Shown here piece after piece: positions 1-64,000 of a DNA stretch of 64,000 bases. The stretch covers positions 23,610 to 87,609 of the forward strand of contig JADHXI010000001.1 in NCBI GenBank assembly GCA_016783065.1, in the 5' to 3' direction. Below the pieces are notes generated by a model. It searched no databases. It was not told the DNA's origin and saw only the letters and a program-made list of their open reading frames with translations. The position numbers and the translations under genes were made by a program. The stretch comes from Desulfobacteraceae bacterium (GTDB lineage: Bacteria; Desulfobacterota; DSM-4660; Desulfatiglandales; Desulfatiglandaceae). Each line of letters starts with the position of its first letter. Position 1 is the first letter of the stretch.

Positions 1-50
1 TGAATGCCACAAACTGAGTGGTTCAATATTTCTGAGAGAAGGGAGTCATT

Positions 51-1388
51 ATGGATTCGGTTAATGAACGCATACTAGCGGAAATCGATAAGATCTCCTT
101 GGTGGACACCCATGAACACACCATGCCTGAGTCTGATCGGAACGACTACGCTGTAGATTTCAGCTATCTCTTTGGTCATTATAATTCCAGCGATCTCGTG
201 TCAGCCGGAATGCCGTCTCGGCTCATGGAGTCGTTTCGTCTCCCGATGCATCGCTATCGCGAGGCGTATATTAAGCGCACAAAGCTCCACCGAAACCTTC
301 CCGAACCGGAATCTAAGGACCTGACCCTGGCAGAACGGTGGGAGGCCGTGGAACCCTACTGGGAGGCCATCAGAAATACGGCCTATGCAAAGGTAACGTT
401 GATCACGATCCAGAAGCTTTTCGGCATATCGGATTTGAACAAAGACACCTACCGGCAACTGTCCCAGGCCATTTCAGACTCGAGGCGACCTGGATGGTAC
501 CATCATGTGATGATAGAAAAGGCAAATATCGCGATGGCCCTCGTTGACATCATGTCAACAGATATGGACCAGGGCCTGTTTGCTCCGGTCATGCGAATGG
601 ATCCCTATGTGGACGTTCGATCGCGACAGGATCTGAATTATCTGGAGGTTGAAAGCGGAATTTCTATCCACGCACTCGAAGATCTTGTCAAGGCATTGCG
701 TACTGTAATGGAGGAAAATCGAATCAAAGGCGCCGTTGGTGTCAAGAGTTCTCTTGCCTACCTTCGCACGCTGAGATATGATAAGGTAACCCGCCATGAA
801 GCGGAGACCGCCTTCAATCACATTGCAATGCACTTGGGTGAAGGTCCCTCTTTTTCGGAGGCAAAACCACTTCAGGACTACATGATGCATCAGGTCATCC
901 GGACCGCAATCGATATGCGTCTACCGCTTCAGATTCATACGGGACTACAGGAGGGCAATGAAAATATCATCACCAATTCCAACCCCACCCACCTTATCAA
1001 TCTCCTTGTAGAATACCGTGAAGCCAAATTTGACCTGTTCCACGGTGGGTACCCATACGTACATGAGTGGGTGACACTGGCAAAAAATTTTCCAAATGTT
1101 TATGCTGATCTATGTTGGGTGTACATCATATCTCCAACAGTAGGAAGGGGATTGCTTAACGAATTAATAGAAACCGTTCCAGGTAACAAAATCATGGCCT
1201 TTGGGGGCGATTCCATTGCCGTTGAAATCGCCTTCGGACATGCAGTAATGGCAAGACAACAGGTGGCCCGGGTCTTCTCAGAGAAAGTTGAGGAGGGTTA
1301 TATGGGTGAGGAGGAAGCTGTTCTGCTTGCACAGAAAATCCTGCGGGATAACCCGGCAAGACTGTTTAATCTCCCCATCGTGGGATAG
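51..1388 (+). CDS. amidohydrolase-superfamily metal-dependent hydrolase (445 aa)
   Basis: ATG at 51 preceded by AAGGGAG SD. N-terminal LVDTHEHT metal-ligand motif and size fit TIM-barrel amidohydrolases. Substrate not assignable by eye. Confidence 0.7.
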   Translation: MDSVNERILAEIDKISLVDTHEHTMPESDRNDYAVDFSYLFGHYNSSDLVSAGMPSRLMESFRLPMHRYREAYIKRTKLHRNLPEPESKDLTLAERWEAVEPYWEAIRNTAYAKVTLITIQKLFGISDLNKDTYRQLSQAISDSRRPGWYHHVMIEKANIAMALVDIMSTDMDQGLFAPVMRMDPYVDVRSRQDLNYLEVESGISIHALEDLVKALRTVMEENRIKGAVGVKSSLAYLRTLRYDKVTRHEAETAFNHIAMHLGEGPSFSEAKPLQDYMMHQVIRTAIDMRLPLQIHTGLQEGNENIITNSNPTHLINLLVEYREAKFDLFHGGYPYVHEWVTLAKNFPNVYADLCWVYIISPTVGRGLLNELIETVPGNKIMAFGGDSIAVEIAFGHAVMARQQVARVFSEKVEEGYMGEEEAVLLAQKILRDNPARLFNLPIVG

Positions 1389-1425
1389 TGTATGAGCTTT
1401 CAGTGAAAAGGAGGATAGTGATGCC

Positions 1426-2385
1426 ATGAAAAAAATTTCGCGCGACCAGGCAAAAAAATATGCTTTTGATTGGAGGGATCAACCGATCCTGAAAGTACAA
1501 TGCGGTGAGAGCTTTGGGGTGGAAACGTATGATGCCAGCACCGGGTATTTTAGATCCCCGGAGGACACGGCAGATCCCGTTCATCGGCCAGGCTATACCC
1601 GGCACCCCCCCCTGTCCAATCCCATAGCCGGACCGATCTTCTTGGAAGGGGCTCAACCCGGGGATACCCTTGTGGTGGTTGTCGAAGACATCCTGGTGGA
1701 AGACTATTCCTGGATGGCCATTGGACCCCGCCGAGGACCCCTTGGAGAATCCACACGTTGGCCTGAACTTTCCTCCGAATATACCACCAAGATTTTCAGT
1801 CATCTACCGGGGCCCAGTGGTACAACCCGTGATGGAACCTTGCGGTTCAATGACCGCATTTCCTGGCCGATTTCACCGTTCATAGGGACCCTCGGGGTCG
1901 CACCGGAAAGGGAAGTGACCACCAGCATAGACGGTCAAGGGCCGTGGGGCGGAAACCTGGATATTCGAGATGCAGGGCCCGGTCACCGTGTCTATCTGCC
2001 GATTTTTCACGAAGGGGCGCGCTTCTATCTCGGGGATGTCCATGCGAGCCAGGGAGATACCGAATTTACCGGCACCGCCGCTGAGACCATGGCCAGCGTA
2101 AGACTCCATCTCGAGTTGGTTAAAGAAAAAACCATTCCATGGATGAGAATCGAAAAACCGGATTCCATTATCTCTGTCTATGCCTGTCGGCCACTGGAAG
2201 AAGCGGTGGAAACCGCAACAGTGAGTCTTATGGCATGGATGATTGAAGACTACGGGTTCAGCCCCATCGATGCCTATTGTCTGGTGAGCAGCTGTCCGGA
2301 CTTTCGGATCAACATATACCAAATGGTAAGGATGGAAAAACTCAATTGCGTGGCCGGCGCTGAGATTCCGAGACGATATCTTTAG
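1426..2385 (+). CDS. acetamidase/formamidase (FmdA/AmdA) family protein
   Basis: AGGAGG SD upstream. The block GPIFLEGAQPGDTLVVVVEDI and the ~320 aa length are typical of the family. Confidence 0.75.
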   Translation: MKKISRDQAKKYAFDWRDQPILKVQCGESFGVETYDASTGYFRSPEDTADPVHRPGYTRHPPLSNPIAGPIFLEGAQPGDTLVVVVEDILVEDYSWMAIGPRRGPLGESTRWPELSSEYTTKIFSHLPGPSGTTRDGTLRFNDRISWPISPFIGTLGVAPEREVTTSIDGQGPWGGNLDIRDAGPGHRVYLPIFHEGARFYLGDVHASQGDTEFTGTAAETMASVRLHLELVKEKTIPWMRIEKPDSIISVYACRPLEEAVETATVSLMAWMIEDYGFSPIDAYCLVSSCPDFRINIYQMVRMEKLNCVAGAEIPRRYL

Positions 2386-2426
2386 CCTAGCACCTTCAAA
2401 ATCACTTTTTTGAAAGAGGAGGGAAA

Positions 2427-3992
2427 ATGAAATACTTGATGGCGTTGGATGCAGGGTCTGGAAGCTGCCGAAGCATCATCTTCGACATTGATGGGAAAGA
2501 AGTGGGGTCTGGAAGCAGGGAATGGCTTCACCCAACCATCCCTGAATTTCCCGGATCACAAGTATTTGAAACCCAAAAGGACTGGAGACTCATCTGTGAG
2601 AGCATTGGGGAGGCCCTTGAGCATGCTGGCGTTGGCCCGGGGGAGATCGGTGCGGTGAGCGCTACCAGTATGCGGTTTGGTTCCGTCCTCTATGATGGGG
2701 AGGGCAACGAATTGTGGGCAGCGCCAAACACCGATTCGAGATCAAGCGAACAGGTTGTTGACGCAACAGAGAAGGGGTATTTCGACAGGGTTTACGGAAT
2801 AACCGGTGACGGGTTCACACTCTGTGACCTGATGAGGTGGATGTGGGTCAAAGAACACCTTCCCGAAATCTGGGAAAAGGTTAGACATTTTACACTTATC
2901 AGTGACTGGATGCTCTACAAACTGACCGGAAAATTTGTGTCTGACCCATCCATTGCGCCCAGTTCAGGGTTGTTTGACATATCCAAGCGGACCTGGTCTG
3001 AAGAGATTGCACAGCTTTTCTCCATTCCCCTTGAAATTTGTCCCGTCATTCATGAGTCAGGTACCGTCATCGGGGAAGTTCATGCAAAGGCTTCCAAGGA
3101 AACCGGTCTGGCAGCGGGAACCCCAGTCGTCATGGGGGGAGGGGATACCATGGCTGGTCTGGTTGGCACTGGTCATGTGGAAAAAGGTGGCTCAGCGGTG
3201 TTCGGAGGTACTCATTGGCAGCAGACATTTTTGAGTGATAGGCCGGTCATAGATCCATTGTGCCGAATGAGGGTGTCCCCTCATATGGTCCCCAACCTCT
3301 GGATGTTTGAAACAAACGCTGTTTTTATTGGACTCACCATGAGGTGGTTTAGGGATGCCTTCTGTGATGGAGAAAAAATCGTTGCAAAAAATATGGGGGT
3401 TGACGCCTATTATTTGATGGAAAAGATTGCTGAAAAAGCGCCGGTTGGGTCGAATGGTCTCCTGGCGCTGTTTGCCAACCTCTTTAATACGAAAAATTGG
3501 GTTCATGGTCCATCGGCATTTATGGGGTTTGATGTTACGTCACCACAAGGTTTCGGTAAGAAGGAATTTATCCGACGGATTGAGGAGGACGCCACATTCC
3601 AGACCCTCGGAAATTTCAGGAACATCTGGGACGCAGCCGGGTTTGATGCGCCCACCTCTCAGGAGGTGGTTTTTGCCGGGGGCGCGTCTAAAGGCTTTCT
3701 GTGGCCTCAGATACTGGCCGATGTCATGGGTGCAAGGATAAAAGTCCCGGTGGTTAAAGAGGCCACCGCCCTGGGGGCTGCAATCTGTGCAGGGGTCGGT
3801 ATTGGACTGTACTACACCCTATCCAGCGCTGCCAAAGAACTGGTGGCATGGGAGAAGGTATTTGACCCTGATCCAAAGAATCATACGGTTTATCTGGAAC
3901 TCTATGAACGGTGGCAAGTGGTTTACCAGCGTGCGCTTGAGATGGTTGAAAAAGGTGCTGTAGAACCTTTGTGGAGGGTAGCCGGTACCTAG
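2427..3992 (+). CDS. FGGY-family carbohydrate kinase, LsrK-like subfamily
   Basis: GAGGAGGG SD. N-terminus YLMALDAGSGSCRSIIFD, VVKEATALGAAICAGVG and C-terminus LWRVAGT align along the full length with my recollection of E. coli LsrK. Confidence 0.85.
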   Translation: MKYLMALDAGSGSCRSIIFDIDGKEVGSGSREWLHPTIPEFPGSQVFETQKDWRLICESIGEALEHAGVGPGEIGAVSATSMRFGSVLYDGEGNELWAAPNTDSRSSEQVVDATEKGYFDRVYGITGDGFTLCDLMRWMWVKEHLPEIWEKVRHFTLISDWMLYKLTGKFVSDPSIAPSSGLFDISKRTWSEEIAQLFSIPLEICPVIHESGTVIGEVHAKASKETGLAAGTPVVMGGGDTMAGLVGTGHVEKGGSAVFGGTHWQQTFLSDRPVIDPLCRMRVSPHMVPNLWMFETNAVFIGLTMRWFRDAFCDGEKIVAKNMGVDAYYLMEKIAEKAPVGSNGLLALFANLFNTKNWVHGPSAFMGFDVTSPQGFGKKEFIRRIEEDATFQTLGNFRNIWDAAGFDAPTSQEVVFAGGASKGFLWPQILADVMGARIKVPVVKEATALGAAICAGVGIGLYYTLSSAAKELVAWEKVFDPDPKNHTVYLELYERWQVVYQRALEMVEKGAVEPLWRVAGT

Positions 3993-4001
3993 CTAGGCAC
4001 C

Positions 4002-4109
4002 GTTGTTACCTGGTCAAGGCTAGGTCTCGAATGATTAGGGGCTGCCAAGGAACTGGAGAAAGAGGGCATTACTTCGCAGGAAATTGATCTTCTTACGCCA
4101 AAACCGATG
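4002..4109 (+). pseudogene. remnant of a fourth E1-beta (transketolase C-terminal domain) gene
   Basis: One frame reads VVTWSRLGLE*LGAAKELEKEGITSQEIDLLTPKPM with an in-frame TGA. Compare the intact paralogs here (..LEAAELLEKEGISVEVVDLRTLKPLD). It is truncated by the convergent Fe-ADH gene. Confidence 0.45.
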
Positions 4110-4129
4110 GGCACAAGGGCGGTGGTTCT

Positions 4130-5284
4130 TTATCTGGCTTTTTTCAGGATGCTCGTTAACTCATCAACCGTCAATTCCACAGGATTCCCTTTCATGCTGC
4201 TTGCATTTTTGGATTTCTCCACCACCTTTGAGACGTCCTCTTCTTTCATTCCAAACTCAGCCAAGGGGGGGACCACTAAATCCTCACAGAGTTCTTGAAC
4301 CCATCTAAAGCCGTCAGGGGCCTTGGCCTCTGGTGATCCCGTCACAATTCGCGCCACCTCATCATATCGGACCATTGCCGGAGAAACAGGGGAACGGGCC
4401 TGCAGGGCATTTACATTGGCCTCCATGACATAGGGTAATAGCCGGGCGCACACAACGCCGTGCGGGGCAGAGAACATCCCCCCCAAGGGGCCTGCAAACC
4501 CATGGACCGCTCCCAATTTTGCATTTGCCAGACCTAATCCCCCAAAGAGACTTGCCAGTGACATGTCCTCGCGCGCGACCCGGTCACTTCCGTCTTTGTA
4601 TGCCTTTCGCAAAGAACGCGCAGCCCTTTTCAACCCTTCAAGACATATACCGTCTGTCAAGGGATTCGACTTATTGGAAACGTAAACTTCAAGGAGCTGG
4701 GTAAATGCATCTAGGCCGGTACTGGCAGTTATGGATGGCGGCATGGAGTGGGTGAGTACAGGATCGATAAGCGCGAGCCTGGGCAACATGAAGGGGCTCC
4801 GCATACTCACCTTGACTTGGTGTTCAGGTGAATCCAGTACGGCGTTACGTGTTACCTCTGCGCCCGTTCCGGCCGTGGTTGGAACCGCGATATAGGGTGC
4901 TGAGGGCTGGGTCAGTTGGTTCCCTTCACCGATAACCTCGAGATAGTCCATCAATTCACCGCTGTTTGTCAAAAGCGCTGCGATGACTTTTCCCGTATCC
5001 AGGACACTTCCCCCGCCAACGCCAATAACCAGGTTGCACGCTGCCTCGCGGGCGTGTCTCACACCGGAAAGGGCCACGTGTGTTGTGGGCTCGGTGGACA
5101 CATTGAAGGTGACGTAGTCTATGTTGCCCTTTTTCAATTTTTCTAATAAGGGTCTGGCGCGTTCACCCGGATGATCGGTCACGACAAAAGCGCGACTTCC
5201 CAAATCCTGTGCCAATTGTGGAAGCTCACTAACCGTGTCTGATCCGAAAATTATGTTTGTAGCTGTCGCAAATTCAAATCGCAT
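4130..5284 (-). CDS. iron-containing (group III) alcohol dehydrogenase
   Basis: VIGVGGGSVLDTGK NAD/Fe-ADH motif. Start moved to the internal ATG at 5284 (MRFEFATATNIIFG), which has a GGGGGAG SD. The longer 435-aa ORF has no SD and a non-homologous N-terminus. Confidence 0.85.
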   Translation of the reverse strand: MRFEFATATNIIFGSDTVSELPQLAQDLGSRAFVVTDHPGERARPLLEKLKKGNIDYVTFNVSTEPTTHVALSGVRHAREAACNLVIGVGGGSVLDTGKVIAALLTNSGELMDYLEVIGEGNQLTQPSAPYIAVPTTAGTGAEVTRNAVLDSPEHQVKVSMRSPFMLPRLALIDPVLTHSMPPSITASTGLDAFTQLLEVYVSNKSNPLTDGICLEGLKRAARSLRKAYKDGSDRVAREDMSLASLFGGLGLANAKLGAVHGFAGPLGGMFSAPHGVVCARLLPYVMEANVNALQARSPVSPAMVRYDEVARIVTGSPEAKAPDGFRWVQELCEDLVVPPLAEFGMKEEDVSKVVEKSKNASSMKGNPVELTVDELTSILKKAR

Positions 5285-5645
5285 AATTGAAATCTCCCCC
5301 AAGAAAAATGTTCGTCTGTTTGTTTGAAGATGTGTAACATCTATTGTTTGCGCTGACATGCTTGTATCATGAAATTCCTTCAGAGTGAACATTTTTCTTG
5401 AACATCCTGGCAAAAGTATTTTATGGTACGAGTACACCTTCTAACCTGGTTCGCAGGGTAACCACAGACATCCCTGGCTGCACCGTTCTATACGGTGAAG
5501 AATTGACCGAAGGCTGTAACGGATTCTGGGTCCATCCCAGGATGGGATAAACTGCTGAAGCGAGGCGGAACTCCGCGTTGAAAGTGATCTTTCAAAAAGC
5601 AACCGAGCCCCATTCCCGAGACCTTCGGGGATGCTTCACCAGGAC

Positions 5646-5830
5646 TTAGGGCTTGCGCAAAAATAACTTAGCAGAATTGGCGCCCAGATTTGGGTCAGAT
5701 TTGGCTGCGCCGATTGAGCAAAACCACAGAAATAGTAGTACTATTTAGAGGATTTTGCGATTGAGGCGCGGCCGAAGATGACCTGAAGATGGGATGCAAA
5801 AATGTAAAGTTATTTTTGCGTAAGCCCTTA
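5646..5830. repeat. 185-bp imperfect palindrome (hairpin-type element) in a divergent intergenic region
   Basis: Terminal arms 5646-5669 and 5807-5830 are reverse complements (22/24). The exact centre is AAATAGTA-G-TACTATTT at 5730-5746. The arms carry internal direct repeats (CAGATTTGG x2 and GAAGATG x2). Confidence 0.55.
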
Positions 5831-5934
5831 TTGAGAAGTTAGAGGAACTGCTCTTGGCAAAGCGGTTACGGGTTTTAGGTTTTCCTTTTCGGGAATAATA
5901 TTGTAATAATGCGTTGGGATGAAAAGGAGGCAGT

Positions 5935-7500
5935 ATGGATTCAAAACAGTATATCATGACCCTTGATGCAGGCTCAGGGAGTGGGAGGGCGGTCCTGTTT
6001 GACACCGACGGAAAAGAAGTCTCTTTCGCCCAAAAAGAATGGCTCCCGAAGACGATTCCCGAATACCCGGGATCTTATGTCTTTGATACAACCGAGGCAT
6101 GGGAGATTTTAGGGGTTTGCATTCGCGAGAGCCTTAAGAAAGGAAATGTGGATGCCGGTGATGTCATTGGGGTTTCAGCCACAAGCCAGCGGGAAGGCTT
6201 TGTTCTTTACGACAAGGATGGCAAGGAGATATGGGCGTGTCCCAATGTAGATTCTCGTGCGGTAGACGAGGTCGTGGAGATGCTCGAAATGGACATTGTG
6301 GAAAAGATATACGGCATCGGAGGGGATTGGCTCAACATTATAGCACCCCCTCGCTTCAGATGGATTAAGAAACATGAGCCTGAAATCTTCGCGCAGGCGC
6401 AGCATATGAACATGCTCAGTGACTGGGTCCTCTTTAAACTATCGGGCAGATTTGTCACAGACCCTTCGGTGGGATCAAGTTCGGGGATGTTTAATCTGAG
6501 GAAACGGAACTGGTCCGACGAAATCATCGACATGTGTGAACTGCCAAAGGGAATATACCCTGAAGTTTTTGAGTCAGGAACACCCATCGGTGAGGTCACC
6601 AAAGAGGCAGCGGCTTTAACGGGCTTCAGGGAAGGGACCCCCGTTATTGCCGGTGGAGCCGATACACAACTGGCGCTTCTTGGAGTCGGGGACATAACGC
6701 CCGATGTCTGGTCCATTGTTGCGGGCACCTTCTGGTTGACCACCGTGGTGTGGGATGAACCCCTCATAGACCCAAAGTGCCGTCCACGGACGTTGTGCCA
6801 TGCGGTTCCTGGCCAGTGGATGACAGAAGGGGTTGGATTCCTTATTGGACAGCAGGCGCGTTGGTTTAGGGATGGCTTCTGTCAGGAAGAGATACAACGG
6901 GCTGAGAAAGAAAATGTGGATCCCTATTTTTTGATGGAGAAACTGGCGGAACCTGTTCCTCCCGGTGCCAATGGCATTATTGGCCTGTTTTCCGATTACC
7001 ATAATTCCAAATTCTGGAAACATGCCGCACCCTCCCTCTTGAACTTCGATGTCTATAACCCACTCCAATCAGGAAAACCTCAGTCCATTAGGGCCATCTG
7101 GGAAAGCGCGGCCTATACAGCCTACAAGAATTTTCTGGTGCTCACTGAATTAACCGGAAAGAGCCCCAATGAAATTACCTTTTGTGGCGGTTCCTCCAAG
7201 GGTTTTCTGTGGCCACAGATCATAGCAGACGTCTTTGGAGTTGATGTGAAGGTGCCGGTTGTCAAGGAGGCCACATCTTTTGGATGCGCCATGTGTGTGG
7301 GGATTGGTGCCGGGCTCTTCAAGAGTCCTCAGGATGCCGTGGAAAAATGGGTCGAGACGGAAAGGGTGTTCCACCCCGATGCGAAGGCCCACGAGGCGTA
7401 TAAGAAGTGTTTTGAGCGATGGAATGAGGTCTATACAGAGGTTATGAATATCGTGAACAAGGGACTCCTGACGCCCATGTGGAGAGCGCCGGGCACATGA
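5935..7500 (+). CDS. FGGY-family carbohydrate kinase, LsrK-like subfamily (paralog 2)
   Basis: AAGGAGG SD. YIMTLDAGSGSGRAVLFD, VVKEATSFGCAMCVGIG and C-terminal MWRAPGT. Clearly paralogous to 2427..3992. Confidence 0.85.
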   Translation: MDSKQYIMTLDAGSGSGRAVLFDTDGKEVSFAQKEWLPKTIPEYPGSYVFDTTEAWEILGVCIRESLKKGNVDAGDVIGVSATSQREGFVLYDKDGKEIWACPNVDSRAVDEVVEMLEMDIVEKIYGIGGDWLNIIAPPRFRWIKKHEPEIFAQAQHMNMLSDWVLFKLSGRFVTDPSVGSSSGMFNLRKRNWSDEIIDMCELPKGIYPEVFESGTPIGEVTKEAAALTGFREGTPVIAGGADTQLALLGVGDITPDVWSIVAGTFWLTTVVWDEPLIDPKCRPRTLCHAVPGQWMTEGVGFLIGQQARWFRDGFCQEEIQRAEKENVDPYFLMEKLAEPVPPGANGIIGLFSDYHNSKFWKHAAPSLLNFDVYNPLQSGKPQSIRAIWESAAYTAYKNFLVLTELTGKSPNEITFCGGSSKGFLWPQIIADVFGVDVKVPVVKEATSFGCAMCVGIGAGLFKSPQDAVEKWVETERVFHPDAKAHEAYKKCFERWNEVYTEVMNIVNKGLLTPMWRAPGT

Positions 7501-7584
7501 GGGATTTTTCCACCCGGACCTTCTAAAATGTCAGAGGAAGCTTTAAAATTAGAAAATTGGGAAAACCCAAGACACGGGGGTAGG

Positions 7585-8628
7585 ATGAACAAAAACAAAT
7601 GGACCATACTGGTCATCGGAGACCGATTTCTGAGGAACGAGCTCTTTGAAAAGGCTATTAATGAGCAACTGGCTGATCTCCAGATTGATGTCTCCTATAA
7701 ATTCATGGAAAATACCTGGCCAGATGAACCGTTTTATACCATTGAGGAGGTCCATGAGGCTGTTGGTGATGTGGATGAGATTATTCAACGGGTGGGTGAT
7801 GTGGATATTATTGTCACCGACCTTGCACCCATAACCAGACGTGTCATCGAATCTGCTCCGAGATTGAAACTGATTGGGGTGACCCGGGGAGGGCCGGTCA
7901 ACGCCAATGTTGCGTTTGCTGCGGAAAAGGGCATCCCTGTAGTCAACGTACCGGGGCGGAATGCCACTGCGGTTGCAGAATTTACCCTGGCCATGATTCT
8001 TTCACACGTCAAAAAGATTGCAGAATGCCATGCGGATATGAAAAAAGGCATATGGCGCGGTGATTGCTACCGATATGAACGGGCCCCCATGGAAATACGT
8101 GGACAGACGGCGGGTCTGGTTGGGTTCGGAATAATCGGTCAATTGGTGGCACCCATACTCATGTCTTTGAGAATGAGGGTGATCGCATCAGATCCTTACG
8201 TTCCTTCAGACGTCTTTAAAGAACTCAAGGTGGAAATGGTAGATCTTGAGACCCTGTTGAGGGCATCTGATGTGGTGAGTCTTCATGCAAGGGTTACCGA
8301 AGAGACAACAGGCATGATCGGCGAAAAGGAATTGAGAATGATGAAGCCCTCTGCCTGTATCGTCAATTCCGGGCGTGGACCCCTTATGGACTATAAGGCC
8401 CTTTATCGGGCACTTAAAGAAGGCTGGATTGCCGGAGCCGTACTTGATACGTTTGATGTGGAGCCCATTGACAGCAGTTACCCCCTCCTGGAATTGGATA
8501 ACTTGACGCTCACGCCCCACATCGCGGGTTCCAGTAAAGAAACAGCAACCAATTCATGCAAGAGAGTTGCGCAGGAAATCCGGCGATTCATATCAAATGA
8601 GCCCCTGGAATGTTGTATCAGTAAATGA
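7585..8628 (+). CDS. D-isomer-specific 2-hydroxyacid dehydrogenase family (NAD-binding)
   Basis: GLVGFGIIGQ Rossmann motif and LTPHIAGSS catalytic His block. Start chosen at ATG 7585 (MNKNKWTILVIGD, GGGGG-rich SD) rather than 7528, which has no SD. Confidence 0.8.
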   Translation: MNKNKWTILVIGDRFLRNELFEKAINEQLADLQIDVSYKFMENTWPDEPFYTIEEVHEAVGDVDEIIQRVGDVDIIVTDLAPITRRVIESAPRLKLIGVTRGGPVNANVAFAAEKGIPVVNVPGRNATAVAEFTLAMILSHVKKIAECHADMKKGIWRGDCYRYERAPMEIRGQTAGLVGFGIIGQLVAPILMSLRMRVIASDPYVPSDVFKELKVEMVDLETLLRASDVVSLHARVTEETTGMIGEKELRMMKPSACIVNSGRGPLMDYKALYRALKEGWIAGAVLDTFDVEPIDSSYPLLELDNLTLTPHIAGSSKETATNSCKRVAQEIRRFISNEPLECCISK

Positions 8629-9125
8629 AAAGGCCTGAACCCATGACCCTGTCTAAAGATGTCATCATGGAAAACGCAGTGCAATACCTCATTTCCGGGT
8701 ATAACTGCGCCCAAACCACCCTATTATGTTGTCAAGAACTCCTTGAGATTCGTAACGATGATGTTCTAAAAAGCGCCACCGGATTTGGGGGCGGAATGGG
8801 AAATCGTGGGGAAATTTGTGGCGCCGTGTCAGGAGGTGTAATGGCCCTGAGTCAGAAATTTGGCCGCGTTGAGCTTTCTGAAGAAGAAGCAAGGCGTAAG
8901 GAATATACCTATGAATTGGTCTCGGCATATTTGAATAAATTCAAGGAATTTGAAGGATCACTGTATTGCAGAGACATCCTGGGAGTTGATATCTCAGACC
9001 AGGATAAAAGAAAAGCCTATTGGACAGTGGAAAACCGGCGCAAATGCGGTGAAGGACCAGTGGCGAAGGCATTGGAGATACTTTATTTTATATTTGAACA
9101 GGATAAAATTTCAAAAACAAAATAA
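8625..9125 (+). CDS. C_GCAxxG_C_C family redox-active Cys protein
   Basis: YNCAQTT, EICGAVSGG, LYCRD and KCGEG cysteine pattern. ATGA start/stop overlap with the upstream dehydrogenase. Confidence 0.7.
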   Translation: MKRPEPMTLSKDVIMENAVQYLISGYNCAQTTLLCCQELLEIRNDDVLKSATGFGGGMGNRGEICGAVSGGVMALSQKFGRVELSEEEARRKEYTYELVSAYLNKFKEFEGSLYCRDILGVDISDQDKRKAYWTVENRRKCGEGPVAKALEILYFIFEQDKISKTK

Positions 9126-9138
9126 GGAGGATTTATTG

Positions 9139-9660
9139 ATGGATGGACTAGGAATTATTGCAGAACTCATGGCTGTAGCTGCCCGTACCGCTCCCAAGAG
9201 CGGAGGGATTGACGACATTGAAATCAAGATTGTGGACGGCCCTGATTTAGCCAAACTTGGAGATGAGATGGTCGCATACGGTGAGCGCAACGGTTTAAAG
9301 AACTTTGATCGTGATGGGGGAAATGTGAAGGCCTCGGGGGCCGTTGTCCTCATTGGTGTGAAAACTGCCAAACCCGGGGGGCTCAACTGTGGTGCATGCG
9401 GGTATTCCGATTGTAAGGGCTTGACGAGCGCCCCACAGGCCGATGTTCAGTTCGCCGGCCCGAACTGTGCATATAAGCTGCTGGATTTGGGTATTGCCCT
9501 TGGCTCGGCGGTGAAGACAGCTTCTCTTATGAACGCAGACAACCGTATTATGTATCGTATTGGCGCCGTTGCCCGGGAAATGAAACTGATGGATGCCGCC
9601 GTAATCATGGGTATCCCCCTCGCTTCGACGGGAAAAAACATCTTTTTCGATCGCAAGTAA
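9139..9660 (+). CDS. DUF2148 ferredoxin-domain protein
   Basis: AAGGAGG SD before ATG 9139. AARTAPKSGG and the NCGACGYSDC Cys cluster. The upstream part of the 236-aa ORF overlaps the previous gene and is discarded. Confidence 0.7.
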   Translation: MDGLGIIAELMAVAARTAPKSGGIDDIEIKIVDGPDLAKLGDEMVAYGERNGLKNFDRDGGNVKASGAVVLIGVKTAKPGGLNCGACGYSDCKGLTSAPQADVQFAGPNCAYKLLDLGIALGSAVKTASLMNADNRIMYRIGAVAREMKLMDAAVIMGIPLASTGKNIFFDRK

Positions 9661-9727
9661 AGGTACAGCAGGAACAGGGTCTCAAAAATGTGAGGTATGG
9701 CTGGGGCGGCGGGTATCTCTTTCGGAG

Positions 9728-9939
9728 GTCCCCCGGACTGGCCTCAGGACCGTGGATGGGACGTTAAAAAGTGGCGATGCCTTGGGAGTGGACCTGTTTA
9801 CTAATCGGAAGTGTGTTCTTTTTGGAAAACAGGCTTCTGAAGAGGAGAGGTGGCCGAGGCAGCTGTCTGGCTCTGCTCAGAGGCAGGGTCCTATGTTACA
9901 GGTCACAGCATGGTGGTTGATGGTGGTAAGATAGCATAG
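9728..9939 (+). pseudogene. frameshifted C-terminal remnant of a short-chain dehydrogenase (SDR)
   Basis: The terminal frame reads EVAEAAVWLCSEAGSYVTGHSMVVDGGKIA*, the classic SDR C-terminus. The upstream part (..LFGKQASEEE) is in another frame. No N-terminal Rossmann part is present. Confidence 0.45.
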
Positions 9940-10045
9940 TGGTCTGTCTGAAGAGTAGCAGACAAGCCGGGAAAAGGGTCCCATAGTCATACTATAGACC
10001 CTAAGCTAAAGTTTTTGGAAACGATTTGAAAGGAGAAACGGAAAT

Positions 10046-10645
10046 ATGACAGGAACTGACGAGAAAGGCAAGGAATTGATGAACGGATACGTGGGAGTCA
10101 AGTTTGATGCAATCAAACTTGATGAGGAGTTGCCTCATGGCTTTGATGAGATTTTTCCGCTTTTCAAAGAATGTGCGGATCTCGCAAGTAAACACAGCAT
10201 GGTCCCTCAAAATGCCGGCAATTTCAGTATGAGGTTCGCTGATGGGATGGCCATTACGGCCTCGGGTGCAAATCTGGAAGTCCTTGAAGAGGAAGAAGTC
10301 ATATTTGTTAGAGAGTGTTCGGTTGAGGCGTTGAAGGTCACGTATATTGGTGAGAGAAAACCCTCCGCTGAAACACTTCTTCACTACTTGATACTCCAGT
10401 GCAGGCCCGATGCGAATGCATTGGTTCACGTCCACAATATTCCTTCATCAGAGGTGCTGGCTGGGAAAGTCAGGGAAACCCCTAAGGAAGAACCTTACGG
10501 ATCACTGGCTTTGGCAAAAATAACGTGTGATACCCTTGGAAAGGATCAGGGCCCCATCGTGATGAAAAACCATGGGTATGCGGCAGTGGGATCAGATTTG
10601 ATGGAGGCTGCCCAATTGATTGTTGAAACGCACCTGAAGCTTTAG
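10046..10645 (+). CDS. class II aldolase/adducin N-terminal domain protein
   Basis: GAAAGGAG SD. ITASGANL, ALVHVHN metal-His block and MKNHGYAAVG are typical of the fold (aldolase or 4-epimerase type). Confidence 0.7.
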   Translation: MTGTDEKGKELMNGYVGVKFDAIKLDEELPHGFDEIFPLFKECADLASKHSMVPQNAGNFSMRFADGMAITASGANLEVLEEEEVIFVRECSVEALKVTYIGERKPSAETLLHYLILQCRPDANALVHVHNIPSSEVLAGKVRETPKEEPYGSLALAKITCDTLGKDQGPIVMKNHGYAAVGSDLMEAAQLIVETHLKL

Positions 10646-10688
10646 GGCGGGGGCAGAAAAAAGTTTTTCTCTGTATTCGCAACAGTTT

Positions 10689-10727
10689 TATGATGGGAAG
10701 CACGCACTGAGCGCCCTTCCCATCATA
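10689..10727. terminator. bidirectional hairpin between convergent genes
   Basis: Perfect 12-bp stem TATGATGGGAAG / CTTCCCATCATA with a 15-nt loop. It sits between the stop at 10645 (+) and the stop at 10739 (-). A T-rich tail follows on the + strand. Confidence 0.5.
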
Positions 10728-10738
10728 CATTTATTCTA

Positions 10739-12463
10739 CTATTTCCATTTCTCGACTAATTCTTCATATTTCATGGTTTTGGGTTTTTCTCTTTCCTTTA
10801 TTTCAGGCCATGGTGCTCCCGGATTCTTGGATTTGTCCAGCCAGAACTCCTTTGGCATTATAGGATTGAGAACGGGATTGTAGTTGGGAAGTCTCATCTT
10901 GCCCATGAGAACGTCCATGTCCTCGGCCAGGTTGTTCATCGCCTCCTCAGCGGTGATGTCACCGTTAAGGGCCGGCCCAATGTTCTTCCACCATTGTTCC
11001 GCCAGTAGCGGGTAGTGCGGCACATTTACGCCGGAGTCCGTGTACAGTTTTTCATATTTGGATCGGTAAAACTCGATAACACCACCCCATTTTCCCATCC
11101 GCTCTGACACGTAGGGATGGAATATACTGGATTTCCGGATGGGTCCGTTACCATAGAGGAACTTTTTGAGTTGAACGGTTTTGGAGACGCAAAACTGGGC
11201 CCAGAGCCATGCTGCATCACGATTCTTGCCTTTTACGTTCTTGGGAATCGTCCATGCGCCGCAGTCCTGATATCCCACCTTCATTCCTTCCTGCCAGTAC
11301 TTCCCGTGGGGAACAGGGGCTACCCGCCAGTTGAGGTTCCCCGCAGCATCGACCATGGGAGGCTTATGAAATCCAGGGTCCCAGAGCCCAACGATATAGT
11401 AAAAACAGAATTGAGCAATGTCACCGCCCTTGGCATAACCAAGCATCTCCGTGGCGCTTACGGAGTAAACGCTGGGGGGCGCATATTTCTTTGCCCAGGT
11501 GAGATATTTGTCTAAGGCATAAATGGACGCGGGGCTGTTTACGGCCCCACCCCGCTCCACAGAAGCGCCGACGGGAATGCGTTGTTCGTTGACGCGGATT
11601 CCCCAGTCATCAACGGGAAAGCCATTGGGAAGACCTTTGTCAGAAGCGCCTGCAATGGAGAGCCATGCGTCGGTAAAGCGCCAGCCAAGGTCCGGTCCCT
11701 TTTTCGCGAAATCAAAGTGACCCCATCGTTTCTTTCCGTCAATAACCCGGCCTGTAAAAAATTCCGCAATGTCTTCATAGGCAGACCAATTCAGCGGTAC
11801 AGCCAACTCGTAGCCGTACTTTTTCTTGAAGGCTGCCTTCAGGTCCGGCCTGTTGAACCAGTCATGACGGTACCAGTAAAGCGCAGAAAACTGCTGGTCC
11901 GGAAGCTGTAGTTGATTTCCATCGTAATCCTGGCCGAATTCCAGATTTAGAAAATCGTCCAGATCGAGGTAGGGATCGGTAACAGCCTTCCCCTCCCCAG
12001 CCATATATTCGGTCAGATTGACGATAGCACCCGAACGCAAATGCCACCCAACAAGGTCAGCATCATTGATGAAAACGTCATAGAGTTTTCGTCTGGTTTG
12101 CACCTGTCGCGCGATACGGTCGACCACATCACCTTCGCCAATGAGGTCGTGTTTCGCGGTAATGCCCGTAATTTCCTGGAAGGCCTTTGTGAGGATATCA
12201 TGTTCAAAGACATGGGGAGCTATGGTCTCTGAGCAAGAGGTGATTGTCATGCCACGGTAGGGTTTGGCTGCTTCGGCGAACCATTCCAATTCCTTCCTTT
12301 GCTCTTCTTTACTGAAGGCCGACGGCTGGAACTCATTGATCCATTTTTCGATGGCCGCTGCGGTTTTTTCATCAACAGCCGCTTCTACGGGAGAAAGAAA
12401 ACACGCAAAAGCAAGGCCCAAAATGATAAAACACGCACCGACAGATAGCATCTTTTTTGTCAT
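10739..12463 (-). CDS. ABC transporter substrate-binding protein (large CUT1/glycerol-type SBP, Sec signal)
   Basis: AAAGGAGG SD. Signal peptide MTKKMLSVGACFIILGLAFACFLSPVEA. It is the last gene of the ABC operon. Confidence 0.8.
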   Translation of the reverse strand: MTKKMLSVGACFIILGLAFACFLSPVEAAVDEKTAAAIEKWINEFQPSAFSKEEQRKELEWFAEAAKPYRGMTITSCSETIAPHVFEHDILTKAFQEITGITAKHDLIGEGDVVDRIARQVQTRRKLYDVFINDADLVGWHLRSGAIVNLTEYMAGEGKAVTDPYLDLDDFLNLEFGQDYDGNQLQLPDQQFSALYWYRHDWFNRPDLKAAFKKKYGYELAVPLNWSAYEDIAEFFTGRVIDGKKRWGHFDFAKKGPDLGWRFTDAWLSIAGASDKGLPNGFPVDDWGIRVNEQRIPVGASVERGGAVNSPASIYALDKYLTWAKKYAPPSVYSVSATEMLGYAKGGDIAQFCFYYIVGLWDPGFHKPPMVDAAGNLNWRVAPVPHGKYWQEGMKVGYQDCGAWTIPKNVKGKNRDAAWLWAQFCVSKTVQLKKFLYGNGPIRKSSIFHPYVSERMGKWGGVIEFYRSKYEKLYTDSGVNVPHYPLLAEQWWKNIGPALNGDITAEEAMNNLAEDMDVLMGKMRLPNYNPVLNPIMPKEFWLDKSKNPGAPWPEIKEREKPKTMKYEELVEKWK

Positions 12464-12636
12464 CTTTATCCTCCTTTGTTATTTGGCAAGATCGATTAGC
12501 GACGAATACCTTTCACCACACGCTTCATTCGGTACGGACAGCAATCAGTCGTTTTCACCTCCTTTCCTTTAAAAAATAAGCTTTGTCTCGGGCCTGATGT
12601 CTCATTCACCAGTTTGCATTCAAATCCGCTGTTTGG

Positions 12637-12933
12637 TTATCCCCATTTTGCCAGGACAAAAAACCAAACAGCTGCTATGACCAGCGGTAAGATCATGAGG
12701 ACGCCTTTAAACAGGCCGATCCAAAGCATGCAGATGCCTATGGTCGATATAATTCCAAGAAAGAGCCGGTCGCCACGTGTAGTCACCATTGGGAGAAACC
12801 CCTTACGGCGCACACAGGGCCGGTACCCTTCCCAGATACTCATACCAATAAGGGTAAAGAAAAGCGCCAAAAAAAAGATTGCACTCGGAAGGCTCCACTG
12901 CATCCATCTGACTTGTTCTTCCAGCCATTCCAT
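12637..12933 (-). CDS. DUF2160 small integral membrane protein (ABC-transporter accessory)
   Basis: GGGGAGGG SD. 98 aa with predicted TM helices. The TTRGDRLF motif matches my recollection of DUF2160 proteins. It starts 3 nt after the permease stop. Confidence 0.7.
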   Translation of the reverse strand: MEWLEEQVRWMQWSLPSAIFFLALFFTLIGMSIWEGYRPCVRRKGFLPMVTTRGDRLFLGIISTIGICMLWIGLFKGVLMILPLVIAAVWFFVLAKWG

Positions 12934-12936
12934 TGC

Positions 12937-13737
12937 TCACACCCTCCCCAAGGAAAAGCCTTTTGCCAAATAATGTCTCACAAAATAGACAACGAAAATA
13001 CCCGGGAGAATCATCACCACGGTCAGGGCCGACATCAATCCCCAGCGGGTCCCTTCAACGGCCTGCTGGGCCACCGCGATGGTTACCACCATGGGTTTGG
13101 CAAGGGGACCCGTCAGTGTTTTGGCGATGATCATCTCCACCCAGGAGAAGGTGAAGACAAAAAAGGCGGCGACCCCAATCCCGGGGGCGATCAGCGGAAA
13201 GAAAACTTTGCGAAAAAAACGGAAGAAGCTGAAACCGTCGATGAAGGCCGTTTCATCGATCTCTTTTGGAATGGCGGACATGAAGCCTTCAAGGATCCAG
13301 ACGGCCAACGGAATATTAAAAAGGCAGTGGGCGAGGGCCACCCCCAGATGCGTGTCGAAAAGCTTGAGGGTAAAATAGAGTTCTGTAAACGGGATCATGA
13401 ATATCGCTGCAGGCGCCATACGGTTTGTAAGCAGCCAGAAAAAGAGGTGGTTGCTTCCGCGGAATTTCCACCGTGAAAAAGCATAGGCCCCGGGGATTGC
13501 GGCAAGAAGTGTGATGACCACGTTCAGACACACATAAATGATAGAATTGATGAGGCTGTCCGTCCATATGGGATTGGTGAATATTTCGATATAATTAGCA
13601 AATGTGATCTCTTTTGGAAAGAACGTGGTCATGGTAAAGATCTCATTTTCGGTCTTGAGAGAGTTTACGATCATCCAGTAAATGGGGAACATAAGGAGTA
13701 TGTAGAAACAGACAAGGAAGATGATTCTTTTTTTCAT
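12937..13737 (-). CDS. ABC transporter permease (MalG/UgpE-like)
   Basis: EAA-loop ETAFIDGFSFFRFFRKVFFPLIAPG. ATGA overlap with the upstream permease. Confidence 0.85.
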   Translation of the reverse strand: MKKRIIFLVCFYILLMFPIYWMIVNSLKTENEIFTMTTFFPKEITFANYIEIFTNPIWTDSLINSIIYVCLNVVITLLAAIPGAYAFSRWKFRGSNHLFFWLLTNRMAPAAIFMIPFTELYFTLKLFDTHLGVALAHCLFNIPLAVWILEGFMSAIPKEIDETAFIDGFSFFRFFRKVFFPLIAPGIGVAAFFVFTFSWVEMIIAKTLTGPLAKPMVVTIAVAQQAVEGTRWGLMSALTVVMILPGIFVVYFVRHYLAKGFSLGRV

Positions 13738-14594
13738 CGCTTTATTCCTTTCCCCAGGTTGGTCATTATGGTGTAGAAAATAAAACAGCAGACTACCACA
13801 ATGTACAGATAGGCGATTGATGCGGCCCCTGCATAGCCCAATTCGTAAGATTCGGCCTTTCTTGCAACGTATTGATTGAGATAGGTGTTCCAGTTGCCAG
13901 GTCCACCTCCCGATATGATGAAGGGTTCTGCATAGATCATGAAGGAGTCCATAAAGCGCAGCAATAGTGCAATAATCAAGACGGCTCGCAGCTTGGGCAG
14001 GGTGACATACCTGAAGGTCTTCCAGGCCGAAGCGCCATCGATGGCCGCAGCCTGATAGAATTGATCAGGGATTGCCACCAATCCGGCATAGGAAAGCAAA
14101 ACCACCAGTGGAGTCCAGTGCCACACATCCAGGAAAAAAATCGTAAGGACTGCATCCACGGGGTTTTGCGTGACCCGGTATGAATAATCAAATACATAGG
14201 AGAAAATCTTACTTATTATCCCCACCTCGTACACCGTCATGATCCGCCATAGGAGCCCCACCACCGTGTGCGGTATCAGCAGCGGAATTCCCAATAAGAC
14301 CAGGCACACCACTACTGATTTGCCACTCTTTGGCAGTTGCATGGCAATGAGGATTCCCAAGGGAATCTGGACCAGCAGAACACAAAAACTGAATAGGAAC
14401 TGACGTCTGAGAGCGCCCAGGAAGTCAGGATCGGTGAATACTTCAATGTAGTTATTAAGACCCGCGAATTCCGGTGCGGAACCAGCGAAACTGTAATGCA
14501 GCGAATAATTGATGACCGCCATAATGGGGACAAGCGCGTTCAAAGCCACAAGCAACAAGACGGGTGCAACGAAAAGCCAGGCTCTGTTCTTCAT
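13734..14594 (-). CDS. ABC transporter permease (MalF/UgpA-like)
   Basis: EAA-loop QAAAIDGASAWKTFRYVTLP. Multi-TM hydrophobic profile. Confidence 0.85.
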   Translation of the reverse strand: MKNRAWLFVAPVLLLVALNALVPIMAVINYSLHYSFAGSAPEFAGLNNYIEVFTDPDFLGALRRQFLFSFCVLLVQIPLGILIAMQLPKSGKSVVVCLVLLGIPLLIPHTVVGLLWRIMTVYEVGIISKIFSYVFDYSYRVTQNPVDAVLTIFFLDVWHWTPLVVLLSYAGLVAIPDQFYQAAAIDGASAWKTFRYVTLPKLRAVLIIALLLRFMDSFMIYAEPFIISGGGPGNWNTYLNQYVARKAESYELGYAGAASIAYLYIVVVCCFIFYTIMTNLGKGIKR

Positions 14595-14709
14595 TCACGT
14601 TACCTCCTGGAAATCTCCCTGCCCGATTACTCTCACGGTCCTTGAACCGGACAGTCTTTTTAACCCTGAAGCCGTTTGTTGAATCAGGTGTCTGAATTCG
14701 CGCCGTGAA

Positions 14710-15837
14710 TCAGACCAATCTCACATCCTTGTGGAAGATTCTCGACTTGTCTTCCGGAAAATTTACCCAAACGTGATCCTCCTCAGACACGTTCATGTCT
14801 TCTGGAGCGCGGCTCTTTATCTCAACGTCATTTGAGTTCAAGGTCAAGATTTTGTAAGGCCCCAGACTTTCGATGGCTGTTACCGTGAAAGGATGCCACT
14901 TCTCTTTTCTGGGCGCGCTTATTTGAACGAATTCAGGTCGAATTCCAAACTGAAAGCTGGATCCGTGGGTCAGAGCGAGTTTGGATCTGATTGCTTCAGA
15001 AATAGGTATGACAATATTTCCTGACTGCAGCCCTGCATCCGTAAGGACGCAGTCAAACAAATTCATCCCGGGAGTGCCGATAAAATACCCGATGAAAGGG
15101 CTGTTGGGATCAGCGTACAATTGCTCCGGCGACCCCGTTTGAACCAGTTGACCCTCCTTAACAACCGTAACGTGATCGGCAAAGGTCAATGCCTCGTGCT
15201 GATCGTGCGTTACGTAAATCATGGTGATCCTAAGTTCCTTCTGGACTTCCCTGAGTTTCCTTCGAAGCCCCCACTTCTCTTTGGGATCAATGACCGTCAA
15301 AGGCTCATCAAGCAGAATGGCTGCCGTGTCCTCTCTCACGATTCCCCTTCCCAGGGAAACTTTCTGCTTTTCAGCAGGGGTGAGGGATCCTATAGGGGCC
15401 TTTAACTTGTCATCCAGATCCAGCATTTCGGCGATGGTCTCGATTCTTCTGCGGATATCTTTTTTTGATACCCCTCGGTTTTCGAGGGGAAATTCCAGAT
15501 TGCCGTAAACATTCATGGTGTCATAAACCACGGGGAACTGGAAGACCTGTGCCACATGCCTTTCTTTGGGCATATAGCCTGTGACGTTCTTGTCGTTGAA
15601 TAGGACGGTTCCGTTTGTGGGTCTCAGCAGGCCTGAGATGATGTTCAGAATCGTTGTTTTGCCACACCCAGAGGGGCCAAGCAGTGCATTGGCCGTACCA
15701 TCTTCCCATAAAAGGTCCAGGTCTTCGACCACAAAACCCTCTGTTCCCACACACTCGTCCGGAATGGACATTTTCTCCGCATCCTTTTGGGAAAAGGTAT
15801 AGGAGTGGTAAATGGACTTCAATGCTATTCTTGCCAT
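14710..15837 (-). CDS. ABC transporter ATP-binding protein (second NBD of a two-ATPase system)
   Basis: Walker A GPSGCGKTT and a C-terminal MalK-like regulatory domain. Start set to ATG 15837 (MARIALKS) with a GGGAGG SD. Confidence 0.85.
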   Translation of the reverse strand: MARIALKSIYHSYTFSQKDAEKMSIPDECVGTEGFVVEDLDLLWEDGTANALLGPSGCGKTTILNIISGLLRPTNGTVLFNDKNVTGYMPKERHVAQVFQFPVVYDTMNVYGNLEFPLENRGVSKKDIRRRIETIAEMLDLDDKLKAPIGSLTPAEKQKVSLGRGIVREDTAAILLDEPLTVIDPKEKWGLRRKLREVQKELRITMIYVTHDQHEALTFADHVTVVKEGQLVQTGSPEQLYADPNSPFIGYFIGTPGMNLFDCVLTDAGLQSGNIVIPISEAIRSKLALTHGSSFQFGIRPEFVQISAPRKEKWHPFTVTAIESLGPYKILTLNSNDVEIKSRAPEDMNVSEEDHVWVNFPEDKSRIFHKDVRLV

Positions 15838-15882
15838 GATGGCCTCCCGCATGCCCAGGCAGGCTGGGTGTAGTTGCTAATT

Positions 15883-16986
15883 TCAGTCTTGATGCGTCTT
15901 GGCAATTAATCTGCCATCATCTTTGTCATAAACAAAAAACCGACGTGGATTGACATATACCGTTATATCGGTATCAATTGTATAGGTCCCCATCCCCTGG
16001 ACCAGTGCAATCAGGGGAAAACCGTGATGGTGTAAATGTAATTCAGTGTCCGAGCCAACGACCTCCGACAGTTCCACAGTGGCCTGAATGGGAAGGGTGT
16101 AGACACCGCTTTCCACAGTATTGAGCCCATGGGCGCGAATACCTAACAAGTAGCGGTCCTTTATCAAGAGGTCGCGAAATTCATCCACATCTATCATCAA
16201 TTCATCTGAGGCCTTGAAAAAAAGCCTTCCGTCTCGGGTCATTTTTCGGCACTCAAAGATGTTCATGGCTGGATAACTGAAGTAGGCCCCTACCTCGGTG
16301 GAGCAGGGGTTGTGGTAGACGTCGTCCGCCAGCCCGTACTGAATCAATCTCCCCTCATGTAAAAAACCCACGTATGTGGAGAGAGACAAGGCATCCACCG
16401 GTTCGGGTGTTGCAAAGATAACCGCGCCGCGCTGGCGACGTCGGAAAATCTTCTTGAGCTCCAGCCGAAGTTCTTCACGCAATTTATAGTCCAGGTTGGT
16501 CAAAGGTTCATCAAGAAAAATATAATCAGTCTCTTTGACGATGGACCTGGCTATGGCCAGCCGCTGTTGTTGCCCGCCACTGAGTTCTGATGGGTGCTGG
16601 CCGAGAAGCGTCCCAATTTTAAGAAGGTCTGCACACTCCCTGACCCTCTTGTCAATCTCTCCCTTTGTAAGCTTGGCTTTGGATACCCTCAAGGGAGAGG
16701 CAATGTTTTCGTAGACCGTCATGGACGGATAGTTGACAAAATGCTGGTAGACCATGGCGATGTTTCTCTCGCGCACAGTCAGATTTGTCACGTCCTTACC
16801 GTCATAATAGATCTTGCCCTTATCCGGCTTGTCGATTCCGGCCATCACCCGAAGCAAGGTTGTCTTACCATGTCCGGATGCAGCCAGGAAAGTGCAGAAG
16901 TCACCATCTTTAATTTCCAGGGAAACATCATCCAGTGCCGCCTTGCCTTCAAAAAGTCTGGTTACGTTCTCAACGATGATGCCCAT
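15883..16986 (-). CDS. ABC transporter ATP-binding protein (first NBD)
   Basis: Walker A ASGHGKTT, signature LSGGQQQR, Walker B IFLDEP. Start set to ATG 16986 (MGIIVENV) with an AGGAG SD. Confidence 0.85.
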   Translation of the reverse strand: MGIIVENVTRLFEGKAALDDVSLEIKDGDFCTFLAASGHGKTTLLRVMAGIDKPDKGKIYYDGKDVTNLTVRERNIAMVYQHFVNYPSMTVYENIASPLRVSKAKLTKGEIDKRVRECADLLKIGTLLGQHPSELSGGQQQRLAIARSIVKETDYIFLDEPLTNLDYKLREELRLELKKIFRRRQRGAVIFATPEPVDALSLSTYVGFLHEGRLIQYGLADDVYHNPCSTEVGAYFSYPAMNIFECRKMTRDGRLFFKASDELMIDVDEFRDLLIKDRYLLGIRAHGLNTVESGVYTLPIQATVELSEVVGSDTELHLHHHGFPLIALVQGMGTYTIDTDITVYVNPRRFFVYDKDDGRLIAKTHQD

Positions 16987-17199
16987 AAGACCCAACTCCT
17001 GTGGTAACCTTGGAAGAAACTCTCTCGCTTTCGTTTTTGGCAGCCCCCTGACATATGGTATCAGAGCATGTAGTTTATCCGCCTCCACCTCATGATTATG
17101 AAAATGGAAGCGGATTCTTCTGTCAAGCTTTTTTTAGACCACCTATCTTTGGGAAACTGTAACTCCTGGACATGCCTTTTCTATTATTCCATTGATCCA

Positions 17200-17925
17200 C
17201 TAAAAAGGATCGCTGTTTCTCCGCCTGATATAAATCTGGTCTACGGCGACGTGATCGGAAAGAGAGAGCATGAAAATAACGGTCAAAGCTATGTCTTCCG
17301 GTCGAATGAGATCAACCTTCTCAATGTCCGGCCGGGCATATGCAATCAGTTCGGTGTCAACCGATCCAGGAAGAATTGCAGAGACCCGGATATTATGTTT
17401 TTGAGCCTCAATTGAAAGAGCCTTTGTGATCCCCATGATTCCGTGTTTGCTTGCACAGTATGCCGATTGTCTCGGGTATCCTCTGAAGCCTGCGACGCTG
17501 GCGATGTTGATGATATAGCCGTTCTTGTTTGGTATCATTGCCCTCATGGCTCTTTGACAGCAGAGAAATGTCCCGCGCAGATTAACGCTCATGACCTGGT
17601 CAAAATCACCAATTGGGAAATCGACCACCTCTTTGAAAATCCCGGTTCCGGCGTTATTAACAATGATATCCAGTTTATTGAATGTGGTATCAATTTTTTC
17701 GAATAGCAAGTTGACATCCTTTTCATCGGATATGTCCGCCGGTATCAAAATGGCCTTGCCTCCGGCTTGGATAATCTCCTGCTCAACTTCTTCAATCTGT
17801 CTGACAGTTCTCGCACAAACGACGACTTGTGCTCCGGCATCTGCCAGCGCAAGACTAATGCTGCGTCCAATGCCGCGGCCTGCCCCGGTCACAAGGGCTA
17901 TCTTACCATCAAGGCGAGGTGGCAT
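17200..17925 (-). CDS. short-chain dehydrogenase/reductase (SDR), polyol/diol dehydrogenase-like
   Basis: TGAGRGIGR cofactor motif and YCASK catalytic motif. 241 aa. Confidence 0.85.
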   Translation of the reverse strand: MPPRLDGKIALVTGAGRGIGRSISLALADAGAQVVVCARTVRQIEEVEQEIIQAGGKAILIPADISDEKDVNLLFEKIDTTFNKLDIIVNNAGTGIFKEVVDFPIGDFDQVMSVNLRGTFLCCQRAMRAMIPNKNGYIINIASVAGFRGYPRQSAYCASKHGIMGITKALSIEAQKHNIRVSAILPGSVDTELIAYARPDIEKVDLIRPEDIALTVIFMLSLSDHVAVDQIYIRRRNSDPF

Positions 17926-17940
17926 CTTTAACCTACTCAG

Positions 17941-18090
17941 TTAGTGCCTGAACGAAAACCCTGTTCAGGCACGATTTTAGATTTTAGATTTTAGATTAAT
18001 GGAATTAATGGAATCAATTCCAACTAACTAAAACCTCATGATTGATGTTGGGTTCGTTTTCATTTCGAGGTTTTCGTTCGGACACTATTT
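17941..18090. mobile_element. ~150-bp MITE-like element, copy A
   Basis: Left end TTAGTGCCTGAACGAAAAC and right end TTTTCGTTCGGACACTATTTA are imperfect terminal inverted repeats. The same ends and the same 150-bp length recur at 22467-22616. The interior holds a 10-bp perfect hairpin (17944-17972), GATTTTA x3 (17973-17997) and AATGGAAT x2. Confidence 0.5.
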
Positions 18091-18109
18091 ATATGTCCAA
18101 AAGGCCTGA

Positions 18110-19084
18110 TCAATTGCTGGCATAGACTCCCCTCATGATATCTGAGGGATCCGGGTCGTGACACTCATTTTCGCAATAGCGGATGGACTCCTCGATTTCA
18201 TCCGCCACCTGCTTTTCCACGTCCAAACAGCCGTGCTCCGTGAGAATTCCTTCATCGATCAGTTCGTTCTTAAACCTTACAATGGGATCACTTTTCTCCC
18301 CTTCGAGTCTTTCCCCATCCGTCCGATAGATATCCGCATCGCTGATGGAATGGCCCGTCCACCTGTGGACCATACACTCTATGAGGGAGGGGCCTTCCCC
18401 ATTTCTGGTCCTTTCAATTGCCTTTTCGGTCACCTCATAAACGGCGCGTACATCATTTCCATCCACGGTGACACCCGGTATTCCATATGCCTGGGCGCGA
18501 TCCGACAGGGATTGAATTCGGGTGGATTTCTTGGCTGAGACAGACATTGCATAGCCATTGTTTACAAGCTGAAAGATAACAGGCAAGTTCATCACGGCTG
18601 CCATGTTGAGGCCTTCGTGGAAGTCACCTCTATTTGAGGCGCCATCTCCAAAAAAGCATTCCACCACAGCTCCATTTCCGTCCCTATCCAGGGCAAGTCC
18701 AACACCTGCAGCCAGGGGAATCGCAGACCCGATAATTCCGGGACCAGGAATAATGCCCTTTGAAAGATCTCCATACATATGAGACCCTGTGGGTGCTCTT
18801 CCCCCTTCAATGCCCTCCTTCTTTGCGTAATACCCCGCCATCAGATCTTTAAGGCCCATCCCTTTGATCAATTCGGGGAGTTTCCCCCGGTGAATGAGGG
18901 TGATACAATCCTTCTCCTGTAAACCGTAAGCGGCCCCCACATTGGCTGCTTCTTGTCCGATGCCGGGATGATGGTGCCCGCGCAGTCTGCTCTCTCTGAA
19001 AAGAACCGTTATCTTTTCCTCGAGCCTCCTGCCCAACACCATCCAGTAAAGCATTTTCTGTAAATCATTGTTCGAGAGTTCCAT
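18110..19084 (-). CDS. TPP-dependent dehydrogenase E1 alpha subunit (set 1, divergent subtype)
   Basis: TPP motif GDGASNRGDFHEGLNMAAVMNLPVIFQLVNN. It lacks the THRGHGH / CKGKGGSMH blocks shared by sets 2 and 3. Confidence 0.85.
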   Translation of the reverse strand: MELSNNDLQKMLYWMVLGRRLEEKITVLFRESRLRGHHHPGIGQEAANVGAAYGLQEKDCITLIHRGKLPELIKGMGLKDLMAGYYAKKEGIEGGRAPTGSHMYGDLSKGIIPGPGIIGSAIPLAAGVGLALDRDGNGAVVECFFGDGASNRGDFHEGLNMAAVMNLPVIFQLVNNGYAMSVSAKKSTRIQSLSDRAQAYGIPGVTVDGNDVRAVYEVTEKAIERTRNGEGPSLIECMVHRWTGHSISDADIYRTDGERLEGEKSDPIVRFKNELIDEGILTEHGCLDVEKQVADEIEESIRYCENECHDPDPSDIMRGVYASN

Positions 19085-19254
19085 CCCATTTCCTCCAGAA
19101 AACCATCATGTTCATTGTGCTACAGAAATCCCGCCCCATTGAACTCAGATGAGTGTCGCCATGTCCCTTTATAAATAATTCCAGGTCATGAAGGCAGGAC
19201 CATGAATTACATTTTACTCCATCTCATATGGTATATTAATACTTGAAAAGCCCC

Positions 19255-20505
19255 TCAACGCATGCTTACCATGAGCCTGTTTAGATCTTCCAGGTGAGCC
19301 TTCACTTCTCTCATAAATCGGGCACCAGGTCCTCCATTGACCACCCTGTGATCAAAGGAGCATACGATGATCATTTTCTTTCTAATTGCTATTGTCCCAT
19401 CAATCACAGAGGGTACCTCCCGTACAGCCCCTAACGACATAATCGTGGTCTGTGGCTGAAGAATAATGGGAGTGCCATACATGATACCATAAACACCCGC
19501 ATTTGTAATGGTGATAGTCCCTCCGGTTATGTCTTTCGGTTCAAGTTTGTCATTCCTTGCCTTTGATATTATTTTACGTACCTCTTCCCCTAATTGCAGT
19601 ATCGATTTATCCTTGACGTCCTTGACCACAGGAACAAGCAGTTTCTCACCCAGATCCACCGCAACGCCTATGTTCAGGGCATCTTGAACAACAAACCCGT
19701 CTTCATAGCAATATGCATTAACCTCAGGTATCAAGTCGATACCGACCTTTATCGCTTTCATTATAAACGGAAGGTATGTAAGCCGTGGTTGATCTTCCCG
19801 GGACTTGCTGGCCGCAATCATTTGGGATAAATCGGTCACATCGATCTCAACCGCATTATTATAATGGGGAACCTCCCTGACACTCATAGTCATTCTGTCT
19901 GCAATGACTTTTCGCCATCCAACAAACTTGACCTTTTCTCTCCCCTCTGTCTTCCGGGAATCTTTGGCTTTGACACCCGTACCGGGTGTATCCGGTTCAA
20001 CCCGAGATTTCTTCTCAATGAATTTAAGGACATCGGCCTTTACGATTCTTCCTTTTGGTCCGCTGCCTGAGGATATTTCAGCCAGATCTACGCCGTGAGC
20101 CCGCGCAATGGCCTTCGCCGTGGGCGAAACCCTCCTTTTCTTTGCAGGTCTGCCAGCAGAAGGGCCTTCCTCTGCCTTTCCCTCTTGACTCGTGGCAGTT
20201 ACATCAAACTCCCTGGCTTGTCCTGGCCCTTTGGCTCCTCTTATTTCCTCGGGAATAACTTCCCCGTCTTCTCCAATGACACCCAGAACGCCGCCAACGG
20301 GCGCGGTTTCCCCTTCCTGATAAAAAATCCCTCTTAAGACCCCGGAACCTTCGGCAGGGATCTCCACATTTATCTTGTCAGTTTCAACAGTTACGACGGC
20401 TTCACCCAGCTGAATCTCTTCTTCAAGGGACTTGAGCCATTTGGTCACAACGGCCTCCGTTATGTTAAACCCCGCTTCCGGCACCTTTATCTCATACATG
20501 ATCAT
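19255..20505 (-). CDS. dihydrolipoamide acyltransferase E2 (set 1)
   Basis: Lipoyl motif VETDKINVEI, one E3-binding domain (VSPTAKAIARAHGVDL...GPKGRI), catalytic SFDHRVVNGG. ATGA overlap with E1 beta. Confidence 0.9.
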   Translation of the reverse strand: MIMYEIKVPEAGFNITEAVVTKWLKSLEEEIQLGEAVVTVETDKINVEIPAEGSGVLRGIFYQEGETAPVGGVLGVIGEDGEVIPEEIRGAKGPGQAREFDVTATSQEGKAEEGPSAGRPAKKRRVSPTAKAIARAHGVDLAEISSGSGPKGRIVKADVLKFIEKKSRVEPDTPGTGVKAKDSRKTEGREKVKFVGWRKVIADRMTMSVREVPHYNNAVEIDVTDLSQMIAASKSREDQPRLTYLPFIMKAIKVGIDLIPEVNAYCYEDGFVVQDALNIGVAVDLGEKLLVPVVKDVKDKSILQLGEEVRKIISKARNDKLEPKDITGGTITITNAGVYGIMYGTPIILQPQTTIMSLGAVREVPSVIDGTIAIRKKMIIVCSFDHRVVNGGPGARFMREVKAHLEDLNRLMVSMR

Positions 20506-21503
20506 TCTCCTGCCGAAAACGTGAGGATTTCTCTGGCTGCCTTCACGATCTTGTCCGCATTGGGAAGGTAGAATTGCTCCATCTCAGGAGAGGAGGGAAT
20601 CGGGCAAAACAAGGCCCCCACGCGCTTGACAGGACCGTCTAGGAAATCTATCCCCTTGTCCGCCAACAAGGCAGCAATTTCTCCGCCAAATCCGCCGGTC
20701 GTCGGCGCTTCATGTACAATTACCGCTCCCCCTGTTTTCTCAACGGAGTTCAAAATGATCTCCTCATCCAGCGGCAAAATGGTCCTGGGGTCCACCACTT
20801 CGGCACTGATGCCCTCTTTCTCCAAGATCTTGGCTGCCTCAAGGGCTTGCTGGACCATTGCGCCCGTGGCGATGATGGAAATATCTTCTCCCTCCCGTTT
20901 CACGTCGCCCCGGCCGATGGGGGTCAGATATTCCTCTTCAGGGACCGGGCCCTTGAGCCTCTTATAAAGGAACTTATGTTCCATGAACAGCACCGGGTCA
21001 TTGTCCCTTATGGCCGACTTGAGCAGCCCCTTTGCATCCGCCGGTGTTGAAGGCATCACGACTTTCATACCCGGGATATGGGCAAACCATGCTTCCAGAC
21101 TCTGGGAATGGTGCAGTCCTGCTCCAACCCCCGCGCCATAGGCGGTCCGATAAACGATGGGGACATCAGCATGCCCTCCCAGAACCCACCTCATTTTGGA
21201 TGTGATGTTGACCATATGGTCAGCGGTTAGGGGAAGAAAATCGCCGAACATGATTTCTGCAATAGGTCGGTACCCCATCAGGGCAGCCCCACCAGCACAT
21301 CCCGCTATGGCAGACTCAGAAAGAGGGGTGTCAATCACCCGTTTCTCACCAAATTTTTCCAGAAGACCTCGGGTAGCGCCAAACACACCGCCCCCGCCAT
21401 AACCAATTGCAATGTCTTCACCCATGATGAAGACCTTCTCATCACGTTCCATTTCCTCGATCAGTGCCTCGTTAATGGCTTCAATGTATGTTATCTCTCT
21501 CAT
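20502..21503 (-). CDS. TPP-dependent dehydrogenase E1 beta subunit (set 1)
   Basis: ALIEEMERDEKVFIMGEDI, HSQSLEAWFAHIPGMKVVMPSTP, C-terminal transketolase domain. Confidence 0.9.
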   Translation of the reverse strand: MREITYIEAINEALIEEMERDEKVFIMGEDIAIGYGGGGVFGATRGLLEKFGEKRVIDTPLSESAIAGCAGGAALMGYRPIAEIMFGDFLPLTADHMVNITSKMRWVLGGHADVPIVYRTAYGAGVGAGLHHSQSLEAWFAHIPGMKVVMPSTPADAKGLLKSAIRDNDPVLFMEHKFLYKRLKGPVPEEEYLTPIGRGDVKREGEDISIIATGAMVQQALEAAKILEKEGISAEVVDPRTILPLDEEIILNSVEKTGGAVIVHEAPTTGGFGGEIAALLADKGIDFLDGPVKRVGALFCPIPSSPEMEQFYLPNADKIVKAAREILTFSAGE

Positions 21504-21555
21504 GAAAAATCCCTCCCTTTAGAAAAATCTCCCTGGCGGTCCTTGGTGTAATGAT

Positions 21556-22410
21556 TTAGTAGAGTTTGGGCACCGCGGCTTCAAAAATTTTCTTAGAATG
21601 CTCATCTGCCCGCCTCTTGTTTCTTACAGCCATCATGGTATAAAGCACATCAATGACAGAGAGGTGCTCGATCCTTGAGGCCAGAACATCGTTGCGGAAT
21701 CGGGTGTCCTTGGATCTCGCAATCAGTTTAATATCCACCATTTTTGCAAAGTATGAACGCGGATTGTTGGTCACCCCGATGGTTGTGGCTCCCAGGTTTT
21801 TCCCGATTTTGATTACATCGATGAGATCACGGGTGTCGCCTGAGCGGGAAAAACCCAGAAGAACGTCTTTAGGGGTCATCAATGAAGCCTTAATGGCTTG
21901 AAGATGGACATCGATCACATATTGTGCGTCTATGCCAAAAAAGGCAAGCTTTTCCGCGGCGAATATGGCTGTTGACCGTGAAATCGACAGAGCCATCGCG
22001 AGCACCTTTCGAGCATTTTTCAGGGCCGTGAATGCTTTTTCCAGCTCGTCATAATCCAATATCTTCAGCGTATCATCGAGACTTTCGATGGTGATGCTAA
22101 AGACCTTGCTCGCGATGGCCTTGGCATCGTCTGTTTTCTTGATCGGCTCGTAGGGTTTGGTGATATGGGTGACGCTCTGGCGGGCAAAGGCCAGCTTGAA
22201 ATCACGAAATCCGCCATAATCAAGGGTGCGGCATAATTTAAAGATCGTGGTCTCACTCACACCGCTTAGCGAGGCCACATCAGAAATGGTCATGTCCAGA
22301 ACACGTTCCCCGTTGGCCAGGATGAACTCCGCGGCCTTCCTTTCAGCCGTATTCAGGGAGCGACAAACGGATTCTAGCTTTATGAGACAATCGGGCCTTG
22401 CCATTGCCAT
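21556..22410 (-). CDS. RpiR/MurR-family transcriptional regulator (HTH_6 + SIS)
   Basis: N-terminal LNTAERKAAEFILAN...ISDVASLSGVSETTIFKLCRTLDYGGFRDFK followed by a SIS-like domain. Confidence 0.85.
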   Translation of the reverse strand: MAMARPDCLIKLESVCRSLNTAERKAAEFILANGERVLDMTISDVASLSGVSETTIFKLCRTLDYGGFRDFKLAFARQSVTHITKPYEPIKKTDDAKAIASKVFSITIESLDDTLKILDYDELEKAFTALKNARKVLAMALSISRSTAIFAAEKLAFFGIDAQYVIDVHLQAIKASLMTPKDVLLGFSRSGDTRDLIDVIKIGKNLGATTIGVTNNPRSYFAKMVDIKLIARSKDTRFRNDVLASRIEHLSVIDVLYTMMAVRNKRRADEHSKKIFEAAVPKLY

Positions 22411-22466
22411 CCTATTCCTGGGGTTTTTTTAAACTCGATTTCTATGATGAACATATGGCGAATCTA

Positions 22467-22616
22467 TTAGTGTCTGAACGAAAACTGTCTTTTTCGCCCA
22501 TATCTGCGTCAGACTCAAATTTTAATCCTCGAAATACTCAATGTATTCCTGCGGTTAAAATCTTCGTCTTCCTTGATCTGAACGAAAAATCCTAATTTTC
22601 GTTCGGACACTATTTA
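22467..22616. mobile_element. ~150-bp MITE-like element, copy B
   Basis: Ends TTAGTGTCTGAACGAAAAC and TTTTCGTTCGGACACTATTTA match copy A (18/19 and 21/21). The interior is unrelated. A subterminal hairpin TCTGAACGAAAAAT/AATTTTCGTTCGGA is present. Confidence 0.5.
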
Positions 22617-23092
22617 ACCGGCAAACATCATCCTGCCCCTCATGGAGGGCAGAATGACCGCATAGGGTGTTGGGAAATCCGGCTAACGGTATAACCCGTA
22701 TCCGTGCGCCGCGTTCCGGTGACAAGAGGCGTTCGAGGTCTGGGTCCCAGCAAGTTACGCCCCTTTATTGTGAAAAATTGATGGCGGCGAATTGAGAAAT
22801 CTGAGCTGGAGTCTTAGACAAATTATTCAGGGCGAATTTCTTGTTTCAGGGTTGAAGGTGTTCATCTACTTGAACTTTCTAACCGGATAGTAAAAATATT
22901 TTTTTTTGTCAAGGAAAAAAATAAAAAAACGTTGTACAATCCATCATAAGAAAATATGCTGTCATAAACGGCAGCCCGGCAGCCTCACTTTTCGAATGGC
23001 TCCTTGTGTGGGAGTTAAGACTTGGTTTTGCCCGTGCCAATAATTTAGCGACTCTGCGACCCCATTATGAAAGTGTCCATTCATTCACCTCT

Positions 23093-23110
23093 AACCCGGA
23101 TAAACCGGAA
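23093..23110 (+). repeat. 18-bp direct repeat, left copy (AACCCGGATAAACCGGAA)
   Basis: Repeated 17/18 at 23381-23398. The pair brackets a 270-bp segment containing a long hairpin. Confidence 0.5.
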
Positions 23111-23220
23111 GTGCTCAAAGTTGAAAGCTAAAAGCAAAAGAAGACGCATCAATGTGGATTTCGGGGTTGGTTCTAACATGGGCCACTTGGAGATCCCTTG
23201 ATTTTTCACTTCTCTTTTTC

Positions 23221-23289
23221 CTCTCACAGAGCCCACAGAGATCACAGGGTTTTTGTCTTGCTCGGTGTACTCGGTGAACTCTGTGAGAG
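23221..23289. repeat. CACAGAG-type long imperfect hairpin (REP-like)
   Basis: CTCTCACAGAG..CCCACAGAG..ATCACAGGG pairs with CGGTGTACTCGGTGAACTCTGTGAGAG. The outer 11 bp are perfect. It shares the GTGRACTCTGTGA motif with 28490-28505. Confidence 0.5.
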
Positions 23290-23380
23290 ATATCATTCGT
23301 TTTTCGGGCATGGTAAAATATTTTTTGTGCATCTTGTCCGCTTCTGGCGGATGTACACAAGATTGAATTGATAACTGTCA

Positions 23381-23398
23381 AACCCGGATAAACTGGAA
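23381..23398 (+). repeat. 18-bp direct repeat, right copy (AACCCGGATAAACTGGAA)
   Basis: See 23093-23110. It lies 58 bp upstream of the epimerase start. Confidence 0.5.
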
Positions 23399-23455
23399 TT
23401 GGGAATTCGGCACCATAGATAGTTCGCAGTTTGCCCAGGTTAAGGAGGATCCCCC

Positions 23456-24328
23456 ATGAAACGGAATGCTTCGATGCCGGTTGGTATCTATGAGAAGGCG
23501 TTGCCCTCTGGCCTGTCCTGGGAGGGCCGTTTAGAGATGGCCGCGAGAGCGGGATATGACTATGTTGAGATTTCCATAGATGAGAGTGAATCCCGTTTGG
23601 CCCGTCTGGACTGGTCGGCCGGACAACGTTCCCAATTGCGACGGGCCATTGCCAATACCAACATCCCGATCATGAGCATGTGTCTCAGCGCACATCGCAA
23701 ATATCCTCTGGGAAGCGCATCTCAGAAAACTCGTGAGCGAGGACTGGATATTCTTGTAAAAGCCATTGAATTTGCATCGGAAATTGGATTGAGAATCATT
23801 CAGGTCAATGGATATGACGCCTTTTATGAACCGAGCAATGAACAAACTCAAGCCAGATTTCTGGAAGGATTGCATCAAGGCATTCAATGGGCAAGTGCGA
23901 AAGGAGTCATGCTGGGTCTTGAGAATGTGGACACGCCCTTCGTTGAATCGGTAGAAAAGGCTTTGCATGTTGTCAATGAGCTTAACTCACCTTGGTTTCA
24001 CCTGTATCCGGATATGGGGAACCTCTTGGCGGCAGGGTATTCTCCCCCCAAGGAGCTACGATTGGCAAAGAACCATTTGATTTCGCTCCATGTCAAGGAT
24101 GCCAAACACGGGATCGTCCGGGGTGTGCCTTTTGAGAAAGGTGATGTTCCATTTCAGGAAACGTTTCAGGCGCTGGCCGAAATCGGATATGGGGGTCCCC
24201 TTACCGTGGAAATGTGGGCGGATCTTAGGGGGGACGCGGACCCGCTTTCTTCGGTGATGGATGCCCATAAATTCATCAAAAGCCTTGTTGATGTTCATTT
24301 GGATGCTCACGGCGATAGACCTTGCTGA
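23456..24328 (+). CDS. L-ribulose-5-phosphate / L-xylulose-5-phosphate 3-epimerase (UlaE/SgbU family)
   Basis: AGGAGG SD. PVGIYEKALPSGLSW...ISIDESESRLARLDWS...SMCLSAHRKYPLGS...WFHLYPDMGNL aligns with my recollection of E. coli UlaE. Confidence 0.85.
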   Translation: MKRNASMPVGIYEKALPSGLSWEGRLEMAARAGYDYVEISIDESESRLARLDWSAGQRSQLRRAIANTNIPIMSMCLSAHRKYPLGSASQKTRERGLDILVKAIEFASEIGLRIIQVNGYDAFYEPSNEQTQARFLEGLHQGIQWASAKGVMLGLENVDTPFVESVEKALHVVNELNSPWFHLYPDMGNLLAAGYSPPKELRLAKNHLISLHVKDAKHGIVRGVPFEKGDVPFQETFQALAEIGYGGPLTVEMWADLRGDADPLSSVMDAHKFIKSLVDVHLDAHGDRPC

Positions 24329-24381
24329 GCACGCCATGGCATCGCTTCTTTACTTTGAATATGACATAAAGGAGGGGAAAC

Positions 24382-25518
24382 ATGATGAAAATGGATGAAT
24401 TGACATCCAGAGAACGTATCAGGTTGGCCCTGAATCATCAAGAGACAGACCGCATTCCTGTGGATCTGGGGGGGTCTGATTGCACAACGATTACCGTGAA
24501 GGCCTATGACAATTTGAAAGAACATCTGGGCTTCAAAGGCGATACCAGGGTCTTCTCACGGCGTTTCCAGACGGTCCTCGTGGCTGAGGAACTGCAGCGT
24601 ATGCTCCATTGTGACGTTCGCGTCATTCCCTACAGGCCTTCTATCAGGGATCGGGCCAGATCCACCGCTGACATCACCTATACGGACGAATGGGGATTGG
24701 ATTACCAGAGTGACGGTCTTTATTTCAATATTATCAATTCCCCCCTGAAAAATGCGACTCTCGATGATCTGGAAGGTTATGACTGGCCAGACCCTTCTGA
24801 CCCCGAGCGGGTCAAAGGGGTGGCCGAAGAGGCCAGGTATTGGCATGATCACTCAACTTATGCCCTTTTGGGGCCAGGCATCGCATGCAGCTTGTTTGAG
24901 CAGTGCTGGTATCTGCGGGGTTTTGAGCAGTTCTTTCTTGATCTGGTGGTGGATAAGGCGTTCGCTCATGCCTTGCTCAGAAAGGTCCTTGATATTCGAA
25001 AGGTCATGTATGGCCGTTTTCTTGAAGAAGCAGGGAAATACCTCGATGTCATTTATGTGGCCGATGATATTGCCATGCAGTCAGGTCCAATGATGTCCAT
25101 TGAGATGTTCAGAGAAATGATCAAACCCTATTACAAGGAATATTTTACCTTTCTAAAAGAAAAAACCGAGGCGAAATTGTTATATCATTGCTGCGGGGGA
25201 GTTGAGCCTTTTCTTGAGGATCTCATTGAGGCAGGAATTGACATTATCAACCCCGTACAGACGACCGCAGGTGGCATGGACCCCGCCAATTTGAAAGAGA
25301 AATATGGCGACAGAATTGTATTTTGGGGCGGTATTGATACCCAGCGTATCCTCCCCAAAGGAACCCCCGGGGAGGTTCAAGAGGAAACCCAGAAGATGCT
25401 CCGTATTATGGGAAGCGGCGGGGGCTATGTCCTCGCCGCTGTTCATAATGTTCAGCCCGACACCCCGCCCGAGAACATCATGGCCATGCTGGATACGGCT
25501 TTTCAATATCGGAGGTAG
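24382..25518 (+). CDS. uroporphyrinogen decarboxylase (URO-D) family protein, function unclear
   Basis: AAGGAGGGG SD. RIPVDLGG, VADDIAMQSGPMMS and LYHCCGG blocks are typical of URO-D/MtaA-like TIM barrels. Confidence 0.75.
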   Translation: MMKMDELTSRERIRLALNHQETDRIPVDLGGSDCTTITVKAYDNLKEHLGFKGDTRVFSRRFQTVLVAEELQRMLHCDVRVIPYRPSIRDRARSTADITYTDEWGLDYQSDGLYFNIINSPLKNATLDDLEGYDWPDPSDPERVKGVAEEARYWHDHSTYALLGPGIACSLFEQCWYLRGFEQFFLDLVVDKAFAHALLRKVLDIRKVMYGRFLEEAGKYLDVIYVADDIAMQSGPMMSIEMFREMIKPYYKEYFTFLKEKTEAKLLYHCCGGVEPFLEDLIEAGIDIINPVQTTAGGMDPANLKEKYGDRIVFWGGIDTQRILPKGTPGEVQEETQKMLRIMGSGGGYVLAAVHNVQPDTPPENIMAMLDTAFQYRR

Positions 25519-25664
25519 GCGGCGTTCTTTGTCCCATCCGAAGAGGCGGCAACGAAATATGTCTTAGCGACGAAGATGCCCCCTGATCCGGTTTTCTTAC
25601 TTCATGACGATGCCTTGGGATTTTGTGTCTCTTTCTCTCCCCAAACGCTGTTGGGGTTGAGACC

Positions 25665-26699
25665 TCAAGGGGTCAGCAGGATCTTGATCGCCTCCGAACT
25701 CCTGAGAAGCGCGAACGCCTCTTTCCATTCCGTAAGCGGCAGGACTTTGGTAATGAGGGGATCAACATTGATCTTCTGGTTGGAGAGGATTGAGAGCGCC
25801 CTTGTCCAGCTCGTCCAGTTGGAACTGGCGCTGAAGTTCACATCCGCCGCCTTCGCCAGGGCTGCATCCCAAGGGAAGGGAACGGATTTTTGGCCTGTAA
25901 TCCCCAAGGCGCAGACCCTTCCATTGATTCGAACAAGGTCAAAGATCTGTTCGATGGCCGGGGCGGCGCCGCTTGCCTCAACCACCAGATCGGCACCCAG
26001 GCCGTGGGTCCACTGGTTTACCTTCTCTACGATGTCTTCCCTCTCAACGTTAAGCGCGTGGTCTATGCCCATCTTTCGAGCAGCCTGCAATCTGATTTTC
26101 TCATCCGCATCCGTGCCTGTAATGACCACGGTGCCTGCTCCTTCAGCCTTGGCTACCGCAGCTGCAAGCAGGCCAATGGGGCCGCAGCCCAAAACCACGA
26201 CGAAATCCTCCGGTTCGACCCTGCACTTCTCACCCAGCCCCTTCATGACGATAGCGATCGGTTCGGTGAGCGCCGCGTGTTCATTAGACACGTTGTCCGG
26301 TACGATATGGAGGGATGAGGCCGGGAGGGTGAGGTAAGGCACAAAGCAGCCATGAATTCTGTAGCCGATCGCCCTTTTTTTCGTGCATAATTCCACTTCG
26401 CCTCGCTGGCAATTTCGACAGGTGCCGCAACCGCCCTTGTGGGCTTCCGCAACGATTCGATCTCCTACTTTGAAGTCGGTCACATTTTTTCCTGTTTCAG
26501 CGATTTCCCCGAAGAACTCATGTCCAAGGATCACGGGTGGATTGCAGTTGAACCGGCCTTCTTCAATGTGCAGGTCGGTGCCGCATATTCCAGCCATCTT
26601 GATTTGAATAAGTACCTCGTTTGCTTCTACTTTCGGCTTTTCCACCTCAATGATATCAAGAAATCCCTCCCCGCTATGCGTCTTGGCCAATCCTTTCAT
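25665..26699 (-). CDS. Zn-dependent medium-chain alcohol/polyol dehydrogenase (butanediol/sorbitol-DH-like)
   Basis: CGTDLH, GHEFFGEI, structural-Zn CGTCRNCQRGEVELC and GCGPIGLL. Start moved to ATG 26699 (MKGLAKT) with a GGGAGG SD. Confidence 0.85.
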   Translation of the reverse strand: MKGLAKTHSGEGFLDIIEVEKPKVEANEVLIQIKMAGICGTDLHIEEGRFNCNPPVILGHEFFGEIAETGKNVTDFKVGDRIVAEAHKGGCGTCRNCQRGEVELCTKKRAIGYRIHGCFVPYLTLPASSLHIVPDNVSNEHAALTEPIAIVMKGLGEKCRVEPEDFVVVLGCGPIGLLAAAVAKAEGAGTVVITGTDADEKIRLQAARKMGIDHALNVEREDIVEKVNQWTHGLGADLVVEASGAAPAIEQIFDLVRINGRVCALGITGQKSVPFPWDAALAKAADVNFSASSNWTSWTRALSILSNQKINVDPLITKVLPLTEWKEAFALLRSSEAIKILLTP

Positions 26700-27102
26700 A
26701 TTATTACCTCCCAGTATTTTCGGATTTAAGCGTCTTAATTTTAATCCGTGTATCCCCAAAAGACAAGGCACCTTTGTAAGCCCCCAGTCTTTTTCAGGAA
26801 GATCAGGTTAGCTTTGTTTTCAATTCAGGCAATTCCTTGATCTTGGAATCTTTTGAATTCTCACAAATTTTCCAGTTATACGCGACAACAATGAATACCA
26901 TTTTGTGACCTCCTTGACTGTCACTCATCACAAGGATCTTCTTGAAGTTCCCCTCCGTCGGTTTGAAGCCTTTTCAGAACCCCGCTTGCAAGGTACCACC
27001 GCTTACCGAACATGCAAGGAAGTTTGGGGAGCAGTCGATAAGAACTCGCTTTTTCGGGGATGGAAAGGAGGTGAATACCACAGAATCATGGATATCTCCT
27101 GG

Positions 27103-28335
27103 TCACACGAGGCACATCCGATACGGATTTTCGAGGGTCTGCTGGAGATCCTGGATGAATGCCGCGGCCATGGCACCATCCACCACCCGATGATCCGCAG
27201 ATAGCCCAAGGTACAGAATGGGTCGAATAGCCACTTCTCCCTCAAAGACTACCGGCCTGTCCTTCATTTTTGCCACGGAGAGTATCCCGGTTTCGGGCGG
27301 GTTGATGATAGAGGTGAAAAAATCGATATTAAACTGACCAAGATTTGATACGGTGAACGTCCCTCCTTCAAGTTCGTCAAGGGTCAGTTTTTTGGTGCGG
27401 GCCTTTTGCATCAGTTCGTTTCTGTCCGTTGCGATCTGGCCCAGTGTCTTTTTATTCACGTTCCTGATGACCGGGACAATCAAGCCCTCTTCCAGCGCCA
27501 TTGCAAGGCCAATATTTATCTCCTTCTCTATTTTGATCTCCCTGTCTTCGATTACCCCGTTGAACAGGGGGTATTTTTCGATTGTGGTAGCCACCGCCCT
27601 GACGATAATATCATTAAAAGAAAGACGAACACCGGTGGTCGATTCAATGGCATCTATAACGGTTTTTCTAAGCTGGATCATTTGGGTCCCATCCACCTCA
27701 CAGGCAAAATAGACATGCGGGACATCTCTTGAACTGGCCGTGAGTCTCTGGCCGATGATCTCTCGCATCCGGGTCAAAGGGATCGTGGCCCCCAGTTGGA
27801 CTTCACCCTCCCCGGCAGGTTCTTTGTCAGATACGACTTTTTTTTCTGCTGCCTCTGCCGCGGCCAGCACATCCTCCTTTCTGATCCGCCCGTCGGGACG
27901 GGTACTCCTGATTTTGGATATGTCGATTCCCTTCTCTTTGGCGATCTTCCTCGCAACCGGGGTGATCTTAATCCTGGCAGCAGATGTCATTTCCACAGGG
28001 GTATCAACCTGTTTCTCCACAGGGGTTACAACCCCTTCTTTATCCCCATGACCCTCAGGGGTTGACGCCGGGATGGCCGATTCGTCAAATGTTTCACCTT
28101 CTTCCACCATGATGCCAATGGCCTCGCCCACTGCGGCGACCCCTTCTTCGCGGACCAGAACCCTGGCCAGGATACCCGAAATTGGCGCCTCGATTTCATA
28201 ATTGATTTTGTCGGTCTCAATTTCAGCGATAACATCTCCCGCCTCGACCCGGTCTCCTTCTTTGTAATGCCACTTGGTGACCTTTCCCTGCTTCATCGTC
28301 ATGCCAAGTTTCGGCATGATCACATTTTCAGCCAT
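27103..28335 (-). CDS. dihydrolipoamide acyltransferase E2 (set 2)
   Basis: Lipoyl IETDKINYEI, one E3-binding domain (ITPVARKIAKEKGIDI), catalytic SADHRVVDGA. Confidence 0.9.
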   Translation of the reverse strand: MAENVIMPKLGMTMKQGKVTKWHYKEGDRVEAGDVIAEIETDKINYEIEAPISGILARVLVREEGVAAVGEAIGIMVEEGETFDESAIPASTPEGHGDKEGVVTPVEKQVDTPVEMTSAARIKITPVARKIAKEKGIDISKIRSTRPDGRIRKEDVLAAAEAAEKKVVSDKEPAGEGEVQLGATIPLTRMREIIGQRLTASSRDVPHVYFACEVDGTQMIQLRKTVIDAIESTTGVRLSFNDIIVRAVATTIEKYPLFNGVIEDREIKIEKEINIGLAMALEEGLIVPVIRNVNKKTLGQIATDRNELMQKARTKKLTLDELEGGTFTVSNLGQFNIDFFTSIINPPETGILSVAKMKDRPVVFEGEVAIRPILYLGLSADHRVVDGAMAAAFIQDLQQTLENPYRMCLV

Positions 28336-28393
28336 TGAGCAATCTCCTTTTCAACACTAAATTTGATGGTCTCGTAAAAACACTCTTATCTCG

Positions 28394-28505
28394 CGCAAAG
28401 ACGCAAAGAACGCAAAGACAAAATGAATAATATCAATATATTACCTCTGTGTTCTCCCTCCGGGGCGGAGGCCCGCTACGGGCTGGAGTCTGTGGACTCT
28501 GTGAT
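28394..28505. repeat. REP-like intergenic element with tandem octamers
   Basis: CGCAAAGA x3 (28394-28418). Then CTCCCTCCGGGGCGGAGGCCCGCTACGGGCTGGAG, about 80% identical to 47700-47732. Then GTGGACTCTGTGA, shared with 23273-23286. Confidence 0.5.
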
Positions 28506-28578
28506 AAATCTGACTTTTTACATGGGTCCATATTTAGCAACTCAAAACGTCACTTTCTCTGGAAAGAAAAATAGTCTT

Positions 28579-29571
28579 TTAGAATCGAAAGAGGCCTTTT
28601 TCCGTGGCCTGCTTTAGAACTTCATGGACCTCCACAACCCTTGGACCGGACTTATTCAGACGGATAGAGATTTTGTCCCCGGGTTTCAACCTGAACGTTC
28701 TTTCACCATCGAGGGCAAGGATCGACGGAACGAACCGCACGGGGACTGTCTCTCCGATTTCGATGACGCGAGCAGATCTGACGCTGACTTCCTTTATGAG
28801 GCCCGGGGCGATTGGCGCCAATACAGAGCAGCCACCTTCCCCGAGCTCCACACTCAAACCCTGTCCATCATAAAGGTGTATGTGGTGGAGACACCCGCCA
28901 ATTGAGGAGAGCCCAATATCGTTTAGAGAGGCGCAGGTCTGGACGATCTGTTTGATCTGACCCACGTCCCAAATCGCCCTGGAGCCGATATCCCTCGCTT
29001 TCATAACCACCGCGTCGATCAGGGCAATATCGACTACTTCGTCGTTTTTGAGTATGTCGAGCCGCTTGCGCTGAGAGAGGACTTTTTCAGGATCCAGCAG
29101 CTTTCGGGAGATCAATCCGGCTGCCATGCCCGCAACCGTTGCCTCCACAGGTAAAGGAAACACGTTATTCGTACCGGTGGATATGGGGAGGAGGGGAACG
29201 TCCCCGCACCCTTTTGCCACGAGACGATTCGTACCATCTCCCCCGAGCGTAATAATACATCCGACCCCGAGGTCCTTTAACAGGCGTGAAGCCCGGTAGG
29301 AGTCCTCTTCGCTCGCTTTTATCTGCATGTCGAGAAAGGATACGTTCATGGTGGATTCTTTGGCTCGGAAAAACCTCTCTTTGGCTTCCAATCCTATGCC
29401 ATACACATCCGGCATGATGTCCACGCCGTTCACATTGGCAGCTTCCAGGCCGAGGAGCAGTCTCAGCATGATGTTTGTCTTATGCGTGTTGCTGGAGACT
29501 GTTCCACAGGCCACCAACCGTCTTATGTCCTTTCCCGACATCGGGTTAGGGATAATACCGACTTTCCCCAA
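28579..29571 (-). CDS. acoX: AcoX-like ATP-NAD kinase family protein
   Basis: IIPNPMSGKDIRRL N-terminus and ITLGGDGTNRL motif. It lies inside an E1/E2 cluster, as AcoX does in acoXABC operons. TTG start 11 nt after a GGGAGG. Confidence 0.7.
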   Translation of the reverse strand: MGKVGIIPNPMSGKDIRRLVACGTVSSNTHKTNIMLRLLLGLEAANVNGVDIMPDVYGIGLEAKERFFRAKESTMNVSFLDMQIKASEEDSYRASRLLKDLGVGCIITLGGDGTNRLVAKGCGDVPLLPISTGTNNVFPLPVEATVAGMAAGLISRKLLDPEKVLSQRKRLDILKNDEVVDIALIDAVVMKARDIGSRAIWDVGQIKQIVQTCASLNDIGLSSIGGCLHHIHLYDGQGLSVELGEGGCSVLAPIAPGLIKEVSVRSARVIEIGETVPVRFVPSILALDGERTFRLKPGDKISIRLNKSGPRVVEVHEVLKQATEKGLFRF

Positions 29572-29579
29572 GAATATAT

Positions 29580-30551
29580 CTACCTCCCTTCCTCACAAAA
29601 AACGTCATCCAGCGTTTCTGCGGGTTCAGGGAAGGGGCTCGCTTCCGCGAATTTTACCGCCTCTTCGATCTGTGATTCTGTTTCCTGACCGATTCTTTCA
29701 ATCTCTTCCGATGTGAGGACACCCTCGGTGAGGAGCGTGTCAATATATCGAGCCACGGGATCCTTCTCCTGCCAGGCTTCGATCTCCTCTTTTGGTTGGT
29801 AAAGCCGATGGTCCCCTTCGAAATGGCCTTTCATCCGGTAGGTTTTATATTCGATGAGGGTAGGCCCCGAGCCCTCCCTTGCCTTTTTTATGGCCTCGGA
29901 GGCGGCTTCATAGACTGCAATCACATCATTTCCATCGACGGTTATGCCGGGGATCCCATACCCCATGGCCCTCACAGAAATGTCTTGTATCCTAAAATGC
30001 TTGTCCGGCGTCAGCGATATACCGTAAAAGTTGTTTTCGCAGACAAAGATAACTGGCAGGTTCCAGACGGCAGCGAGATTGATACTTTCGTGAAAGGTCG
30101 ACTGGTTAGAGGCTCCGTCTCCAAAAAAACAGACAGCCACCTGATCGGTTCCCTGATACTGAATCGATGTGCCGGCCCCGACCGCGATGGGGAGACCTCC
30201 GCCGACAATCCCGTTGGCACCCAAGATCCCGAGGTCCATGTCGGCAATATGCATGGAGCCGCCCTTTCCCTTGCAATAGCCACCCTTCTTTCCGTAAAGC
30301 TCGGCCATCATCTTGCTGAGATCGCCCCCCTTTCCGATACAGTGTCCATGACCACGGTGGGTGCTGGTGATGTAGTCGGTGGGTCTCAGGTTTGCGCACA
30401 CGCCAGTGGCCACAGCCTCCTCTCCGATATAGAGATGAACGAATCCGGGTATATGGCCTTGCGCAAAGAGCTGTTCTGTCCTGGTTTCAAAATTCCGAAT
30501 GGTCAGGATGGTCCTCAACATTTCTTCCAGTTTGTCCTTCCCGATTTCCAT
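29580..30551 (-). CDS. acoA: acetoin-dehydrogenase-type E1 alpha subunit (set 2)
   Basis: PGFVHLYIGEEAVATGV, STHRGHGHCIGKG, YCKGKGGSMHIAD and GDGASNQ...ENN closely resemble my recollection of Bacillus AcoA. Confidence 0.85.
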   Translation of the reverse strand: MEIGKDKLEEMLRTILTIRNFETRTEQLFAQGHIPGFVHLYIGEEAVATGVCANLRPTDYITSTHRGHGHCIGKGGDLSKMMAELYGKKGGYCKGKGGSMHIADMDLGILGANGIVGGGLPIAVGAGTSIQYQGTDQVAVCFFGDGASNQSTFHESINLAAVWNLPVIFVCENNFYGISLTPDKHFRIQDISVRAMGYGIPGITVDGNDVIAVYEAASEAIKKAREGSGPTLIEYKTYRMKGHFEGDHRLYQPKEEIEAWQEKDPVARYIDTLLTEGVLTSEEIERIGQETESQIEEAVKFAEASPFPEPAETLDDVFCEEGR

Positions 30552-30578
30552 GATTTATCCCTCCTGTCGGCTGATTGT

Positions 30579-31550
30579 TTACACGATTTCCTTGATGGTC
30601 TTTATGATGTCGTCCTCATCCGGGATGTAGAATCCCTCCAATGAAGGACTGAAGGGGACCGGCGTGTCAGGGGCAGTAACCCTTTTAATAGGAGCATCCA
30701 ATGTGTCAAATGCTTCGTCCGCCACCAACGCCGCGATTTCGGCGCCAAATCCACAGGTCTTTGGGGCCTCGTGGACGATAACCAGCTTGTTGGTCTTGGC
30801 GACGGAATCCAGAATCGTCTTTTTGTCAAGCGGGTAAAGCGTTCTGGGGTCCACCACTTCAACACTGATGCCTTCTTTACTCAACTTTTCAGCTGCTGAC
30901 ATGGTCGTGTGCAGCATCATGGAATAAGTCACCACCGTCACATCTGTCCCCTCTCTCTTGATATCGGCCTCGCCCAGCGGTATGACATATTCCTCCTCGG
31001 GAACGTCCCCTGATATTTCGTAAAGCACTTTGTGCTCAACAAAGATGACCGGGTTGTCATCTCGTATGGCGGATTTAAGAAGCCCTTTGGAATCGTAAGG
31101 GGTCGAAGGCATGACAACCTTGAGCCCCGGAACATGGATGAACCATGCCTCCAGGCACTGGGAATGCTGAGCAGCGGCGTTGGCACCTGCTCCTCCTTCG
31201 GCCCTGATGACCAGGGGCAGTTTTGTCTTGCCTCCAAACATATATCTTATCTTGGCGGCTTGGTTTACGATTTGATCCATGCACACCGTAGCAAAATCGA
31301 GCATCATCAACTCGGCCACGGGTCTCAGACCGGTAGCGGCGGCTCCCACAGCAGAACCCACAATGGCGCTTTCCGAAATGGGCGTGTCCTTAACCCGTCT
31401 GCTGCCAAACCTTTCCAAAAGACCTGCCGTGACGCCGAAAATACCGCCATAAGTGCCCACATCTTCTCCTATGACAAAGACCGTCTCGTCGCGTTCCATT
31501 TCCTCAATCAAGGCTTCATTTAGGGCTTCAGATACCGATAGTTGTTTCAT
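30579..31550 (-). CDS. acoB: acetoin-dehydrogenase-type E1 beta subunit (set 2)
   Basis: Start set to ATG 31550 (MKQLSVSEALNEALIEEMERDE) with an AGGAGG SD. HSQCLEAWFIHVPGLKVVMPSTP. Confidence 0.85.
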   Translation of the reverse strand: MKQLSVSEALNEALIEEMERDETVFVIGEDVGTYGGIFGVTAGLLERFGSRRVKDTPISESAIVGSAVGAAATGLRPVAELMMLDFATVCMDQIVNQAAKIRYMFGGKTKLPLVIRAEGGAGANAAAQHSQCLEAWFIHVPGLKVVMPSTPYDSKGLLKSAIRDDNPVIFVEHKVLYEISGDVPEEEYVIPLGEADIKREGTDVTVVTYSMMLHTTMSAAEKLSKEGISVEVVDPRTLYPLDKKTILDSVAKTNKLVIVHEAPKTCGFGAEIAALVADEAFDTLDAPIKRVTAPDTPVPFSPSLEGFYIPDEDDIIKTIKEIV

Positions 31551-31739
31551 TGGCAATTCCTCCTTACAGGATGTTTCCCACATTATAAATTAAGTGCTAT
31601 TTGACCCAGGTTGGCAGCGCATGTATTATCAAATCTTATAGAAGGTCGGGTTTGAAAAAGCAAGCAGATAACCAGAGAAATTCAGCGAACCCAAGGCCTT
31701 GAATCGAATACTGGACTGACCCAGTTTCTGCGTAGGATC

Positions 31740-31768
31740 TTGACATTAACATATTATTGCAATATTAT
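31740..31768 (+). promoter_or_regulatory. candidate sigma70 promoter for the E3 gene
   Basis: TTGACA (31740-45), 17-nt spacer, TATTAT (31763-68), about 100 nt upstream of the lpd ATG. A second candidate is TTGACC-17-TATTAT at 31601-31629. Confidence 0.35.
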
Positions 31769-31789
31769 TGTTTGTCACGTTAAGGTCAA
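31762..31789 (-). promoter_or_regulatory. candidate divergent sigma70 promoter for the E1beta-E1alpha-acoX-E2 operon
   Basis: The minus strand reads TTGACC, 16-nt spacer, TAATAT. Its -10 overlaps the plus-strand -10 in an ATATTATTG x2 tract. Confidence 0.3.
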
Positions 31790-31871
31790 TCTTTTTGGGG
31801 TTTCAGAGAACTAGAACACATCTCCGGCAAAACTCGTAAAATGATACTATAGGGAACAAAGGAGTAAAGAG

Positions 31872-33245
31872 ATGAAAGATGTTGTTGTCATCGGAGGAGG
31901 GGCAGGTGGTGTGCCTGCCGCTATCAGGGCTGCCCAACTGGTCGGTGAGGTCGCCATCGTAGAGAGCAAGGATTTTGGTGGGCTTTGCATGAACAGGGGA
32001 TGCGTACCGTTTGGGCATATGATGGTGGCCTCCGGCATAATCGGCGCCATTTCTTTTGGGAAAAAAGTGGGCCTGTCCGTTAAAGAAGTTTCCAAAGATT
32101 ATCCGATTTTGAAAAAACGGCAGGACGAGCTTATTGACTTTATGAGGATGGGCGTAACTACCACTCTGAAGAAAAACAATGTTGAAATTATTCAAGGGAA
32201 GGGAAAGATTGCCGGAAAAGGCAAATTTGATGTGGACGGAAAAACAGTCTCCTGCAGGAACATCATTTTGGCCACCGGTTCAGGGTGGCTGAAACCGGAC
32301 TTTCCCGGCGGGGACCTGGAGGGAGTTATCAATAGCGACGATCTCTTGAATGCAGACGAGTTACCAAAAAAAGTGCTCCTTTTTGGACGCAGTCCGTGGC
32401 TTTTGGAAATCGCACAGTTTTTGAACAGGTTTGGTTCAGAACCTTTGGTGGCCACACCGGATAAATCGATTATTCCCGAAGAGAGCAAAACAATCAGGTC
32501 CCGTCTGAGAAAGGTGCTAAAAGACGAAGGTATAGATATCAAGAGGGAGGCAAAAATTGCGGGTGCCTCCAAAGCAAAAGGTGGTCTCAGTGTGGAGTTA
32601 AACTCAAAAGAGGGTAGTGAGACCGTCACTGTGGACAAGATATTGTATATTGAAAGGGCTGGTTCTTTAAAGGGTCTTGGGCTGACGAGTATCGGCCTTG
32701 ACGAAAACGGGGAATATCTCGAGGTAAACGATAAGATGGAGACCGGGGCAGAGGGTGTTTACGCCATTGGAGACCTGACAGGGCCGCAATCAAGACATTA
32801 TTCTCATTTTTCCTCCGAAGGGGGAATCGTTGCGGCGGAGAACGCCATGGGGTTGGATTCCTCTATGAACCCAAAGACGTTTACCCGTGTCCTTTTTACA
32901 CAACCGCAGGTGGCCGGTGTCGGGCTGACACCAAAAGAGGCAAAGAAGGCGGGGCATGATGTGGTTGTGGGTGCCGCCCCGTACGGGATGAATCCTTTTG
33001 GAATGCTTATTTCCGAAAACGAGGGCATTGTGGAGGTCGTCGCTGAAAAAAAATATGGTGAAGTGCTGGGTGCTCACTTTATTGGGGCCGGGGCGGCTGA
33101 AATGGTCGGTCAGGCTATCTTAGCCATCCGTATGGAGGCTACCTTGGAAGAACTGGCAACAACCTCTTTTCCCCATCCAACACTGAGCGAATCTCTTGCA
33201 GAGGCTGCAAGGGATGCCTTGGGGAGGCACATTTACCTTCCGTAA
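31872..33245 (+). CDS. lpd: dihydrolipoyl dehydrogenase (E3)
   Basis: FAD motif VIGGGAGGVPAAIRAA and redox disulfide GGLCMNRGCVPFG. 457 aa. It is the only E3 in the window. Confidence 0.9.
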   Translation: MKDVVVIGGGAGGVPAAIRAAQLVGEVAIVESKDFGGLCMNRGCVPFGHMMVASGIIGAISFGKKVGLSVKEVSKDYPILKKRQDELIDFMRMGVTTTLKKNNVEIIQGKGKIAGKGKFDVDGKTVSCRNIILATGSGWLKPDFPGGDLEGVINSDDLLNADELPKKVLLFGRSPWLLEIAQFLNRFGSEPLVATPDKSIIPEESKTIRSRLRKVLKDEGIDIKREAKIAGASKAKGGLSVELNSKEGSETVTVDKILYIERAGSLKGLGLTSIGLDENGEYLEVNDKMETGAEGVYAIGDLTGPQSRHYSHFSSEGGIVAAENAMGLDSSMNPKTFTRVLFTQPQVAGVGLTPKEAKKAGHDVVVGAAPYGMNPFGMLISENEGIVEVVAEKKYGEVLGAHFIGAGAAEMVGQAILAIRMEATLEELATTSFPHPTLSESLAEAARDALGRHIYLP

Positions 33246-33350
33246 TTACGGGCCATTTTCCAACGGCCCAGCTGGTATTTTTTGAATAGGAAATTTGACT
33301 TTTTTTGCAAATTGAGATCTGGTAAGCATAATGGTGAAGGAGGATTAAGG

Positions 33351-34541
33351 ATGTCCATAAAGAGCGTAGTAGAGAGATTTTGGGAAATAAACCCGGAATC
33401 TGAGATATGGTGGGATTCTTCGCCGATCATCTATGACAACTGGCGTAAGAAGATGATCGATCAGGCATCTGATAAGGATGAGATGAAGGAGTGGTTAGAC
33501 CGCCTTTACAGCAAAGACAATAAACCGAAAGAGAACATATTCCGGGGGGTCACAACCAATCCTCCGCTTTCTTATAGTGCCATCAAGGATAACCCTGCCT
33601 ACTGGGCCACCTGGATTGACGATCAGATTGAAAAGGATCGGGGCAAGCCTGCTGAAGTCGTCTTCTGGGATACATATAAGGAGATTGTGAAGCGGGGCGC
33701 CGAGGTATATCTGCCGACTTTTGAGGCGATCGGTTATAAATTTGGATTTATTTCCGGGCAGGTGGACCCAAGGGTCCGGCATGATGTGGATACGATGGTC
33801 GCGCAGGGCGTGGAACTGCATTCCCTCTCACCCAATGTAATGATCAAAGTGCCTGGAACCGCTGAAGGCTATGAAGTAATCAGGCAATTGACGGCCAAGG
33901 GGATTCCCACCAACAACACCCTTTCGTTTATGATCTCCCAATTTGTTGCCTGCATGAACGCCGTGGTAGATGGTATGAAAGAGGCCGAGACGAATAGCGT
34001 GGACTTGAGCAAATGGCGGTCGGTGATCACCTTCATGAGTGGCCGATTTGGGACGTTGGGGGATTTACAAAAGGAGGCCCAGGAACTCAAAATCGAGTTG
34101 AGTGAAGCAGACGAGCGTTGGGCGGAAATTGCCGTCTTCAAGAAGGCCTGCCGCCTGGTAGACGAAAACAGCGAATATCCCGGGAAAATGCTTCTTTGTT
34201 CCATGAAAATGAGTCCCAAGGTGGATGGTGTGGTACGCTCCTGGCACATAGAGAAGGTGGCCGGTGCCAATGCGGTCTATACGTGCCCCCCGCCCTATCT
34301 GGAAGGGCTCCTCTTTAAGGGACAGTATCTTGAATTTAGCGATCAAATCAACGATCCGGTGCCCGGTAATGTGATGGACAAACTGATGAAGATCCCTTAT
34401 TTCGAACGGGGCTACGCAGAAGACGGATACACTGCAGAGGAGTTTAACAGCTATACGCCTTTGCTGGCCACGGCCAAGCAGTTTAGCGGCGCCACACAGG
34501 AAATGGTTGATTTTGTAACCAAACGCGTTACGAAATCCTGA
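33351..34541 (+). CDS. transaldolase-family protein (long, ~396 aa form)
   Basis: GAAGGAGG SD before ATG 33351. FRGVTTNPPL and MIKVPGTAEG (Schiff-base Lys block). Confidence 0.8.
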   Translation: MSIKSVVERFWEINPESEIWWDSSPIIYDNWRKKMIDQASDKDEMKEWLDRLYSKDNKPKENIFRGVTTNPPLSYSAIKDNPAYWATWIDDQIEKDRGKPAEVVFWDTYKEIVKRGAEVYLPTFEAIGYKFGFISGQVDPRVRHDVDTMVAQGVELHSLSPNVMIKVPGTAEGYEVIRQLTAKGIPTNNTLSFMISQFVACMNAVVDGMKEAETNSVDLSKWRSVITFMSGRFGTLGDLQKEAQELKIELSEADERWAEIAVFKKACRLVDENSEYPGKMLLCSMKMSPKVDGVVRSWHIEKVAGANAVYTCPPPYLEGLLFKGQYLEFSDQINDPVPGNVMDKLMKIPYFERGYAEDGYTAEEFNSYTPLLATAKQFSGATQEMVDFVTKRVTKS

Positions 34542-34578
34542 GATTATTAGGAGCCAGCTTATACCTGGAGGCAAGAAC

Positions 34579-35151
34579 ATGAAAACCGTCGGAATTGTCG
34601 GGTCCCCAAGGATCGGGAACACCAGTTTTCTGGTAAAGGAAGCCTTGAACATCCTCGGGCATGAGGGAATTGACACCGAACTGGTGCACCTCAAAGGGAA
34701 AGAAGTCAAGCCCTGCGACGGATGCCTTCGCTGCAAAAAGGAACTGAAGTGTGTGATCCAGGGGGATGACTTCGACGCCTTGTTTGAGACGATGAAGGAG
34801 GCGGACGGAATCATTCTGGGATCACCGGTATATTTTGGGAGTGCTACGCCGCAGATGATGAGCCTGCTGGATCGTGCGGCCTATGTGCAACGACAGACAA
34901 GGGAGTATTTTTCGGGCAAAATAGGGGGGCCGATTGTTGTGGCAAGGCGGGCTGGCCACAATTTTACCCTTGCGCAACTTCTCCTCTGGTATTTCATCAA
35001 TGACATGATTGTTGTCGGGTCCACGTATTGGAATATTGCCGTTGCGGGGTCTGCCGGTAAACACGACATCGAGGATGACAAAGAAGGTATTGAGACGGTT
35101 CGTCACTTTGCCAAATCGATGTCATTTGTGATGAAGAAATTGAATAGCTAA
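34579..35151 (+). CDS. iron-sulfur flavoprotein (Isf)-like NADPH-dependent FMN reductase
   Basis: Flavodoxin-like fold (VGIVGSPRIGNTS, GSPVYFGS) plus the compact Cys motif C-x2-C-x2-C-x5-C (CDGCLRCKKELKC). Confidence 0.75.
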   Translation: MKTVGIVGSPRIGNTSFLVKEALNILGHEGIDTELVHLKGKEVKPCDGCLRCKKELKCVIQGDDFDALFETMKEADGIILGSPVYFGSATPQMMSLLDRAAYVQRQTREYFSGKIGGPIVVARRAGHNFTLAQLLLWYFINDMIVVGSTYWNIAVAGSAGKHDIEDDKEGIETVRHFAKSMSFVMKKLNS

Positions 35152-35169
35152 CAACAAGGGAATGGCTTT

Positions 35170-36720
35170 ATGGCTGACTGCGAAGGGCCATATATAGTCG
35201 GGATCGACGGAGGCACCGAGTCAATCCGAACTGGTCTGTTTGACCTGCAGGGAAACCTTCTCCTCTCCAAAAGCAGGCCATACCAGACCCGTTTTCCCCA
35301 ATCCGGTTGGGCTGAACAGGACCCTCAAGAGTGGTGGGTGGCCCTCAAGCAGGCCGTCAGGGATTTGCTGGACGGCACAGATGCTGCGCCCGAGGAAATC
35401 AAGGGTATCGGTGTGGATGCCACATGCTGTACGGTTGTGCTCCTGGACAGCAACATGAACCCCCTCCGCAATGCCCTTTTATGGATGGACGTCCGAGCGG
35501 GTCGAGAGGCCCGTTTCATTGCGGAAAGCGGCCACCCGGCCCTGAAATATAATGGTTTCGGGAATGTGTCAGCCGAGTGGATGCCTTGTAAGGCCTTATG
35601 GTTGAAAAGGAATGAACCGGAGGTCTATTCAAGGGCCGCCATCGCCTGTGAATATCTCGATTTCATTAACTACAGACTTACGGGACGGAAAACCGCCAGC
35701 ATAAATAATGCCTCTGCAAGATGGTATTACGACGACGACGAAGGCGGATTCCCATCTTCCTTCTACGAGGCCATCGAGCTCGGGGATCTCCTATCCAAAT
35801 TCCCCCCTGATGTACTGGACATGGATCAACCTGTTGGCCGTCTTACTCCTGAAGCCGCCTCCCAACTTGGCCTCAAAGAGGAAACCGTCGTGGCTGAAGG
35901 CGGGGCCGACGCCTTTGTGGGGATGATCGGCCTAAACGTGATCGAACCGGGCCGACTCGCCTTTATTACCGGTTCATCCCATCTCCACCTGGGTATGTCG
36001 CCAATGGCCTTTCACAAAAAAGGGATCTTCGGATCGTATCCAAATGCGGTCATCCGCGGGCAGCATACGGTTGAGGGAGGGCAAATTTCAACGGGCTCCA
36101 TCCTTAAGTGGTTCAAGACCCATTTTCTTGGTCATCAGGCAAGGGAGGCGGAAAACCTTAATGAGGATCTTTACAAACTGATGGACAGGAAGGCCAGAGA
36201 GATCCCTCTCGGTTCTGAAGGTTTGATTGTGCTCGACTCATTCCAGGGGAACCGAACCCCGCTTGTGGACCCCGATCTGAGGGGAGCCATATGGGGCCTC
36301 TCTCTTCGTCACAGACCGGAACATGTCTTTAGGGCAATCTTGGAAGGAGTCGCTTACGGGACCGAATTTATCTTCCGCCAATTCCGGGATGCCGGATACG
36401 AAGCCAAGGAAATCTATGCCTGTGGAGGCGCCGCCAAGAGCCTGTTTTGGATGCAGATTCATGCCGACGTAAGCGGACTCCCCATTCACATACCCGAGGT
36501 TCAGGATGCCCCTCTCCTCGGATCCGCAATCCTCGCGAGCGTCGCTTCAGGACTATATCCGACGGTCAGCGAGGCCGCAACGAACATGGTCAAGATCTCT
36601 CATCGCATTGAGCCCGGTCAAGCCAACCACGAGGCCTACCGCTTCTATGTGGACCAATACATAGAGACGTATTCCCAAATGTCCGAATTGATGCATCGAA
36701 TGACAGATGCCGTAAGGTGA
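35170..36720 (+). CDS. FGGY-family carbohydrate kinase (pentulose/ribulokinase-like)
   Basis: IVGIDGGTESIRTGLFD, GWAEQDPQEWW, ACGGAAKSLFWMQIHADV. Confidence 0.85.
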   Translation: MADCEGPYIVGIDGGTESIRTGLFDLQGNLLLSKSRPYQTRFPQSGWAEQDPQEWWVALKQAVRDLLDGTDAAPEEIKGIGVDATCCTVVLLDSNMNPLRNALLWMDVRAGREARFIAESGHPALKYNGFGNVSAEWMPCKALWLKRNEPEVYSRAAIACEYLDFINYRLTGRKTASINNASARWYYDDDEGGFPSSFYEAIELGDLLSKFPPDVLDMDQPVGRLTPEAASQLGLKEETVVAEGGADAFVGMIGLNVIEPGRLAFITGSSHLHLGMSPMAFHKKGIFGSYPNAVIRGQHTVEGGQISTGSILKWFKTHFLGHQAREAENLNEDLYKLMDRKAREIPLGSEGLIVLDSFQGNRTPLVDPDLRGAIWGLSLRHRPEHVFRAILEGVAYGTEFIFRQFRDAGYEAKEIYACGGAAKSLFWMQIHADVSGLPIHIPEVQDAPLLGSAILASVASGLYPTVSEAATNMVKISHRIEPGQANHEAYRFYVDQYIETYSQMSELMHRMTDAVR

Positions 36721-36746
36721 CTTTGTTCAAGCCGGCGCGGGGTAAC

Positions 36747-37000
36747 TCTCAATAAATTCTGGCACCGTGGGGTTCAGCTGTTTCTCTCCGGCGCTCTCTA
36801 AACCTGTCGTGGTAGCGTGGCTGATATTTGGGGTTTTGACAAAAGTTCGGAGAAGCCAACAAGGGTTCATTGGGAGAAAACCCCAAATATCAGCCACTGC
36901 GAAAGTGAGAAGCAAATCCACTTTGAGAGAGCGCCTTCAAGAAACACCCGAACCCCACTCCATAAATTCTATTATTTCTCCCGGATTTATTGAAGTTACC
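36747..37000. repeat. ~250-bp nested-palindrome repeat, copy 1
   Basis: About 85% identical by eye to 41035-41279. Inner perfect 21-bp stem GTGGCTGATATTTGGGGTTTT (36817-37) / AAAACCCCAAATATCAGCCAC (36877-97). Outer ~37-bp imperfect arms (36767-36803 / 36921-36957). Confidence 0.65.
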
Positions 37001-37043
37001 GCTCAGGATGGGATTGGCTACACAAAACGCTCGAAATGACGCC

Positions 37044-37784
37044 CTACCACTTCCAATCCAGACTTGACTCGTCAATATCGAAAGTGAGAAGCGCTTCGTC
37101 TGTCTCGCCTGCTTCATTGATGACAACACCGTTTGGTCCGACGATAAGGCTGTGGCCCAGGTTGATGTGGCCACGGTATGAACCTACAGCGTTGGCCTTG
37201 CAGACAAAAAGCCCGTTCTCATAAGCCCTGGCAATGGGTAGAGCCCGATTTTTGTCGATTTTTAGACGGGCTTCCATAAGCGGATAATAATGGGCGCAGG
37301 AGATAAAAAGGACGTGTGCCCCCGCTTTCTTGACCTTCCTGGCAAGCGAAGGAAAGCTCTGATCCCGGCAGATGATGGTGCCGAATTTGAGCTTCCCCAT
37401 TTCAAAGATCAGAAGATCCGAACCTGCGGCAAAGTATTCATGCTCGTAGGAAACAAGATTGTTCTTGTGGTAGAGGAGACGTCCTCCGTCGGCTAGGAGT
37501 ATGACCACACTGTTGAAAAGCTGATCATCTGCCCGATAGGGAGTGCCCACCACCAGGCTGATCCCCAGGTCCTTGGCCAGTTTACCGAGTTCATCGATGC
37601 TGTAGATTATTTCTTCCGTTTTGACCTTCAGAAATCCGTCGTAAATATATCCCGTCAGGCTCGTCTCGGGGAAATTCAGGATGTCCACACCCTGTTCCGA
37701 TGCCCTTTTCGTCCACTCGCTGATATTTTTCAGATTCTTTTCAAGGTCATGATAAAGATGAATTTGGGCAGCGCCGATTTTCAC
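37044..37784 (-). CDS. carbon-nitrogen hydrolase (nitrilase superfamily) protein
   Basis: GTG start with an AGAGGG SD. NFPETSL (Glu) and TIICRDQSFP (Cys) triad blocks. Confidence 0.8.
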   Translation of the reverse strand: MKIGAAQIHLYHDLEKNLKNISEWTKRASEQGVDILNFPETSLTGYIYDGFLKVKTEEIIYSIDELGKLAKDLGISLVVGTPYRADDQLFNSVVILLADGGRLLYHKNNLVSYEHEYFAAGSDLLIFEMGKLKFGTIICRDQSFPSLARKVKKAGAHVLFISCAHYYPLMEARLKIDKNRALPIARAYENGLFVCKANAVGSYRGHINLGHSLIVGPNGVVINEAGETDEALLTFDIDESSLDWKW

Positions 37785-37795
37785 AAATAAACCCT

Positions 37796-39358
37796 CTAGC
37801 CCCAGTGTTTGCTCTGAACAGCGGCGATTTTGTCGTAAATATCCGCATCCCGGAGGGCCAGAAATGTGTCTCTGAACACACCAAAGACATCTTGATAAAT
37901 GGCATGGTTTTTCATGTCAGGTTCGATCGAACCAAAAGGATGGACCATATGAGTGACGGCCTCCTCAACGGACCCGAACACTCCGGCTCCGGCGGCACCG
38001 AGGATCGTCGCCCCAAGGGTTGTGCATTCAGATACTTCTAATCTCTCCACGGGTCTTCCATAAACATCCGCCTGGATCTGGTTCCAGAGGGGAGATTTTG
38101 CGCCTCCTCCAGAGAGCCTTATGCTTTCAAATGGTTTTCCCAAGACCGCTTCCATTGCATCAACAATCATCCGGAGTTCATAGGCCCCCCCCTCCATGAT
38201 TGAACGGGCCATCATGGCCCTGTCATGGATGAGAGACAACCCGATCGCGCCGCCGCGGGCATTATCCACATAGTGGGGGGTGACCTGACCTGAAAAAAAG
38301 GGAAAAAAGATGTATCCCTTACAGCCTACAGGTGCTGAAGCCGCCTGGGCGCTGATAATGTCGTAGGAATCCATTTCGAGTTCCTGTGCGGTGTGTCTTT
38401 CAACCTGAGCATAGGTGTCCCGCCACCACCGCAGACACACTCCGGTCGCGAATGCAAGCCCTTCCATATCCCATTTGTTAGGGATGGCCGAGCCTCCCAT
38501 AAGGACCAAATGTTCCGGATCGGGCTTTCTGGAGTCGATGTGGGCTACCATCACCGAGGCGGTTCCGATGGTTATTTCGGCCAACCCTTCCCGGATTACC
38601 CCCGCACCGATAGCTGCGCACTGCTGGTCGCCGCCCCCGAAACAGATGGGCATGCCTTTGGCAAAGCCGGATGCCTCAGAAGCTTCCTTCGAAACAACAC
38701 CCACTTGCCTTGCAGGGGTCTTCATCGGGGGAAGTTTTTCCATGGGGAGGCCGATGAGGTCGCAGAGTTCTTTGGACCAGTCAAGCGTGGCAATGTCCAT
38801 CATTCCGTTCAGTGTGATGGATGCCGGGTCAGAAGAGATATCGTCAGCCCCGAATTTGTGAAGAAAAAATTCCTGCCCGTTCACGATTAGGTGGGTCTTT
38901 TCCAGGAGATCGGGTCTTTTGTCCACGACCCATTTCATCTTGGCATAGGACCAGAGGCCTGAGAGAGGGACTCCCGAAATATCATGATACCGGTCCCCTC
39001 CAAGGTTGTCATTTATCCAGTTGAATTCCTCGCCTGCCCTGCCGCAAGACCAGACAATGGAGTCTGCAAGCGGGGTCATGTCCTTGTCCACGCAAACAAA
39101 AGTACCCCGTTGGCTGGAGAACCCCAGCGAGGCAATCTCCTCGGGATTAACCCCTGTTGAAGCAATGACCTCATTGCTTGCTTCACAAAGCCGGGTCCAC
39201 ATAAGTTCCATATCCTGCTCGACCCATCCCGGATGAGGAAAGGCGCAGGGGTATTCTCGGTAGGCCGAACCGATAATATTCCCATCCGTATCTGCAATCA
39301 TGACAGTGACACCCGTGGTGCCAGCATCAATACCGGCTAATAGCTTCTTACCAGCCAT
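37796..39358 (-). CDS. FGGY-family carbohydrate kinase (xylulokinase-like)
   Basis: GGGAGG SD. LLAGIDAGTTGVTVMIAD, HPGWVEQD, LSGGGAKSPLWNQIQADV. Confidence 0.85.
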   Translation of the reverse strand: MAGKKLLAGIDAGTTGVTVMIADTDGNIIGSAYREYPCAFPHPGWVEQDMELMWTRLCEASNEVIASTGVNPEEIASLGFSSQRGTFVCVDKDMTPLADSIVWSCGRAGEEFNWINDNLGGDRYHDISGVPLSGLWSYAKMKWVVDKRPDLLEKTHLIVNGQEFFLHKFGADDISSDPASITLNGMMDIATLDWSKELCDLIGLPMEKLPPMKTPARQVGVVSKEASEASGFAKGMPICFGGGDQQCAAIGAGVIREGLAEITIGTASVMVAHIDSRKPDPEHLVLMGGSAIPNKWDMEGLAFATGVCLRWWRDTYAQVERHTAQELEMDSYDIISAQAASAPVGCKGYIFFPFFSGQVTPHYVDNARGGAIGLSLIHDRAMMARSIMEGGAYELRMIVDAMEAVLGKPFESIRLSGGGAKSPLWNQIQADVYGRPVERLEVSECTTLGATILGAAGAGVFGSVEEAVTHMVHPFGSIEPDMKNHAIYQDVFGVFRDTFLALRDADIYDKIAAVQSKHWG

Positions 39359-39392
39359 TTTCTTGCACCTCCCTTTGATCGGTTTGTGTTAC

Positions 39393-40955
39393 TTATGTTT
39401 GAGGCCCTGGAGGGACTAGATTGTCGTGGAGCGACTGGATACGGTCAAAGCAGTCAAGAAGGGGACCATTGAGTATTTCATTTCTCGCGTCGGCCATTTT
39501 TTCGTAAAAGGCGGTGAACTCAGGTCTCGGCTGAAAGGTCTCTTTGAATGTCACCCATTCCTTGATCGTTTCTTTCATGTCTTTGATTGCACCGACGCCA
39601 TAGGCCGCAAGCAGGGCATTTCCCATCACCGCGCCTTCCGATTGAGAAGGGATAAGATATTCAAGATCCATCATGTCGGCCTTTATCTGATTCCAGATCC
39701 GGCTGTTGCTCCCCCCGCCTGCCCCGATCATCTGGTTGACCGGAAATCCCTCGTCCCTCAAAACATGGGTCCAGTAAAGATATTCAAAGGCGACGGACTC
39801 CAGCATCGATCGCCAGACATGGCCGGCCTGGTTCGATCCCCTTAGCCCCAACCATGTGCCGCTGGCCGTTGGCCAGAAAGGAGAACTCCTTCCCTGTAAA
39901 AAGGGGAAAAACATGGCAAAATCAGAACCCGCCGGGACTTTTTCCGCCAGCTTGTCCAGTTCACGGTAGACTTCGTCAACACCCGGCTTCCTGTAGACCT
40001 CGTCCCGATACCAGCGCAAGCTGAGCCCTCCGGCGGGGATAAACGCCCACAGGAGGTATTGGTCGTCAAAGGTGTTCATTGCGTTTACAAGGACCTTCTT
40101 TTGGGTAATGGCCGGGTCCACATCGCTGAGCGCAAAGGCAGCGATGGAAGCGGTGCCTGCCACATCAAAAGACATCCCCACATCGGTCAGGCCGCACCCC
40201 AGACAGGATTGCATGATATCGCCCGCGCCTGCAACCAGAGGAATCCCGGGTTTCAGACCTAGGACCGAGGCCTCCTCAGGACAGAGTTCGCCCACCACTT
40301 CCCAGGGTTTTACCACACGGGGCAGAATTTCATAGGGCAGGCCCAGAATTTCGATCTGCTTCTCAGACCAGTCTCGTTTTTTGGCATCAAATCCGATGAC
40401 CCATCCCGACTGATGAGCCCAATCCACAAAGGCGTCTTTGGCCTTGAGAGCCCCGAATTTACCCATCACGTAATGGGCGGCCCCCACGACTTTCTCGGCT
40501 TCTTTGCGGACCTCAGGCATATTGGCCAGAACCCATTTTAAAATTACCGGCGGCATATAGGCGCCAGGTTCGGCATTTCCGCTTTCCTCAGCCCAAAGGG
40601 GATCGGCATCCTTGAGATCCTGGACCTCTTTTTGCGCCCGCCCGTCCAGATAAGGAATATAGGGACCCAGTGCCCTCCAATCAGAATCAATGGGAACGAT
40701 GCCGCAGATGATACCGCTGCAGCTAATGCCGCCCACTTCACCGGGGTCCACCTTTCCGGTCGTGATGCATTCCTTGATTCCTTCTCTCACCACCCGATAA
40801 AACTGCTCAGCCTCCATCTCGGCCCAACCCGGTTTGGGGTAGAGGATTTCATGCTCACGATAGGCATCCGCTACAAGCTCTCCATCAATGGTGTAGATGG
40901 CCACCTTTGTGCCCATGGTTCCGCAATCATAACCGATATAATAGGGTTTTGTCAT
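39393..40955 (-). CDS. FGGY-family carbohydrate kinase (divergent)
   Basis: Start set to ATG 40955 (MTKPYYIGYDCGTMGTK) with a GAGGAGG SD. GAGGGSNSRIWNQIKADM. Confidence 0.8.
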   Translation of the reverse strand: MTKPYYIGYDCGTMGTKVAIYTIDGELVADAYREHEILYPKPGWAEMEAEQFYRVVREGIKECITTGKVDPGEVGGISCSGIICGIVPIDSDWRALGPYIPYLDGRAQKEVQDLKDADPLWAEESGNAEPGAYMPPVILKWVLANMPEVRKEAEKVVGAAHYVMGKFGALKAKDAFVDWAHQSGWVIGFDAKKRDWSEKQIEILGLPYEILPRVVKPWEVVGELCPEEASVLGLKPGIPLVAGAGDIMQSCLGCGLTDVGMSFDVAGTASIAAFALSDVDPAITQKKVLVNAMNTFDDQYLLWAFIPAGGLSLRWYRDEVYRKPGVDEVYRELDKLAEKVPAGSDFAMFFPFLQGRSSPFWPTASGTWLGLRGSNQAGHVWRSMLESVAFEYLYWTHVLRDEGFPVNQMIGAGGGSNSRIWNQIKADMMDLEYLIPSQSEGAVMGNALLAAYGVGAIKDMKETIKEWVTFKETFQPRPEFTAFYEKMADARNEILNGPLLDCFDRIQSLHDNLVPPGPQT

Positions 40956-41034
40956 TGTCTCTGCCTCCTCACGGGTCTTGAGCCTCACCCACTCCTTTTC
41001 TTCTGCAACGGGTCATTTTGTAGGTTCTCAATAA

Positions 41035-41279
41035 TCTCGGGTACCGTGGGGTTCGGCTATTTCTTTCAGGCGCTCTCTAAACCTATAGTCGCAGCGTGGC
41101 TGATATTTGGGGTTTTGCCAAAAGCATGGAGAAGCTAATATGGCTTATCAGGAGAAAACCCCAAATATCAACCACTGCCAACATGGGAAGTAAATTCACT
41201 TTGAGAGAGCGCCTTCAAGAAACACCCGAACCCCACTCCAGAAATTCTATTATTTCTCCCGGACTTATTGAGAAGTTAC
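41035..41279. repeat. ~250-bp nested-palindrome repeat, copy 2
   Basis: Same element as 36747-37000. It lies inside a co-directional gene string between the ABC ATPase stop (41290) and the FGGY kinase start (40955). Confidence 0.65.
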
Positions 41280-41289
41280 AAAAAATGCC

Positions 41290-42405
41290 TCAAAAATAGG
41301 CCTCTTGGGTTTCCCGATTGAACAGATGCATCTTGTTCTTCATTGTTTCGAGCCATACCCTATTGCCCATCCTGATATCCAGATCCACAGAGGTCTTGAG
41401 CTTTAGCTTATTATTGGGAATGGTCACATCCACAATCATATCCTCTCCCAACGGCTCTGTAACATAGACCTCTCCCCAGAAGCCCTCTCCTCTTGCCTTT
41501 TCACCGGAAATCACGAAATTCTCTGGTCTGACACCCAATACCACCTCCAGGGGTCTGGAGGACGGATCTCCGTTTTTTTTCTTGAATTTTTCTATCAAGT
41601 CAGGGGGCAAGTTGATCTTGAACGATTCGTTTATCAAATTCCATGAATCTCCACTGACCTCCAGACCGCAATCAATAAAGTTCATAGGGGGGTCGCCAAC
41701 AAACCCGGCCACAAATTGATTTACAGGCTGGTTAAAGATCTCATCCGGTGTTCCAACCTGCTGAAGAAGTCCGAGATCCATAATTGCGATGCGATCGGCC
41801 ATACTCATGGCCTCCAGTTGGTCATGTGTCACATAGATCATGGTTGATTCGAGGACTTTTTGGAGATGTTTCAACTCCCCTCGCATATGGGTTCGGAGTT
41901 TGGCATCAAGATGGGATATGGGTTCGTCCATGAGAAAGACCTGAGGCTCCCGCACAATTGCCCGTCCAATAGCAACCCGCTGGCGCTGTCCGCCTGAGAG
42001 TTGTTTGGGATAGCGATCAAGGAGTTCTGAGATTTCAAGGATTTTCGCCGCCTTCTGCACCCGTTCCTTTATCTCCGAATGGGAATAGTTGCGTTTTCCC
42101 ACACGGAGAGGAAAAGCCATATTTGCATAGACCGTCTTGTGCGGGTAAAGGGCGTAAGTCTCGAAGACCATGGCGATATCGCGATCCTTTGGTTCCACCT
42201 CATTAATCACGTTGTCTCCGATCAGAATTTCGCCCTCGGAAATCTCCTCCAGGCCTGCAATCATCCTCAAGGTCGAGGATTTTCCGCATCCCGAAGGTCC
42301 GAGAAGGCAGAAAAACTCTTTGTCCTTACATTCAAGAGACAGATCGATGACAGCCTCAATCTTTCCATACAGTTTCCAAACATTGGTGAGTGTCACTTTC
42401 GCCAA
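41290..42405 (-). CDS. ABC transporter ATP-binding protein (MalK/UgpC-like)
   Basis: Walker A GPSGCGKSS, LSGGQRQR, FLMDEP. Start set to TTG 42405 (..AKVTLTNV) 5 nt after AGGAGG. The upstream ATG lies within or before the SD. Confidence 0.85.
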   Translation of the reverse strand: MAKVTLTNVWKLYGKIEAVIDLSLECKDKEFFCLLGPSGCGKSSTLRMIAGLEEISEGEILIGDNVINEVEPKDRDIAMVFETYALYPHKTVYANMAFPLRVGKRNYSHSEIKERVQKAAKILEISELLDRYPKQLSGGQRQRVAIGRAIVREPQVFLMDEPISHLDAKLRTHMRGELKHLQKVLESTMIYVTHDQLEAMSMADRIAIMDLGLLQQVGTPDEIFNQPVNQFVAGFVGDPPMNFIDCGLEVSGDSWNLINESFKINLPPDLIEKFKKKNGDPSSRPLEVVLGVRPENFVISGEKARGEGFWGEVYVTEPLGEDMIVDVTIPNNKLKLKTSVDLDIRMGNRVWLETMKNKMHLFNRETQEAYF

Positions 42406-42463
42406 AACGAACCTCCTAAGACATAAATTCACATATATCCGGCTGAATCATAAATTTCGTTTC

Positions 42464-43363
42464 TTATTGCCGTACAGCCCCCATGGTCATCCCCTGGACC
42501 AAATATTTTTTCACCAGCAGGCCCAGGAACAACATGGGTACCACCAGAAGGGTTCCTGAGGCCAGGATACCGCCCCACTCAATGCTTACCGTACTGTGCA
42601 GTTCTGACGTGGCCACGGGAAGCGTCTTGGCCGCCTGTTGGCCGAAAATGCTGGCAAAGATAAAGTCATTCCACGAAAAGATAAGGCACAGGATCAGCGC
42701 TGCCACTATTCCCGGCATGGCAAGAGGCAAAATGATCTTTCTAAAGGCCTTCAGATTGGAACAACCATCTACTTTGGCTGCCTCTTCAAGTTCGACCGGG
42801 ATATCTTCAAAAAAGCTTCTCATAAACCATACCGCAAACGGTAGATCAAAGGTTGTATAAGCCAGAATGAGACCAAGTAGATTCCGCCACCGGGATGGCT
42901 CCAAGAGACCCAAACCAGTGAAGATGGAATAAAGGGGTACCATTACGGCCACCACAGGGGCCATCCTGGTGGAAAGGATCCAGAATGAAAGATGCTGTTC
43001 CCCCGGGATCTTTCCCCGGGCCAGTCCGTATGCAGCGAGGGATCCTAACGACACAGCAATGATTGATGCACTCCCCGAGGCGATAACACTATTAAGAATA
43101 AACTGCGCAAAATGCTCTTTTGTGAAAAGATCTGTATAATGGTGAAACGTGGGCGAAAAACTGGCTATCTTTAGGGCACCTAACCAGTCTCCCACCTGGG
43201 GGATCTGAAAGGCATCGCGGTGTTCTTTAATAGAGGAAAGGGCCATAATTAGCAGGGGGAGGGTCGTCCAGAGGAAAAAGGCGGCGATCGCAATATACAT
43301 GAGCGTTCGCCAAAAGGCCCTCTTTCTTTTCGCCGCCTTGGAGACCAGTTCTGTCCTAGCCAC
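42464..43363 (-). CDS. ABC transporter permease
   Basis: EAA-loop EAAKVDGCSNLKAFRKIILPLAMPG. 8-nt overlap with the upstream permease. Confidence 0.85.
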   Translation of the reverse strand: MARTELVSKAAKRKRAFWRTLMYIAIAAFFLWTTLPLLIMALSSIKEHRDAFQIPQVGDWLGALKIASFSPTFHHYTDLFTKEHFAQFILNSVIASGSASIIAVSLGSLAAYGLARGKIPGEQHLSFWILSTRMAPVVAVMVPLYSIFTGLGLLEPSRWRNLLGLILAYTTFDLPFAVWFMRSFFEDIPVELEEAAKVDGCSNLKAFRKIILPLAMPGIVAALILCLIFSWNDFIFASIFGQQAAKTLPVATSELHSTVSIEWGGILASGTLLVVPMLFLGLLVKKYLVQGMTMGAVRQ

Positions 43364-44351
43364 TGTTAGACACCTCCTTCTTCTTTTTGAAGACTACATT
43401 CACGAAAAACAGTCCCATAAAAATGGTAAACAGGAGCAGTATAAAACCGATTGCCGCCCCCCGTCCGAACTCAAAATAGCGGAAGGAAACATTGTAAAGG
43501 TAAAAGGGAAGGATCTTGGTGGTGTCGGCCGGTCCGCCTTTTGTGAGCACATAAATGAGATCGATATATCTGACATTGTCCATGAAGCGTACCACAAGGG
43601 CAATGAGCAATACGGATTTGATGTTGGGCAGCGTCACTTCCAGGAATGTTCGAACCGGTCCTGCACCGTCAACCCTGGCGGCCTCCAACTGGTCCTGGGG
43701 TACCGCCTTGAGTCCTGCCAGGACAATCAGGATGATCAAGGGAGTCCACTCCCAGACATCTGCCGCTACCACGGCCATAAACGCAGTGGACGGAAAAAAT
43801 GAGAACAGCCATGGTTTGGCATTTGCCAGGATGGTTTCGCCTGACATCAAACCCGAAGATTTGAGCAGCCAATAACCCCAGCCAAAGGAGACATTATACA
43901 AAAAGCGGAACAGATAACCCACGATAATAGGGGCCACCATCATGGGCATGATAAAGATGATTATGAAGAAATTCTCCCATTTGACGTTGTTTATTAAAAG
44001 CGCCACACTTGTCCCGACAAGCACTTCAATGGACAGGCAGAGGAGGAAGTACCAGAGAAGCAGCTTGACGCCGTTTATAAACGGCTCATCATCAAGAAGA
44101 CGCGTATAGTTGTACAGGCCGACCCAGATATCGCTCTCCCCGGGATTCATGGCGGTCTCTTTGAAGCTCATGACTATCATCCAGATAAAGGGATAGATGG
44201 TGATGGCGGCAAGTACGATAATGGTCGGCAGCATGATCCAGAGATGGAAGGGGAGCATCCCCTTTATCCTGTCAAACAAGCGGGAAAAAGCATTTTCACT
44301 TTGCAGGGGTGATACATTCTGGCTCATTGTCCCATCTTTCAAGTGGGCCAT
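43356..44351 (-). CDS. ABC transporter permease
   Basis: EAA-loop EAARVDGAGPVRTFLEVTLPN. Multi-TM profile. Confidence 0.85.
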   Translation of the reverse strand: MAHLKDGTMSQNVSPLQSENAFSRLFDRIKGMLPFHLWIMLPTIIVLAAITIYPFIWMIVMSFKETAMNPGESDIWVGLYNYTRLLDDEPFINGVKLLLWYFLLCLSIEVLVGTSVALLINNVKWENFFIIIFIMPMMVAPIIVGYLFRFLYNVSFGWGYWLLKSSGLMSGETILANAKPWLFSFFPSTAFMAVVAADVWEWTPLIILIVLAGLKAVPQDQLEAARVDGAGPVRTFLEVTLPNIKSVLLIALVVRFMDNVRYIDLIYVLTKGGPADTTKILPFYLYNVSFRYFEFGRGAAIGFILLLFTIFMGLFFVNVVFKKKKEVSNSG

Positions 44352-44451
44352 AACGTTTCTCTCATTTTATTTATTTATCATTTACCCAAAGCCAAAAAAA
44401 GCTGGGCCGGGGCCTGGCATCTCTCCCCGTCCCAGCTCAAGAAGCCTGGCT

Positions 44452-45987
44452 CTACACACGGAAAAGCCTGTCCGTTTTCTTCTTTATCTCCAGACACGCC
44501 TCTTTTGGTGACTTGAGGCCGGCGACGCATTTCTGGATTTCTGAGGTCTGGATCTGGATATATTCGTTGAATTTGGGAACCTTGGGCCCCACGACGGTGT
44601 CTGGTTTCCAGATCCCTTTCAAGATGGGGCCGTAGGTCAAGGCATTGGGCATCAGGGGAACTTTGTCCACCATTACGCCCTTGTCCATCTCAACAGGCTT
44701 GATCTTTTTCATGGGAGCCGTCGCACGGACAAAGGCCTTTTTCACATCCGGCATCTCAAATACCGATTTTCGGGTCGGGGTGCCGCCCACGTCTTTCAGC
44801 ACCATGTACTGGGTATCGTGAGAAGTGGACCAGAGGGCGAAAAGATAGGCTGCCTTCTGCAGTTCCGGTTTGGCCCAGTGGTTGATGGCGATACCGCCGA
44901 TGCCAAAATTTGTACCGTTAACCGCCTTCCCGTTCCCGACAATCCAGGAAGGATCTCCCTTGGGACACAGGTCATAGACAGTACGTCCTCCGGCGGCCTT
45001 TGACTGCTTGGGGTCTTCCACCACGGCCGCAAACTCGCCGTACTGGGGCTGCATGGCCGCCAGACCGGTGATATAGGCTGTGTTGGCGCCAGACCAGTCG
45101 TTTGTAAGGGAGTCAGGGTGAGCATATTTCATGAGTTCCTTATAATTACCCATTGTCATAATGGACTGCTCATCCCCCCACTTGCAGGGTCCGGGATTTA
45201 CGGCGCCAAAATAGTCGTCAAAATCCCATTCCAGCCACATGCCGTTGGCGTAGGAGACCCTCTGGTAATCAAGTTGGCCGCCCCAGCCCTCTCTGCCCTG
45301 CAGGGCAATTCCGTATTTCACGTCCGGGAACTTCGCCTTCTTGAAGAATTTACAGATTTCCAATACCTCCTTCCAGGTGGTCTTATCGGTGTAAACAAGG
45401 GGTTTCCCGGTCTCTGCCTCGAAATTGGGAGAGTACTTCTCAAACAGGTCCTTACGGTACATCATGACCGCCACTGCGTTGTCGTAAGGATAGGCAGCGA
45501 TTTTGGGATCGTCATAGAAACGCCCGGTTATATCCAGAAAGCGGTGTAACCAGACGTCACTCCCTGTTCCATCCGGGACCTTGGGCAGGGTCGGATCCTT
45601 CTCAAATTTACGCAGGTCTTCGGCATGTTTGTAAAAGGGAGCGCCGATCGGCTTGTCCTGGGAGTAGTAACAGGCATAGGCGCCTTTTCTACCCCTCACA
45701 TCAATGCCCACCTTTTCCGCGACGATATCCAGATGCTCTTCGATAATCTCGATGTCTATACCCGTGAGTTCCAGAAACGGCTTGATCTTTGACTTGATCG
45801 CCGCTGTTGGAGGTGTATCCTCCGACATAAACACAATCTTTGAGCCGGCAAACTGTTTCCATTTCTTGTCGTCTGATGCGTGGGCAAGTTGCGTTAAACC
45901 CAACGGCGATTTAACGATATGCCCGCCTACCAGAACCAAACCTCCGAGACCGATTTTCTTAAGTGCCTCGCGTCGAGTTACGTCCAT
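44452..45987 (-). CDS. ABC transporter substrate-binding protein with Tat-type signal
   Basis: AAGGAGGG SD. N-terminus MDVTRREALKKIGLGGLVLVGG...AHA has a twin-Arg motif. 511 aa, CUT1-type SBP. Confidence 0.8.
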   Translation of the reverse strand: MDVTRREALKKIGLGGLVLVGGHIVKSPLGLTQLAHASDDKKWKQFAGSKIVFMSEDTPPTAAIKSKIKPFLELTGIDIEIIEEHLDIVAEKVGIDVRGRKGAYACYYSQDKPIGAPFYKHAEDLRKFEKDPTLPKVPDGTGSDVWLHRFLDITGRFYDDPKIAAYPYDNAVAVMMYRKDLFEKYSPNFEAETGKPLVYTDKTTWKEVLEICKFFKKAKFPDVKYGIALQGREGWGGQLDYQRVSYANGMWLEWDFDDYFGAVNPGPCKWGDEQSIMTMGNYKELMKYAHPDSLTNDWSGANTAYITGLAAMQPQYGEFAAVVEDPKQSKAAGGRTVYDLCPKGDPSWIVGNGKAVNGTNFGIGGIAINHWAKPELQKAAYLFALWSTSHDTQYMVLKDVGGTPTRKSVFEMPDVKKAFVRATAPMKKIKPVEMDKGVMVDKVPLMPNALTYGPILKGIWKPDTVVGPKVPKFNEYIQIQTSEIQKCVAGLKSPKEACLEIKKKTDRLFRV

Positions 45988-46401
45988 CGCATACCCTCCT
46001 TTTCTAAGTGTTAAAGGTTTAAGAATGTTAAACAGACTCGCCCCAGCTCTAGGCCGGGGCCCCGCCCTCCCTCAAAATCCAAAGACCGCTCATTTCGGAT
46101 TTTGTTGACCATTATGATCAAAATTTCTAGAATGTAGCAGTATTATTATGTTATTAGATTGTCAAGTGATAATTTTTTCCCGAAACACCAAAATCCGCCA
46201 TTGTCCACAGAAAGGCCGTGAGACCCATGGGCGGCGTCAATTTTCTATTCAAATCCTTGGACTTCAGACCTCAAAGGGTATATAAGGCAGAGGTTCCGAG
46301 TCTCGTTTGAACTGATTTGATGAGACACATGCTTTAACTGGCGGCGGTGCCACCTATGGAATGGCACAACACTTTAACAACCTGATTACGGAGAGCGAAC
46401 G

Positions 46402-46836
46402 ATGATAAAAGATTTTCTTCATGTTGGATTAGGTGTAAAGGATCTTGAGAAATCTGTAAAGTTTTACACCGAAGTGATGGGAATGGAAGAGGAATATCGC
46501 ACCCACAACGAAGGTGAGAAGATAAGCCAGATTGTCGGTGTAAAAGATGTAGACATGGACGTCTGTGTCGTCAGGAAAAACAACGTGAGAATCGAGTTAT
46601 TGGATTATAAGAATGATGACCTAAAAAAACATAACAACCCTCTTGGACAGGATGAACCCGGCCTCACGCATTTGGCCTTCCTGGTCGACGATGTGGACAG
46701 GGAATTCGAGCGGATAAAGGCTCTGGGTTTTAAGTTTAATGCGCCGCCAATGGTTGCAAGAGAAAATGGTCCAAAAATCACCTACTTTGAGGGCCCGGAC
46801 AACGTTATCATTGAGATTTTTGAAAAGGTGAGTTAG
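46402..46836 (+). CDS. VOC/glyoxalase-family protein
   Basis: 144 aa. LHVGLGVKDLEKSVKFY...GLTHLAF fits the paired beta-alpha-beta-beta-beta metal-binding pattern. Confidence 0.7.
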   Translation: MIKDFLHVGLGVKDLEKSVKFYTEVMGMEEEYRTHNEGEKISQIVGVKDVDMDVCVVRKNNVRIELLDYKNDDLKKHNNPLGQDEPGLTHLAFLVDDVDREFERIKALGFKFNAPPMVARENGPKITYFEGPDNVIIEIFEKVS

Positions 46837-46893
46837 ACGCCCAAATCCCTCTTTGGCTTATCCTTGAGGAGAGGGTAATGGTTCTGGCACCTG

Positions 46894-47622
46894 TTACTCA
46901 ATGATACCTTCAAATGCCAGGTCATATTTGTCGCTTCGATAAAGAGACTCCTCACATTCGATTGCCTTCCCATTTTCGAGATAGGTCACCCCTTTTATGA
47001 GAAAAACGAGTGAGTCATCTTTAAGCCCGAGCAGGGAAGCGGAACCGCCCGAAATCTTGGCAATTCTCAAGTTTTGAGAATGCCTGTACGGCTTGTACCC
47101 GTATATATGCTCAAACACCTTCCAAAGCGAAGAAGTAAGTTCCTGGTTTTGTATCCCGGGGCAGAGATCAATGCGGATATACCTGGTTTCGAGCATCATG
47201 GGGGTATCATTGGCCAAACGCAACCGGTTAAGCCTGACGATTTTTGTCCCCTTTTTTAGGCCCAGCCTGTCCCTTGCGAAAGCATTTGCCGGAACCACTT
47301 TTTTACTCAAGACCTTTGTTGAAGGGGTCAGGCCCATTTCTGTCATGTTTTGGGTAAACCCCAGAACTTTACGCAGGTCTCTCTTGACCTTTCCCATTCG
47401 CACGAAGGTGCCTTTGCCCGCCTTCCTTTCGAGAAAATTTTCATGAACCAGGTCGTTCAGGGCGCGGCGAATGGTGGTGGATGAAATGTCATATCGTTCA
47501 CTGAATTCGCGCTCTGAAGGAAGAAGATCTCCTTCCTTGAGGTCTCCCCTCAGTATCTTTTGCTTGATATCTTCTTTTAGCTGATAATAAAGGGGGATCT
47601 TTGACTGCTGGTCAATAATCAT
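46894..47622 (-). CDS. GntR-family regulator, HutC subfamily (UTRA effector domain)
   Basis: PLYYQLKEDIKQKI...LPSEREFSERYDISSTTIRRALNDL winged HTH. Start set to ATG 47622 with a GAGAGGTG SD. Confidence 0.85.
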   Translation of the reverse strand: MIIDQQSKIPLYYQLKEDIKQKILRGDLKEGDLLPSEREFSERYDISSTTIRRALNDLVHENFLERKAGKGTFVRMGKVKRDLRKVLGFTQNMTEMGLTPSTKVLSKKVVPANAFARDRLGLKKGTKIVRLNRLRLANDTPMMLETRYIRIDLCPGIQNQELTSSLWKVFEHIYGYKPYRHSQNLRIAKISGGSASLLGLKDDSLVFLIKGVTYLENGKAIECEESLYRSDKYDLAFEGIIE

Positions 47623-47682
47623 TGATATCACCTCTCTCGCCAGCCCGGGCCATGAGATGGTATTGATCAGACCCTTTATTTA

Positions 47683-47797
47683 GGTCCAAAAACCCGGTCC
47701 TCCCTCCGGGCCGTAGGCCCTATGGGCCGGAGGCCAGCACTCCAATACTCCAACACTCCCGGAATCTGAGATCTGGTTTTTGGTCCCCTTTTAGGGG
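47683..47797. repeat. REP-like structured intergenic element with tandem heptamers
   Basis: Outer stem GGTCCAAAAACC / GGTTTTTGGTCC. Core CTCCCTCCGGGCCGTAGGCCCTATGGGCCGGAG is related to 28455-28489. ACTCCAA x2.5 at 47738-47760. Terminal hairpin CCCCT-TTT-AGGGG. Confidence 0.5.
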
Positions 47798-48169
47798 GCA
47801 GATCAAAGTCACGTCCTCCGGGCGTGGATTCTTTACTTGGCGAGGATATATTAACTGTTCATTGGGTTTGCGTAATATTACTATATTACGGTATTGTCAA
47901 GCCAAAACTGGCGATCACAGGAAATCTGGGCCTGGCAACATATAATCCTGCCAGTTCTATCAATGCTGAAGATACTGCTAAACGACCCGTATCGTTGATT
48001 TAAAAGGGAGCATGATTTCTGAAGAGCTTTTTTTCTTGACCAATAAAATAACATTGTAATATTGTACTAAAGATACTGTTTTGACAAGAATTCATTTCCA
48101 GCCTCTCCCGCTAAATGAATCTCTTAACCGTAGGTAGGCCCGAACCAACATCAGTGAGGAGGAAAGAAT

Positions 48170-49168
48170 ATGAGTAAGAAGTCACCGCCAAAAAGTGCCG
48201 CAAAAAGCAAAACTTCTTCGCGAGGTGTGACCGAAAAGATTCTATTGCAGATGTACCGAAGCGTCTATGCGACACGTCAATTTGAGCTAAAATGTATGGA
48301 CCTCTATCGCCAGGGTCTCGTCCGAGGGTACCTTCACCCCTATCTCGGCGAGGAAGCCATCGCAGCCGGTGCCTGTGCGGCCATAGGACACGACGATTTT
48401 ATCGTTAGTACGCACCGCGGTCATGGCCACTGCATCTCCAAGGGTGCCGATCTGAAGCTGATGGTGGCTGAAATTATGGGAAGAGCCACTGGATACTGTA
48501 AGGGCCGGGGAGGCTCCATGCATATTTTCAGCAAAGAGAATCACAATCTTGGGGCCAACGGCATCGTTGGCGCAGGGATTCCCATCGCTACGGGCGCTGC
48601 CATGGGGATCAAGGTCAGGAAGGAAAAACGGGTTGTTTTGGTCTTTTTTAGTGACGGTGCCGCCAACCAGGGGGTGTTCGGCGAATCCATGAACTTTGCA
48701 GCAGCCTTTGAATTGCCGGTCATTTTCATGCTTGAAAACAACCATTATGCTGTCTCAACCCCGGTTGAGTGCTCCTTCGGGAACTGTGATCTGGCGTGCA
48801 AAGGCCCTGCCTTCGGGATGCCGGGTATCTGTATTGATGGAAATGACGCGGTCGAAGTATATCTTACCACAAAGAGTGCGGTTGAAAGGGCTCTCAATGG
48901 GGAAGGGCCGACGCTGATTGAAGCCAAAACCTACCGTCATGGTGGTCATCACCTAAATGATCCTGGGGATTATATGGACCAGAAAGTCCTGGCAGAATGG
49001 AAAGCTAGAGATCCGCTTGATATTCTCAGGGGCAAGATCAGAGGCAAAAAAAAGGTAAAAGAAGTGGAAGACCAAGCGGAATTGGAACTCTCAGAGGCGA
49101 TCGAATTTGCCAAGAACAGCCCTCAACCATCGGTTGATGAGTTTCTGACAAGTATACCCAATTTTTAG
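48170..49168 (+). CDS. acetoin-dehydrogenase-type E1 alpha subunit (set 3)
   Basis: GAGGAGG SD. YLHPYLGEEAIAAG, STHRGHGHCISKG, YCKGRGGSMH. The TPP motif reads SDGAANQ...ENN (Ser in place of the first Gly). Confidence 0.85.
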   Translation: MSKKSPPKSAAKSKTSSRGVTEKILLQMYRSVYATRQFELKCMDLYRQGLVRGYLHPYLGEEAIAAGACAAIGHDDFIVSTHRGHGHCISKGADLKLMVAEIMGRATGYCKGRGGSMHIFSKENHNLGANGIVGAGIPIATGAAMGIKVRKEKRVVLVFFSDGAANQGVFGESMNFAAAFELPVIFMLENNHYAVSTPVECSFGNCDLACKGPAFGMPGICIDGNDAVEVYLTTKSAVERALNGEGPTLIEAKTYRHGGHHLNDPGDYMDQKVLAEWKARDPLDILRGKIRGKKKVKEVEDQAELELSEAIEFAKNSPQPSVDEFLTSIPNF

Positions 49169-49194
49169 TTAATACCCCAGACAGGAGTAATGAC

Positions 49195-50166
49195 ATGGCT
49201 GAGATGATGTATCGGGAGGCTTTGAATCGGGCCCTTTTTGAAGAAATGAGAAAGGACCCGTTGGTTTTTGTTTTGGGAGAAAATATCGGCGAGCGTGGAG
49301 GATCTTATAAGGTCACGGAAGGGTTGATAAAAGAATTCGGTGCCGAGCGTGTCATAGACACGCCCCTGGCCGAAGCAACATTTACCGGCGCAGCGGTGGG
49401 GGCGGCTCTTGCCGGTACACGACCTGTTGTGGATATCCTGTTTGTGGATTTTACCACAGTTCCCATGGACGCAATCGTCAATCAGGCCGCCAAATATGAA
49501 TTCATGTCCGGTGGTCAGGGACAGGTCCCTATGGTTTTGAGGACACAGGGAGGGGCAGGAAATAGTCTTGCAGCGCAACACTCACAGAGCCTTGAAGCCC
49601 TGTTTTACCATATTCCGGGTCTAAAGCTCGTCATGCCCTCTTCACCCTACGATGCCTATGGCCTTCTGGTATCGGCCATACGCGACGACCAACCAACCAT
49701 ATTCATAGAGCACAAGTTGTTATACATGACCAAGGGGGAAGTCCCGGAAGAAGAATATGTGGTCCCCCTTGGAGAGGCTGACGTCAAAAAAGAGGGCTCA
49801 GATGTCACTCTTTTGACCTATTCCTATATGACATTGAAATGCCTTGAAGCTGCTGAGCTTCTGGAGAAAGAAGGCATCAGTGTCGAGGTGGTCGATTTGA
49901 GAACACTGAAACCCCTGGATGAAGAAACCATATTGGCTTCGGCAAGGAAGACGGGCCGGGTTATTATCGTCCACGAGGCGTGCAAGAGGGGCGGGATCGG
50001 TGGAGACATTGCCGCCATGATCATGGAGGAGGCATACGACGATTTGGACGGTCCGGTCATGCGCGTTTGCGGTTTGGACACGCCCATCCCATACAACCTT
50101 GAACTGGAAAAGGTGTGTATTCCCACGACAGAGGATATTGTAGAAGCCATTATCAAGATTACTTGA
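49195..50166 (+). CDS. E1 beta subunit (set 3)
   Basis: AGGAG SD. HSQSLEALFYHIPGLKLVMPSSP. LEAAELLEKEGISVEVVDLRTLKPLD. Confidence 0.9.
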   Translation: MAEMMYREALNRALFEEMRKDPLVFVLGENIGERGGSYKVTEGLIKEFGAERVIDTPLAEATFTGAAVGAALAGTRPVVDILFVDFTTVPMDAIVNQAAKYEFMSGGQGQVPMVLRTQGGAGNSLAAQHSQSLEALFYHIPGLKLVMPSSPYDAYGLLVSAIRDDQPTIFIEHKLLYMTKGEVPEEEYVVPLGEADVKKEGSDVTLLTYSYMTLKCLEAAELLEKEGISVEVVDLRTLKPLDEETILASARKTGRVIIVHEACKRGGIGGDIAAMIMEEAYDDLDGPVMRVCGLDTPIPYNLELEKVCIPTTEDIVEAIIKIT

Positions 50167-50224
50167 TCCGGCGGGTTCTAATATTTTTGACCGCAATTTA
50201 TCTTTTTGAGGATGAGTGAATATT

Positions 50225-51592
50225 ATGTCAACGAAGATCATAATGCCCCAGGCCGGGCAGGATATAACGGAAGGAAGGGTTGTAAAGTGGCTAAAGGCTG
50301 AAGGAGACACCGTCAAACAGGGTGAACCGATCTGCGAAGTGGAGACGGAAAAAGTCGTCTTCGAGGTTGAATCACCGGCAGACGGGGTCCTCTTGAAGAT
50401 CATTGTTCCTGACGGGAAAAAGACCGAGATATTTGCGACCATCGGCGTGGTGGGCGAGCCGGGGGAAGCCATTGATATGACCGAATTTCTCTCAGATGAT
50501 AGAAAGGAAGAAAAAGAGGTCGATGTCGCTGATATTCGGAAGCGTCTGACTCAAAAAGAAACGGGTGATACTGCAAAAATAAAGGTGTCAGGAAGGGCAA
50601 GAAAGCTGGCGGAAAAGAAAGGGGTTGACCTTACCACAATTGAGGGCACCGGGCCCGGTGGCCGCATCGTGGAAAAAGATGTCGAGCGAGCGGCAGCTGA
50701 GGCGGCGGACGTCAAGATAAGAGTGTCTCCCGTGGCCAGAAAGATGGCTGAGGAAAATGGTATCGACCTTGGCATCATGAAAGGCTCAGGACCTGGCGGC
50801 CGTATCATCAAGGAAGATGTACAGAGAGCCATAGAAGAAAAAGCATCTGAAAAAAAGATAACGGAGAAACCCGGCGCAGCAGCACTAAAAGAGGTGAAAG
50901 AGGTTGTGCCCATCAGAGGTGTCAGGCAGGTGATCTTTGAACGGATGCACCAGAGCCTGCAACAGTCCGCACAACTTACCGTCACCATGGAGGTTGATGC
51001 GGCGGAGCTGGTCCGTTTCCGGAGAGTGCTGGGCGAGGGCCCTGAAAATGCGGGCATACGCATTTCCTACAATGCGATCCTGGTGAAGATCTTGGCCCGG
51101 GTCCTCGAGGAGCACCCTCACCTCAATAGCAGTGTTATTGGCGACGAGATCTGGATCTGGGAATCGGTGAATCTTGGGGTGGCCGTGGATGTTGAAGATG
51201 GCTTGGTGGTTCCGGTTGTTCGTGATGCGAACAAAAAAGATCTGATCGCCATACAAGGAGAAATGGACGAACTGGCTGAAAAGGCGAAATCTAAAAAATT
51301 GATTCCGGATGATCTAAGAGGAGGGACCTTTACGCTGACCAATATGGGTTTTCTGGATATCGAGGCCTTTACTCCCATCCTTAACCCGCCCGAGACCGGA
51401 ATCCTGGGCGTGGGAAAGATCGTGGAGAAGCCGGTGGTGGAGAACGGAGATATCAAGGTAGGCCAGAGGATGACGCTGAGCCTGACCTTTGATCACCGCA
51501 TTGTTGATGGAGCGGATGGAGGCCGTTTCCTCAAGAGGGTAAAGGCATATATCGAAGAACCCTATCTTCTTCTGGCAGCCGGAAATAAATAG
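50225..51592 (+). CDS. dihydrolipoamide acyltransferase E2 (set 3) with two E3-binding domains
   Basis: Lipoyl VETEKVVFEV. Two PSBD copies (VSGRARKLAEKKGVDL..GPGGRI and VSPVARKMAEENGIDL..GPGGRI). Catalytic TFDHRIVDGA. ATG 50225 is preferred over GTG 50216 on SD spacing. Confidence 0.9.
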   Translation: MSTKIIMPQAGQDITEGRVVKWLKAEGDTVKQGEPICEVETEKVVFEVESPADGVLLKIIVPDGKKTEIFATIGVVGEPGEAIDMTEFLSDDRKEEKEVDVADIRKRLTQKETGDTAKIKVSGRARKLAEKKGVDLTTIEGTGPGGRIVEKDVERAAAEAADVKIRVSPVARKMAEENGIDLGIMKGSGPGGRIIKEDVQRAIEEKASEKKITEKPGAAALKEVKEVVPIRGVRQVIFERMHQSLQQSAQLTVTMEVDAAELVRFRRVLGEGPENAGIRISYNAILVKILARVLEEHPHLNSSVIGDEIWIWESVNLGVAVDVEDGLVVPVVRDANKKDLIAIQGEMDELAEKAKSKKLIPDDLRGGTFTLTNMGFLDIEAFTPILNPPETGILGVGKIVEKPVVENGDIKVGQRMTLSLTFDHRIVDGADGGRFLKRVKAYIEEPYLLLAAGNK

Positions 51593-52059
51593 GTTCATTG
51601 GATTATTTGAAATAACACCGGTTGAATACTGATAGCAGTTTCCCGGTCGAAATGTGCCGGGCCGTGAAATCTGATATGTCCTCTGGTGACTTCCTTTCAC
51701 TACGCTTTACTACAAGAAACCACGTTCCCCGGAGTTCCGGATAGCTTCCCTCCAAGGCGTAAGCTCCTATGGTATGCAAAGCGGAGATAGCTCGTAAACC
51801 AGGCGATTCCAAACTGACGATGGGGTAACCGTTCTTTAACAGTCATACCCCCATTTCTGAATTTATGTCTTACCACCTTTCGTTCCGGGCGACTATAGAC
51901 TTAATTTGTGATCTCATCGCATTATGGCCATTGTGTTATCATTAGGTCACGGTGGCCAACTCCCATCGAGTTGATCCAGAAATCTATACGATGGCCAACT
52001 TTAGTTTCTCCCGGTAAAAGCGATCAAAGCTAAGGACAATTTGTTTATATGAAGCGGGT

Positions 52060-53676
52060 TTATCCCTTCTCGTCCTTGGAAGCTGGCTGCTCATCACCTT
52101 CATTTGTAACTCCCATTATATTTATGCCCGCCAACCCGAGTTCCCGCAGAAGCGAATCCACGAGTGGCGCCTGGGCGCGGTAACGAAGCGCACTGTCGAA
52201 AACGCGGTCAGACATGGCGATGCCCTCTTTGGTCCGGTCGTTCCCCCAGAGGCCGTCGGCCTGCACTATTTTGATGCTGTCGATTTTCTCGAGCGGTTTG
52301 CCGCTTTCATGTATGATTTCCGCCAGATGATCGATGAGATAGTGGCGAATTTCGGCCGTGATCTGCTCGGGCGACAACAAGTTCTTAGCTTCGTTGAGGG
52401 CTCTCGTGCCAGCCGCCTCCACGCGGAATCGCACTTCGTTCCCTGCCGCCTTGATTTTCTCGGCCTCCGCTTGGTCCACAGCCGCAGCCTTTTCAGCTTC
52501 GGCCATGATCTTGAGGGCCAAGGCCTGCCTCTCGGCCTCGCGCGCCGCCTCGATCAGTTCCACTGCCTTCCGGCGTCCGGCGGCCTCCTTTTCCCGTGCT
52601 GTGAGCACGCGTTCCTCGGCGGTAACCAGATCGGCCCGCGCGGCCTCTGCTTCAGCCTTGGCCTCCGACTGGGCCTTAGAGCCGATGGAAACCTCGACAT
52701 CTCGAGCATGCTCGGCAAGCCGTATCATCTTCTCTTTCTCAATTTCGCGTTCACGGAGTGCCCGCTCTCGGGCAAGCCGCTCCTCCTCGATATCCCGTTC
52801 GGAAAGGATTTTGGCGATCTCAACCTTCTGACGCGCCACAATTTCGGCCTGGTCGGCCCCCTGTGACTGCTCTGCACGGCGCAGGGTGATCTCGGCCGTC
52901 TGCTCTGCCTTGCGGATTTCGATCTCCAATTGCTGCTCCAGGCGAGCGGACTGTTCTTCGAGTTCGAGGGCGAGGTTGAGCTTCTCGGTTTCCAGGTTCT
53001 TATTGCGGATTTGAATCCGTGTGTCTTGCTCGATATCGTTGCGCTTCTTTTTCCGGCTTTCGATCTTCTCGGTAAGATGCGTCAGACCCTCGGCGTCGAA
53101 GGCGTTGGAAGGATTGAAATAACTCATCTCCGTCTGGTCGAGTTGGGTTAGCGAGGCTGCCTCAAGCTCGAGACCGTTTCGGGACAGATCCTCCGCCACG
53201 GCCTCGCGCACCCTGCCTATGAAATTCTTCCGTTGCGCGTGCAGTTCCTCCATTGTCATCTCAGCAGCAATGGAGCGGATGGCATCGATGAACTTGCCCT
53301 CCACGATCTCGTTAAGCGCATCCGGGCGCATGGTGCGAGAGCCAAGCGTGCTGGCAGCGATTGATATGGCATTTAGATCGGGAGCCACATGAACATAGAA
53401 TTCTACCACTATGTCCATACGCATCCGATCCCTGGTGATGACCGATTGCTCATTCTGGCGCTGAACCTCCAGGCGTAAGGTCTTCATGTTGACCTCTATC
53501 ACCTCATGCAACACAGGGATGACCACGGCGCCTCTGTTTTTGACGATTTTTTCACCTCCGAAGCCTGTCCGGACGAAGGCGATCTCCTTGCTGGCGCGCT
53601 TGTAAAAAATAAAGAAGAGCACCACTAGTGCGATGGCCACAAGGATCAAAACAATGATGGTAGCTGACACAGACAT
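52060..53676 (-). CDS. flotillin / SPFH (band 7) domain protein
   Basis: GAGAGGTGG SD. N-terminal TM helix, SPFH core, and a long Ala/Glu-rich coiled-coil (EAEKAAAVDQAEAEKIKAAG). Confidence 0.8.
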   Translation of the reverse strand: MSVSATIIVLILVAIALVVLFFIFYKRASKEIAFVRTGFGGEKIVKNRGAVVIPVLHEVIEVNMKTLRLEVQRQNEQSVITRDRMRMDIVVEFYVHVAPDLNAISIAASTLGSRTMRPDALNEIVEGKFIDAIRSIAAEMTMEELHAQRKNFIGRVREAVAEDLSRNGLELEAASLTQLDQTEMSYFNPSNAFDAEGLTHLTEKIESRKKKRNDIEQDTRIQIRNKNLETEKLNLALELEEQSARLEQQLEIEIRKAEQTAEITLRRAEQSQGADQAEIVARQKVEIAKILSERDIEEERLARERALREREIEKEKMIRLAEHARDVEVSIGSKAQSEAKAEAEAARADLVTAEERVLTAREKEAAGRRKAVELIEAAREAERQALALKIMAEAEKAAAVDQAEAEKIKAAGNEVRFRVEAAGTRALNEAKNLLSPEQITAEIRHYLIDHLAEIIHESGKPLEKIDSIKIVQADGLWGNDRTKEGIAMSDRVFDSALRYRAQAPLVDSLLRELGLAGINIMGVTNEGDEQPASKDEKG

Positions 53677-53721
53677 TTATCCACCTCTCTTTAGTGTTCG
53701 CGTTAGAATGCTTTCCGCACA

Positions 53722-54159
53722 TCAACCCCCTAGATGCTTCTTTAGTCCGTCGAAGCCAGCCTGGAAAACATCACGGCTAATGAAGCTTGCCATTTCTTGC
53801 TCTTTGCCAGGTGTGGTCTCAAACTCCGCATTCCATTCGCCAAAGGTTCGATTGCCGTCGGTCACAGGGGTAAACTTGAGCTTAGCCACGAAGTTGTTCA
53901 GATCAAGCCCTGATTCGATGATCGCATAGGAGAAGCTGTAGTCGTAGTCCGACAGCGATAGCAGTTGCTCGCGTATGCGTGTATCGTCAGCGATATGGTA
54001 GCTGCGAATGCACCCTATTGCGTCGCTGGGCCTGCCGCCTTCGATCGTGCTGCGGGCAACCAGGGGGTGCCAGCTCGGCATGTCGTTGAAGTCCCTCACA
54101 ACCGCCCATACTTCGTCGGCTTTTGCTTCTATCACCGAACTAACGAAAACCTTGCTCAT
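53722..54159 (-). CDS. SRPBCC (START/Bet v1-like) ligand-binding protein
   Basis: GAGGAG SD. 145 aa. VWAVVRDFNDMPSWHP is a typical SRPBCC N-terminal block. Confidence 0.7.
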   Translation of the reverse strand: MSKVFVSSVIEAKADEVWAVVRDFNDMPSWHPLVARSTIEGGRPSDAIGCIRSYHIADDTRIREQLLSLSDYDYSFSYAIIESGLDLNNFVAKLKFTPVTDGNRTFGEWNAEFETTPGKEQEMASFISRDVFQAGFDGLKKHLGG

Positions 54160-54338
54160 TGATCCGTCTCCTCTATCAGCCGGTCACCCCTTGGCGGCAG
54201 CATCGGACCGGCGGGGGTTCTGGCATAGCGCAATCGTCGCCCCTGTGAAAGCCCTGAAAATCCGGGCCCGACATTATCCAGTGCTCAGGGCTCTCCACTT
54301 TCGACCGCACCGTTCCCTCTCGTTTGTCCTTTGGTTCA

Positions 54339-56528
54339 TCAAGTTTCGCGCATGATTTCGTTAAAGTTACTGACCAGGGCATCAGCGAACGTAGGGTCGT
54401 TGATGTGGTAGGGCAGCCGGATCAGCCGGCGCTTGTCCGTTTGTTTGACCGTGCGCTCGATGGCGTCGAATAGGGCAGCGTTGGCCTCAGGATCGTGAAA
54501 CGGTTTGCCCGGCAGGTCCTGGAGGTCAAGTCCCCCTTCCGGTATGAGGAACCGCACAGGCCCGTTCATCTGGTTCAGCTTGCGTCCGACCCATTCTCCG
54601 ATTCGAGCGCTCTCCTCCGCCGTGGTGCGGAACGCCGTCACTTGCGGATTGTGCCGATAGAGGTTTCTTGACCGGTATTTCTCCGGCACCGTATCCGGCG
54701 CTCCGAAGTTCACAATCTCTAACCCACCGCAGGACCCCACATAAGGGATGCCCGTACGGATCATGGCGCCCAATCGGTCCTCGCCGGCGCTCAAGATACC
54801 CCCCATGTGCAGGTCGCAGATCTCCGAAGTGGTCACGTCGATGACGCCCGCCATAATGCCGGATTCCACCAGTTTCTCCATGGAACGGCCGCCCGTGCCG
54901 GTGGCGTGGAAGACCAAGCAGTCATACTTGTGCTCCAGCTTGCGGGTAACCAACTCTACGCATGGCGTGGTCACGCCGAACATGGTCAGGCCGATGGCGG
55001 GCTTGTGGTGCTCGCCCTTGGGTTTTTTGCCCATCATCATGCCCGCTAGGGCGTTGGCGGCGTTGGCCAGCACCCGCTCCGATATCCGGTTTATCCCGGA
55101 GATGTCGGTCACGGAATACAACATGCAGATGTCGGACGCCCCCACGTAGGGCGCGACGTTGCCGCTAGCCACCGTAGAAACCATGATTTTGGGAATCCCC
55201 ACGTTCAGCCCTTGCATGCCCGGTGTGGTTAGGGCCGTGCCTCCGGACCCGCCGAGTCCGATCACCCCGCCGACATCCGTTTGTGAGGCTATATAATGCG
55301 TGAACGCATCGGCCATGGCGGTCACCGCGCTGCCCCGTTCCCCTGTGAACACCGCATCGGCTCCGTCCGGATGGTACTTGGCCACTTCCTGCGGTCGCAC
55401 GTCGGCTGGCGAGGGCTGGCCAGAGGTGCTGAGGTCCACGGTCACCGCACGCACTCCCTGGGAGGCGATGATATTGCGGACGAAGGATAGTTCCCGATTT
55501 TTGGTGTCGAAGGTGCCGGCCACATAGGCCGCGCTGTGAGAGAGCGAGGCCTCAGGGACAGCTGGCGGTGAAACTTCATCGACCGCGCCTCTTAGCCCGC
55601 CTTCGGCCATCAAGTTGGGCACCCGCCCCCATCGCGTAATCTGTTTGGCGATGCCGGCCCGGCTCTGTTCAGACTGGCGCCGTTCAATCAGGGGATTACC
55701 ATAGGACCAACGGTTGGGAAACTTGGGTACGCTCATGTATTTCGCATCGGTGGCGACAACCTCGCTCGTTTCGCGGCGGGGTGGCATCCGCGCGGCATCC
55801 GGCGCGGACTCCTCTTCATCAGATACCGCTTCCTCCGCCTTGGCGCTGATACCGAGCAGGCGTTGCTGCAGGGAACGATCGACTGCCAGGGTTGCGGAGT
55901 CCAGTTCCGTTTCAATTCGACCGTTGACCATGACCGCCAAGCGCTTGGCGACCTTTGTGGCCACACCCAGATTCTGTTCTACAAGAAGGACTGCCAAATC
56001 CTCTTCCTCTGCCAGGCGGAGGAGCAGAGTTTCCATTTGTTCCACGATTAGGGGAGCGAGCCCCTCCGTAGGCTCGTCCATGATCAGAAGTGTTGGATTC
56101 GCCACCAACGCCCGGCCGATGGTCAGCATCTGTTGCTCGCCGCCGGAAATCTGGTTGCCACCGTGGGTCCGACGTTTGGAAAGGGGCGGGAAGACCTCGT
56201 ATATGAGCTCGATGCTCCAGGGACCACCGCCCTTTGCGGCCAGCCTGAGGTGCTCATTAACCGTAAGTGACGGCCAGACACGCCGCCCCTGGGGCACGTA
56301 GCCTACACCGAGATCCGCGATCCGGTAAGGGTGCAGGCCAAGGATCTCCTGTCCATCCAGGCGCACGCTCCCCTCTGCAGTGCGCAACAGACCCATTATG
56401 GCGTTGCAGAGGGTCGTTTTGCCCATGCCATTGCGCCCGACAATACCCAGGACACCATGACGCTTCAAGGTGAAGGACACCCCTTGCAACACATGGATAT
56501 GACCGTAGAAGACGTGAAGGTCCTCCAC
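54339..56528 (-). CDS. fusion protein: LivF-type ABC ATPase domain + Tm-1-like (UPF0261) ATP-binding domain
   Basis: Single 729-aa frame with a GTG start. The N-terminal ~235 aa carry Walker [17 protein letters not shown] and [12 protein letters not shown] ~90-aa linker follows. The C-terminal ~400 aa begin [20 protein letters not shown], with GLGGSGGT and FHATGTGG, as in UPF0261 proteins. Confidence 0.75.
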
Positions 56529-56559
56529 GACTAGAATCTCGTCCGCATTATATTCTGAC

Positions 56560-57342
56560 CTAGCGATGACTTTCCCCCAGATAGATAGCCTGAACGTCGG
56601 GGTCTTCCTGTATCTCGGAGGGTGAGCCCTCCTTGAACACCCTACCGTTTTCCATGATCGTGACGTTTTCGACGACTTTTAGAGCGACATCGAGGTCGTG
56701 CTCGATGATTATAAAGCCGATATGAGACGGAAGTCCATTCAGCATAGACATGAGATCGGTACGTTCCGCTGCGGACAATCCGGCTGCAGGCTCGTCCAGA
56801 AGGAGTAACCGCGGCGCCCCCGCCAGGGCCATGCCGATCTCCAATTGTCGTTGCTGGCCGTGCGACAGCGCGGAAACGATCAGATTCAACACCTCCTCCA
56901 GATGCACGAACCGGGCCATGTTCTCTGTCTGCTCTATAGCGGGGTCGTCGGCTCCGGGCCGGCGGAACGAGAACCGACCGCGGCTCACGCCGCGCTGGGC
57001 CAGATAAAGATTGTCCCGAACCGACAGATTATTGAACAACAGGGAATTCTGATAAGTTCGTCGCAGACCTCGCCGGATCCGCTCGTGGGGAGGAAGCTCT
57101 GTGATATCCTCCCCGAAAAACGTGATTCGGCCGCTGGTGGGCGGAAAGTCGCCGGTGATGGCGTTAAAGAGGGTCGTCTTGCCCGCGCCGTTGGCCCCGA
57201 GCACGGCACGCCGCTCACCGGCCTGGACGTTCATGGACACGTCATTTAGCGCCACCAGTGCACCGAAGGTCCGTCCTACGCCCCGGAGCTCCAGGGCGTA
57301 GGGGGATCCGACAAAGCTTTGGGCCTTTCCACTATCCTTCAC
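56560..57342 (-). CDS. LivG-type ABC transporter ATP-binding protein
   Basis: Walker [10 protein letters not shown] and Walker [15 protein letters not shown] start. Confidence 0.85.
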
Positions 57343-57369
57343 TGCCGACAGCTCTTGACGCCCAATCCT

Positions 57370-58620
57370 CTAATTACAGGGAGGATTGTTGCGACCAACC
57401 GGTCCGAGGGCCAGGAACTCTTTGCGATCCATTCCCAGAGTCTGGTTCACCTGCGGAACGACCTTGACCACCTTGCTGTAGAGAACACCATCTGGGCGTT
57501 CCGCGACTTCCGTGATGAACATATCGGCTATGGCCTGTCGATTCTCGTCAAGCCTTACTACGCCCGAAGGGGTTTGCAGCTCGATTTTGGACAGGGTCTC
57601 CCGGAACGCCTTATGGTTGTTGGACAGGTCGCCGTTCACCTTATCAAGGGCGGTCAGACAGGCCACTGTGCTCACATAGTAGCCCCACGCGAAAACGGAA
57701 GGAGACGGAAAACCCTTCGGAAAGGCGGCCTTATATTCGGCAACGAACTTCTTCCAACTGGGGGTGTCCAGGTTGTCCGCCATGGCGCTCCCCGACGGGG
57801 TGCCGATCATGTACGTCTTGCGTCGGCCCTTGGAGCTCAGAACGCTCTGGTCGATAGTAACAGTGCCGCCGACCATAGGCTTGTCGCCGCCCGCTTGTTC
57901 ATACTGGCTCAGGAAGTTAACCGCATCCGAGCCGCCCAGGGCCACGAAGATGGCGTCGATGTCATCCGGAATGGAGGCCACGATCGTGCTGTAGTCCTTG
58001 TTGCCGACCGGCACCCAGAAGCGCTTGACCACCTTACCCCCGGCCTTACAGTAGCCCAGCAGGAATCCCATGACATTGGTGTATGCAAAAGAGTAATCCT
58101 CTGCGACGGTGACGATCTTCTTGTAGCCCTTGACCTGGACGACATACTCGCCGACCCCAGCCATGAACTGCACCCCGTCGCCGGTGAACCGGAAGAAGTT
58201 AGGGGCCGGGTTTCGCAGGGTGGTGTCCTGGGCCGCAGAGATGCCGTTGAAAAACGTCACCTGAGGCTGGGTATGGGCATAATCTTTCACGGCAATGCCT
58301 TCCGAGCCTGAGAGCGGGCCAATGACGATATCGACTTTATCCTGCTCCACCAGCTTGCGCGCCGCCCGGGTGGCACTGTCGGGGGTGGCGTCCGTCGACA
58401 TGGTGTAGAGCTTGATCTTCTTCCCGGCCACGGTGTAGTTCCACTGCTGCAGGGCAAGCTTGACACCGCGCATGCCATCCTGGCCAAGCACGGCGAAAGG
58501 GCCTTCAAGCGTCGCCATTGCACCGATTTTGATGACACCGTCGGCCTGGGATGTCACGGGCAGACACAGACTCACCGCCAAAGCTGCACAGATAATCAAA
58601 ACTCCTAACGCTTTCTTCAT
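57370..58620 (-). CDS. ABC substrate-binding protein (LivJ/K-like type 1 periplasmic binding fold)
   Basis: Signal peptide MKKALGVLIICAALAVSLCLPVTSQA. IKIGAMATLEGPFAVLG is typical of Peripla_BP_6. Confidence 0.8.
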   Translation of the reverse strand: MKKALGVLIICAALAVSLCLPVTSQADGVIKIGAMATLEGPFAVLGQDGMRGVKLALQQWNYTVAGKKIKLYTMSTDATPDSATRAARKLVEQDKVDIVIGPLSGSEGIAVKDYAHTQPQVTFFNGISAAQDTTLRNPAPNFFRFTGDGVQFMAGVGEYVVQVKGYKKIVTVAEDYSFAYTNVMGFLLGYCKAGGKVVKRFWVPVGNKDYSTIVASIPDDIDAIFVALGGSDAVNFLSQYEQAGGDKPMVGGTVTIDQSVLSSKGRRKTYMIGTPSGSAMADNLDTPSWKKFVAEYKAAFPKGFPSPSVFAWGYYVSTVACLTALDKVNGDLSNNHKAFRETLSKIELQTPSGVVRLDENRQAIADMFITEVAERPDGVLYSKVVKVVPQVNQTLGMDRKEFLALGPVGRNNPPCN

Positions 58621-58792
58621 GGTTTCCCTCCTTTTGAGAATTTGAAAGTTTCAGCCTAACCGGGCGTTGCATTAAAGCTTCTTAGTATCGTTACGCCCGT
58701 ACCTCCCTCATCCACAATTTGCATTGATCTTAGTGGTTTGTCTTCAACTCCATCCTACCAAAAGCCCGTCGTTCCCGCACCTCGATGGCGAT

Positions 58793-59794
58793 TTAATGAG
58801 TCGCAGGTGCGGTCCATTGCCTTAATTTCTGCCAGAGACCGAGAAGCCCGTCGGGTGAGAACAGCACAATGGCCAGGAACACCGCCCCGATCAGCAGGTT
58901 AAACCGTTCGCTGGCGATTAAGTCAATGGCGAAGTTCTCCAGCAGAGTGAACAAGACGGCGCCGATAAAGGCGCCCACCGGGTGGCCCAGACCGCCGATC
59001 ACCGCAATGACCAGGATGTCGATGGTGGGTCCGATACCGATAGAGCCCGGCGAGATGCGTCCGTTGAGCCAGATCATCAGTACGCCGCCAAACGAGGCGA
59101 TGAGGGCGGCGACGGTGTAAGCCAGAATTCGGTGGGCTCTCACGTTGAAGCCGAGAGCCTGCATGCGCCGATCGTTATCCCTGATCCCCTGCAGCGAGAG
59201 ACCGAAGGTGGACCGCCGAAGATAAACCACCACAAAGTAGGCGACGGCCACCACCGCCAGGCTAAGATAATAAAAGGGCACGGGATCTCGCCAATTCACC
59301 CCCCCGATGACCGGTGGTTTGAGGCCCGCGAATCCGTTCCAACCGTTTAGTATGTTGTAGTTTTGGCGGGCGAAATAATAAAAACCCACGGCGATGGCCA
59401 GCGTGATCATGATTGTGTAAATGCCCGTAGTTTGGACCGAAATCGCGCCGATCAGGGTGCCAAAGAGGGTGGCTATGACGATGGCCAGGATGACCGCCGC
59501 CAACCAAGGCCAGCCCAACCCCATGTTGAAGCTGTTGACCCCCAGCACGGCCACCGTGTACCCGGCGCAACCCGCCACACTGACCTGGGCCAGGGAAACC
59601 ATCCCTCCGTATCCGGCCAGGAAGGTCAGGCTCAGGGCGATCATGCCCAGGATCAGCGACTGGGCGCCGATTTGTACGGTCCAGAAGGGCGATGCGATCC
59701 AGGGATAGACCAGCAGGAACACAAAGACGAGTACGTGCCATAGCACGTCAGCCTGGCTTGTGCCACGTATCACCTGTGCGTTGCTTCCCCTCAT
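58793..59794 (-). CDS. LivM-type ABC permease
   Basis: Highly hydrophobic 333 aa. 1-nt TGATG overlap with the upstream permease. Confidence 0.8.
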   Translation of the reverse strand: MRGSNAQVIRGTSQADVLWHVLVFVFLLVYPWIASPFWTVQIGAQSLILGMIALSLTFLAGYGGMVSLAQVSVAGCAGYTVAVLGVNSFNMGLGWPWLAAVILAIVIATLFGTLIGAISVQTTGIYTIMITLAIAVGFYYFARQNYNILNGWNGFAGLKPPVIGGVNWRDPVPFYYLSLAVVAVAYFVVVYLRRSTFGLSLQGIRDNDRRMQALGFNVRAHRILAYTVAALIASFGGVLMIWLNGRISPGSIGIGPTIDILVIAVIGGLGHPVGAFIGAVLFTLLENFAIDLIASERFNLLIGAVFLAIVLFSPDGLLGLWQKLRQWTAPATH

Positions 59795-60654
59795 CAGGCG
59801 CGCCTCCCAAGGAGGCCTTGTGGCCGGAAGGCCAGGGTGAGCACCATGATAATGAAGGTGTACACAACCCCGTATGTGGGCGAGTAGGCTAGACCAAACT
59901 GCTCCGCAAGGCCGATGAGAAGCGCGCCCAGCGCCGCGCCACCCACGCTGCCCATGCCCCCGACGATGACCACGACCAAAGAGGCCAGCAAATATCTCAG
60001 GTCTTCGCCCGGCGCGATGGAAAGGGCGGATCCGCCCACCACCCCTGCAAAACCTGCGAGACCGGCACCAATGGTGAACACGATTGCAAAGACGCGGTGC
60101 ACGTTGACGCCTGTGGCGGCCAGCATGTCGCGATCGTCCACGCCTGCGCGGATCATCATCCCGACCCGTGTCTTGTCGAGAAATAACCAGAGCGCCAACC
60201 CGATCACAACGGCGATAAGGAGGATGAACAAGCGGTAAGTGGTATAGACTTTTATAATGGGAAGGCGGGTGACTCCGTAAAGCGCGTCCGGTATTTCGAA
60301 CTGGTAAGTCACACCTCCCCAGACGGCTAGCATAACATCGGCCAGTATGATCGAAATACCGATAGTCACCAAGGTCTGGCGCAGATCCTGACCTTCCATG
60401 AAGCGAAAAATGCAGACCTGCAATAGCAACCCCAGAATTGCTATCGCAACGAACCCGCCGGCGGCGCCCAGAACCCAGGAGCCGGTGGCCTCCGCCACGT
60501 CGAAACCGACGTAAGCCCCAAGCAGGAAAAGCGAGCCGTGGGCCAAGTTGACGTTGCGCATGACCCCAAACACGAGGGTGAACCCGCTGGCCACCAGGAA
60601 ATAGAGGGCGGCAAGCGTAAGTCCGTTCAAGATGGTCATAATGAAGAGCTTCAT
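59794..60654 (-). CDS. LivH-type ABC permease
   Basis: MKLFIMTILNGLTLAALYFLVASGFTLVFGVMRNVNLAHG is the canonical LivH N-terminus. Confidence 0.85.
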   Translation of the reverse strand: MKLFIMTILNGLTLAALYFLVASGFTLVFGVMRNVNLAHGSLFLLGAYVGFDVAEATGSWVLGAAGGFVAIAILGLLLQVCIFRFMEGQDLRQTLVTIGISIILADVMLAVWGGVTYQFEIPDALYGVTRLPIIKVYTTYRLFILLIAVVIGLALWLFLDKTRVGMMIRAGVDDRDMLAATGVNVHRVFAIVFTIGAGLAGFAGVVGGSALSIAPGEDLRYLLASLVVVIVGGMGSVGGAALGALLIGLAEQFGLAYSPTYGVVYTFIIMVLTLAFRPQGLLGRRA

Positions 60655-60689
60655 TATGGGCTCCCCTAACCTGTTGGGTGGTATTTGTT

Positions 60690-60967
60690 TCAGTCGATCA
60701 TACGTAGGACTTCCAAGGCGTTGTCCGAGTCAGTGATGAGTATGTGAATGACCCCGGTACGCAATGCGCCAAGAATCGCTTTTGACTTTCCCTCTTTACT
60801 AACCGCAGCAATGACCGTAAGGTTCAGAGCAGTCGTTGAAGTTCTTGACGTGAAATGCCCAATTTTCGGGCTACTTCGGCCTGGATCTTCCTTTCTACAG
60901 AATAGAGGGACGCTGGGTGGGTGAGGAAGTCGAAAAAATTAAGTTTTTCACTTGAGGTTTGAGGCAT
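60690..60967 (-). pseudogene. internally deleted SorC/DeoR-type sugar-binding regulator remnant
   Basis: The minus strand reads MPQTSSEKLNFFD...AEVARKLGISRQELQRLL* (HTH fragment). A different frame then reads ..LTVIAAVSKEGKSKAILGALRTGVIHILITDSDNALEVLRMID* (typical SorC C-terminus). About 250 aa of the middle are missing. Confidence 0.5.
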
Positions 60968-61140
60968 GGTCACAGCCCATTAGCGATTAAAGTTGGCAAT
61001 ATCCAAAGCTGCTATAAATATCTTCTAGCCCGTTTGTGAGCCTTTGCTTATACTATAAATATTTTTGATATAATAAGGTGTCTTCTCTGTCAAGGATTAC
61101 TTGCTTGAAAAGCATCTAGCGATTATCTGCGAGGAAGTCA

Positions 61141-61155
61141 TTGACAAACTGTCAA
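61141..61155. promoter_or_regulatory. perfect 6-3-6 palindrome TTGACAAACTGTCAA (possible operator / -35 box)
   Basis: Seen directly. It lies in the ~970-bp divergent region between the liv operon and the PEP-hydrolase-like genes. Confidence 0.3.
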
Positions 61156-61624
61156 AACAAATCCTCATGGCCAAAGCTGGGCGACACCCTTTTCCTGAAT
61201 GATCTTACTTAAGGCTCTCCCGAATTAGGCCTTGACAGGGGTCCTACAACTATTTATTAGAAATGAATAGCTACCATACACTATATGAGCATTTGCTTTC
61301 AATGCATGGAGTGACCCTGCCCATTGCTAGTCGAAACCTGACGGCCACTTTCTTGCGGTGCGGTGGGCTACATGTTTGGACATCATTTAGATAATGAATA
61401 TCTAAAGGCCTTGGATGTGTTGCCCCTGGCCGACGAAATAACCTAGGGTAGCACGGCTGCCATCCCACGCCTAAATTTCGGCATTTCGCCTTGGAATTTA
61501 TCGATATATGTATTAAAGAATAGGATGTTATAGGGCTCCTGGAAGAATGTAAATCAAAATGATTTGCGGGGACTTATGGTGCTTTGACCTAACGGGCACA
61601 GAAAGCAAGTGGAGGAGGGAAAAA

Positions 61625-62491
61625 ATGGCCAAAAAATACGGTCGCGACGAAGTGAACGCTCGGCTTAGGGAAACGCTGAAGGCCGGAAAATCGATCATCC
61701 TCGGTGGAGCAGGGGACGGCTTCACAGCCAAGCTGGAGGAAAAAGGAGGCCTGGACATAATCGGGATATACAACTCCGGACGATTCAGGCACTTTGGCGC
61801 TGGTTCCCTGTCCGGTTTGATGCCGTTGGGACGTAACCAGGATATGGTTATGGACTACGCCGCCGAGGTCCTTTCCATGGTGAAGGAGACCCCGGTGATC
61901 GCCGGATTTTGCGCGCAGGATACCAGGACGCTTTGGGAGCATTGGTTCAATACGCTCGCATCGATGGGTGTCTCAGGCTTCATGAACTTCCCCACCGTGG
62001 GTCTCATCGATGCAGACTCCCGCTACCGGAATAACCTGGAGGAGTCGGGACTCGGCTTCGATAGTGAGGCAGAAGTGCTAAGGATCGCCCATGACTTAGG
62101 ATTCTTCACTGTTGGCTATTGCTTTACTCCTGACGAGGCCAAGATGATCGCCAAAGCCGGAGTTGATATCATTGGGTGTCACGTTGGCCTGACCTCGGGA
62201 GGCCTGATTGGTGCGGGAACGGTCATGACACTGGATGAGAGTGTCAAGGTGACCAACCAACTGATCGCCGCGGCAAAGGAAGTACGTCCGGCCGGGGACT
62301 TCATCGCCATGACCCATGGAGGACCCATGGAGGACCCCGAGAGCACCGCCTATGTCATGGAGCGCACCGAAGCCGTCGGCTACCTGGGGGCCTCCAGCAT
62401 CGAGCGCACCCCCGTGGAGCCCGCAGTTATCAAAGTCTGCCAGGAATTCAAGAATATACCGGTCAACATACCAGACTGGTTGAAGCTGTAA
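61625..62491 (+). CDS. PEP-hydrolase-like TIM-barrel protein (PF09370-type, Tm-1 C-terminal-domain homolog), paralog 1
   Basis: GGAGGAGGG SD before ATG 61625. GGAGDGFTAKLEEKGGLDIIGIYNSGRFRHFGAGSLSGLMPLG, FMNFPTVGLID and HGGPMEDPE match my recollection of this family. Confidence 0.75.
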   Translation: MAKKYGRDEVNARLRETLKAGKSIILGGAGDGFTAKLEEKGGLDIIGIYNSGRFRHFGAGSLSGLMPLGRNQDMVMDYAAEVLSMVKETPVIAGFCAQDTRTLWEHWFNTLASMGVSGFMNFPTVGLIDADSRYRNNLEESGLGFDSEAEVLRIAHDLGFFTVGYCFTPDEAKMIAKAGVDIIGCHVGLTSGGLIGAGTVMTLDESVKVTNQLIAAAKEVRPAGDFIAMTHGGPMEDPESTAYVMERTEAVGYLGASSIERTPVEPAVIKVCQEFKNIPVNIPDWLKL

Positions 62492-62591
62492 GTTCTATCT
62501 GGATTTCAAGGAGGGGCCTTCATCCGAGGCCTGGATGAATCGCAAATGTCAGGCCTCGGGAGGTACCAGTCCAATTTATTAGGGGGATCTC

Positions 62592-63437
62592 ATGGCTAAA
62601 AAATATAGCAGGATAGAGGTGTTGGACCGTCTTCACCGACAACTCGAGGCGAAAAAGCCTTTGCTTATGTTTGGCGCGGGTATCGGTTTGACCGCCAAGT
62701 GCGCCGAATTGGGCGGGGCTGACCTGATCGCAGTCTATTCCACTGCCATGTATCGTATGATGGGACAACACACCCTAATGGCCTTCTTACCGTACTCCAA
62801 CGCCAATGAACACGTAGCCAAGATGGCCTGTGAGATCCTCCCGGCGGTCAAAGAAACTCCCTGTATCGTCGGCATAGGCGCCCATGACCCCAGCCTGAAC
62901 CAGGAAAGGTTCATGGATGAAATGATGGCGCTGGGCTTTTCCGGCGTAACCAACGAGCCCTTTGCGGGCATTTACGGTCCTGATTTCGCGGCCCAATTGG
63001 AATCTGCCGGGCTGGGCTTTTCCAAGGAAGCGGAAATGATTGCGCTGGCTCACAGTAAGGGAATATTTACCGTTGGTTGGGCCTTTAACCCGGAAGAGGC
63101 CCGCAAAATGGCCGAGGCCGGGGCGGATGTGGTTGGTGCCCTGGTGGGCGTAACGGCTGGGGGGCTGAGTGGCCCTAAGGATTCATTGACGTTAGAGAAA
63201 GCTACAGAGGCGGTTCAGGCCATGTACCAGGCAGCCAGGGAGGTGAATCCCGACGTCATCGTCCTCACCCACGGGGGGCCATTCAAGGATCCGGAAACGG
63301 CCGAATATTCCATTTTACATTCCGGCGCAGTTGGCTACGCCGCTGGATCCAGCGGGGAGCGACTGCCCGTTGAAAACGCGATCGTTGAAGTTACGAAATC
63401 TTACAAGAATATGAAACTGGACATGGGGTCCAAATGA
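62592..63437 (+). CDS. PEP-hydrolase-like TIM-barrel protein, paralog 2
   Basis: MAKKYSRIEVLDRLHRQL.., FGAGIGLTAKCAELGGADLIAVYSTAMYRMMG, THGGPFKDPE. Collinear with paralog 1. Confidence 0.75.
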   Translation: MAKKYSRIEVLDRLHRQLEAKKPLLMFGAGIGLTAKCAELGGADLIAVYSTAMYRMMGQHTLMAFLPYSNANEHVAKMACEILPAVKETPCIVGIGAHDPSLNQERFMDEMMALGFSGVTNEPFAGIYGPDFAAQLESAGLGFSKEAEMIALAHSKGIFTVGWAFNPEEARKMAEAGADVVGALVGVTAGGLSGPKDSLTLEKATEAVQAMYQAAREVNPDVIVLTHGGPFKDPETAEYSILHSGAVGYAAGSSGERLPVENAIVEVTKSYKNMKLDMGSK

Positions 63438-63527
63438 GTCTAACCGACCTTTTTCTACCCTTGTGACCGTGCTTTGTCATAACTTGTCAGGAATGTAGGG
63501 TTTTTAAGGAAAGGAGAGTGTTTGCGC

Positions 63528-64000
63528 ATGAAGGTGGTGGCCTTCAGCGGTAGCGCCCGCAAGGATGGCAACACCGCTATTCTGGTGCGGGAGATTTTTA
63601 AAGAGTTAGTGCAGCATGGCCTCGAGACCGAGCTGGTGCAGCTTGCCAGTATAGAAATCAAGGCCTGCCTCGCCTGCTACCGGTGCTTTGAAAACAAAGA
63701 TCAACACTGCTCGGTCGAAGACGACGAGCTTAACCAGTTCATTGATAAGATGCTGGCCGCAGAGGGAATTATCCTGGCCTCGCCCACCTACATCGGAGAC
63801 GTCACCTCTATTATGAAAGCCTTGATTGACAGGGCGGGGATGGTTTCACGTGCCAACGATAACATGCTGAGGCGCAAGGTGGGAGCGGCGGTGGCCGTGG
63901 CCAGCTGGGGCGGGGCCATCCACACCTTCGACTCCCTGAATCATTTTTTTCTAATCGGCGAGATGATAGTCGTGGGGTCGAGTAATTGGAACCTGGGCTT
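63528..64000 (+). CDS. iron-sulfur flavoprotein (Isf)-like FMN reductase, 3'-truncated by the window end
   Basis: AAGGAGAG SD. MKVVAFSGSARKDGNT, Cys motif CLACYRCFENKDQHC (C-x2-C-x2-C-x7-C), ASPTYIGD. The frame is open to base 64000. Not in the ORF track because no stop is reached. Confidence 0.7.
   Translation, partial: MKVVAFSGSARKDGNTAILVREIFKELVQHGLETELVQLASIEIKACLACYRCFENKDQHCSVEDDELNQFIDKMLAAEGIILASPTYIGDVTSIMKALIDRAGMVSRANDNMLRRKVGAAVAVASWGGAIHTFDSLNHFFLIGEMIVVGSSNWNLG

Follow-up and report, generated by a model that had tools for sequence, protein, structure and literature searches.

An uncharacterized branch of the pyruvate/acetoin dehydrogenase family with a fixed beta-E2-alpha gene order in a predicted polyol/sugar-import cluster

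Gene content of the set-1 locus

The window, i.e., the whole 64,000-nucleotide stretch of Desulfobacteraceae DNA that was analyzed, contains three sets of E1/E2 genes. Set 1 belongs to a co-directional string on the minus strand (22410 to 10739), with the order rpiR, E1beta, E2, spacer, E1alpha, MITE, SDR and six ABC importer genes. Its open reading frames and domains agreed with the original prediction, including the RpiR-type regulator (HTH_6 and SIS) at its head. The features were as follows:

21556 to 22410, minus strand: RpiR/MurR-family regulator, first gene of the string (HTH_6 PF01418, 68 bits; SIS PF01380, 40 bits)
20502 to 21503, minus strand: E1beta (Transket_pyr PF02779, 156 bits; Transketolase_C PF02780, 137 bits; NF006667, 350 bits)
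19255 to 20505, minus strand: E2 dihydrolipoyl acyltransferase (lipoyl PF00364, E3-binding PF02817, catalytic PF00198)
19085 to 19254, no strand: E2-alpha spacer of 170 bp
18110 to 19084, minus strand: E1alpha of the divergent clade, full length (E1_dh PF00676, 258.9 bits, residues 15 to 307 of 324 aa)
17941 to 18091, no strand: MITE-like repeat between E1alpha and SDR, with dispersed copies and an empty site
17200 to 17925, minus strand: SDR oxidoreductase (PF00106, 204 bits)
10739 to 17088, minus strand: GlpV-type ABC importer, with two ATPases, two permeases, DUF2160 and a 574-aa SBP ending at 10739 (Pfam)
5935 to 10645, plus strand: convergent block encoding an LsrK-like FGGY kinase, a 2-hydroxyacid dehydrogenase, C_GCAxxG_C_C, DUF2148 and a class II aldolase-family protein (Pfam; NF008187)
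31872 to 33245, plus strand: dihydrolipoamide dehydrogenase (E3), the only one in the window (PF07992 and PF02852)

The E1beta stop codon and the E2 start codon overlap as ATGA, as predicted. Set 1 is a complete predicted heterotetrameric-E1/E2 unit, composed of a thiamine-diphosphate E1 (alpha2beta2) and a lipoyl E2. The thiamine motif GDG...NN (GDGASN...NN), which is invariant in the clade alignment described below, was kept in E1alpha, as was every other clade-invariant residue. In E2, the lipoyl lysine (ETDK) was conserved and the DHR histidine was retained. No E3 gene was found in the set-1 operon; the E3 gene of the window lies beside set 2, and five PF02852 matches were found in the genome. 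E3 would be supplied in trans, with the gene at 31872 to 33245 as the candidate.

Gene order, sequence motifs and phylogeny

The order of set 1 had been described as non-canonical. This proved correct, but set 2 of the same window is also permuted (beta-alpha-acoX-E2), and only set 3 shows the order alpha-beta-E2. The beta-E2-alpha order was observed in all of the 16 other distinct loci read with an E1alpha at least 57% identical (Desulfobacterota and Spirochaetota), and in 0 of about 60 other loci; it is thus not a local oddity. More generally, the order, the divergent E1alpha motifs and the replaced E2 aspartate are real, but they characterize an entire clade, in which they are fixed, and are not peculiar to this locus.

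As originally noted, set-1 E1alpha lacks the THRGHGH and CKGKGGSMH blocks. It has HRGKLPELI and GIEGGRAPTGSHMY in place of the THRGHGHCI and GYCKG[KR]GGSMH of sets 2 and 3, respectively. The signature of the divergent clade is HRGKxPEL, GGGRxPTGSHMYGD and RWTGHSISDADIYR, with a two-residue insertion in the loop where other E1s have KGKGGSMH. The GHSxSD loop of set-1 E1alpha matches PDH y-type and BkdA references, versus GHFEGD in Aco-type alphas. With 39% and 34% identity to the E1alpha of sets 2 and 3, respectively, the protein is no recent duplicate of either, in line with the earlier claim. The E2 motif of set 1 is indeed DHRVVNGG, whereas the other two E2s have DHRVVDGA and DHRIVDGA. The DHRxxDG aspartate was replaced by N, H or Q in clade E2s (15 out of 16), and was present in most other E2s (38 out of 44). 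DHRxxNG is not unprecedented, since Azotobacter vinelandii E2p carries an asparagine at this position.

Set-1 E1alpha shares its fold, cofactor motifs and GHSxSD loop with the PdhA families TIGR03181 (Gram-positive type) and TIGR03182 (mitochondrial/alphaproteobacterial type) and with BkdAA. However, it fell far short of both PDH equivalog cut-offs (268.4 versus 411.35 bits for TIGR03181 and 269.6 versus 393.85 bits for TIGR03182), whereas the Bacillales PdhA references scored 465 to 489. It was also equidistant from the two models, which neither sets 2 and 3 nor the Bacillales references were. Its best solved-structure matches were 2-oxoacid/pyruvate dehydrogenase E1 alphas (1um9, 1w85 and 1ni4), a ranking that is biased because a solved Aco-type E1 was absent from the comparison.

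Phylogenetic analysis placed set 1 outside the PdhA, BkdA and Aco-type clades, which upheld its predicted divergence. In the alpha tree, the set-1 clade (SH-aLRT 100, stem 0.59) was a separate branch, distinct from both the Aco-type clade and the Bacillales references (PdhA and BkdAA). In the beta tree, set 1 belonged to a 15-row clade (SH-aLRT 100, stem 0.25), sister (SH-aLRT 97) to loci L023-25, a group with the order alpha-beta-E2. A topology holding the alpha clade and this canonical-order sister together had a higher likelihood and was not rejected (p-AU 0.64). The sister group (L023-L026; Syntrophaceae and other Desulfobacterota MAGs) resembles the clade in its E1beta (65-67% identical), in the HRGK and RW.GH motifs and in the loss of the E2 aspartate, replaced there by Met; it differs in gene order and in its E1alpha, which is 47-49% identical and without the two-residue loop insertion.

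Overall, these comparisons show the clade genes to be a coherent lineage with its own gene order, its own E1alpha active-site loop and an altered E2 catalytic motif. In the databases, they bear only generic names ('TPP-dependent dehydrogenase E1 component' or pyruvate/acetoin dehydrogenase). The beta-E2-alpha order is a fixed hallmark of a rare, uncharacterized branch of the pyruvate/acetoin-dehydrogenase family. The alpha gene was probably relocated behind E2 at the stem of the clade, accompanied by faster alpha evolution, with the two-residue loop insertion, and by the loss of the DHRxxDG aspartate.

Neighborhoods, regulation and local additions

The window and two related loci, L091 and L123, share an island in which beta-E2-alpha is followed by the same GlpV-type importer block and accompanied by the convergent block, whose orthologs are in the same order and 54-83% identical. 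In JGI annotations, homologs of the 574-aa SBP bear the name 'glycerol transport system substrate-binding protein'. The 2-hydroxyacid dehydrogenase, which is encoded there together with redox proteins, was conserved only in this three-genome island, and not clade-wide. The FGGY kinase of the convergent block scored 584 bits on NF008187, versus a cut-off of 528. Overall, two kinases encoded in the window passed the LsrK equivalog cut-off, as did one in L001, and kinases of the clade neighborhoods reached LsrK or XylB cut-offs.

Among 15 clade loci, the neighbors comprised SDR (10 loci), FGGY kinase (8), Zn-ADH (7), GntR (6), E3 (6) and VOC (4); the genomes behind the FGGY enrichment are related, so that this count is not statistically independent. 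Neighbors of the SDR, Zn-ADH, VOC and E3 types equally fit plain acetoin/2,3-butanediol use. The neighborhoods varied widely: members of the clade lie near BCAA-type ABC, TctABC or TRAP genes or, in the spirochaetes, near microcompartment loci. Such variety speaks against a single, specific sugar as the substrate.

The rpiR gene was common only to the nearest relative, with a 71%-identical ortholog at the same position in L091. No RpiR was found upstream of the other clade members, which carry GntR or SorC regulators; RpiR is therefore not a clade feature. The set-1 RpiR scored far below the cut-off of each named NCBIfam RpiR equivalog (HexR, AlsR and MurR). Control other than by AcoR/sigma54, as had been proposed, was supported: matches to the -24/-12 pattern equaled chance, with none in the set-1 upstream regions. 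No NAD-kinase-like gene, i.e., no acoX, was present in the set-1 string.

The 170-bp gap noted earlier does not set E1alpha apart. In relatives, the same junction measures -11 to +87 bp, with the exception of L124 (about 180 bp), which means that a long spacer does not characterize the clade. About 125 bp of it were missing from four aligned relatives. The spacer (41% GC versus 51% for the window) is unique within the genome, was also present in an independent contig, had no Rfam match and gave a fold z-score of +1.8. It contains one weak sigma70-like site (19239-19211), and E1alpha and the downstream genes could therefore have their own promoter here. The predicted MITE is a real dispersed repeat. 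It has 32 matches in the genome when its own copy is counted, and at least 19 of the other matches are full length (82-95% identity). One X6 metagenome contig joins 17941 to 18086, skipping 17942-18085, and represents an empty site; metagenome contigs break at the MITE, at very high depth. No SDR was found at this position in the two syntenic relatives, L091 and L123, and no specific NCBIfam model passed for the SDR. All three features (long spacer, MITE and SDR) were probably added later and locally.

Putative function and alternative explanations

With moderate confidence, we consider set 1 to be an E1/E2 unit of a distinct clade that acts in a polyol/sugar-import island, with E3 in trans. 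Our best guess is that it acts on a keto intermediate derived from a polyol or sugar that the cell imports. E1beta, E2 and E1alpha would be co-transcribed with rpiR and the GlpV-type ABC importer. A small polyol or sugar, once imported, would be oxidized and/or phosphorylated to a keto compound, either an acetoin-type alpha-hydroxyketone or a hydroxylated or phosphorylated 2-oxoacid. E1 would cleave this compound at the carbonyl and the acyl group would pass to CoA via the E2 lipoamide, while RpiR may sense the phosphorylated intermediate.

Among the alternatives, it is possible, if somewhat unlikely, that set 1 acts on pyruvate or on the product of the neighboring 2-hydroxyacid dehydrogenase (e.g., a hydroxylated or phosphorylated C3-C4 2-oxoacid), yielding acyl-CoA and CO2. 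The GHSxSD loop, shared with PDH y-type/BkdA references and not with Aco-type alphas, the solved-structure matches and the presence of a D-2-hydroxyacid dehydrogenase in the conserved island are consistent with such a reaction. However, E1alpha lies far under both PDH equivalog cut-offs, the dehydrogenase is kept only in the three-genome island and the structure ranking carries the bias described above.

Plain acetoin/2,3-butanediol use, in which the SDR or a Zn-ADH would oxidize an ABC-imported vicinal diol, acetoin would be cleaved to acetyl-CoA and acetaldehyde, and gene order would be functionally meaningless, appears unlikely. The acetoin dehydrogenase system (AcoA/AcoB/AcoC/AcoL; acoABCSL in Pelobacter carbinolicus, acoABCL in Bacillus subtilis) is similar in having a heterotetrameric thiamine-diphosphate E1, a lipoyl E2 with a normal catalytic domain and an NAD-linked E3, and it operates in strict anaerobes. 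SDR, Zn-ADH, VOC and E3 are the commonest clade neighbors, the same mix flanks the P. carbinolicus aco genes (PMC3543383), and several clade members are named acetoin:DCPIP oxidoreductase alpha by JGI. However, the aco order is alpha-beta-E2, and set-1 E1alpha falls outside the Aco-type clade, having lost THRGHGH and KGKGGSMH. Moreover, neither acoX nor an AcoR/sigma54 signal was found at set 1, while set 2 already provides the genome with an acoX-containing Aco-type set with Zn-ADH and E3. The sugar kinases and the RpiR, SorC or GntR-UTRA regulators that often adjoin the clade would be superfluous for acetoin.

A more specific reading, which we regard as very improbable, is that the beta-E2-alpha clade represents a new catabolic enzyme, one that cleaves a phosphorylated acetoin-type 1-deoxy-ketopentose to acetyl-CoA and glyceraldehyde 3-phosphate, or 3-phosphoglycerate, the latter from a hydrated diketone. 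The substrate would be phospho-DPD (phospho-autoinducer-2) after 3-keto reduction, or 1-deoxy-xylulose 5-phosphate, made by the adjoining LsrK- or XylB-like kinases, and the RpiR or SorC regulators would sense the phosphosugar. The Lsr autoinducer-2 system (LsrK, SorC-type LsrR, LsrG and LsrF) is similar in its kinase, given the LsrK-level scores in the window and L001, and in the SorC-type regulator directly upstream in one clade member. The LsrF reaction ends in acetyl-CoA, as that of the set-1 complex would. However, no LsrACDB, LsrG or LsrF genes were found near the set-1 operon, and its transporter is of the GlpV type. We put forward a link of the clade to AI-2 purely as a hypothesis.

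Finally, we assign a negligible probability to the order having arisen by local rearrangement or as an assembly artefact, and to a decaying operon whose E1alpha is a separate or dead gene: the AT-richer spacer and the MITE do adjoin E1alpha, but an independent metagenome contig from another sample crosses 18106-22410 without gaps and with five differences, E1alpha is full length with all clade-invariant residues, and 16 other loci have exactly this order.

The order is fixed clade-wide in the sugar/polyol-uptake clusters of anaerobic sediment bacteria, and therefore probably marks an undescribed catabolic step rather than an accident of this locus. In annotation, the beta-E2-alpha order together with GSHMYGD separates the clade from PDH and Aco. 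Should the complex act simply on acetoin or pyruvate, the significance would be limited to a minor point of operon evolution; if the 1-deoxy-ketopentose reading is true, AI-2-like molecules would be consumed in anaerobic sediments by a route independent of LsrG/LsrF. Because the lineage is coherent, with its own order, loop and E2 motif, and recurs beside sugar kinases, polyol dehydrogenases and sugar-type regulators, it offers a defined target for identifying, in anaerobes, a substrate that is new to lipoyl-dependent C-C cleavage.

Set-1 gene string and its order in related loci

The list of ORFs, together with Pfam and NCBIfam searches, bore out the minus-strand gene calls predicted for set 1, the rpiR-E1beta-E2-E1alpha string, and for the genes downstream of it:

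22410-21556, minus strand: RpiR regulator with HTH_6 and SIS domains
21503-20502, minus strand: E1beta
20505-19255, minus strand: E2 with lipoyl, E3-binding and catalytic domains
19254-19085: E2-E1alpha spacer, 170 bp
19084-18110, minus strand: E1alpha
17941-18091: MITE-like repeat element between E1alpha and the SDR gene
17925-17200, minus strand: SDR, after the repeat element and downstream of E1alpha
ending at 10739, minus strand: importer with two ABC ATPases, two permeases, a DUF2160 protein and a 574-aa solute-binding protein

As predicted, E1beta and E2 overlap: the stop codon of the former and the start codon of the latter share an ATGA. A contig from a different metagenome ran through 18106-22410 without a gap, differing by five substitutions; the set-1 layout is therefore not an assembly artefact.

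Over 120 database clusters, every one with a generic annotation, were 57-99% identical to the set-1 alpha. We read the neighbourhoods of the 16 other distinct loci for which alpha was at least 57% identical and flanks were available, from Desulfobacterales, Syntrophobacteraceae, Desulfatiglandales, other Thermodesulfobacteriota, Spirochaetota and metagenome contigs. The genes ran beta-E2-alpha on one strand in all 16, an order absent from the roughly 60 loci whose alphas were more distant. The next tier, a sister group of four loci (L023-L026; alpha 47-49% and beta 65-67% identical), retained alpha-beta-E2. The order is thus non-canonical, as originally predicted, but it is a lineage signature and not a local oddity. 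The clade is also rare, with a patchy distribution: a sample of 120 genomes from the same order contained no set-1-type alpha, and a sample of 400 from the same phylum gave only two matches below E 1e-90, both sister-group alphas. Such scatter over Desulfobacterota and Spirochaetota points to horizontal spread.

Nor does set 1 stand out in the window as the original prediction had framed it, since only set 3 is canonical. Set 2 (25665-31583, minus strand) is also permuted, with beta, alpha, an acoX-like gene of NAD-kinase fold, E2 and a Zn-ADH, whereas the related acoX-containing loci that were read all run alpha-beta-acoX-E2. Set 3 has a second copy on another contig of the genome (C12:4210-8076, locus L006; alpha 86%, beta 91%, E2 81% and GntR 86% identical), which stems either from a recent duplication or from another strain that was binned into the MAG. 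Moreover, single ORFs of 660-698 aa covering both E1alpha and E1beta were observed in Aerophobetes, Bathyarchaeia and Anaerolineae MAGs (L027:4049-6058, L028:10001-12010, L034:9956-12052 and L042:1203-3184). Overall, the observation made on set 1 was confirmed, and its interpretation was partly supported only.

Phylogeny and sequence hallmarks of the subunits

The reference E1 alphas, taken from Heyndrickxia shackletonii and Brevibacillus borstelensis, were sorted by NCBIfam score and neighbouring genes into PdhA (over the TIGR03181 cut-off), BkdAA-like (lpdV upstream), Aco-type and y-type. With PdhA and BkdAA as the root of a 68-row alpha tree, the set-1 alphas grouped in a single 17-row clade (SH-aLRT 100) whose stem was long (0.59). 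As anticipated for a divergent alpha, this clade fell outside the PdhA and BkdAA references and was separate from each of the 46 Aco/y-type alphas, among them those of sets 2 and 3 and two further alphas of the same genome. The beta tree recovered the same clade (15 rows, SH-aLRT 100, stem 0.25) as sister to the canonical-order betas of L023-25 (SH-aLRT 97). Without a constraint, the alpha tree had drawn the canonical-order sister group to the Aco/y-type alphas (SH-aLRT 83); this placement was rejected, as the tree in which the alpha clade and L023-26 were forced together had a likelihood 6.6 units above that of the free quick tree (p-AU 0.64). Because the constrained tree outscores the free one, the alpha and beta subunits share one history. 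From an ancestor with alpha-beta-E2 order came a lineage whose alpha gene was relocated behind E2 and thereafter changed faster than beta.

The NCBIfam scores agreed with a separate set-1 lineage. The set-1 alpha was equidistant from both PDH models, at 269.6 and 268.4 bits versus cut-offs of 394 and 411, and thus differs from PdhA; the alphas of sets 2 and 3 leaned clearly to the y-type. In pairwise comparison of the three sets, the alphas were 34-43% identical, the betas 52-57% and the E2 proteins 31-34%.

Three-way alignments upheld the claim that the set-1 alpha lacks the THRGHGH and KGKGGSMH-type blocks of sets 2 and 3: HRGKLPELI and GIEGGRAPTGSHMY stand at the positions of THRGHGHCI and GYCKG[KR]GGSMH. 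Across 30 clade alphas, HRGK.PEL, GGGR.PTGSHMYGD and RWTGHSISDADIYR were invariant or nearly so, the GGGR.PTGSHMYGD loop being two residues longer than KGKGGSMH, and the thiamine motif GDG...NN was intact. The E2 motif likewise read DHRVVNGG, as predicted. The Asp of DHRxxDG was replaced in 15 of 16 clade members (by N in eight, H in six and Q in one) and by Met in the sister group, and was retained in 38 of 44 other E2s in the same scan; the lipoyl lysine was conserved throughout. Since the E2p of Azotobacter vinelandii is reportedly active with Asn at this position, the replacement is compatible with catalysis, yet it is noteworthy as a clade-wide feature.

Spacer, repeat element and regulator

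The long spacer, the MITE, the SDR and the RpiR are local features of the set-1 locus. About 125 bp of the spacer was absent from four aligned relatives; E2-alpha junctions in relatives measured -11 to +87 bp, except for about 180 bp in one locus (L124), and kept a conserved GGAGGAAAT ribosome site. An RNA element was rejected for the spacer: Rfam gave no match at E up to 1 over 17000-23500, the fold was weaker than that of shuffled sequence (z +1.8), and the extra DNA had no second copy anywhere in the genome. The promoter scan was uninformative: it gave 13 promoter-like sites compared with 7.9 ± 3.2 for shuffled sequence, and terminators were about as frequent as expected by chance. In the one run labelled metatranscriptomic, coverage of the stretch was confined to fragments.

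The element at 17941-18091 truly belongs to a MITE-like family: other contigs of the 3.7-Mb MAG carry 19 or more additional full-length copies (82-95% identity), metagenome contigs stopped at the MITE ends with very high depth there, and a contig from a related strain joined 17941 to 18086, an empty site. Family copies of about 150 bp with conserved interiors were observed on C84, C127, C162, C16, C97, C167 and other contigs of the genome; one upstream of rpiR (22467-22616) had mainly its ends in common.

The SDR was not at the corresponding place in the two loci closest in layout, L091 and L123, and the RpiR was common to L091 only (71% identity); other clade members carried GntR-UTRA, GntR-FCD or SorC-type regulators. 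The sigma54 pattern was at chance level (32 matches versus 31.8 expected), in line with the prediction that control is not of AcoR/sigma54 type. Set 1 differs from classical Aco clusters in clade, acoX and AcoR/sigma54.

Conserved island and putative substrate

Recurrent neighbours in 15 clade loci were SDR (10), FGGY kinase (8), Zn-ADH (7), GntR (6), E3 (6), ABC ATPase (5) and VOC/glyoxalase (4). A larger island was common to three genomes: the window, L091 (82% alpha identity) and L123 (67%). In it, beta-E2-alpha is followed by a GlpV-type importer, whose solute-binding protein homologues carry the JGI name "glycerol transport system substrate-binding protein", and the convergent half encodes a LsrK-like kinase, a D-2-hydroxyacid dehydrogenase, C_GCAxxG_C_C and DUF2148 proteins and a class II aldolase-family protein. 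At 7528-9660 in the window, the dehydrogenase gene is followed by those for C_GCAxxG_C_C and DUF2148 (ferredoxin-domain); L091 encodes the dehydrogenase and C_GCAxxG_C_C as a single 513-aa fusion, suggestive of a dedicated electron-transfer module.

The neighbouring FGGY kinases are of pentulose type. Those at 2427-3992 and 5935-7500, the latter in the block conserved with L091 and L123, exceeded the 528-bit cut-off of the NCBIfam equivalog for autoinducer-2 kinase (LsrK), at 582 and 584 bits, as did one of the two kinases of clade locus L001 at 538; no other lsr genes were found near the two window kinases. The kinase directly downstream of alpha in L018 was over the XylB cut-off.

Microcompartment genes were found in three clade loci, from spirochaetes or metagenome contigs. 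DeoC, RpiB and RnfC-like genes were observed next to beta-E2-alpha in L002, L015 and L017, of the same origins (in the upstream regions for L015 and L017), and shell genes (BMC, EutN) in L002 (1-7547) and L092 (13591-17290); L002 additionally carried TIM and aldehyde dehydrogenase genes. This gene set resembles sugar-phosphate-utilisation microcompartments. An unusually long (419 aa) transaldolase/FSA-family protein, far under all transaldolase cut-offs, was also observed at 33282-34541; a Syntrophobacteraceae MAG has a homologue (47% identical) immediately after beta-E2-alpha (L012:7030-8202).

As to the substrate, a 2-oxoacid, either pyruvate or a hydroxylated or phosphorylated one from the neighbouring 2-hydroxyacid dehydrogenase, is tentatively placed first. 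A sugar-derived or phosphorylated alpha-hydroxyketone comes next as a possible but doubtful candidate; plain acetoin-type acyloins seem rather unlikely, and some other substrate less likely again. The specific case of phospho-DPD or a 1-deoxy-pentulose phosphate cleaved to acetyl-CoA and triose phosphate is quite improbable. Literature searches on acetoin dehydrogenase with microcompartments, Desulf*/butanediol, LsrK, dihydrolipoamide and deoxy-xylulose, and on autoinducer-2 kinase in sulfate reducers, returned no description of the clade and no link between E1/E2 and LsrK-type kinases.

The E1 alpha and beta subunits and E2 are complete, with all cofactor motifs, and lie inside a sugar/polyol uptake and activation island. 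The complex would oxidatively cleave a keto intermediate of the island pathway and transfer the acyl group to CoA, presumably drawing on an E3 encoded elsewhere; the window has a single E3 gene, at 31872-33245, and the genome has five E3-like genes. The set-1 clade is a member of the acetoin/2-oxoacid dehydrogenase superfamily and would work as those complexes do.

Follow-up and report, generated by a model that had tools for sequence, protein, structure and literature searches.

A 64,000-nucleotide stretch of DNA (here, the window) from an uncultured marine Desulfobacteraceae-like bacterium, a relative of sulfate reducers, is a catabolic island that carries three lipoamide-dependent, thiamine diphosphate (ThDP) E1α-E1β/E2 sets of three different evolutionary types. 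Judged from its genes, set 2 is an acetoin-type complex, because it includes AcoX and shares a clade with loci linked to AcoX. Two other, distinct lineages are represented by sets 1 and 3, and we put at roughly one in two the probability that these supply the C–C cleavage step of sugar or polyol pathways, acting on ketols or ketose phosphates that derive from sugars or polyols. What the sequences show is which genes are present, that the catalytic motifs are intact, how the clades divide, and that each of the two clades is linked, through repeated rearrangement, to kinases, importers, and sugar-phosphate enzymes; the substrates, their phosphorylated or deoxy state, and the order of steps are putative. 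Context accommodates deoxy-ketoses, ordinary ketose phosphates, small diols, and sugar-derived 2-oxoacids, including pyruvate, without separating them. A preliminary description of the region had proposed acetoin as the substrate of set 2 and sugar-derived ketols for the others; this is borne out in part, with set 2 placed as acetoin type by AcoX and clade and the other two sets in separate clades associated with sugar or polyol operons. The more specific chemistry that it put forward, with methyl-ketols or 1-deoxy-ketoses as substrates (e.g., cleavage of a 1-deoxypentulose-5-phosphate to acetyl-CoA and glyceraldehyde-3-phosphate), is hypothetical.

Besides three complete E1α/E1β/E2 sets and a single E3, Pfam searches of the window identified five FGGY kinases along with two ABC importers of sugar type. 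Set 1 (18110-21503, minus strand) consists of E1β (20502-21503), E2 (19255-20505), and E1α (18110-19084), and its β-E2-α gene order is kept in every clade member examined. Set 2 (27103-31583, minus strand) consists of E1β (30579-31583), E1α (29580-30551), an AcoX-like protein of the NAD-kinase family (28579-29571), and E2 (27103-28335). Set 3 (48170-51592, plus strand) consists of E1α (48170-49168), E1β (49195-50166), and an E2 with two E3-binding domains (50216-51592). The ThDP motif (GDG/SDG...NN) is present in the E1 proteins of the sets, and each of the three E2 proteins has an intact lipoyl-lysine motif, ETDK or ETEK, together with an intact catalytic motif, DHRxx[DN]G.

In an E1α tree, built with FastTree only, sets 1 and 3 fell into two separate clades, each with a support of 100 and a long stem, while set 2 grouped with AcoX-linked loci (support, 95). 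Bacteroidota pyruvate dehydrogenase (PDH) E1α proteins, including that of Blattabacterium, formed a clade of their own (support, 99) and none of the sets grouped with PDH; set 3 branched with acetoin-type E1. The loop after the catalytic His distinguishes the three types: GHFEGD in acetoin-type set 2, GHH[VIL]ND in set 3, and GHS[IM]SD in set 1. Set-3 clade members share the motifs SDG, ENNHY, and GHH[VIL]ND, with SDG replacing GDG in 20 of 21, and all 13 set-1 clade members have RGHHHPG and HRGK and have lost the Glu before the NN motif. No set reached the PDH E1α equivalog cutoffs (NCBIfam TIGR03182, 394 bits; TIGR03181, 411 bits); the TIGR03182 scores were 270, 366, and 330 bits for sets 1, 2, and 3, respectively.

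The preliminary description had proposed asking whether these E1 clades co-localize with FGGY kinases elsewhere, and we found that they do. Where the flank extended for 8 kb or more, an FGGY kinase lay within 10 kb of E1α in 8 of 12 set-1-clade and 8 of 21 set-3-clade loci, compared with 2 of 26 loci of the set-2 clade, both belonging to a single genus, and 0 of 40 loci with other E1α genes, counts that overstate independence because the loci come from related genomes and three differently sampled collections, and that use neighbor labels from phmmer searches against the window proteins rather than full Pfam annotation. AcoX, which marks acetoin operons, occurred only in the set-2 clade, in 10 of 26 loci, and in none of the 33 set-1- and set-3-clade loci. 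Of the E1 clades in Desulfobacterota and other metagenome-derived anaerobe genomes, the set-1 and set-3 clades alone were embedded in operons of sugar or polyol importers, dehydrogenases, and FGGY kinases, and the kinase linkage persisted over at least 10 different gene arrangements. In locus L120, the kinase sits between E1α and E3 (E1β, E2, E1α, Fe-ADH, FGGY, SDR, E3; gaps of <100 nt); in L143, the order is FGGY, SDR, E1β, E2, E1α; and in L025, FGGY precedes E1α with an 89-nt gap. At some set-3 loci (e.g., L005, L024, L027, and L028), no kinase was in view.

The set-1 operon is headed by an RpiR-family regulator with a sugar-phosphate-binding SIS domain (21556-22410, minus strand; Pfam HTH_6 and SIS), in the same position in L004, and directly downstream of set 1 lies an SDR dehydrogenase (17200-17925, minus strand; Pfam adh_short, 204 bits) that meets no NCBIfam equivalog cutoff. 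An ABC importer follows (10739-17088, minus strand), with a 574-amino-acid binding protein, a DUF2160 protein (12637-12933), two permeases, and two ATPases. Converging on this operon is another whose first gene encodes an LsrK-like FGGY kinase (5935-7500, plus strand; NCBIfam NF008187, 584 bits versus a cutoff of 528), with orthologs at the same position in L004 and L118. The kinase is followed by a block, syntenic in L004, L115, and L118, that encodes a 2-hydroxyacid dehydrogenase (7528-8628) and C_GCAxxG, DUF2148, and class II aldolase-family proteins (7528-10645 overall, plus strand; Pfam). A further LsrK-like FGGY kinase (2427-3992, plus strand; Pfam FGGY_N/C; NF008187, 582 bits) and an Fe-ADH (4130-5437) lie upstream. 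On the other side of set 1, an L-ribulose-5-phosphate 3-epimerase-like gene (23456-24328, plus strand; NCBIfam NF009688, 327 bits versus a cutoff of 317) is accompanied by a URO-D/MtaA-like gene (the pair spanning 23456-25518; Pfam URO-D), whose ortholog adjoins set-1-type E1β in L117; a Zn-dependent medium-chain dehydrogenase (Zn-MDR) lies at 25665-26771 (minus strand; Pfam ADH_N and ADH_zinc_N).

Set 3 faces operon C (37044-47631, minus strand; Pfam), which encodes a GntR/UTRA regulator (46894-47631), a 511-amino-acid CUT1 binding protein, two permeases, a MalK-like ATPase, two FGGY kinases (37796-39358 and 39393-40988), and a CN-hydrolase, and is syntenic with set-3-type E1 in L007, L012, and L017 and on the genome's own contigs C12/C47. 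Elsewhere, set-3-type operons likewise face a GntR/UTRA regulator and a CUT1 importer, and after E2 they encode a HAD-IIA phosphatase, a ketose-bisphosphate aldolase (TIGR00167, 260 bits versus a cutoff of 216), and a HAD-IA phosphatase. The fifth kinase, ribulokinase-like though below cutoff (35170-36720), lies with an FMN reductase-family gene at 34579-36720 (plus strand; Pfam and NCBIfam) and has orthologs directly beside set-3-type E1α in L021 and L025. The five sugar kinases reported earlier are all present in the window, but only three lie inside 18110-51592, the other two being upstream. The genome has 10 FGGY genes in all, and these loci concentrate them: five are in the window and two more are on the second set-3 unit (contigs C12/C47). 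The reported three E1/E2 sets, ABC importers, SDR, Zn-MDR, Fe-ADH, 2-hydroxyacid dehydrogenase, and RpiR and GntR/UTRA regulators were all recovered by Pfam or NCBIfam, as were the 3-epimerase-like and divergent transaldolase-family genes.

The only E3 in the window, a dihydrolipoyl dehydrogenase (31872-33245, plus strand; Pfam; motifs CMNRGC and HPTLSE), scored 353 bits against TIGR01350, under the 409-bit cutoff. It is paired with a gene for a divergent transaldolase/FSA-family (TAL-like) protein (33282-34541, plus strand; Pfam TAL_FSA; relatives of ∼396 amino acids), which falls below all NCBIfam transaldolase and FSA cutoffs. This protein keeps the Schiff-base Lys (NVMIKVPGT) and has Gln where its best PDB match, the transaldolase 3r5e, has Glu in the conserved VDPR block, a position that we take to be TalB Glu96, with the Gln equated to FSA Gln59. 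The E3/TAL-like pair also occurs in L009, L018, and L198. Since E3, the TAL-like gene, and E1α are contiguous in that order in L018 and the pair is present in L009, a set-3-type locus, both genes probably belong with set 3 rather than set 2.

In the pathway that we envisage, a polyol or sugar would be taken up by a binding-protein ABC importer, oxidized to a ketone by an SDR or Zn-dependent dehydrogenase, and phosphorylated by one or two FGGY kinases. The ThDP of E1 would then add to the carbonyl, with release of an aldehyde or an aldose phosphate; the two carbons left behind, as an acetyl or glycolyl group, would be oxidized onto the E2 lipoyl arm to give an acyl-CoA, and the arm would be reoxidized by the single E3. 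The RpiR (SIS domain) and GntR/UTRA regulators may tie expression to a sugar intermediate. We tentatively suggest that the set-1-type and set-3-type lineages could be oxidative ketolases that directly convert (deoxy)ketose phosphates or kinase-activated keto-polyols to acyl-CoA and an aldose phosphate, and that they would then be widespread, both in strictly anaerobic Desulfobacterota and in further uncultured anaerobes. If so, they would constitute a route of sugar C–C cleavage beside aldolases, transketolase, and phosphoketolase. Our literature search found no paper on ThDP/lipoyl cleavage complexes linked to sugar operons.

One of the closest known systems is the acetoin dehydrogenase system (AcoA/AcoB/AcoC/AcoL and AcoX) of Pelobacter carbinolicus, Clostridium magnum, and Bacillus subtilis, with which the sets share a heterotetramer-type ThDP E1α/β, a lipoyl E2 whose core is 2-oxoacid_dh, and E3; like the activity proposed here, it cleaves a ketol and not a 2-oxoacid. 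Sets 1 and 3 differ from it in lacking AcoX clade-wide, in their active-site motifs, in the gene order of set 1, in having RpiR or GntR/UTRA regulators, and in being linked to FGGY kinases and ABC importers for sugars as well as to ketose-bisphosphate aldolase and HAD phosphatases. The Sigma54_activat domain of the σ54 AcoR-type activator was found by Pfam in none of the ∼50 window open reading frames (ORFs). Transketolase and phosphoketolase attack C2 of a ketose phosphate with ThDP and release an aldose phosphate, the same chemistry as is proposed for sets 1 and 3; they pass the two-carbon unit to an acceptor aldose or phosphate, whereas here it would be oxidized onto lipoamide to yield an acyl-CoA. 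In the Lsr autoinducer-2 pathway, the kinase LsrK, the isomerase LsrG, and the thiolase LsrF generate dihydroxyacetone phosphate and acetyl-CoA. That scheme resembles ours in that import is followed by the action of an FGGY kinase, after which a phosphorylated ketone gives up an acetyl unit to CoA, and two window kinases score above the LsrK model cutoff. However, cleavage here would be catalyzed by a ThDP/lipoyl complex rather than a thiolase-like aldolase-fold enzyme, and Pfam found no LsrF or LsrG family member or LsrACDB-type importer among the window's main ORFs. A precedent for sugar chemistry in the E1α/β fold comes from AviB1/AviB2 and Pau11/Pau12 of branched-sugar biosynthesis, E1α/β-type ThDP proteins that act on keto-sugars (PMC4425429). 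These pairs are biosynthetic, adding a pyruvate-derived two-carbon unit, with no E2/E3 role described in that paper, in contrast to the catabolic setting and full E2 and E3 genes of the window.

In an unlikely alternative explanation, sets 1 and 3 would add to the genome's acetoin/2,3-butanediol dehydrogenases or would be enzymes for a different small, unphosphorylated ketol (e.g., acetol), and the kinases of the polyol islands in which they sit would serve parallel polyol routes and not the E1 substrate. 2,3-Butanediol/acetoin clusters, too, typically have SDR, Zn-MDR, and E3 neighbors, and set-1-type E1 is flanked by SDR in 7 of 12 and by Zn-MDR in 7 of 12 loci. The set-1 importer (two ATPases, two permeases, a large binding protein, and DUF2160) matches the glycerol importer GlpSTPQV (PMC11223650) in layout, which would suit small diols. 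Furthermore, the STHRGHGHC and CKG[KR]GGSMH blocks are common to set 3 and acetoin-type E1, and an aldehyde:ferredoxin oxidoreductase lies near the set-1-type locus L002. Against this explanation are the confinement of AcoX to the set-2 clade, the placement of a kinase within the E1/E2/E3 operon of both L120 and L143, the SIS-domain RpiR regulator heading the set-1 operon, active-site loops unlike the acetoin type throughout each clade, and the two acetoin-like sets that the genome already has (set 2 and another on contig C27).

We consider it equally improbable that sets 1 and 3 are PDH complexes, or other enzymes for sugar-derived 2-oxoacids, that were carried with horizontally acquired sugar islands and convert glycolytic pyruvate to acetyl-CoA with NAD. 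Human PDH E1α is the closest solved structure to set-3 E1α (E value, 1e-59), set 1 has a PDH-like GHS[IM]SD loop, and a 2-hydroxyacid dehydrogenase lies within the set-1 unit; the neighbors in L009 and L017 (transketolase, a TAL-like gene, class II aldolase, and citrate synthase) suit a PDH attached to a sugar island equally well. Yet sets 1 and 3 score lower on the PDH model than acetoin-type set 2 does, and set 3 branches away from Bacteroidota PDH. With 13 hits to the 2-oxoacid:ferredoxin oxidoreductase family, the genome does not depend on PDH for pyruvate oxidation. Moreover, a single pyruvate role would hardly explain why a genome of 3.7 Mb has five paralogous complexes, including two near-duplicates that each have an importer of their own.

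A third alternative, in which the clustering is functionally meaningless and the island is a repeat-laden mosaic of unrelated catabolic cassettes, is already disfavored and very improbable. High-copy repeat elements do lie at 36.7, 41.0, and 47.7 kb, 21-nt direct repeats bracket set 1, remnants of E1β and of AcoX/E2 are present as pseudogenes, and set-1 E1α was matched in 0 of 6 sampled same-family genomes at an E value of ≤1e-60. Dozens of other genomes that lack the mosaic, however, have the same linkages, arranged in many ways and with 60 to 80% protein identity, while background E1α loci lack them (0 of 40). The fourth E1β noted previously as a fossil is a weak but real similarity: tblastn placed a degenerate fragment at about 3999-4127 (plus strand), with 42% identity to set-3 E1β over 43 amino acids and one in-frame stop (E value of 2.6e-7, computed against a 301-nt target only). 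The palindromic repeat element at 36747-36993, with a second copy at 41026-41271 (repeat search), had a read depth 50 to 100 times that of its flanks, and element-free variants were present in run X6. The joins at 36.7, 41.0, and 47.7 kb are bridged by contigs without the repeat elements, and independent aquatic and estuary metagenomes contain long pieces of the window in identical or near-identical form.

Profile scans with Pfam and NCBIfam confirm that the window carries three gene sets (sets 1, 2, and 3), each encoding a thiamine-diphosphate E1alpha/E1beta pair and a lipoyl E2, together with one gene for E3, dihydrolipoyl dehydrogenase. The same scans recovered the SDR, Zn-MDR, Fe-ADH, and 2-hydroxyacid dehydrogenases listed in the preliminary description. 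Its 3-epimerase was identified as L-ribulose-5-P 3-epimerase-like, its transaldolase as a divergent member of that family, and its regulators as RpiR and GntR/UTRA; two CUT1-type systems correspond to its polyol-type ABC importers, and the scans also found an AcoX-like gene. All five FGGY kinases are also present, but only three fall within the interval originally assigned to the cluster. Two of them exceed the LsrK model cut-off, and a role as glycerol kinases was ruled out, as GlpK models scored 125 to 234 bits against cut-offs of 498 to 590. The supposed fossil of a further E1beta (∼3999-4127) is weak yet detectable, with 42% identity over 43 amino acids and one in-frame stop. The lipoyl-lysine and DHRxx[DN]G motifs are kept in all three E2 proteins, as are both the redox disulfide and the His-Glu pair in E3. 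PDB matches of the binding proteins were too weak to name any ligand, the best being to a sorbitol-binding protein (E value of 1.8e-6).

The three sets differ in gene order and company. The set-1 operon reads RpiR, E1beta, E2, E1alpha, SDR, two ATPases, two permeases, DUF2160, and a binding protein of 574 aa (10739-12463). Converging on this operon is a second one, with an LsrK-like FGGY kinase, a 2-hydroxyacid dehydrogenase, C_GCAxxG, DUF2148, and a class II aldolase-family gene. Set 2 (E1beta, E1alpha, AcoX, E2, Zn-MDR) is divergent from E3, a transaldolase/FSA-family gene (the TAL-like gene; 33282-34541, + strand), an FMN reductase, and an FGGY kinase. Set 3 is divergent from GntR/UTRA, a binding protein of 511 aa (44452-45987), two permeases, an ATPase, two FGGY kinases, and a CN-hydrolase. 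In one compared locus (L117), orthologs of the window's URO-D-like and Zn-MDR genes (24382-26771) immediately adjoin a set-1-type E1beta; because of this adjacency, these two genes may belong to set 1 rather than set 2.

To place these arrangements in a comparative context, as the preliminary description had proposed, loci were gathered through exact-protein look-ups, a scan of species-level genomes with the set-3 E1alpha, a metagenome scan with the set-1 E1alpha, and 40 same-phylum regions found with the set-1 and set-2 E1alpha proteins. The best match to the set-1 E1alpha among 400 same-phylum genomes was only 49% identical, and the set-1 context was therefore taken from metagenome contigs. 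A locus was assigned to a clade if its E1alpha shared 55% identity or more with the corresponding protein of the window, and counted loci had at least 8 kb of flank, with features scored within 10 kb of E1alpha. Neighbors were labeled by phmmer against the window's Pfam-annotated proteins and a few extra annotated proteins, so that the labels are homology transfers. Among these mutually related loci, drawn from three differently sampled collections, an FGGY kinase lay within 10 kb at 8/12 set-1-clade and 8/21 set-3-clade loci, at 2/26 set-2-clade loci (one genus), and at none of 40 loci with other E1alpha proteins. Colocalization of kinases with E1 clades is thus positive for the set-1 and set-3 clades and rare or absent otherwise. 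AcoX showed a different distribution: 10/26 set-2-clade loci and 0/12, 0/21, and 0/40 in the set-1, set-3, and other groups, respectively.

Set-1-clade loci universally have the order beta-E2-alpha, and SDR and Zn-MDR genes each occur at 7 of the 12. Neighbors of the set-3 clade include GntR/UTRA regulators (11/21), CUT1 permeases (10/21), class II ketose-bisphosphate aldolases (6/21), HAD phosphatases (6/21), and the TAL-like gene (4/21; the count overlooked three further loci in which E1alpha and E1beta are fused). The partner kinases belong to several FGGY subfamilies, the partner importers are of several types (GlpSTPQV-like with DUF2160, CUT1 with a 511-aa binding protein, ribose, and Liv), and locus layouts vary. 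One locus reads E1beta, E2, E1alpha, Fe-ADH, FGGY, SDR, and E3 with gaps of less than 100 nt (L120), another FGGY, SDR, E1beta, E2, and E1alpha (L143), and in a third FGGY precedes E1alpha by 89 nt (L025). The survival of the linkage across this variety of layouts speaks for a functional connection. In L025 (8293-18187), genes for a binding protein, permeases, and ATPases come immediately after the FGGY gene and set-3-type E1alpha/E1beta, and no E2 is visible. Many acetoin-type E1/E2/E3 clusters in the phylum lie beside Liv-type (branched-chain amino-acid-type) ABC importers (L075, L086, L089-L091, and L102-L104), some with a UPF0261-fused ATPase.

A FastTree phylogeny of 113 E1alpha sequences, dereplicated at 88% identity, used AcoX-linked loci and Bacteroidota/Blattabacterium pyruvate dehydrogenase (PDH) as stand-ins for characterized AcoA, PdhA, and Bkd. 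The set-1 clade (13 rows, support of 100, stem of 0.7) and the set-3 clade (22 rows, support of 100, stem of 0.45) were recovered as two separate groups, set 2 fell in an 11-row clade with the AcoX-linked loci (support of 95), and genuine Bacteroidota PDH E1alpha proteins, Blattabacterium included, were separate (support of 99). The loop past the catalytic His is GHFEGD in acetoin-type E1 and GHSMSD in PDH, and it reads GHH[VIL]ND in set 3 (20/21) and GHS[IM]SD in set 1 (13/13). Set-3 proteins further have SDG in place of GDG (20/21) and ENNHY (21/21), and they share STHRGHGHC with acetoin-type E1 but not with PDH. Set-1 proteins carry RGHHHPG (12/13) and HRGK (13/13), their GGSMH loop is longer by two inserted residues, and they have lost the Glu before the NN motif.

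We conclude that set 2 is an acetoin-type complex, in agreement with the original suggestion that it handles ordinary acetoin or butanediol: AcoX, which is typical of acetoin dehydrogenase clusters (PMC3543383), is present, and the E1alpha groups with AcoX-linked loci. The proposal that the other sets were recruited to sugar-derived ketols is partly supported, by clade-specific kinase linkage and by clades and motifs of their own; the suggested 1-deoxy-ketose would be one candidate substrate among several. The reading best supported by these sequence comparisons is that sets 1 and 3 carry out C-C cleavage in the breakdown of a polyol or sugar taken up by the cell: the compound would be oxidized and phosphorylated after import, and the complex would then split a C-C bond to deliver an acyl-CoA. 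The initial observation of three such complexes among sugar kinases is confirmed, and its interpretation is partly supported.

Two other explanations for sets 1 and 3 are made less likely by the same data. A role as pyruvate dehydrogenases is weakened by their positions in the tree and by PDH model scores below threshold, none of the window's three E1alpha proteins having reached the NCBIfam PDH equivalog cut-offs; moreover, the genome has 13 matches to the 2-oxoacid:ferredoxin oxidoreductase family, and its paralogous sets are many, several with their own importer. Small-diol or acetoin enzymes, the other alternative, fit less well with the lack of AcoX in both clades, the kinases inside the operons, the SIS-domain regulator, and the distinct active-site loops.

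The Lsr pathway follows the same logic as the route proposed for sets 1 and 3, with other enzymes. In our literature search, no publication connected acetoin- or PDH-type complexes with sugar kinases or sugar operons; among the three nearest precedents are the acetoin dehydrogenase system and PDH-like E1alpha/beta pairs that act in branched-sugar biosynthesis (PMC4425429). If the reading is correct, sulfate reducers, usually held to be nonsaccharolytic, would own a dedicated route from polyols or unusual sugars straight to acetyl-CoA, and the 2-oxoacid/acetoin dehydrogenase superfamily would gain a new substrate class. Both clades are recognizable, set 3 by SDG, ENNHY, and GHH[VIL]ND and set 1 by RGHHHPG, HRGK, and beta-E2-alpha order, and these features could be used in genome annotation in place of the label "pyruvate/acetoin dehydrogenase." The partner binding proteins and kinases offer direct experimental handles on the substrate.

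Operons of set-3 relatives contain further genes. In three other loci (L012, L017, and L009) and on contig C12 of the source genome, the genes after E2 encode a HAD-IIA phosphatase, a class II ketose-bisphosphate aldolase, and a HAD-IA phosphatase, the aldolase exceeding no cut-off except that of the TIGR00167 subfamily; citrate synthase is added in L017 and transketolase in L009. The order E3, TAL-like gene recurs as a conserved pair in the window, L009, L018, and L198, and in L018 it continues without interruption into E1alpha, E1beta, and E2. Set 3 is therefore the probable partner of the E3 and TAL-like genes in the window. In the TAL-like protein the Schiff-base lysine is retained, and Gln occupies the place of a Glu in the conserved VDPR block of the aligned PDB transaldolase 3r5e. 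We take this position to be TalB Glu96, at which fructose-6-phosphate aldolase also has Gln.

The TAL-like gene is not a strict E1 partner: relatives are also found in other catabolic settings, beside Liv-type importers and UPF0261 genes at loci where no E1 is visible. In L195-L199, the neighbors of relatives 75 to 80% identical to the TAL-like protein include Liv-type importers, UPF0261 (Tm-1-like) genes, GlpA-like flavoproteins, and members of the DHDPS family, which are the families of the window's right flank. In three Desulfobacterales metagenome genomes (L030, L031, and L035), E1alpha and E1beta seemingly form one fused ORF of ∼630 aa after the TAL-like gene. Pfam identified a double class II aldolase-family protein and an alpha/beta hydrolase upstream in L029, and ORFs of similar size occupy that place in L030 and L035.

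The source contig (C168; 103 kb) belongs to a metagenome-assembled genome of 3.69 Mb in 208 contigs (∼72% complete, 3.9% contamination), whose proteins have their nearest relatives in Desulfobacteraceae and Desulfobacterales metagenome genomes. The whole genome has five E1/E2 sets and ten FGGY genes, five of the latter in the window and two on contig C47. A second set-3 unit, with E1 proteins 86 to 91% identical to the window's, is split over C12 (whole) and C47 (3649-8745) and reads HAD, class II aldolase, HAD, E2, E1beta, E1alpha, facing GntR, binding protein, permease ... ATPase, FGGY, FGGY, CN-hydrolase; it is either a paralog or a co-binned relative. On C27, Zn-MDR and SDR genes lie in among those of a further set. 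On C168 (21753-22413), ∼1.2 kb upstream of the window start, is a remnant of a set-2-like cassette, in which an AcoX C-terminal fragment (94% identity, 71 aa) adjoins an E2 N-terminal fragment (77%, 160 aa).

Independent aquatic and estuary metagenomes contain near-verbatim copies of 44.4 to 51.6 kb, long contigs of those runs match 31.7 to 51.6 kb with few or no differences, and contigs of metagenome run X6 bridge the joins at 36.7, 41.0, and 47.7 kb without repeat elements. The gene order is therefore not an assembly artifact. Contig breaks at repeats are uninformative by themselves and were rejected as evidence on linkage. Palindromic repeat elements of ∼250 bp occupy these joins (36747-36993, 41026-41271, and ∼47700-47840), with depth 50 to 100 times that of their flanks in three metagenomes; their absence from some X6 contigs gives them the look of mobile MITE-type insertions. 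The CN-hydrolase/FGGY/FGGY block lies between the first two. Metatranscriptome run X20 gave only six small contigs, on an ATPase, a binding-protein gene, the repeat near 47.7 kb, and E2, and a claim of transcription was rejected on so little material. Directly past the set-3 E2 gene, GC content rises from ∼50% to 55 to 61% (52000-64000), and the HAD/aldolase/HAD genes found 3′ of E2 in set-3 relatives are missing at that point; a recombination joint may have cut the set-3 operon short here. The set-1 cassette and its RpiR gene are enclosed by a perfect 21-nt direct repeat (18071-18091 and 22596-22616).

Follow-up and report, generated by a model that had tools for sequence, protein, structure and literature searches.

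The long hairpin repeat that occurs twice in the window, the 64,000-nt stretch of DNA analysed here, is very probably a MITE that carries the terminal inverted repeats (TIRs) of an IS66-family (ISBst12-like) element and is supplied with transposase in trans, as judged from sequence comparisons. Its 22-bp TIRs, 8-bp target-site duplications, copy number of more than 100, empty sites and the identical TIRs on insertion sequences (ISs) of IS66 type that themselves make duplications identify the repeat as a MITE, one of three readings offered in a preliminary description, which had also considered an ERIC/BIME-type element and a structured RNA acting as terminator or mRNA stabiliser. The family is genuine and well defined, and not surprising in kind. 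It had been called novel-looking; this holds in that the family is undescribed in the searchable literature, but the kind of element is ordinary. Literature searches on MITEs in Desulfobacter-type bacteria and on IS66-derived MITEs returned nothing specific, and the literature searched contained no MITE attributed to the IS66 family.

The two window copies (Table 1) lie in the same orientation and are 87–88% identical (MAFFT mean column identity 88%), slightly more than the ~85% estimated by eye in the preliminary description; the repeat finder reports the pair as two ungapped blocks of 79% and 90%. The element had been located correctly, but the ends given for it fell a few bases short once the TIRs are included. 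In copy 1, imperfect outer arms surround the inner stem, and extra pairing extends to the very ends. A perfect 21-bp inner stem closing a 39-nt loop, described earlier for each copy, is present with its outer arms in copy 1, whereas the inner stem of copy 2 contains one C·A mismatch. Folding both strands of copy 1 (–118.4 kcal/mol for the plus strand, –120.2 kcal/mol for the minus strand) and the plus strand of copy 2 (–116.7 kcal/mol) confirmed the long nested hairpin, with z-scores of –9.4 to –10.4 and 0 of 200 shuffles equally stable. The placement of copy 1 between convergent genes was also correct, with the FGGY kinase on the plus strand and the CN-hydrolase on the minus strand, as was the suspicion of spurious ORFs, several of which (58–94 aa) cross copy 1. 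Copy 1 has slightly decayed TIRs. Neither window copy has an intact duplication: the 8-mers on either side of copy 1, GGCGCGGG and CGCTCAGG, agree at only 5/8 positions, and those on either side of copy 2 fail to match. The copy 2 flanks, 41012–41019 (GTCATTTT) and 41280–41287 (AAAAAATG), are roughly inverted, not direct, repeats.

Table 1. Coordinates of the two MITE copies, their parts and the neighbouring genes in the window, and of two plasmid-borne ISs
Feature	Position	Strand	Description
MITE copy 1	36742..36999	+	258 bp, between convergent FGGY kinase and CN-hydrolase genes
Copy 1 left TIR	36742..36762	+	GTAAC-TCTCAATAAATTCTGG; 1-nt deletion vs consensus
Copy 1 right TIR	36980..36999	-	CCCGGATTTATTGAAGTTAC; 2-nt deletion vs consensus
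Copy 1 left outer hairpin arm	36767..36802	+	pairs with 36922-36958
Copy 1 inner stem, left arm	36817..36837	+	perfect 21 bp
Copy 1 loop closed by inner stem	36838-36876		39 nt
Copy 1 inner stem, right arm	36877..36897	+	perfect 21 bp
Copy 1 right outer hairpin arm	36922..36958	+	pairs with 36767-36802
MITE copy 2	41020..41279	+	260 bp, within minus-strand operon, in ABC-transporter ATPase / FGGY kinase gap
Copy 2 left TIR	41020..41041	+	GTAGGTTCTCAATAATCTCGGG
Copy 2 right TIR	41258..41279	-	minus strand reads GTAACTTCTCAATAAGTCCGGG; 1 mismatch vs order-wide TIR
FGGY carbohydrate kinase gene	35170..36720	+	stop codon 21 bp ahead of copy 1
Carbon-nitrogen hydrolase gene	37044..37784	-	stop codon 44 bp past copy 1
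FGGY kinase gene	39393..40988	-	downstream of copy 2 in operon
ABC-transporter ATPase (MalK-like) gene	41290..42432	-	upstream of copy 2 in operon; stop codon 10 bp away
Plasmid IS (L182)	Allochromatium tepidum pAt1, 37315-39055		complete; annotated only 'transposase'
Plasmid IS (L183)	Caballeronia sp. SBC1 pSBC1_3		complete; annotated only 'transposase'

The host is an uncultured Desulfobacteraceae bacterium of sulfate-reducer type represented by a MAG of 3.69 Mb in 208 contigs that is 72% complete. A genome-wide BLAST search for copy number, suggested in the preliminary description, found the element in 121 places of this MAG. Sixty-nine of these matches are at least 200 nt long and ~58 are full length; the copies are 75–93% identical to copy 1, and the element makes up 0.6% of the genome. 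We aligned 57 full-length copies together with 40-nt flanks. Conservation breaks off abruptly at a left limit of GTAAGTTCTCAATAAGTTCGGG and a right limit of CCCGGACTTATTGAGAAGTTAC, which together form a 22-bp TIR, GTAA(G/C)TTCTCAATAAGT(T/C)CGGG. The consensus is ~261 bp long and has no coding capacity, only short spurious ORFs created by the palindrome.

Just outside the TIRs, many copies carry identical 8-mers, for example TTGAAATT, GCTTTAGG, GAAAGAGT and CATTGAAG. Among 51 TIR-bounded elements, the 8-bp duplication is perfect in 16, has one mismatch in 16 and two mismatches in 8. Flanking 8-mers with no or one mismatch are thus found at 32/51 elements, as against 0/51 for the control 8-mers next outward, which show at least three mismatches in every case. 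The insertion targets are AT-rich, with a GC content of 38% versus 50% genome-wide. Two size classes stand out, of ~260 bp (n = 35) and, owing to a 32-bp insert, ~290 bp (n = 5); deletion derivatives of 51–178 bp keep the duplications, and solo ends are numerous. Some elements of 51–75 bp (G000:C168:13897-13969, C109:24044-24118 and C192:4766-4816) comprise little beyond the two TIRs, yet 8-bp duplications still flank them; such elements represent minimal mobile units or else deletion derivatives of an extreme kind.

Each of the three genomes of the genus contains the element in abundance; the two sisters, CSMAG_5 and CSMAG_720, are MAGs from cold seeps that bear the label Desulfobacteraceae. 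The whole element was not found in the rest of the family or order, bar weak partial matches. The flanks of sister-genome copies were used as BLAST queries against the window's genome. One pair of loci (L046 vs C146) reveals a precise empty site, in which a single copy of the target corresponds to the sequence duplicated as CCCTCTTT in the sister. At a second pair (L064 vs C155) the insertions of the two species are independent: they are separated by 22 bp, point in opposite directions and are flanked by different 8-bp duplications (GCTTTAGG and GATCAAAA), so that each species shows the empty site for the insertion of the other. Among the sister/window pairs examined, there was no clearly shared orthologous insertion.

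Copy 2 is absent from one sister (G002:C56), in which the ATPase stop lies ~25 bp from the kinase start; for the site of copy 1, no orthologue was found in either sister genome. We also inspected the copy 2 locus in natural populations, using contigs from four public DNA runs. One estuary-metagenome contig connects 41019 to 41279, with 259 nt missing and three letters (AAC) between, a junction that falls within a base of the copy 2 boundaries derived from the TIRs. Empty sites, which the preliminary description had recommended looking for, therefore occur both in a sister species and in a natural population; with its three extra letters, the natural empty allele of copy 2 is near-precise and not a textbook single-copy target. 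The odd flanks of copy 2 and the AAC of the empty allele possibly reflect an inter-copy rearrangement, a footprint left by excision or a spacer that has diverged. Three runs (X1, X5 and X6) contain one contig each that joins 41279 back to 41024, that is, it goes back 256; these joins, whose shorter side is 33 nt, could stem from tandem copies elsewhere in the community or from a circular form.

Copies are 80–97% identical to their own consensus and the most similar pair reaches at most 96.9%; the family is not a very recent burst. In a tree that combines the copies of the window's genome with those of the sisters, sorting by genome is only partial, with 16 label changes versus ~27 after shuffling. 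This partial sorting argues that amplification began before the species split and continued after it.

Gene context was assessed with a crude ORF-based call, according to which ~80% of the genome is coding. By this call, 61/69 copies of at least 200 nt are intergenic, and the eight gene overlaps are probably located at ORF ends over-extended by the simple caller. Copies often lie within tens of bases of gene ends. The genes flanking 55 classified gaps are arranged in tandem in 41 cases, divergently in 10 and convergently in 4, i.e. convergent gaps are not enriched. In tandem contexts, 20 elements have the same orientation as the genes and 21 the opposite one; element orientation relative to the flanking genes is random.

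The proximity to gene ends, the intergenic location and a hairpin that is very stable on both strands (z-scores as above) would all suit a structured RNA that is mainly selected by the host and has spread by its usefulness, for example in terminating transcripts, in stabilising mRNA or as a site for RNase III. We consider this highly unlikely. A terminator or other host-selected RNA is at odds with the random orientation (20 vs 21) and with the 4/55 convergent gaps; the main hairpin lacks a T-tract on its 3' side, and scans for promoter-like or terminator-like sites gave no more than the background level of shuffled sequences. Rfam searches of the whole window at the gathering threshold and of 36650–37100 at E ≤ 1 gave no match. 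Thus, neither Rfam nor the T-tract, orientation and convergent-gap tests support the terminator/stabiliser RNA proposed in the preliminary description, and TIRs, target-site duplications and presence/absence polymorphism show that the element has spread by transposition.

The stem substitutions bear on the same question. Over 69 arm-to-arm pairs in 57 copies most substitutions are uncompensated, and G:U (~151) and A:C (~169) mismatches are balanced, indicating that neither RNA strand is favoured; both observations speak against a host-selected RNA. A point in its favour is that compensated double changes exceed the permutations, with 49 cells observed versus 20 ± 4 (maximum 34) by permutation and 1–18 when the partners are slid; the 49 cells trace back to 25 distinct events over 25 copies. 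We read this excess as a modest hairpin constraint or as arm-to-arm correction; it is no evidence for a strand-specific RNA function. That fold-back of the whole length is itself selected seems doubtful, be it that a hairpin joining the TIRs aids an IS66-type transposase or that copies within operons, copy 2 among them, serve as RNA processing or attenuation sites. If it were, the 25 compensated stem changes would be its trace.

The MITE reading is strengthened by its link to a transposase. GTAAG/GTAAC ends combined with an 8-bp duplication suggest the IS66 family, the elements of which have 20–30-bp inverted repeats beginning with GTAAGCG and 8-bp direct repeats (PMC11946415). In ISDge4, a single-ORF member of the ISBst12 group, the TIRs read GTAACTGCTCAGCA/GTGACTACTCAGCA and the repeat is 8 bp long (PMC12898284). 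The first link between the TIR and a transposase was provided by contig G043:C132, in which the TIR lies 90 bp from the transposase stop codon. The encoded protein scores 68.9 bits with PF03050 (DDE_Tnp_IS66; cut-off 23.1) and 123.7 bits with the NCBIfam IS66 model NF033517, below the equivalog cut-off of 180. Transposases of this clade score 51–69 bits with PF03050 (cut-off 23.1), and the domain match covers the C-terminal half only. As the NF033517 score remains below the equivalog cut-off, these proteins constitute a divergent branch, the family placement of which rests on Pfam and on the signature of ends and duplication.

A complete element from another genus of the same family (G072:C196) comprises 1,788 bp with one 533-aa ORF and perfect 24-bp TIRs that differ from the left TIR of the MITE at one position. 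The TIR-bounded IS66-type elements are 1,777–1,789 bp long (~1.78 kb) and contain one ORF each, of 531–533 aa; overall, autonomous elements with this TIR span ~1.74–2.03 kb and have a single DDE_Tnp_IS66 ORF. The TIR GTAACTTCTCAATAAGTTCGGG is exact in further members of the transposase clade. Target-site duplications of the ISs were scored on long contigs and finished plasmids only; contigs assembled from short reads had mismatched flanks and were rejected as chimeric assemblies of multi-copy elements. The duplication is a perfect 8 bp in 5/5 independent insertions on long metagenomic contigs. Allochromatium tepidum and Caballeronia sp. carry homologous ISs with 52% identical transposases on plasmids of finished sequence. 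These ISs share the GTAACTTCTCAATAA ends, and their 8-bp duplications, CGATTTTT and CATCAGCT, are perfect; their GTAACTTCTCAATAAGTC... ends together with the duplications would permit naming them as ISBst12-like IS66-family elements. A more distant IS group, with ~34% identical transposases and a length of ~2.8 kb, has the ends GTATCATCTCAATAAATAGGGG and an 8-bp duplication.

The MITE thus shares with the ISBst12 group (ISBst12, ISDge4) ends that begin with GTAAC/GTAAG, GTAACTGCTCA in ISDge4 versus GTAACTTCTCA in the MITE (PMC12898284, PMC11946415), and 8-bp target-site duplications are common to ISDge4 and the MITE. In contrast to these ISs, the window element is non-coding and, at 261 bp, a passenger, and the transposase associated with it is divergent. 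Similarity between MITE and ISs is confined to the 22-bp TIR; inside the TIRs the MITE has nothing in common with the ISs found, and its interior is hence not a simple deletion derivative of them.

Across the order, the TIR is present in 80/209 genomes, representing 46/89 genera and three families, while the control search with the reversed pattern gave almost no matches (0–1 per genome). Of eight genomes in the order with close transposase homologs, seven carry the TIR at ≤2 mismatches and the eighth (G095) has a more diverged TIR variant. Neither PF03050 nor the clade transposases (P0001/P0002) were detected in the window's genome or in the two sisters, MAGs that are 69–83% complete. No TIR pair in the window's genome (G000) encloses a gene; the pairs represent only the ~260/~290-bp MITEs, the 51–178-bp derivatives and nested or rearranged copies, next to solo ends. 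Transposase homologs are, however, very common in metagenomes, mostly on contigs of 1.8–2.3 kb. The IS thus assembles alone, as a short high-coverage contig, and binning normally omits it from a MAG; together with the incompleteness of the genomes (69–83%), this renders the absence of the transposase from three MAGs uninformative. We infer that a transposase of the IS66-type clade moves the element and that a copy of its gene exists, or existed, in the host.

That none of the genus's three genomes contains an IS66-type gene could also mean that the MITE is moved by another family that makes 8-bp duplications (e.g. ISL3, IS256 or IS1595) and that its match to the IS66 TIR is coincidental. This is extremely improbable, as matches at 21–22 of the 22 TIR positions recur in many independent elements from several phyla, far beyond chance when compared to the reversed-pattern control, and as the TIR accompanies close transposase homologs in the eight genomes in the manner described above (7/8 at ≤2 mismatches, a variant in G095).

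The missing DDE partner in the same genome would also be compatible with a REP/BIME- or ERIC-like unit that owes its spread to recombination or to a RAYT (Y1, IS200/IS605-like) transposase. Like the element, the ERIC and REP/BIME repeats of enterobacteria are imperfect palindromes that occur in many intergenic copies and are able to fold in mRNA. They differ from it in taxa, sizes and sequences: at 261 bp the element far exceeds REP units (about 35–40 bp), and REP/BIME units are not known to have TIRs or an 8-bp target duplication and are linked to RAYT (Y1) transposases, whereas the MITE has DDE-type TIRs and 8-bp duplications. Because these 22-bp TIRs and duplications are clear, and because the same TIR also forms the ends of IS66-type elements with a DDE transposase, which likewise produce 8-bp duplications, a REP- or ERIC-like origin is barely credible, and the ERIC/BIME-type reading of the preliminary description does not fit.

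We therefore return to the MITE and to how it may have spread. In the mechanism that we propose, the element is a non-coding, non-autonomous DNA transposon of ~261 bp with a 22-bp TIR at each end. A single-ORF DDE transposase of ~533 aa, encoded by a ~1.78-kb IS with the same ends, would bind both TIRs and insert the element via staggered cuts 8 bp apart, the repair of which would generate the 8-bp target-site duplication. The hairpin is a property of the sequence of the element itself, its arms being the two ends plus internal palindromes, and for this reason read-through transcripts and single-stranded DNA can fold. The element spread inside one uncultured Desulfobacteraceae genus both before and after the species split, and copies survive almost only between genes because insertions into genes are selected against.

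Parallels exist in other bacteria. Correia elements, MITEs of Neisseria, are likewise high-copy and intergenic, form a long hairpin through pairing of their ends when a transcript reads through them, and are often located inside operons, like copy 2; their sequence is unrelated to that of the window MITE. They measure ~100–155 bp, have 26-bp TIRs and duplicate TA, and RNase III processing and promoter effects have been demonstrated for them; to our knowledge, no transposase has been identified. MITEs of cyanobacteria and other bacteria (Nezha, MITEPsy) share with the element TIRs that match those of an autonomous IS around an unrelated interior, as well as genome-wide bursts that gave rise to subfamilies and deletion derivatives; the difference is the parent IS family.

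Recognition of the family explains a conspicuous repeat that causes false ORFs and broken assemblies in Desulfobacteraceae MAGs from cold seeps and marine sediments, and offers annotators a signature for masking, namely the 22-bp TIR plus the 8-bp duplication. It ties this TIR signature to a widespread, unnamed single-ORF branch of IS66, the ends of which are conserved from Desulfobacterales to Gamma- and Betaproteobacteria. Transposition of IS66 type is poorly characterised, and MITEs assigned to the IS66 family have no prominent place in the literature; a convenient system for its study would be this small natural substrate, the ends of which are defined, in combination with a candidate 533-aa transposase. 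Polymorphic insertions of the element could, in addition, be used to mark strains in these uncultured populations.

Elsewhere in the order, the TIR bounds other small elements of ~125–320 bp (e.g. in G082, G005, G031 and G060). Those of G005 (L163–L174) fall into several subfamilies with a mean identity of only 64%, each of which has its own perfectly matched ends of ~30 bp and an 8-bp duplication. Co-variation between their arms was considered as a sign of fold-back copying; this was discarded as the elements are only 48–70% self-complementary and several subfamilies, each with its own matched ends, explain it better. Within the window, a palindrome at 5646–5842 ends with CCCTTATTGAGAAGTTAG, which contains the TIR core (15 of the first 16 positions match), and its opposite terminus is truncated; its sequence suggests that it belongs to this TIR superfamily but has decayed, and its interior is a different one. 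Two elements of ~150 bp (17941–18090 and 22467–22616) do not match the TIR even at 6 mismatches and, if mobile, belong to a different family.

Two hints of an IS in another genome of the order, G106, were dismissed. Many of its contigs start inside a TIR variant, for which high-copy MITEs alone can suffice as an explanation. On contig C362, a pair of TIRs 1.43 kb apart encloses a host gene for an Fe-alcohol dehydrogenase instead of a transposase gene. At this locus (L093, G106:C362:2400-4900; positions 542–1970), the dehydrogenase gene is situated between a ~109-bp MITE and an inverted solo TIR, a bracket that could constitute a composite unit, mobile in principle.
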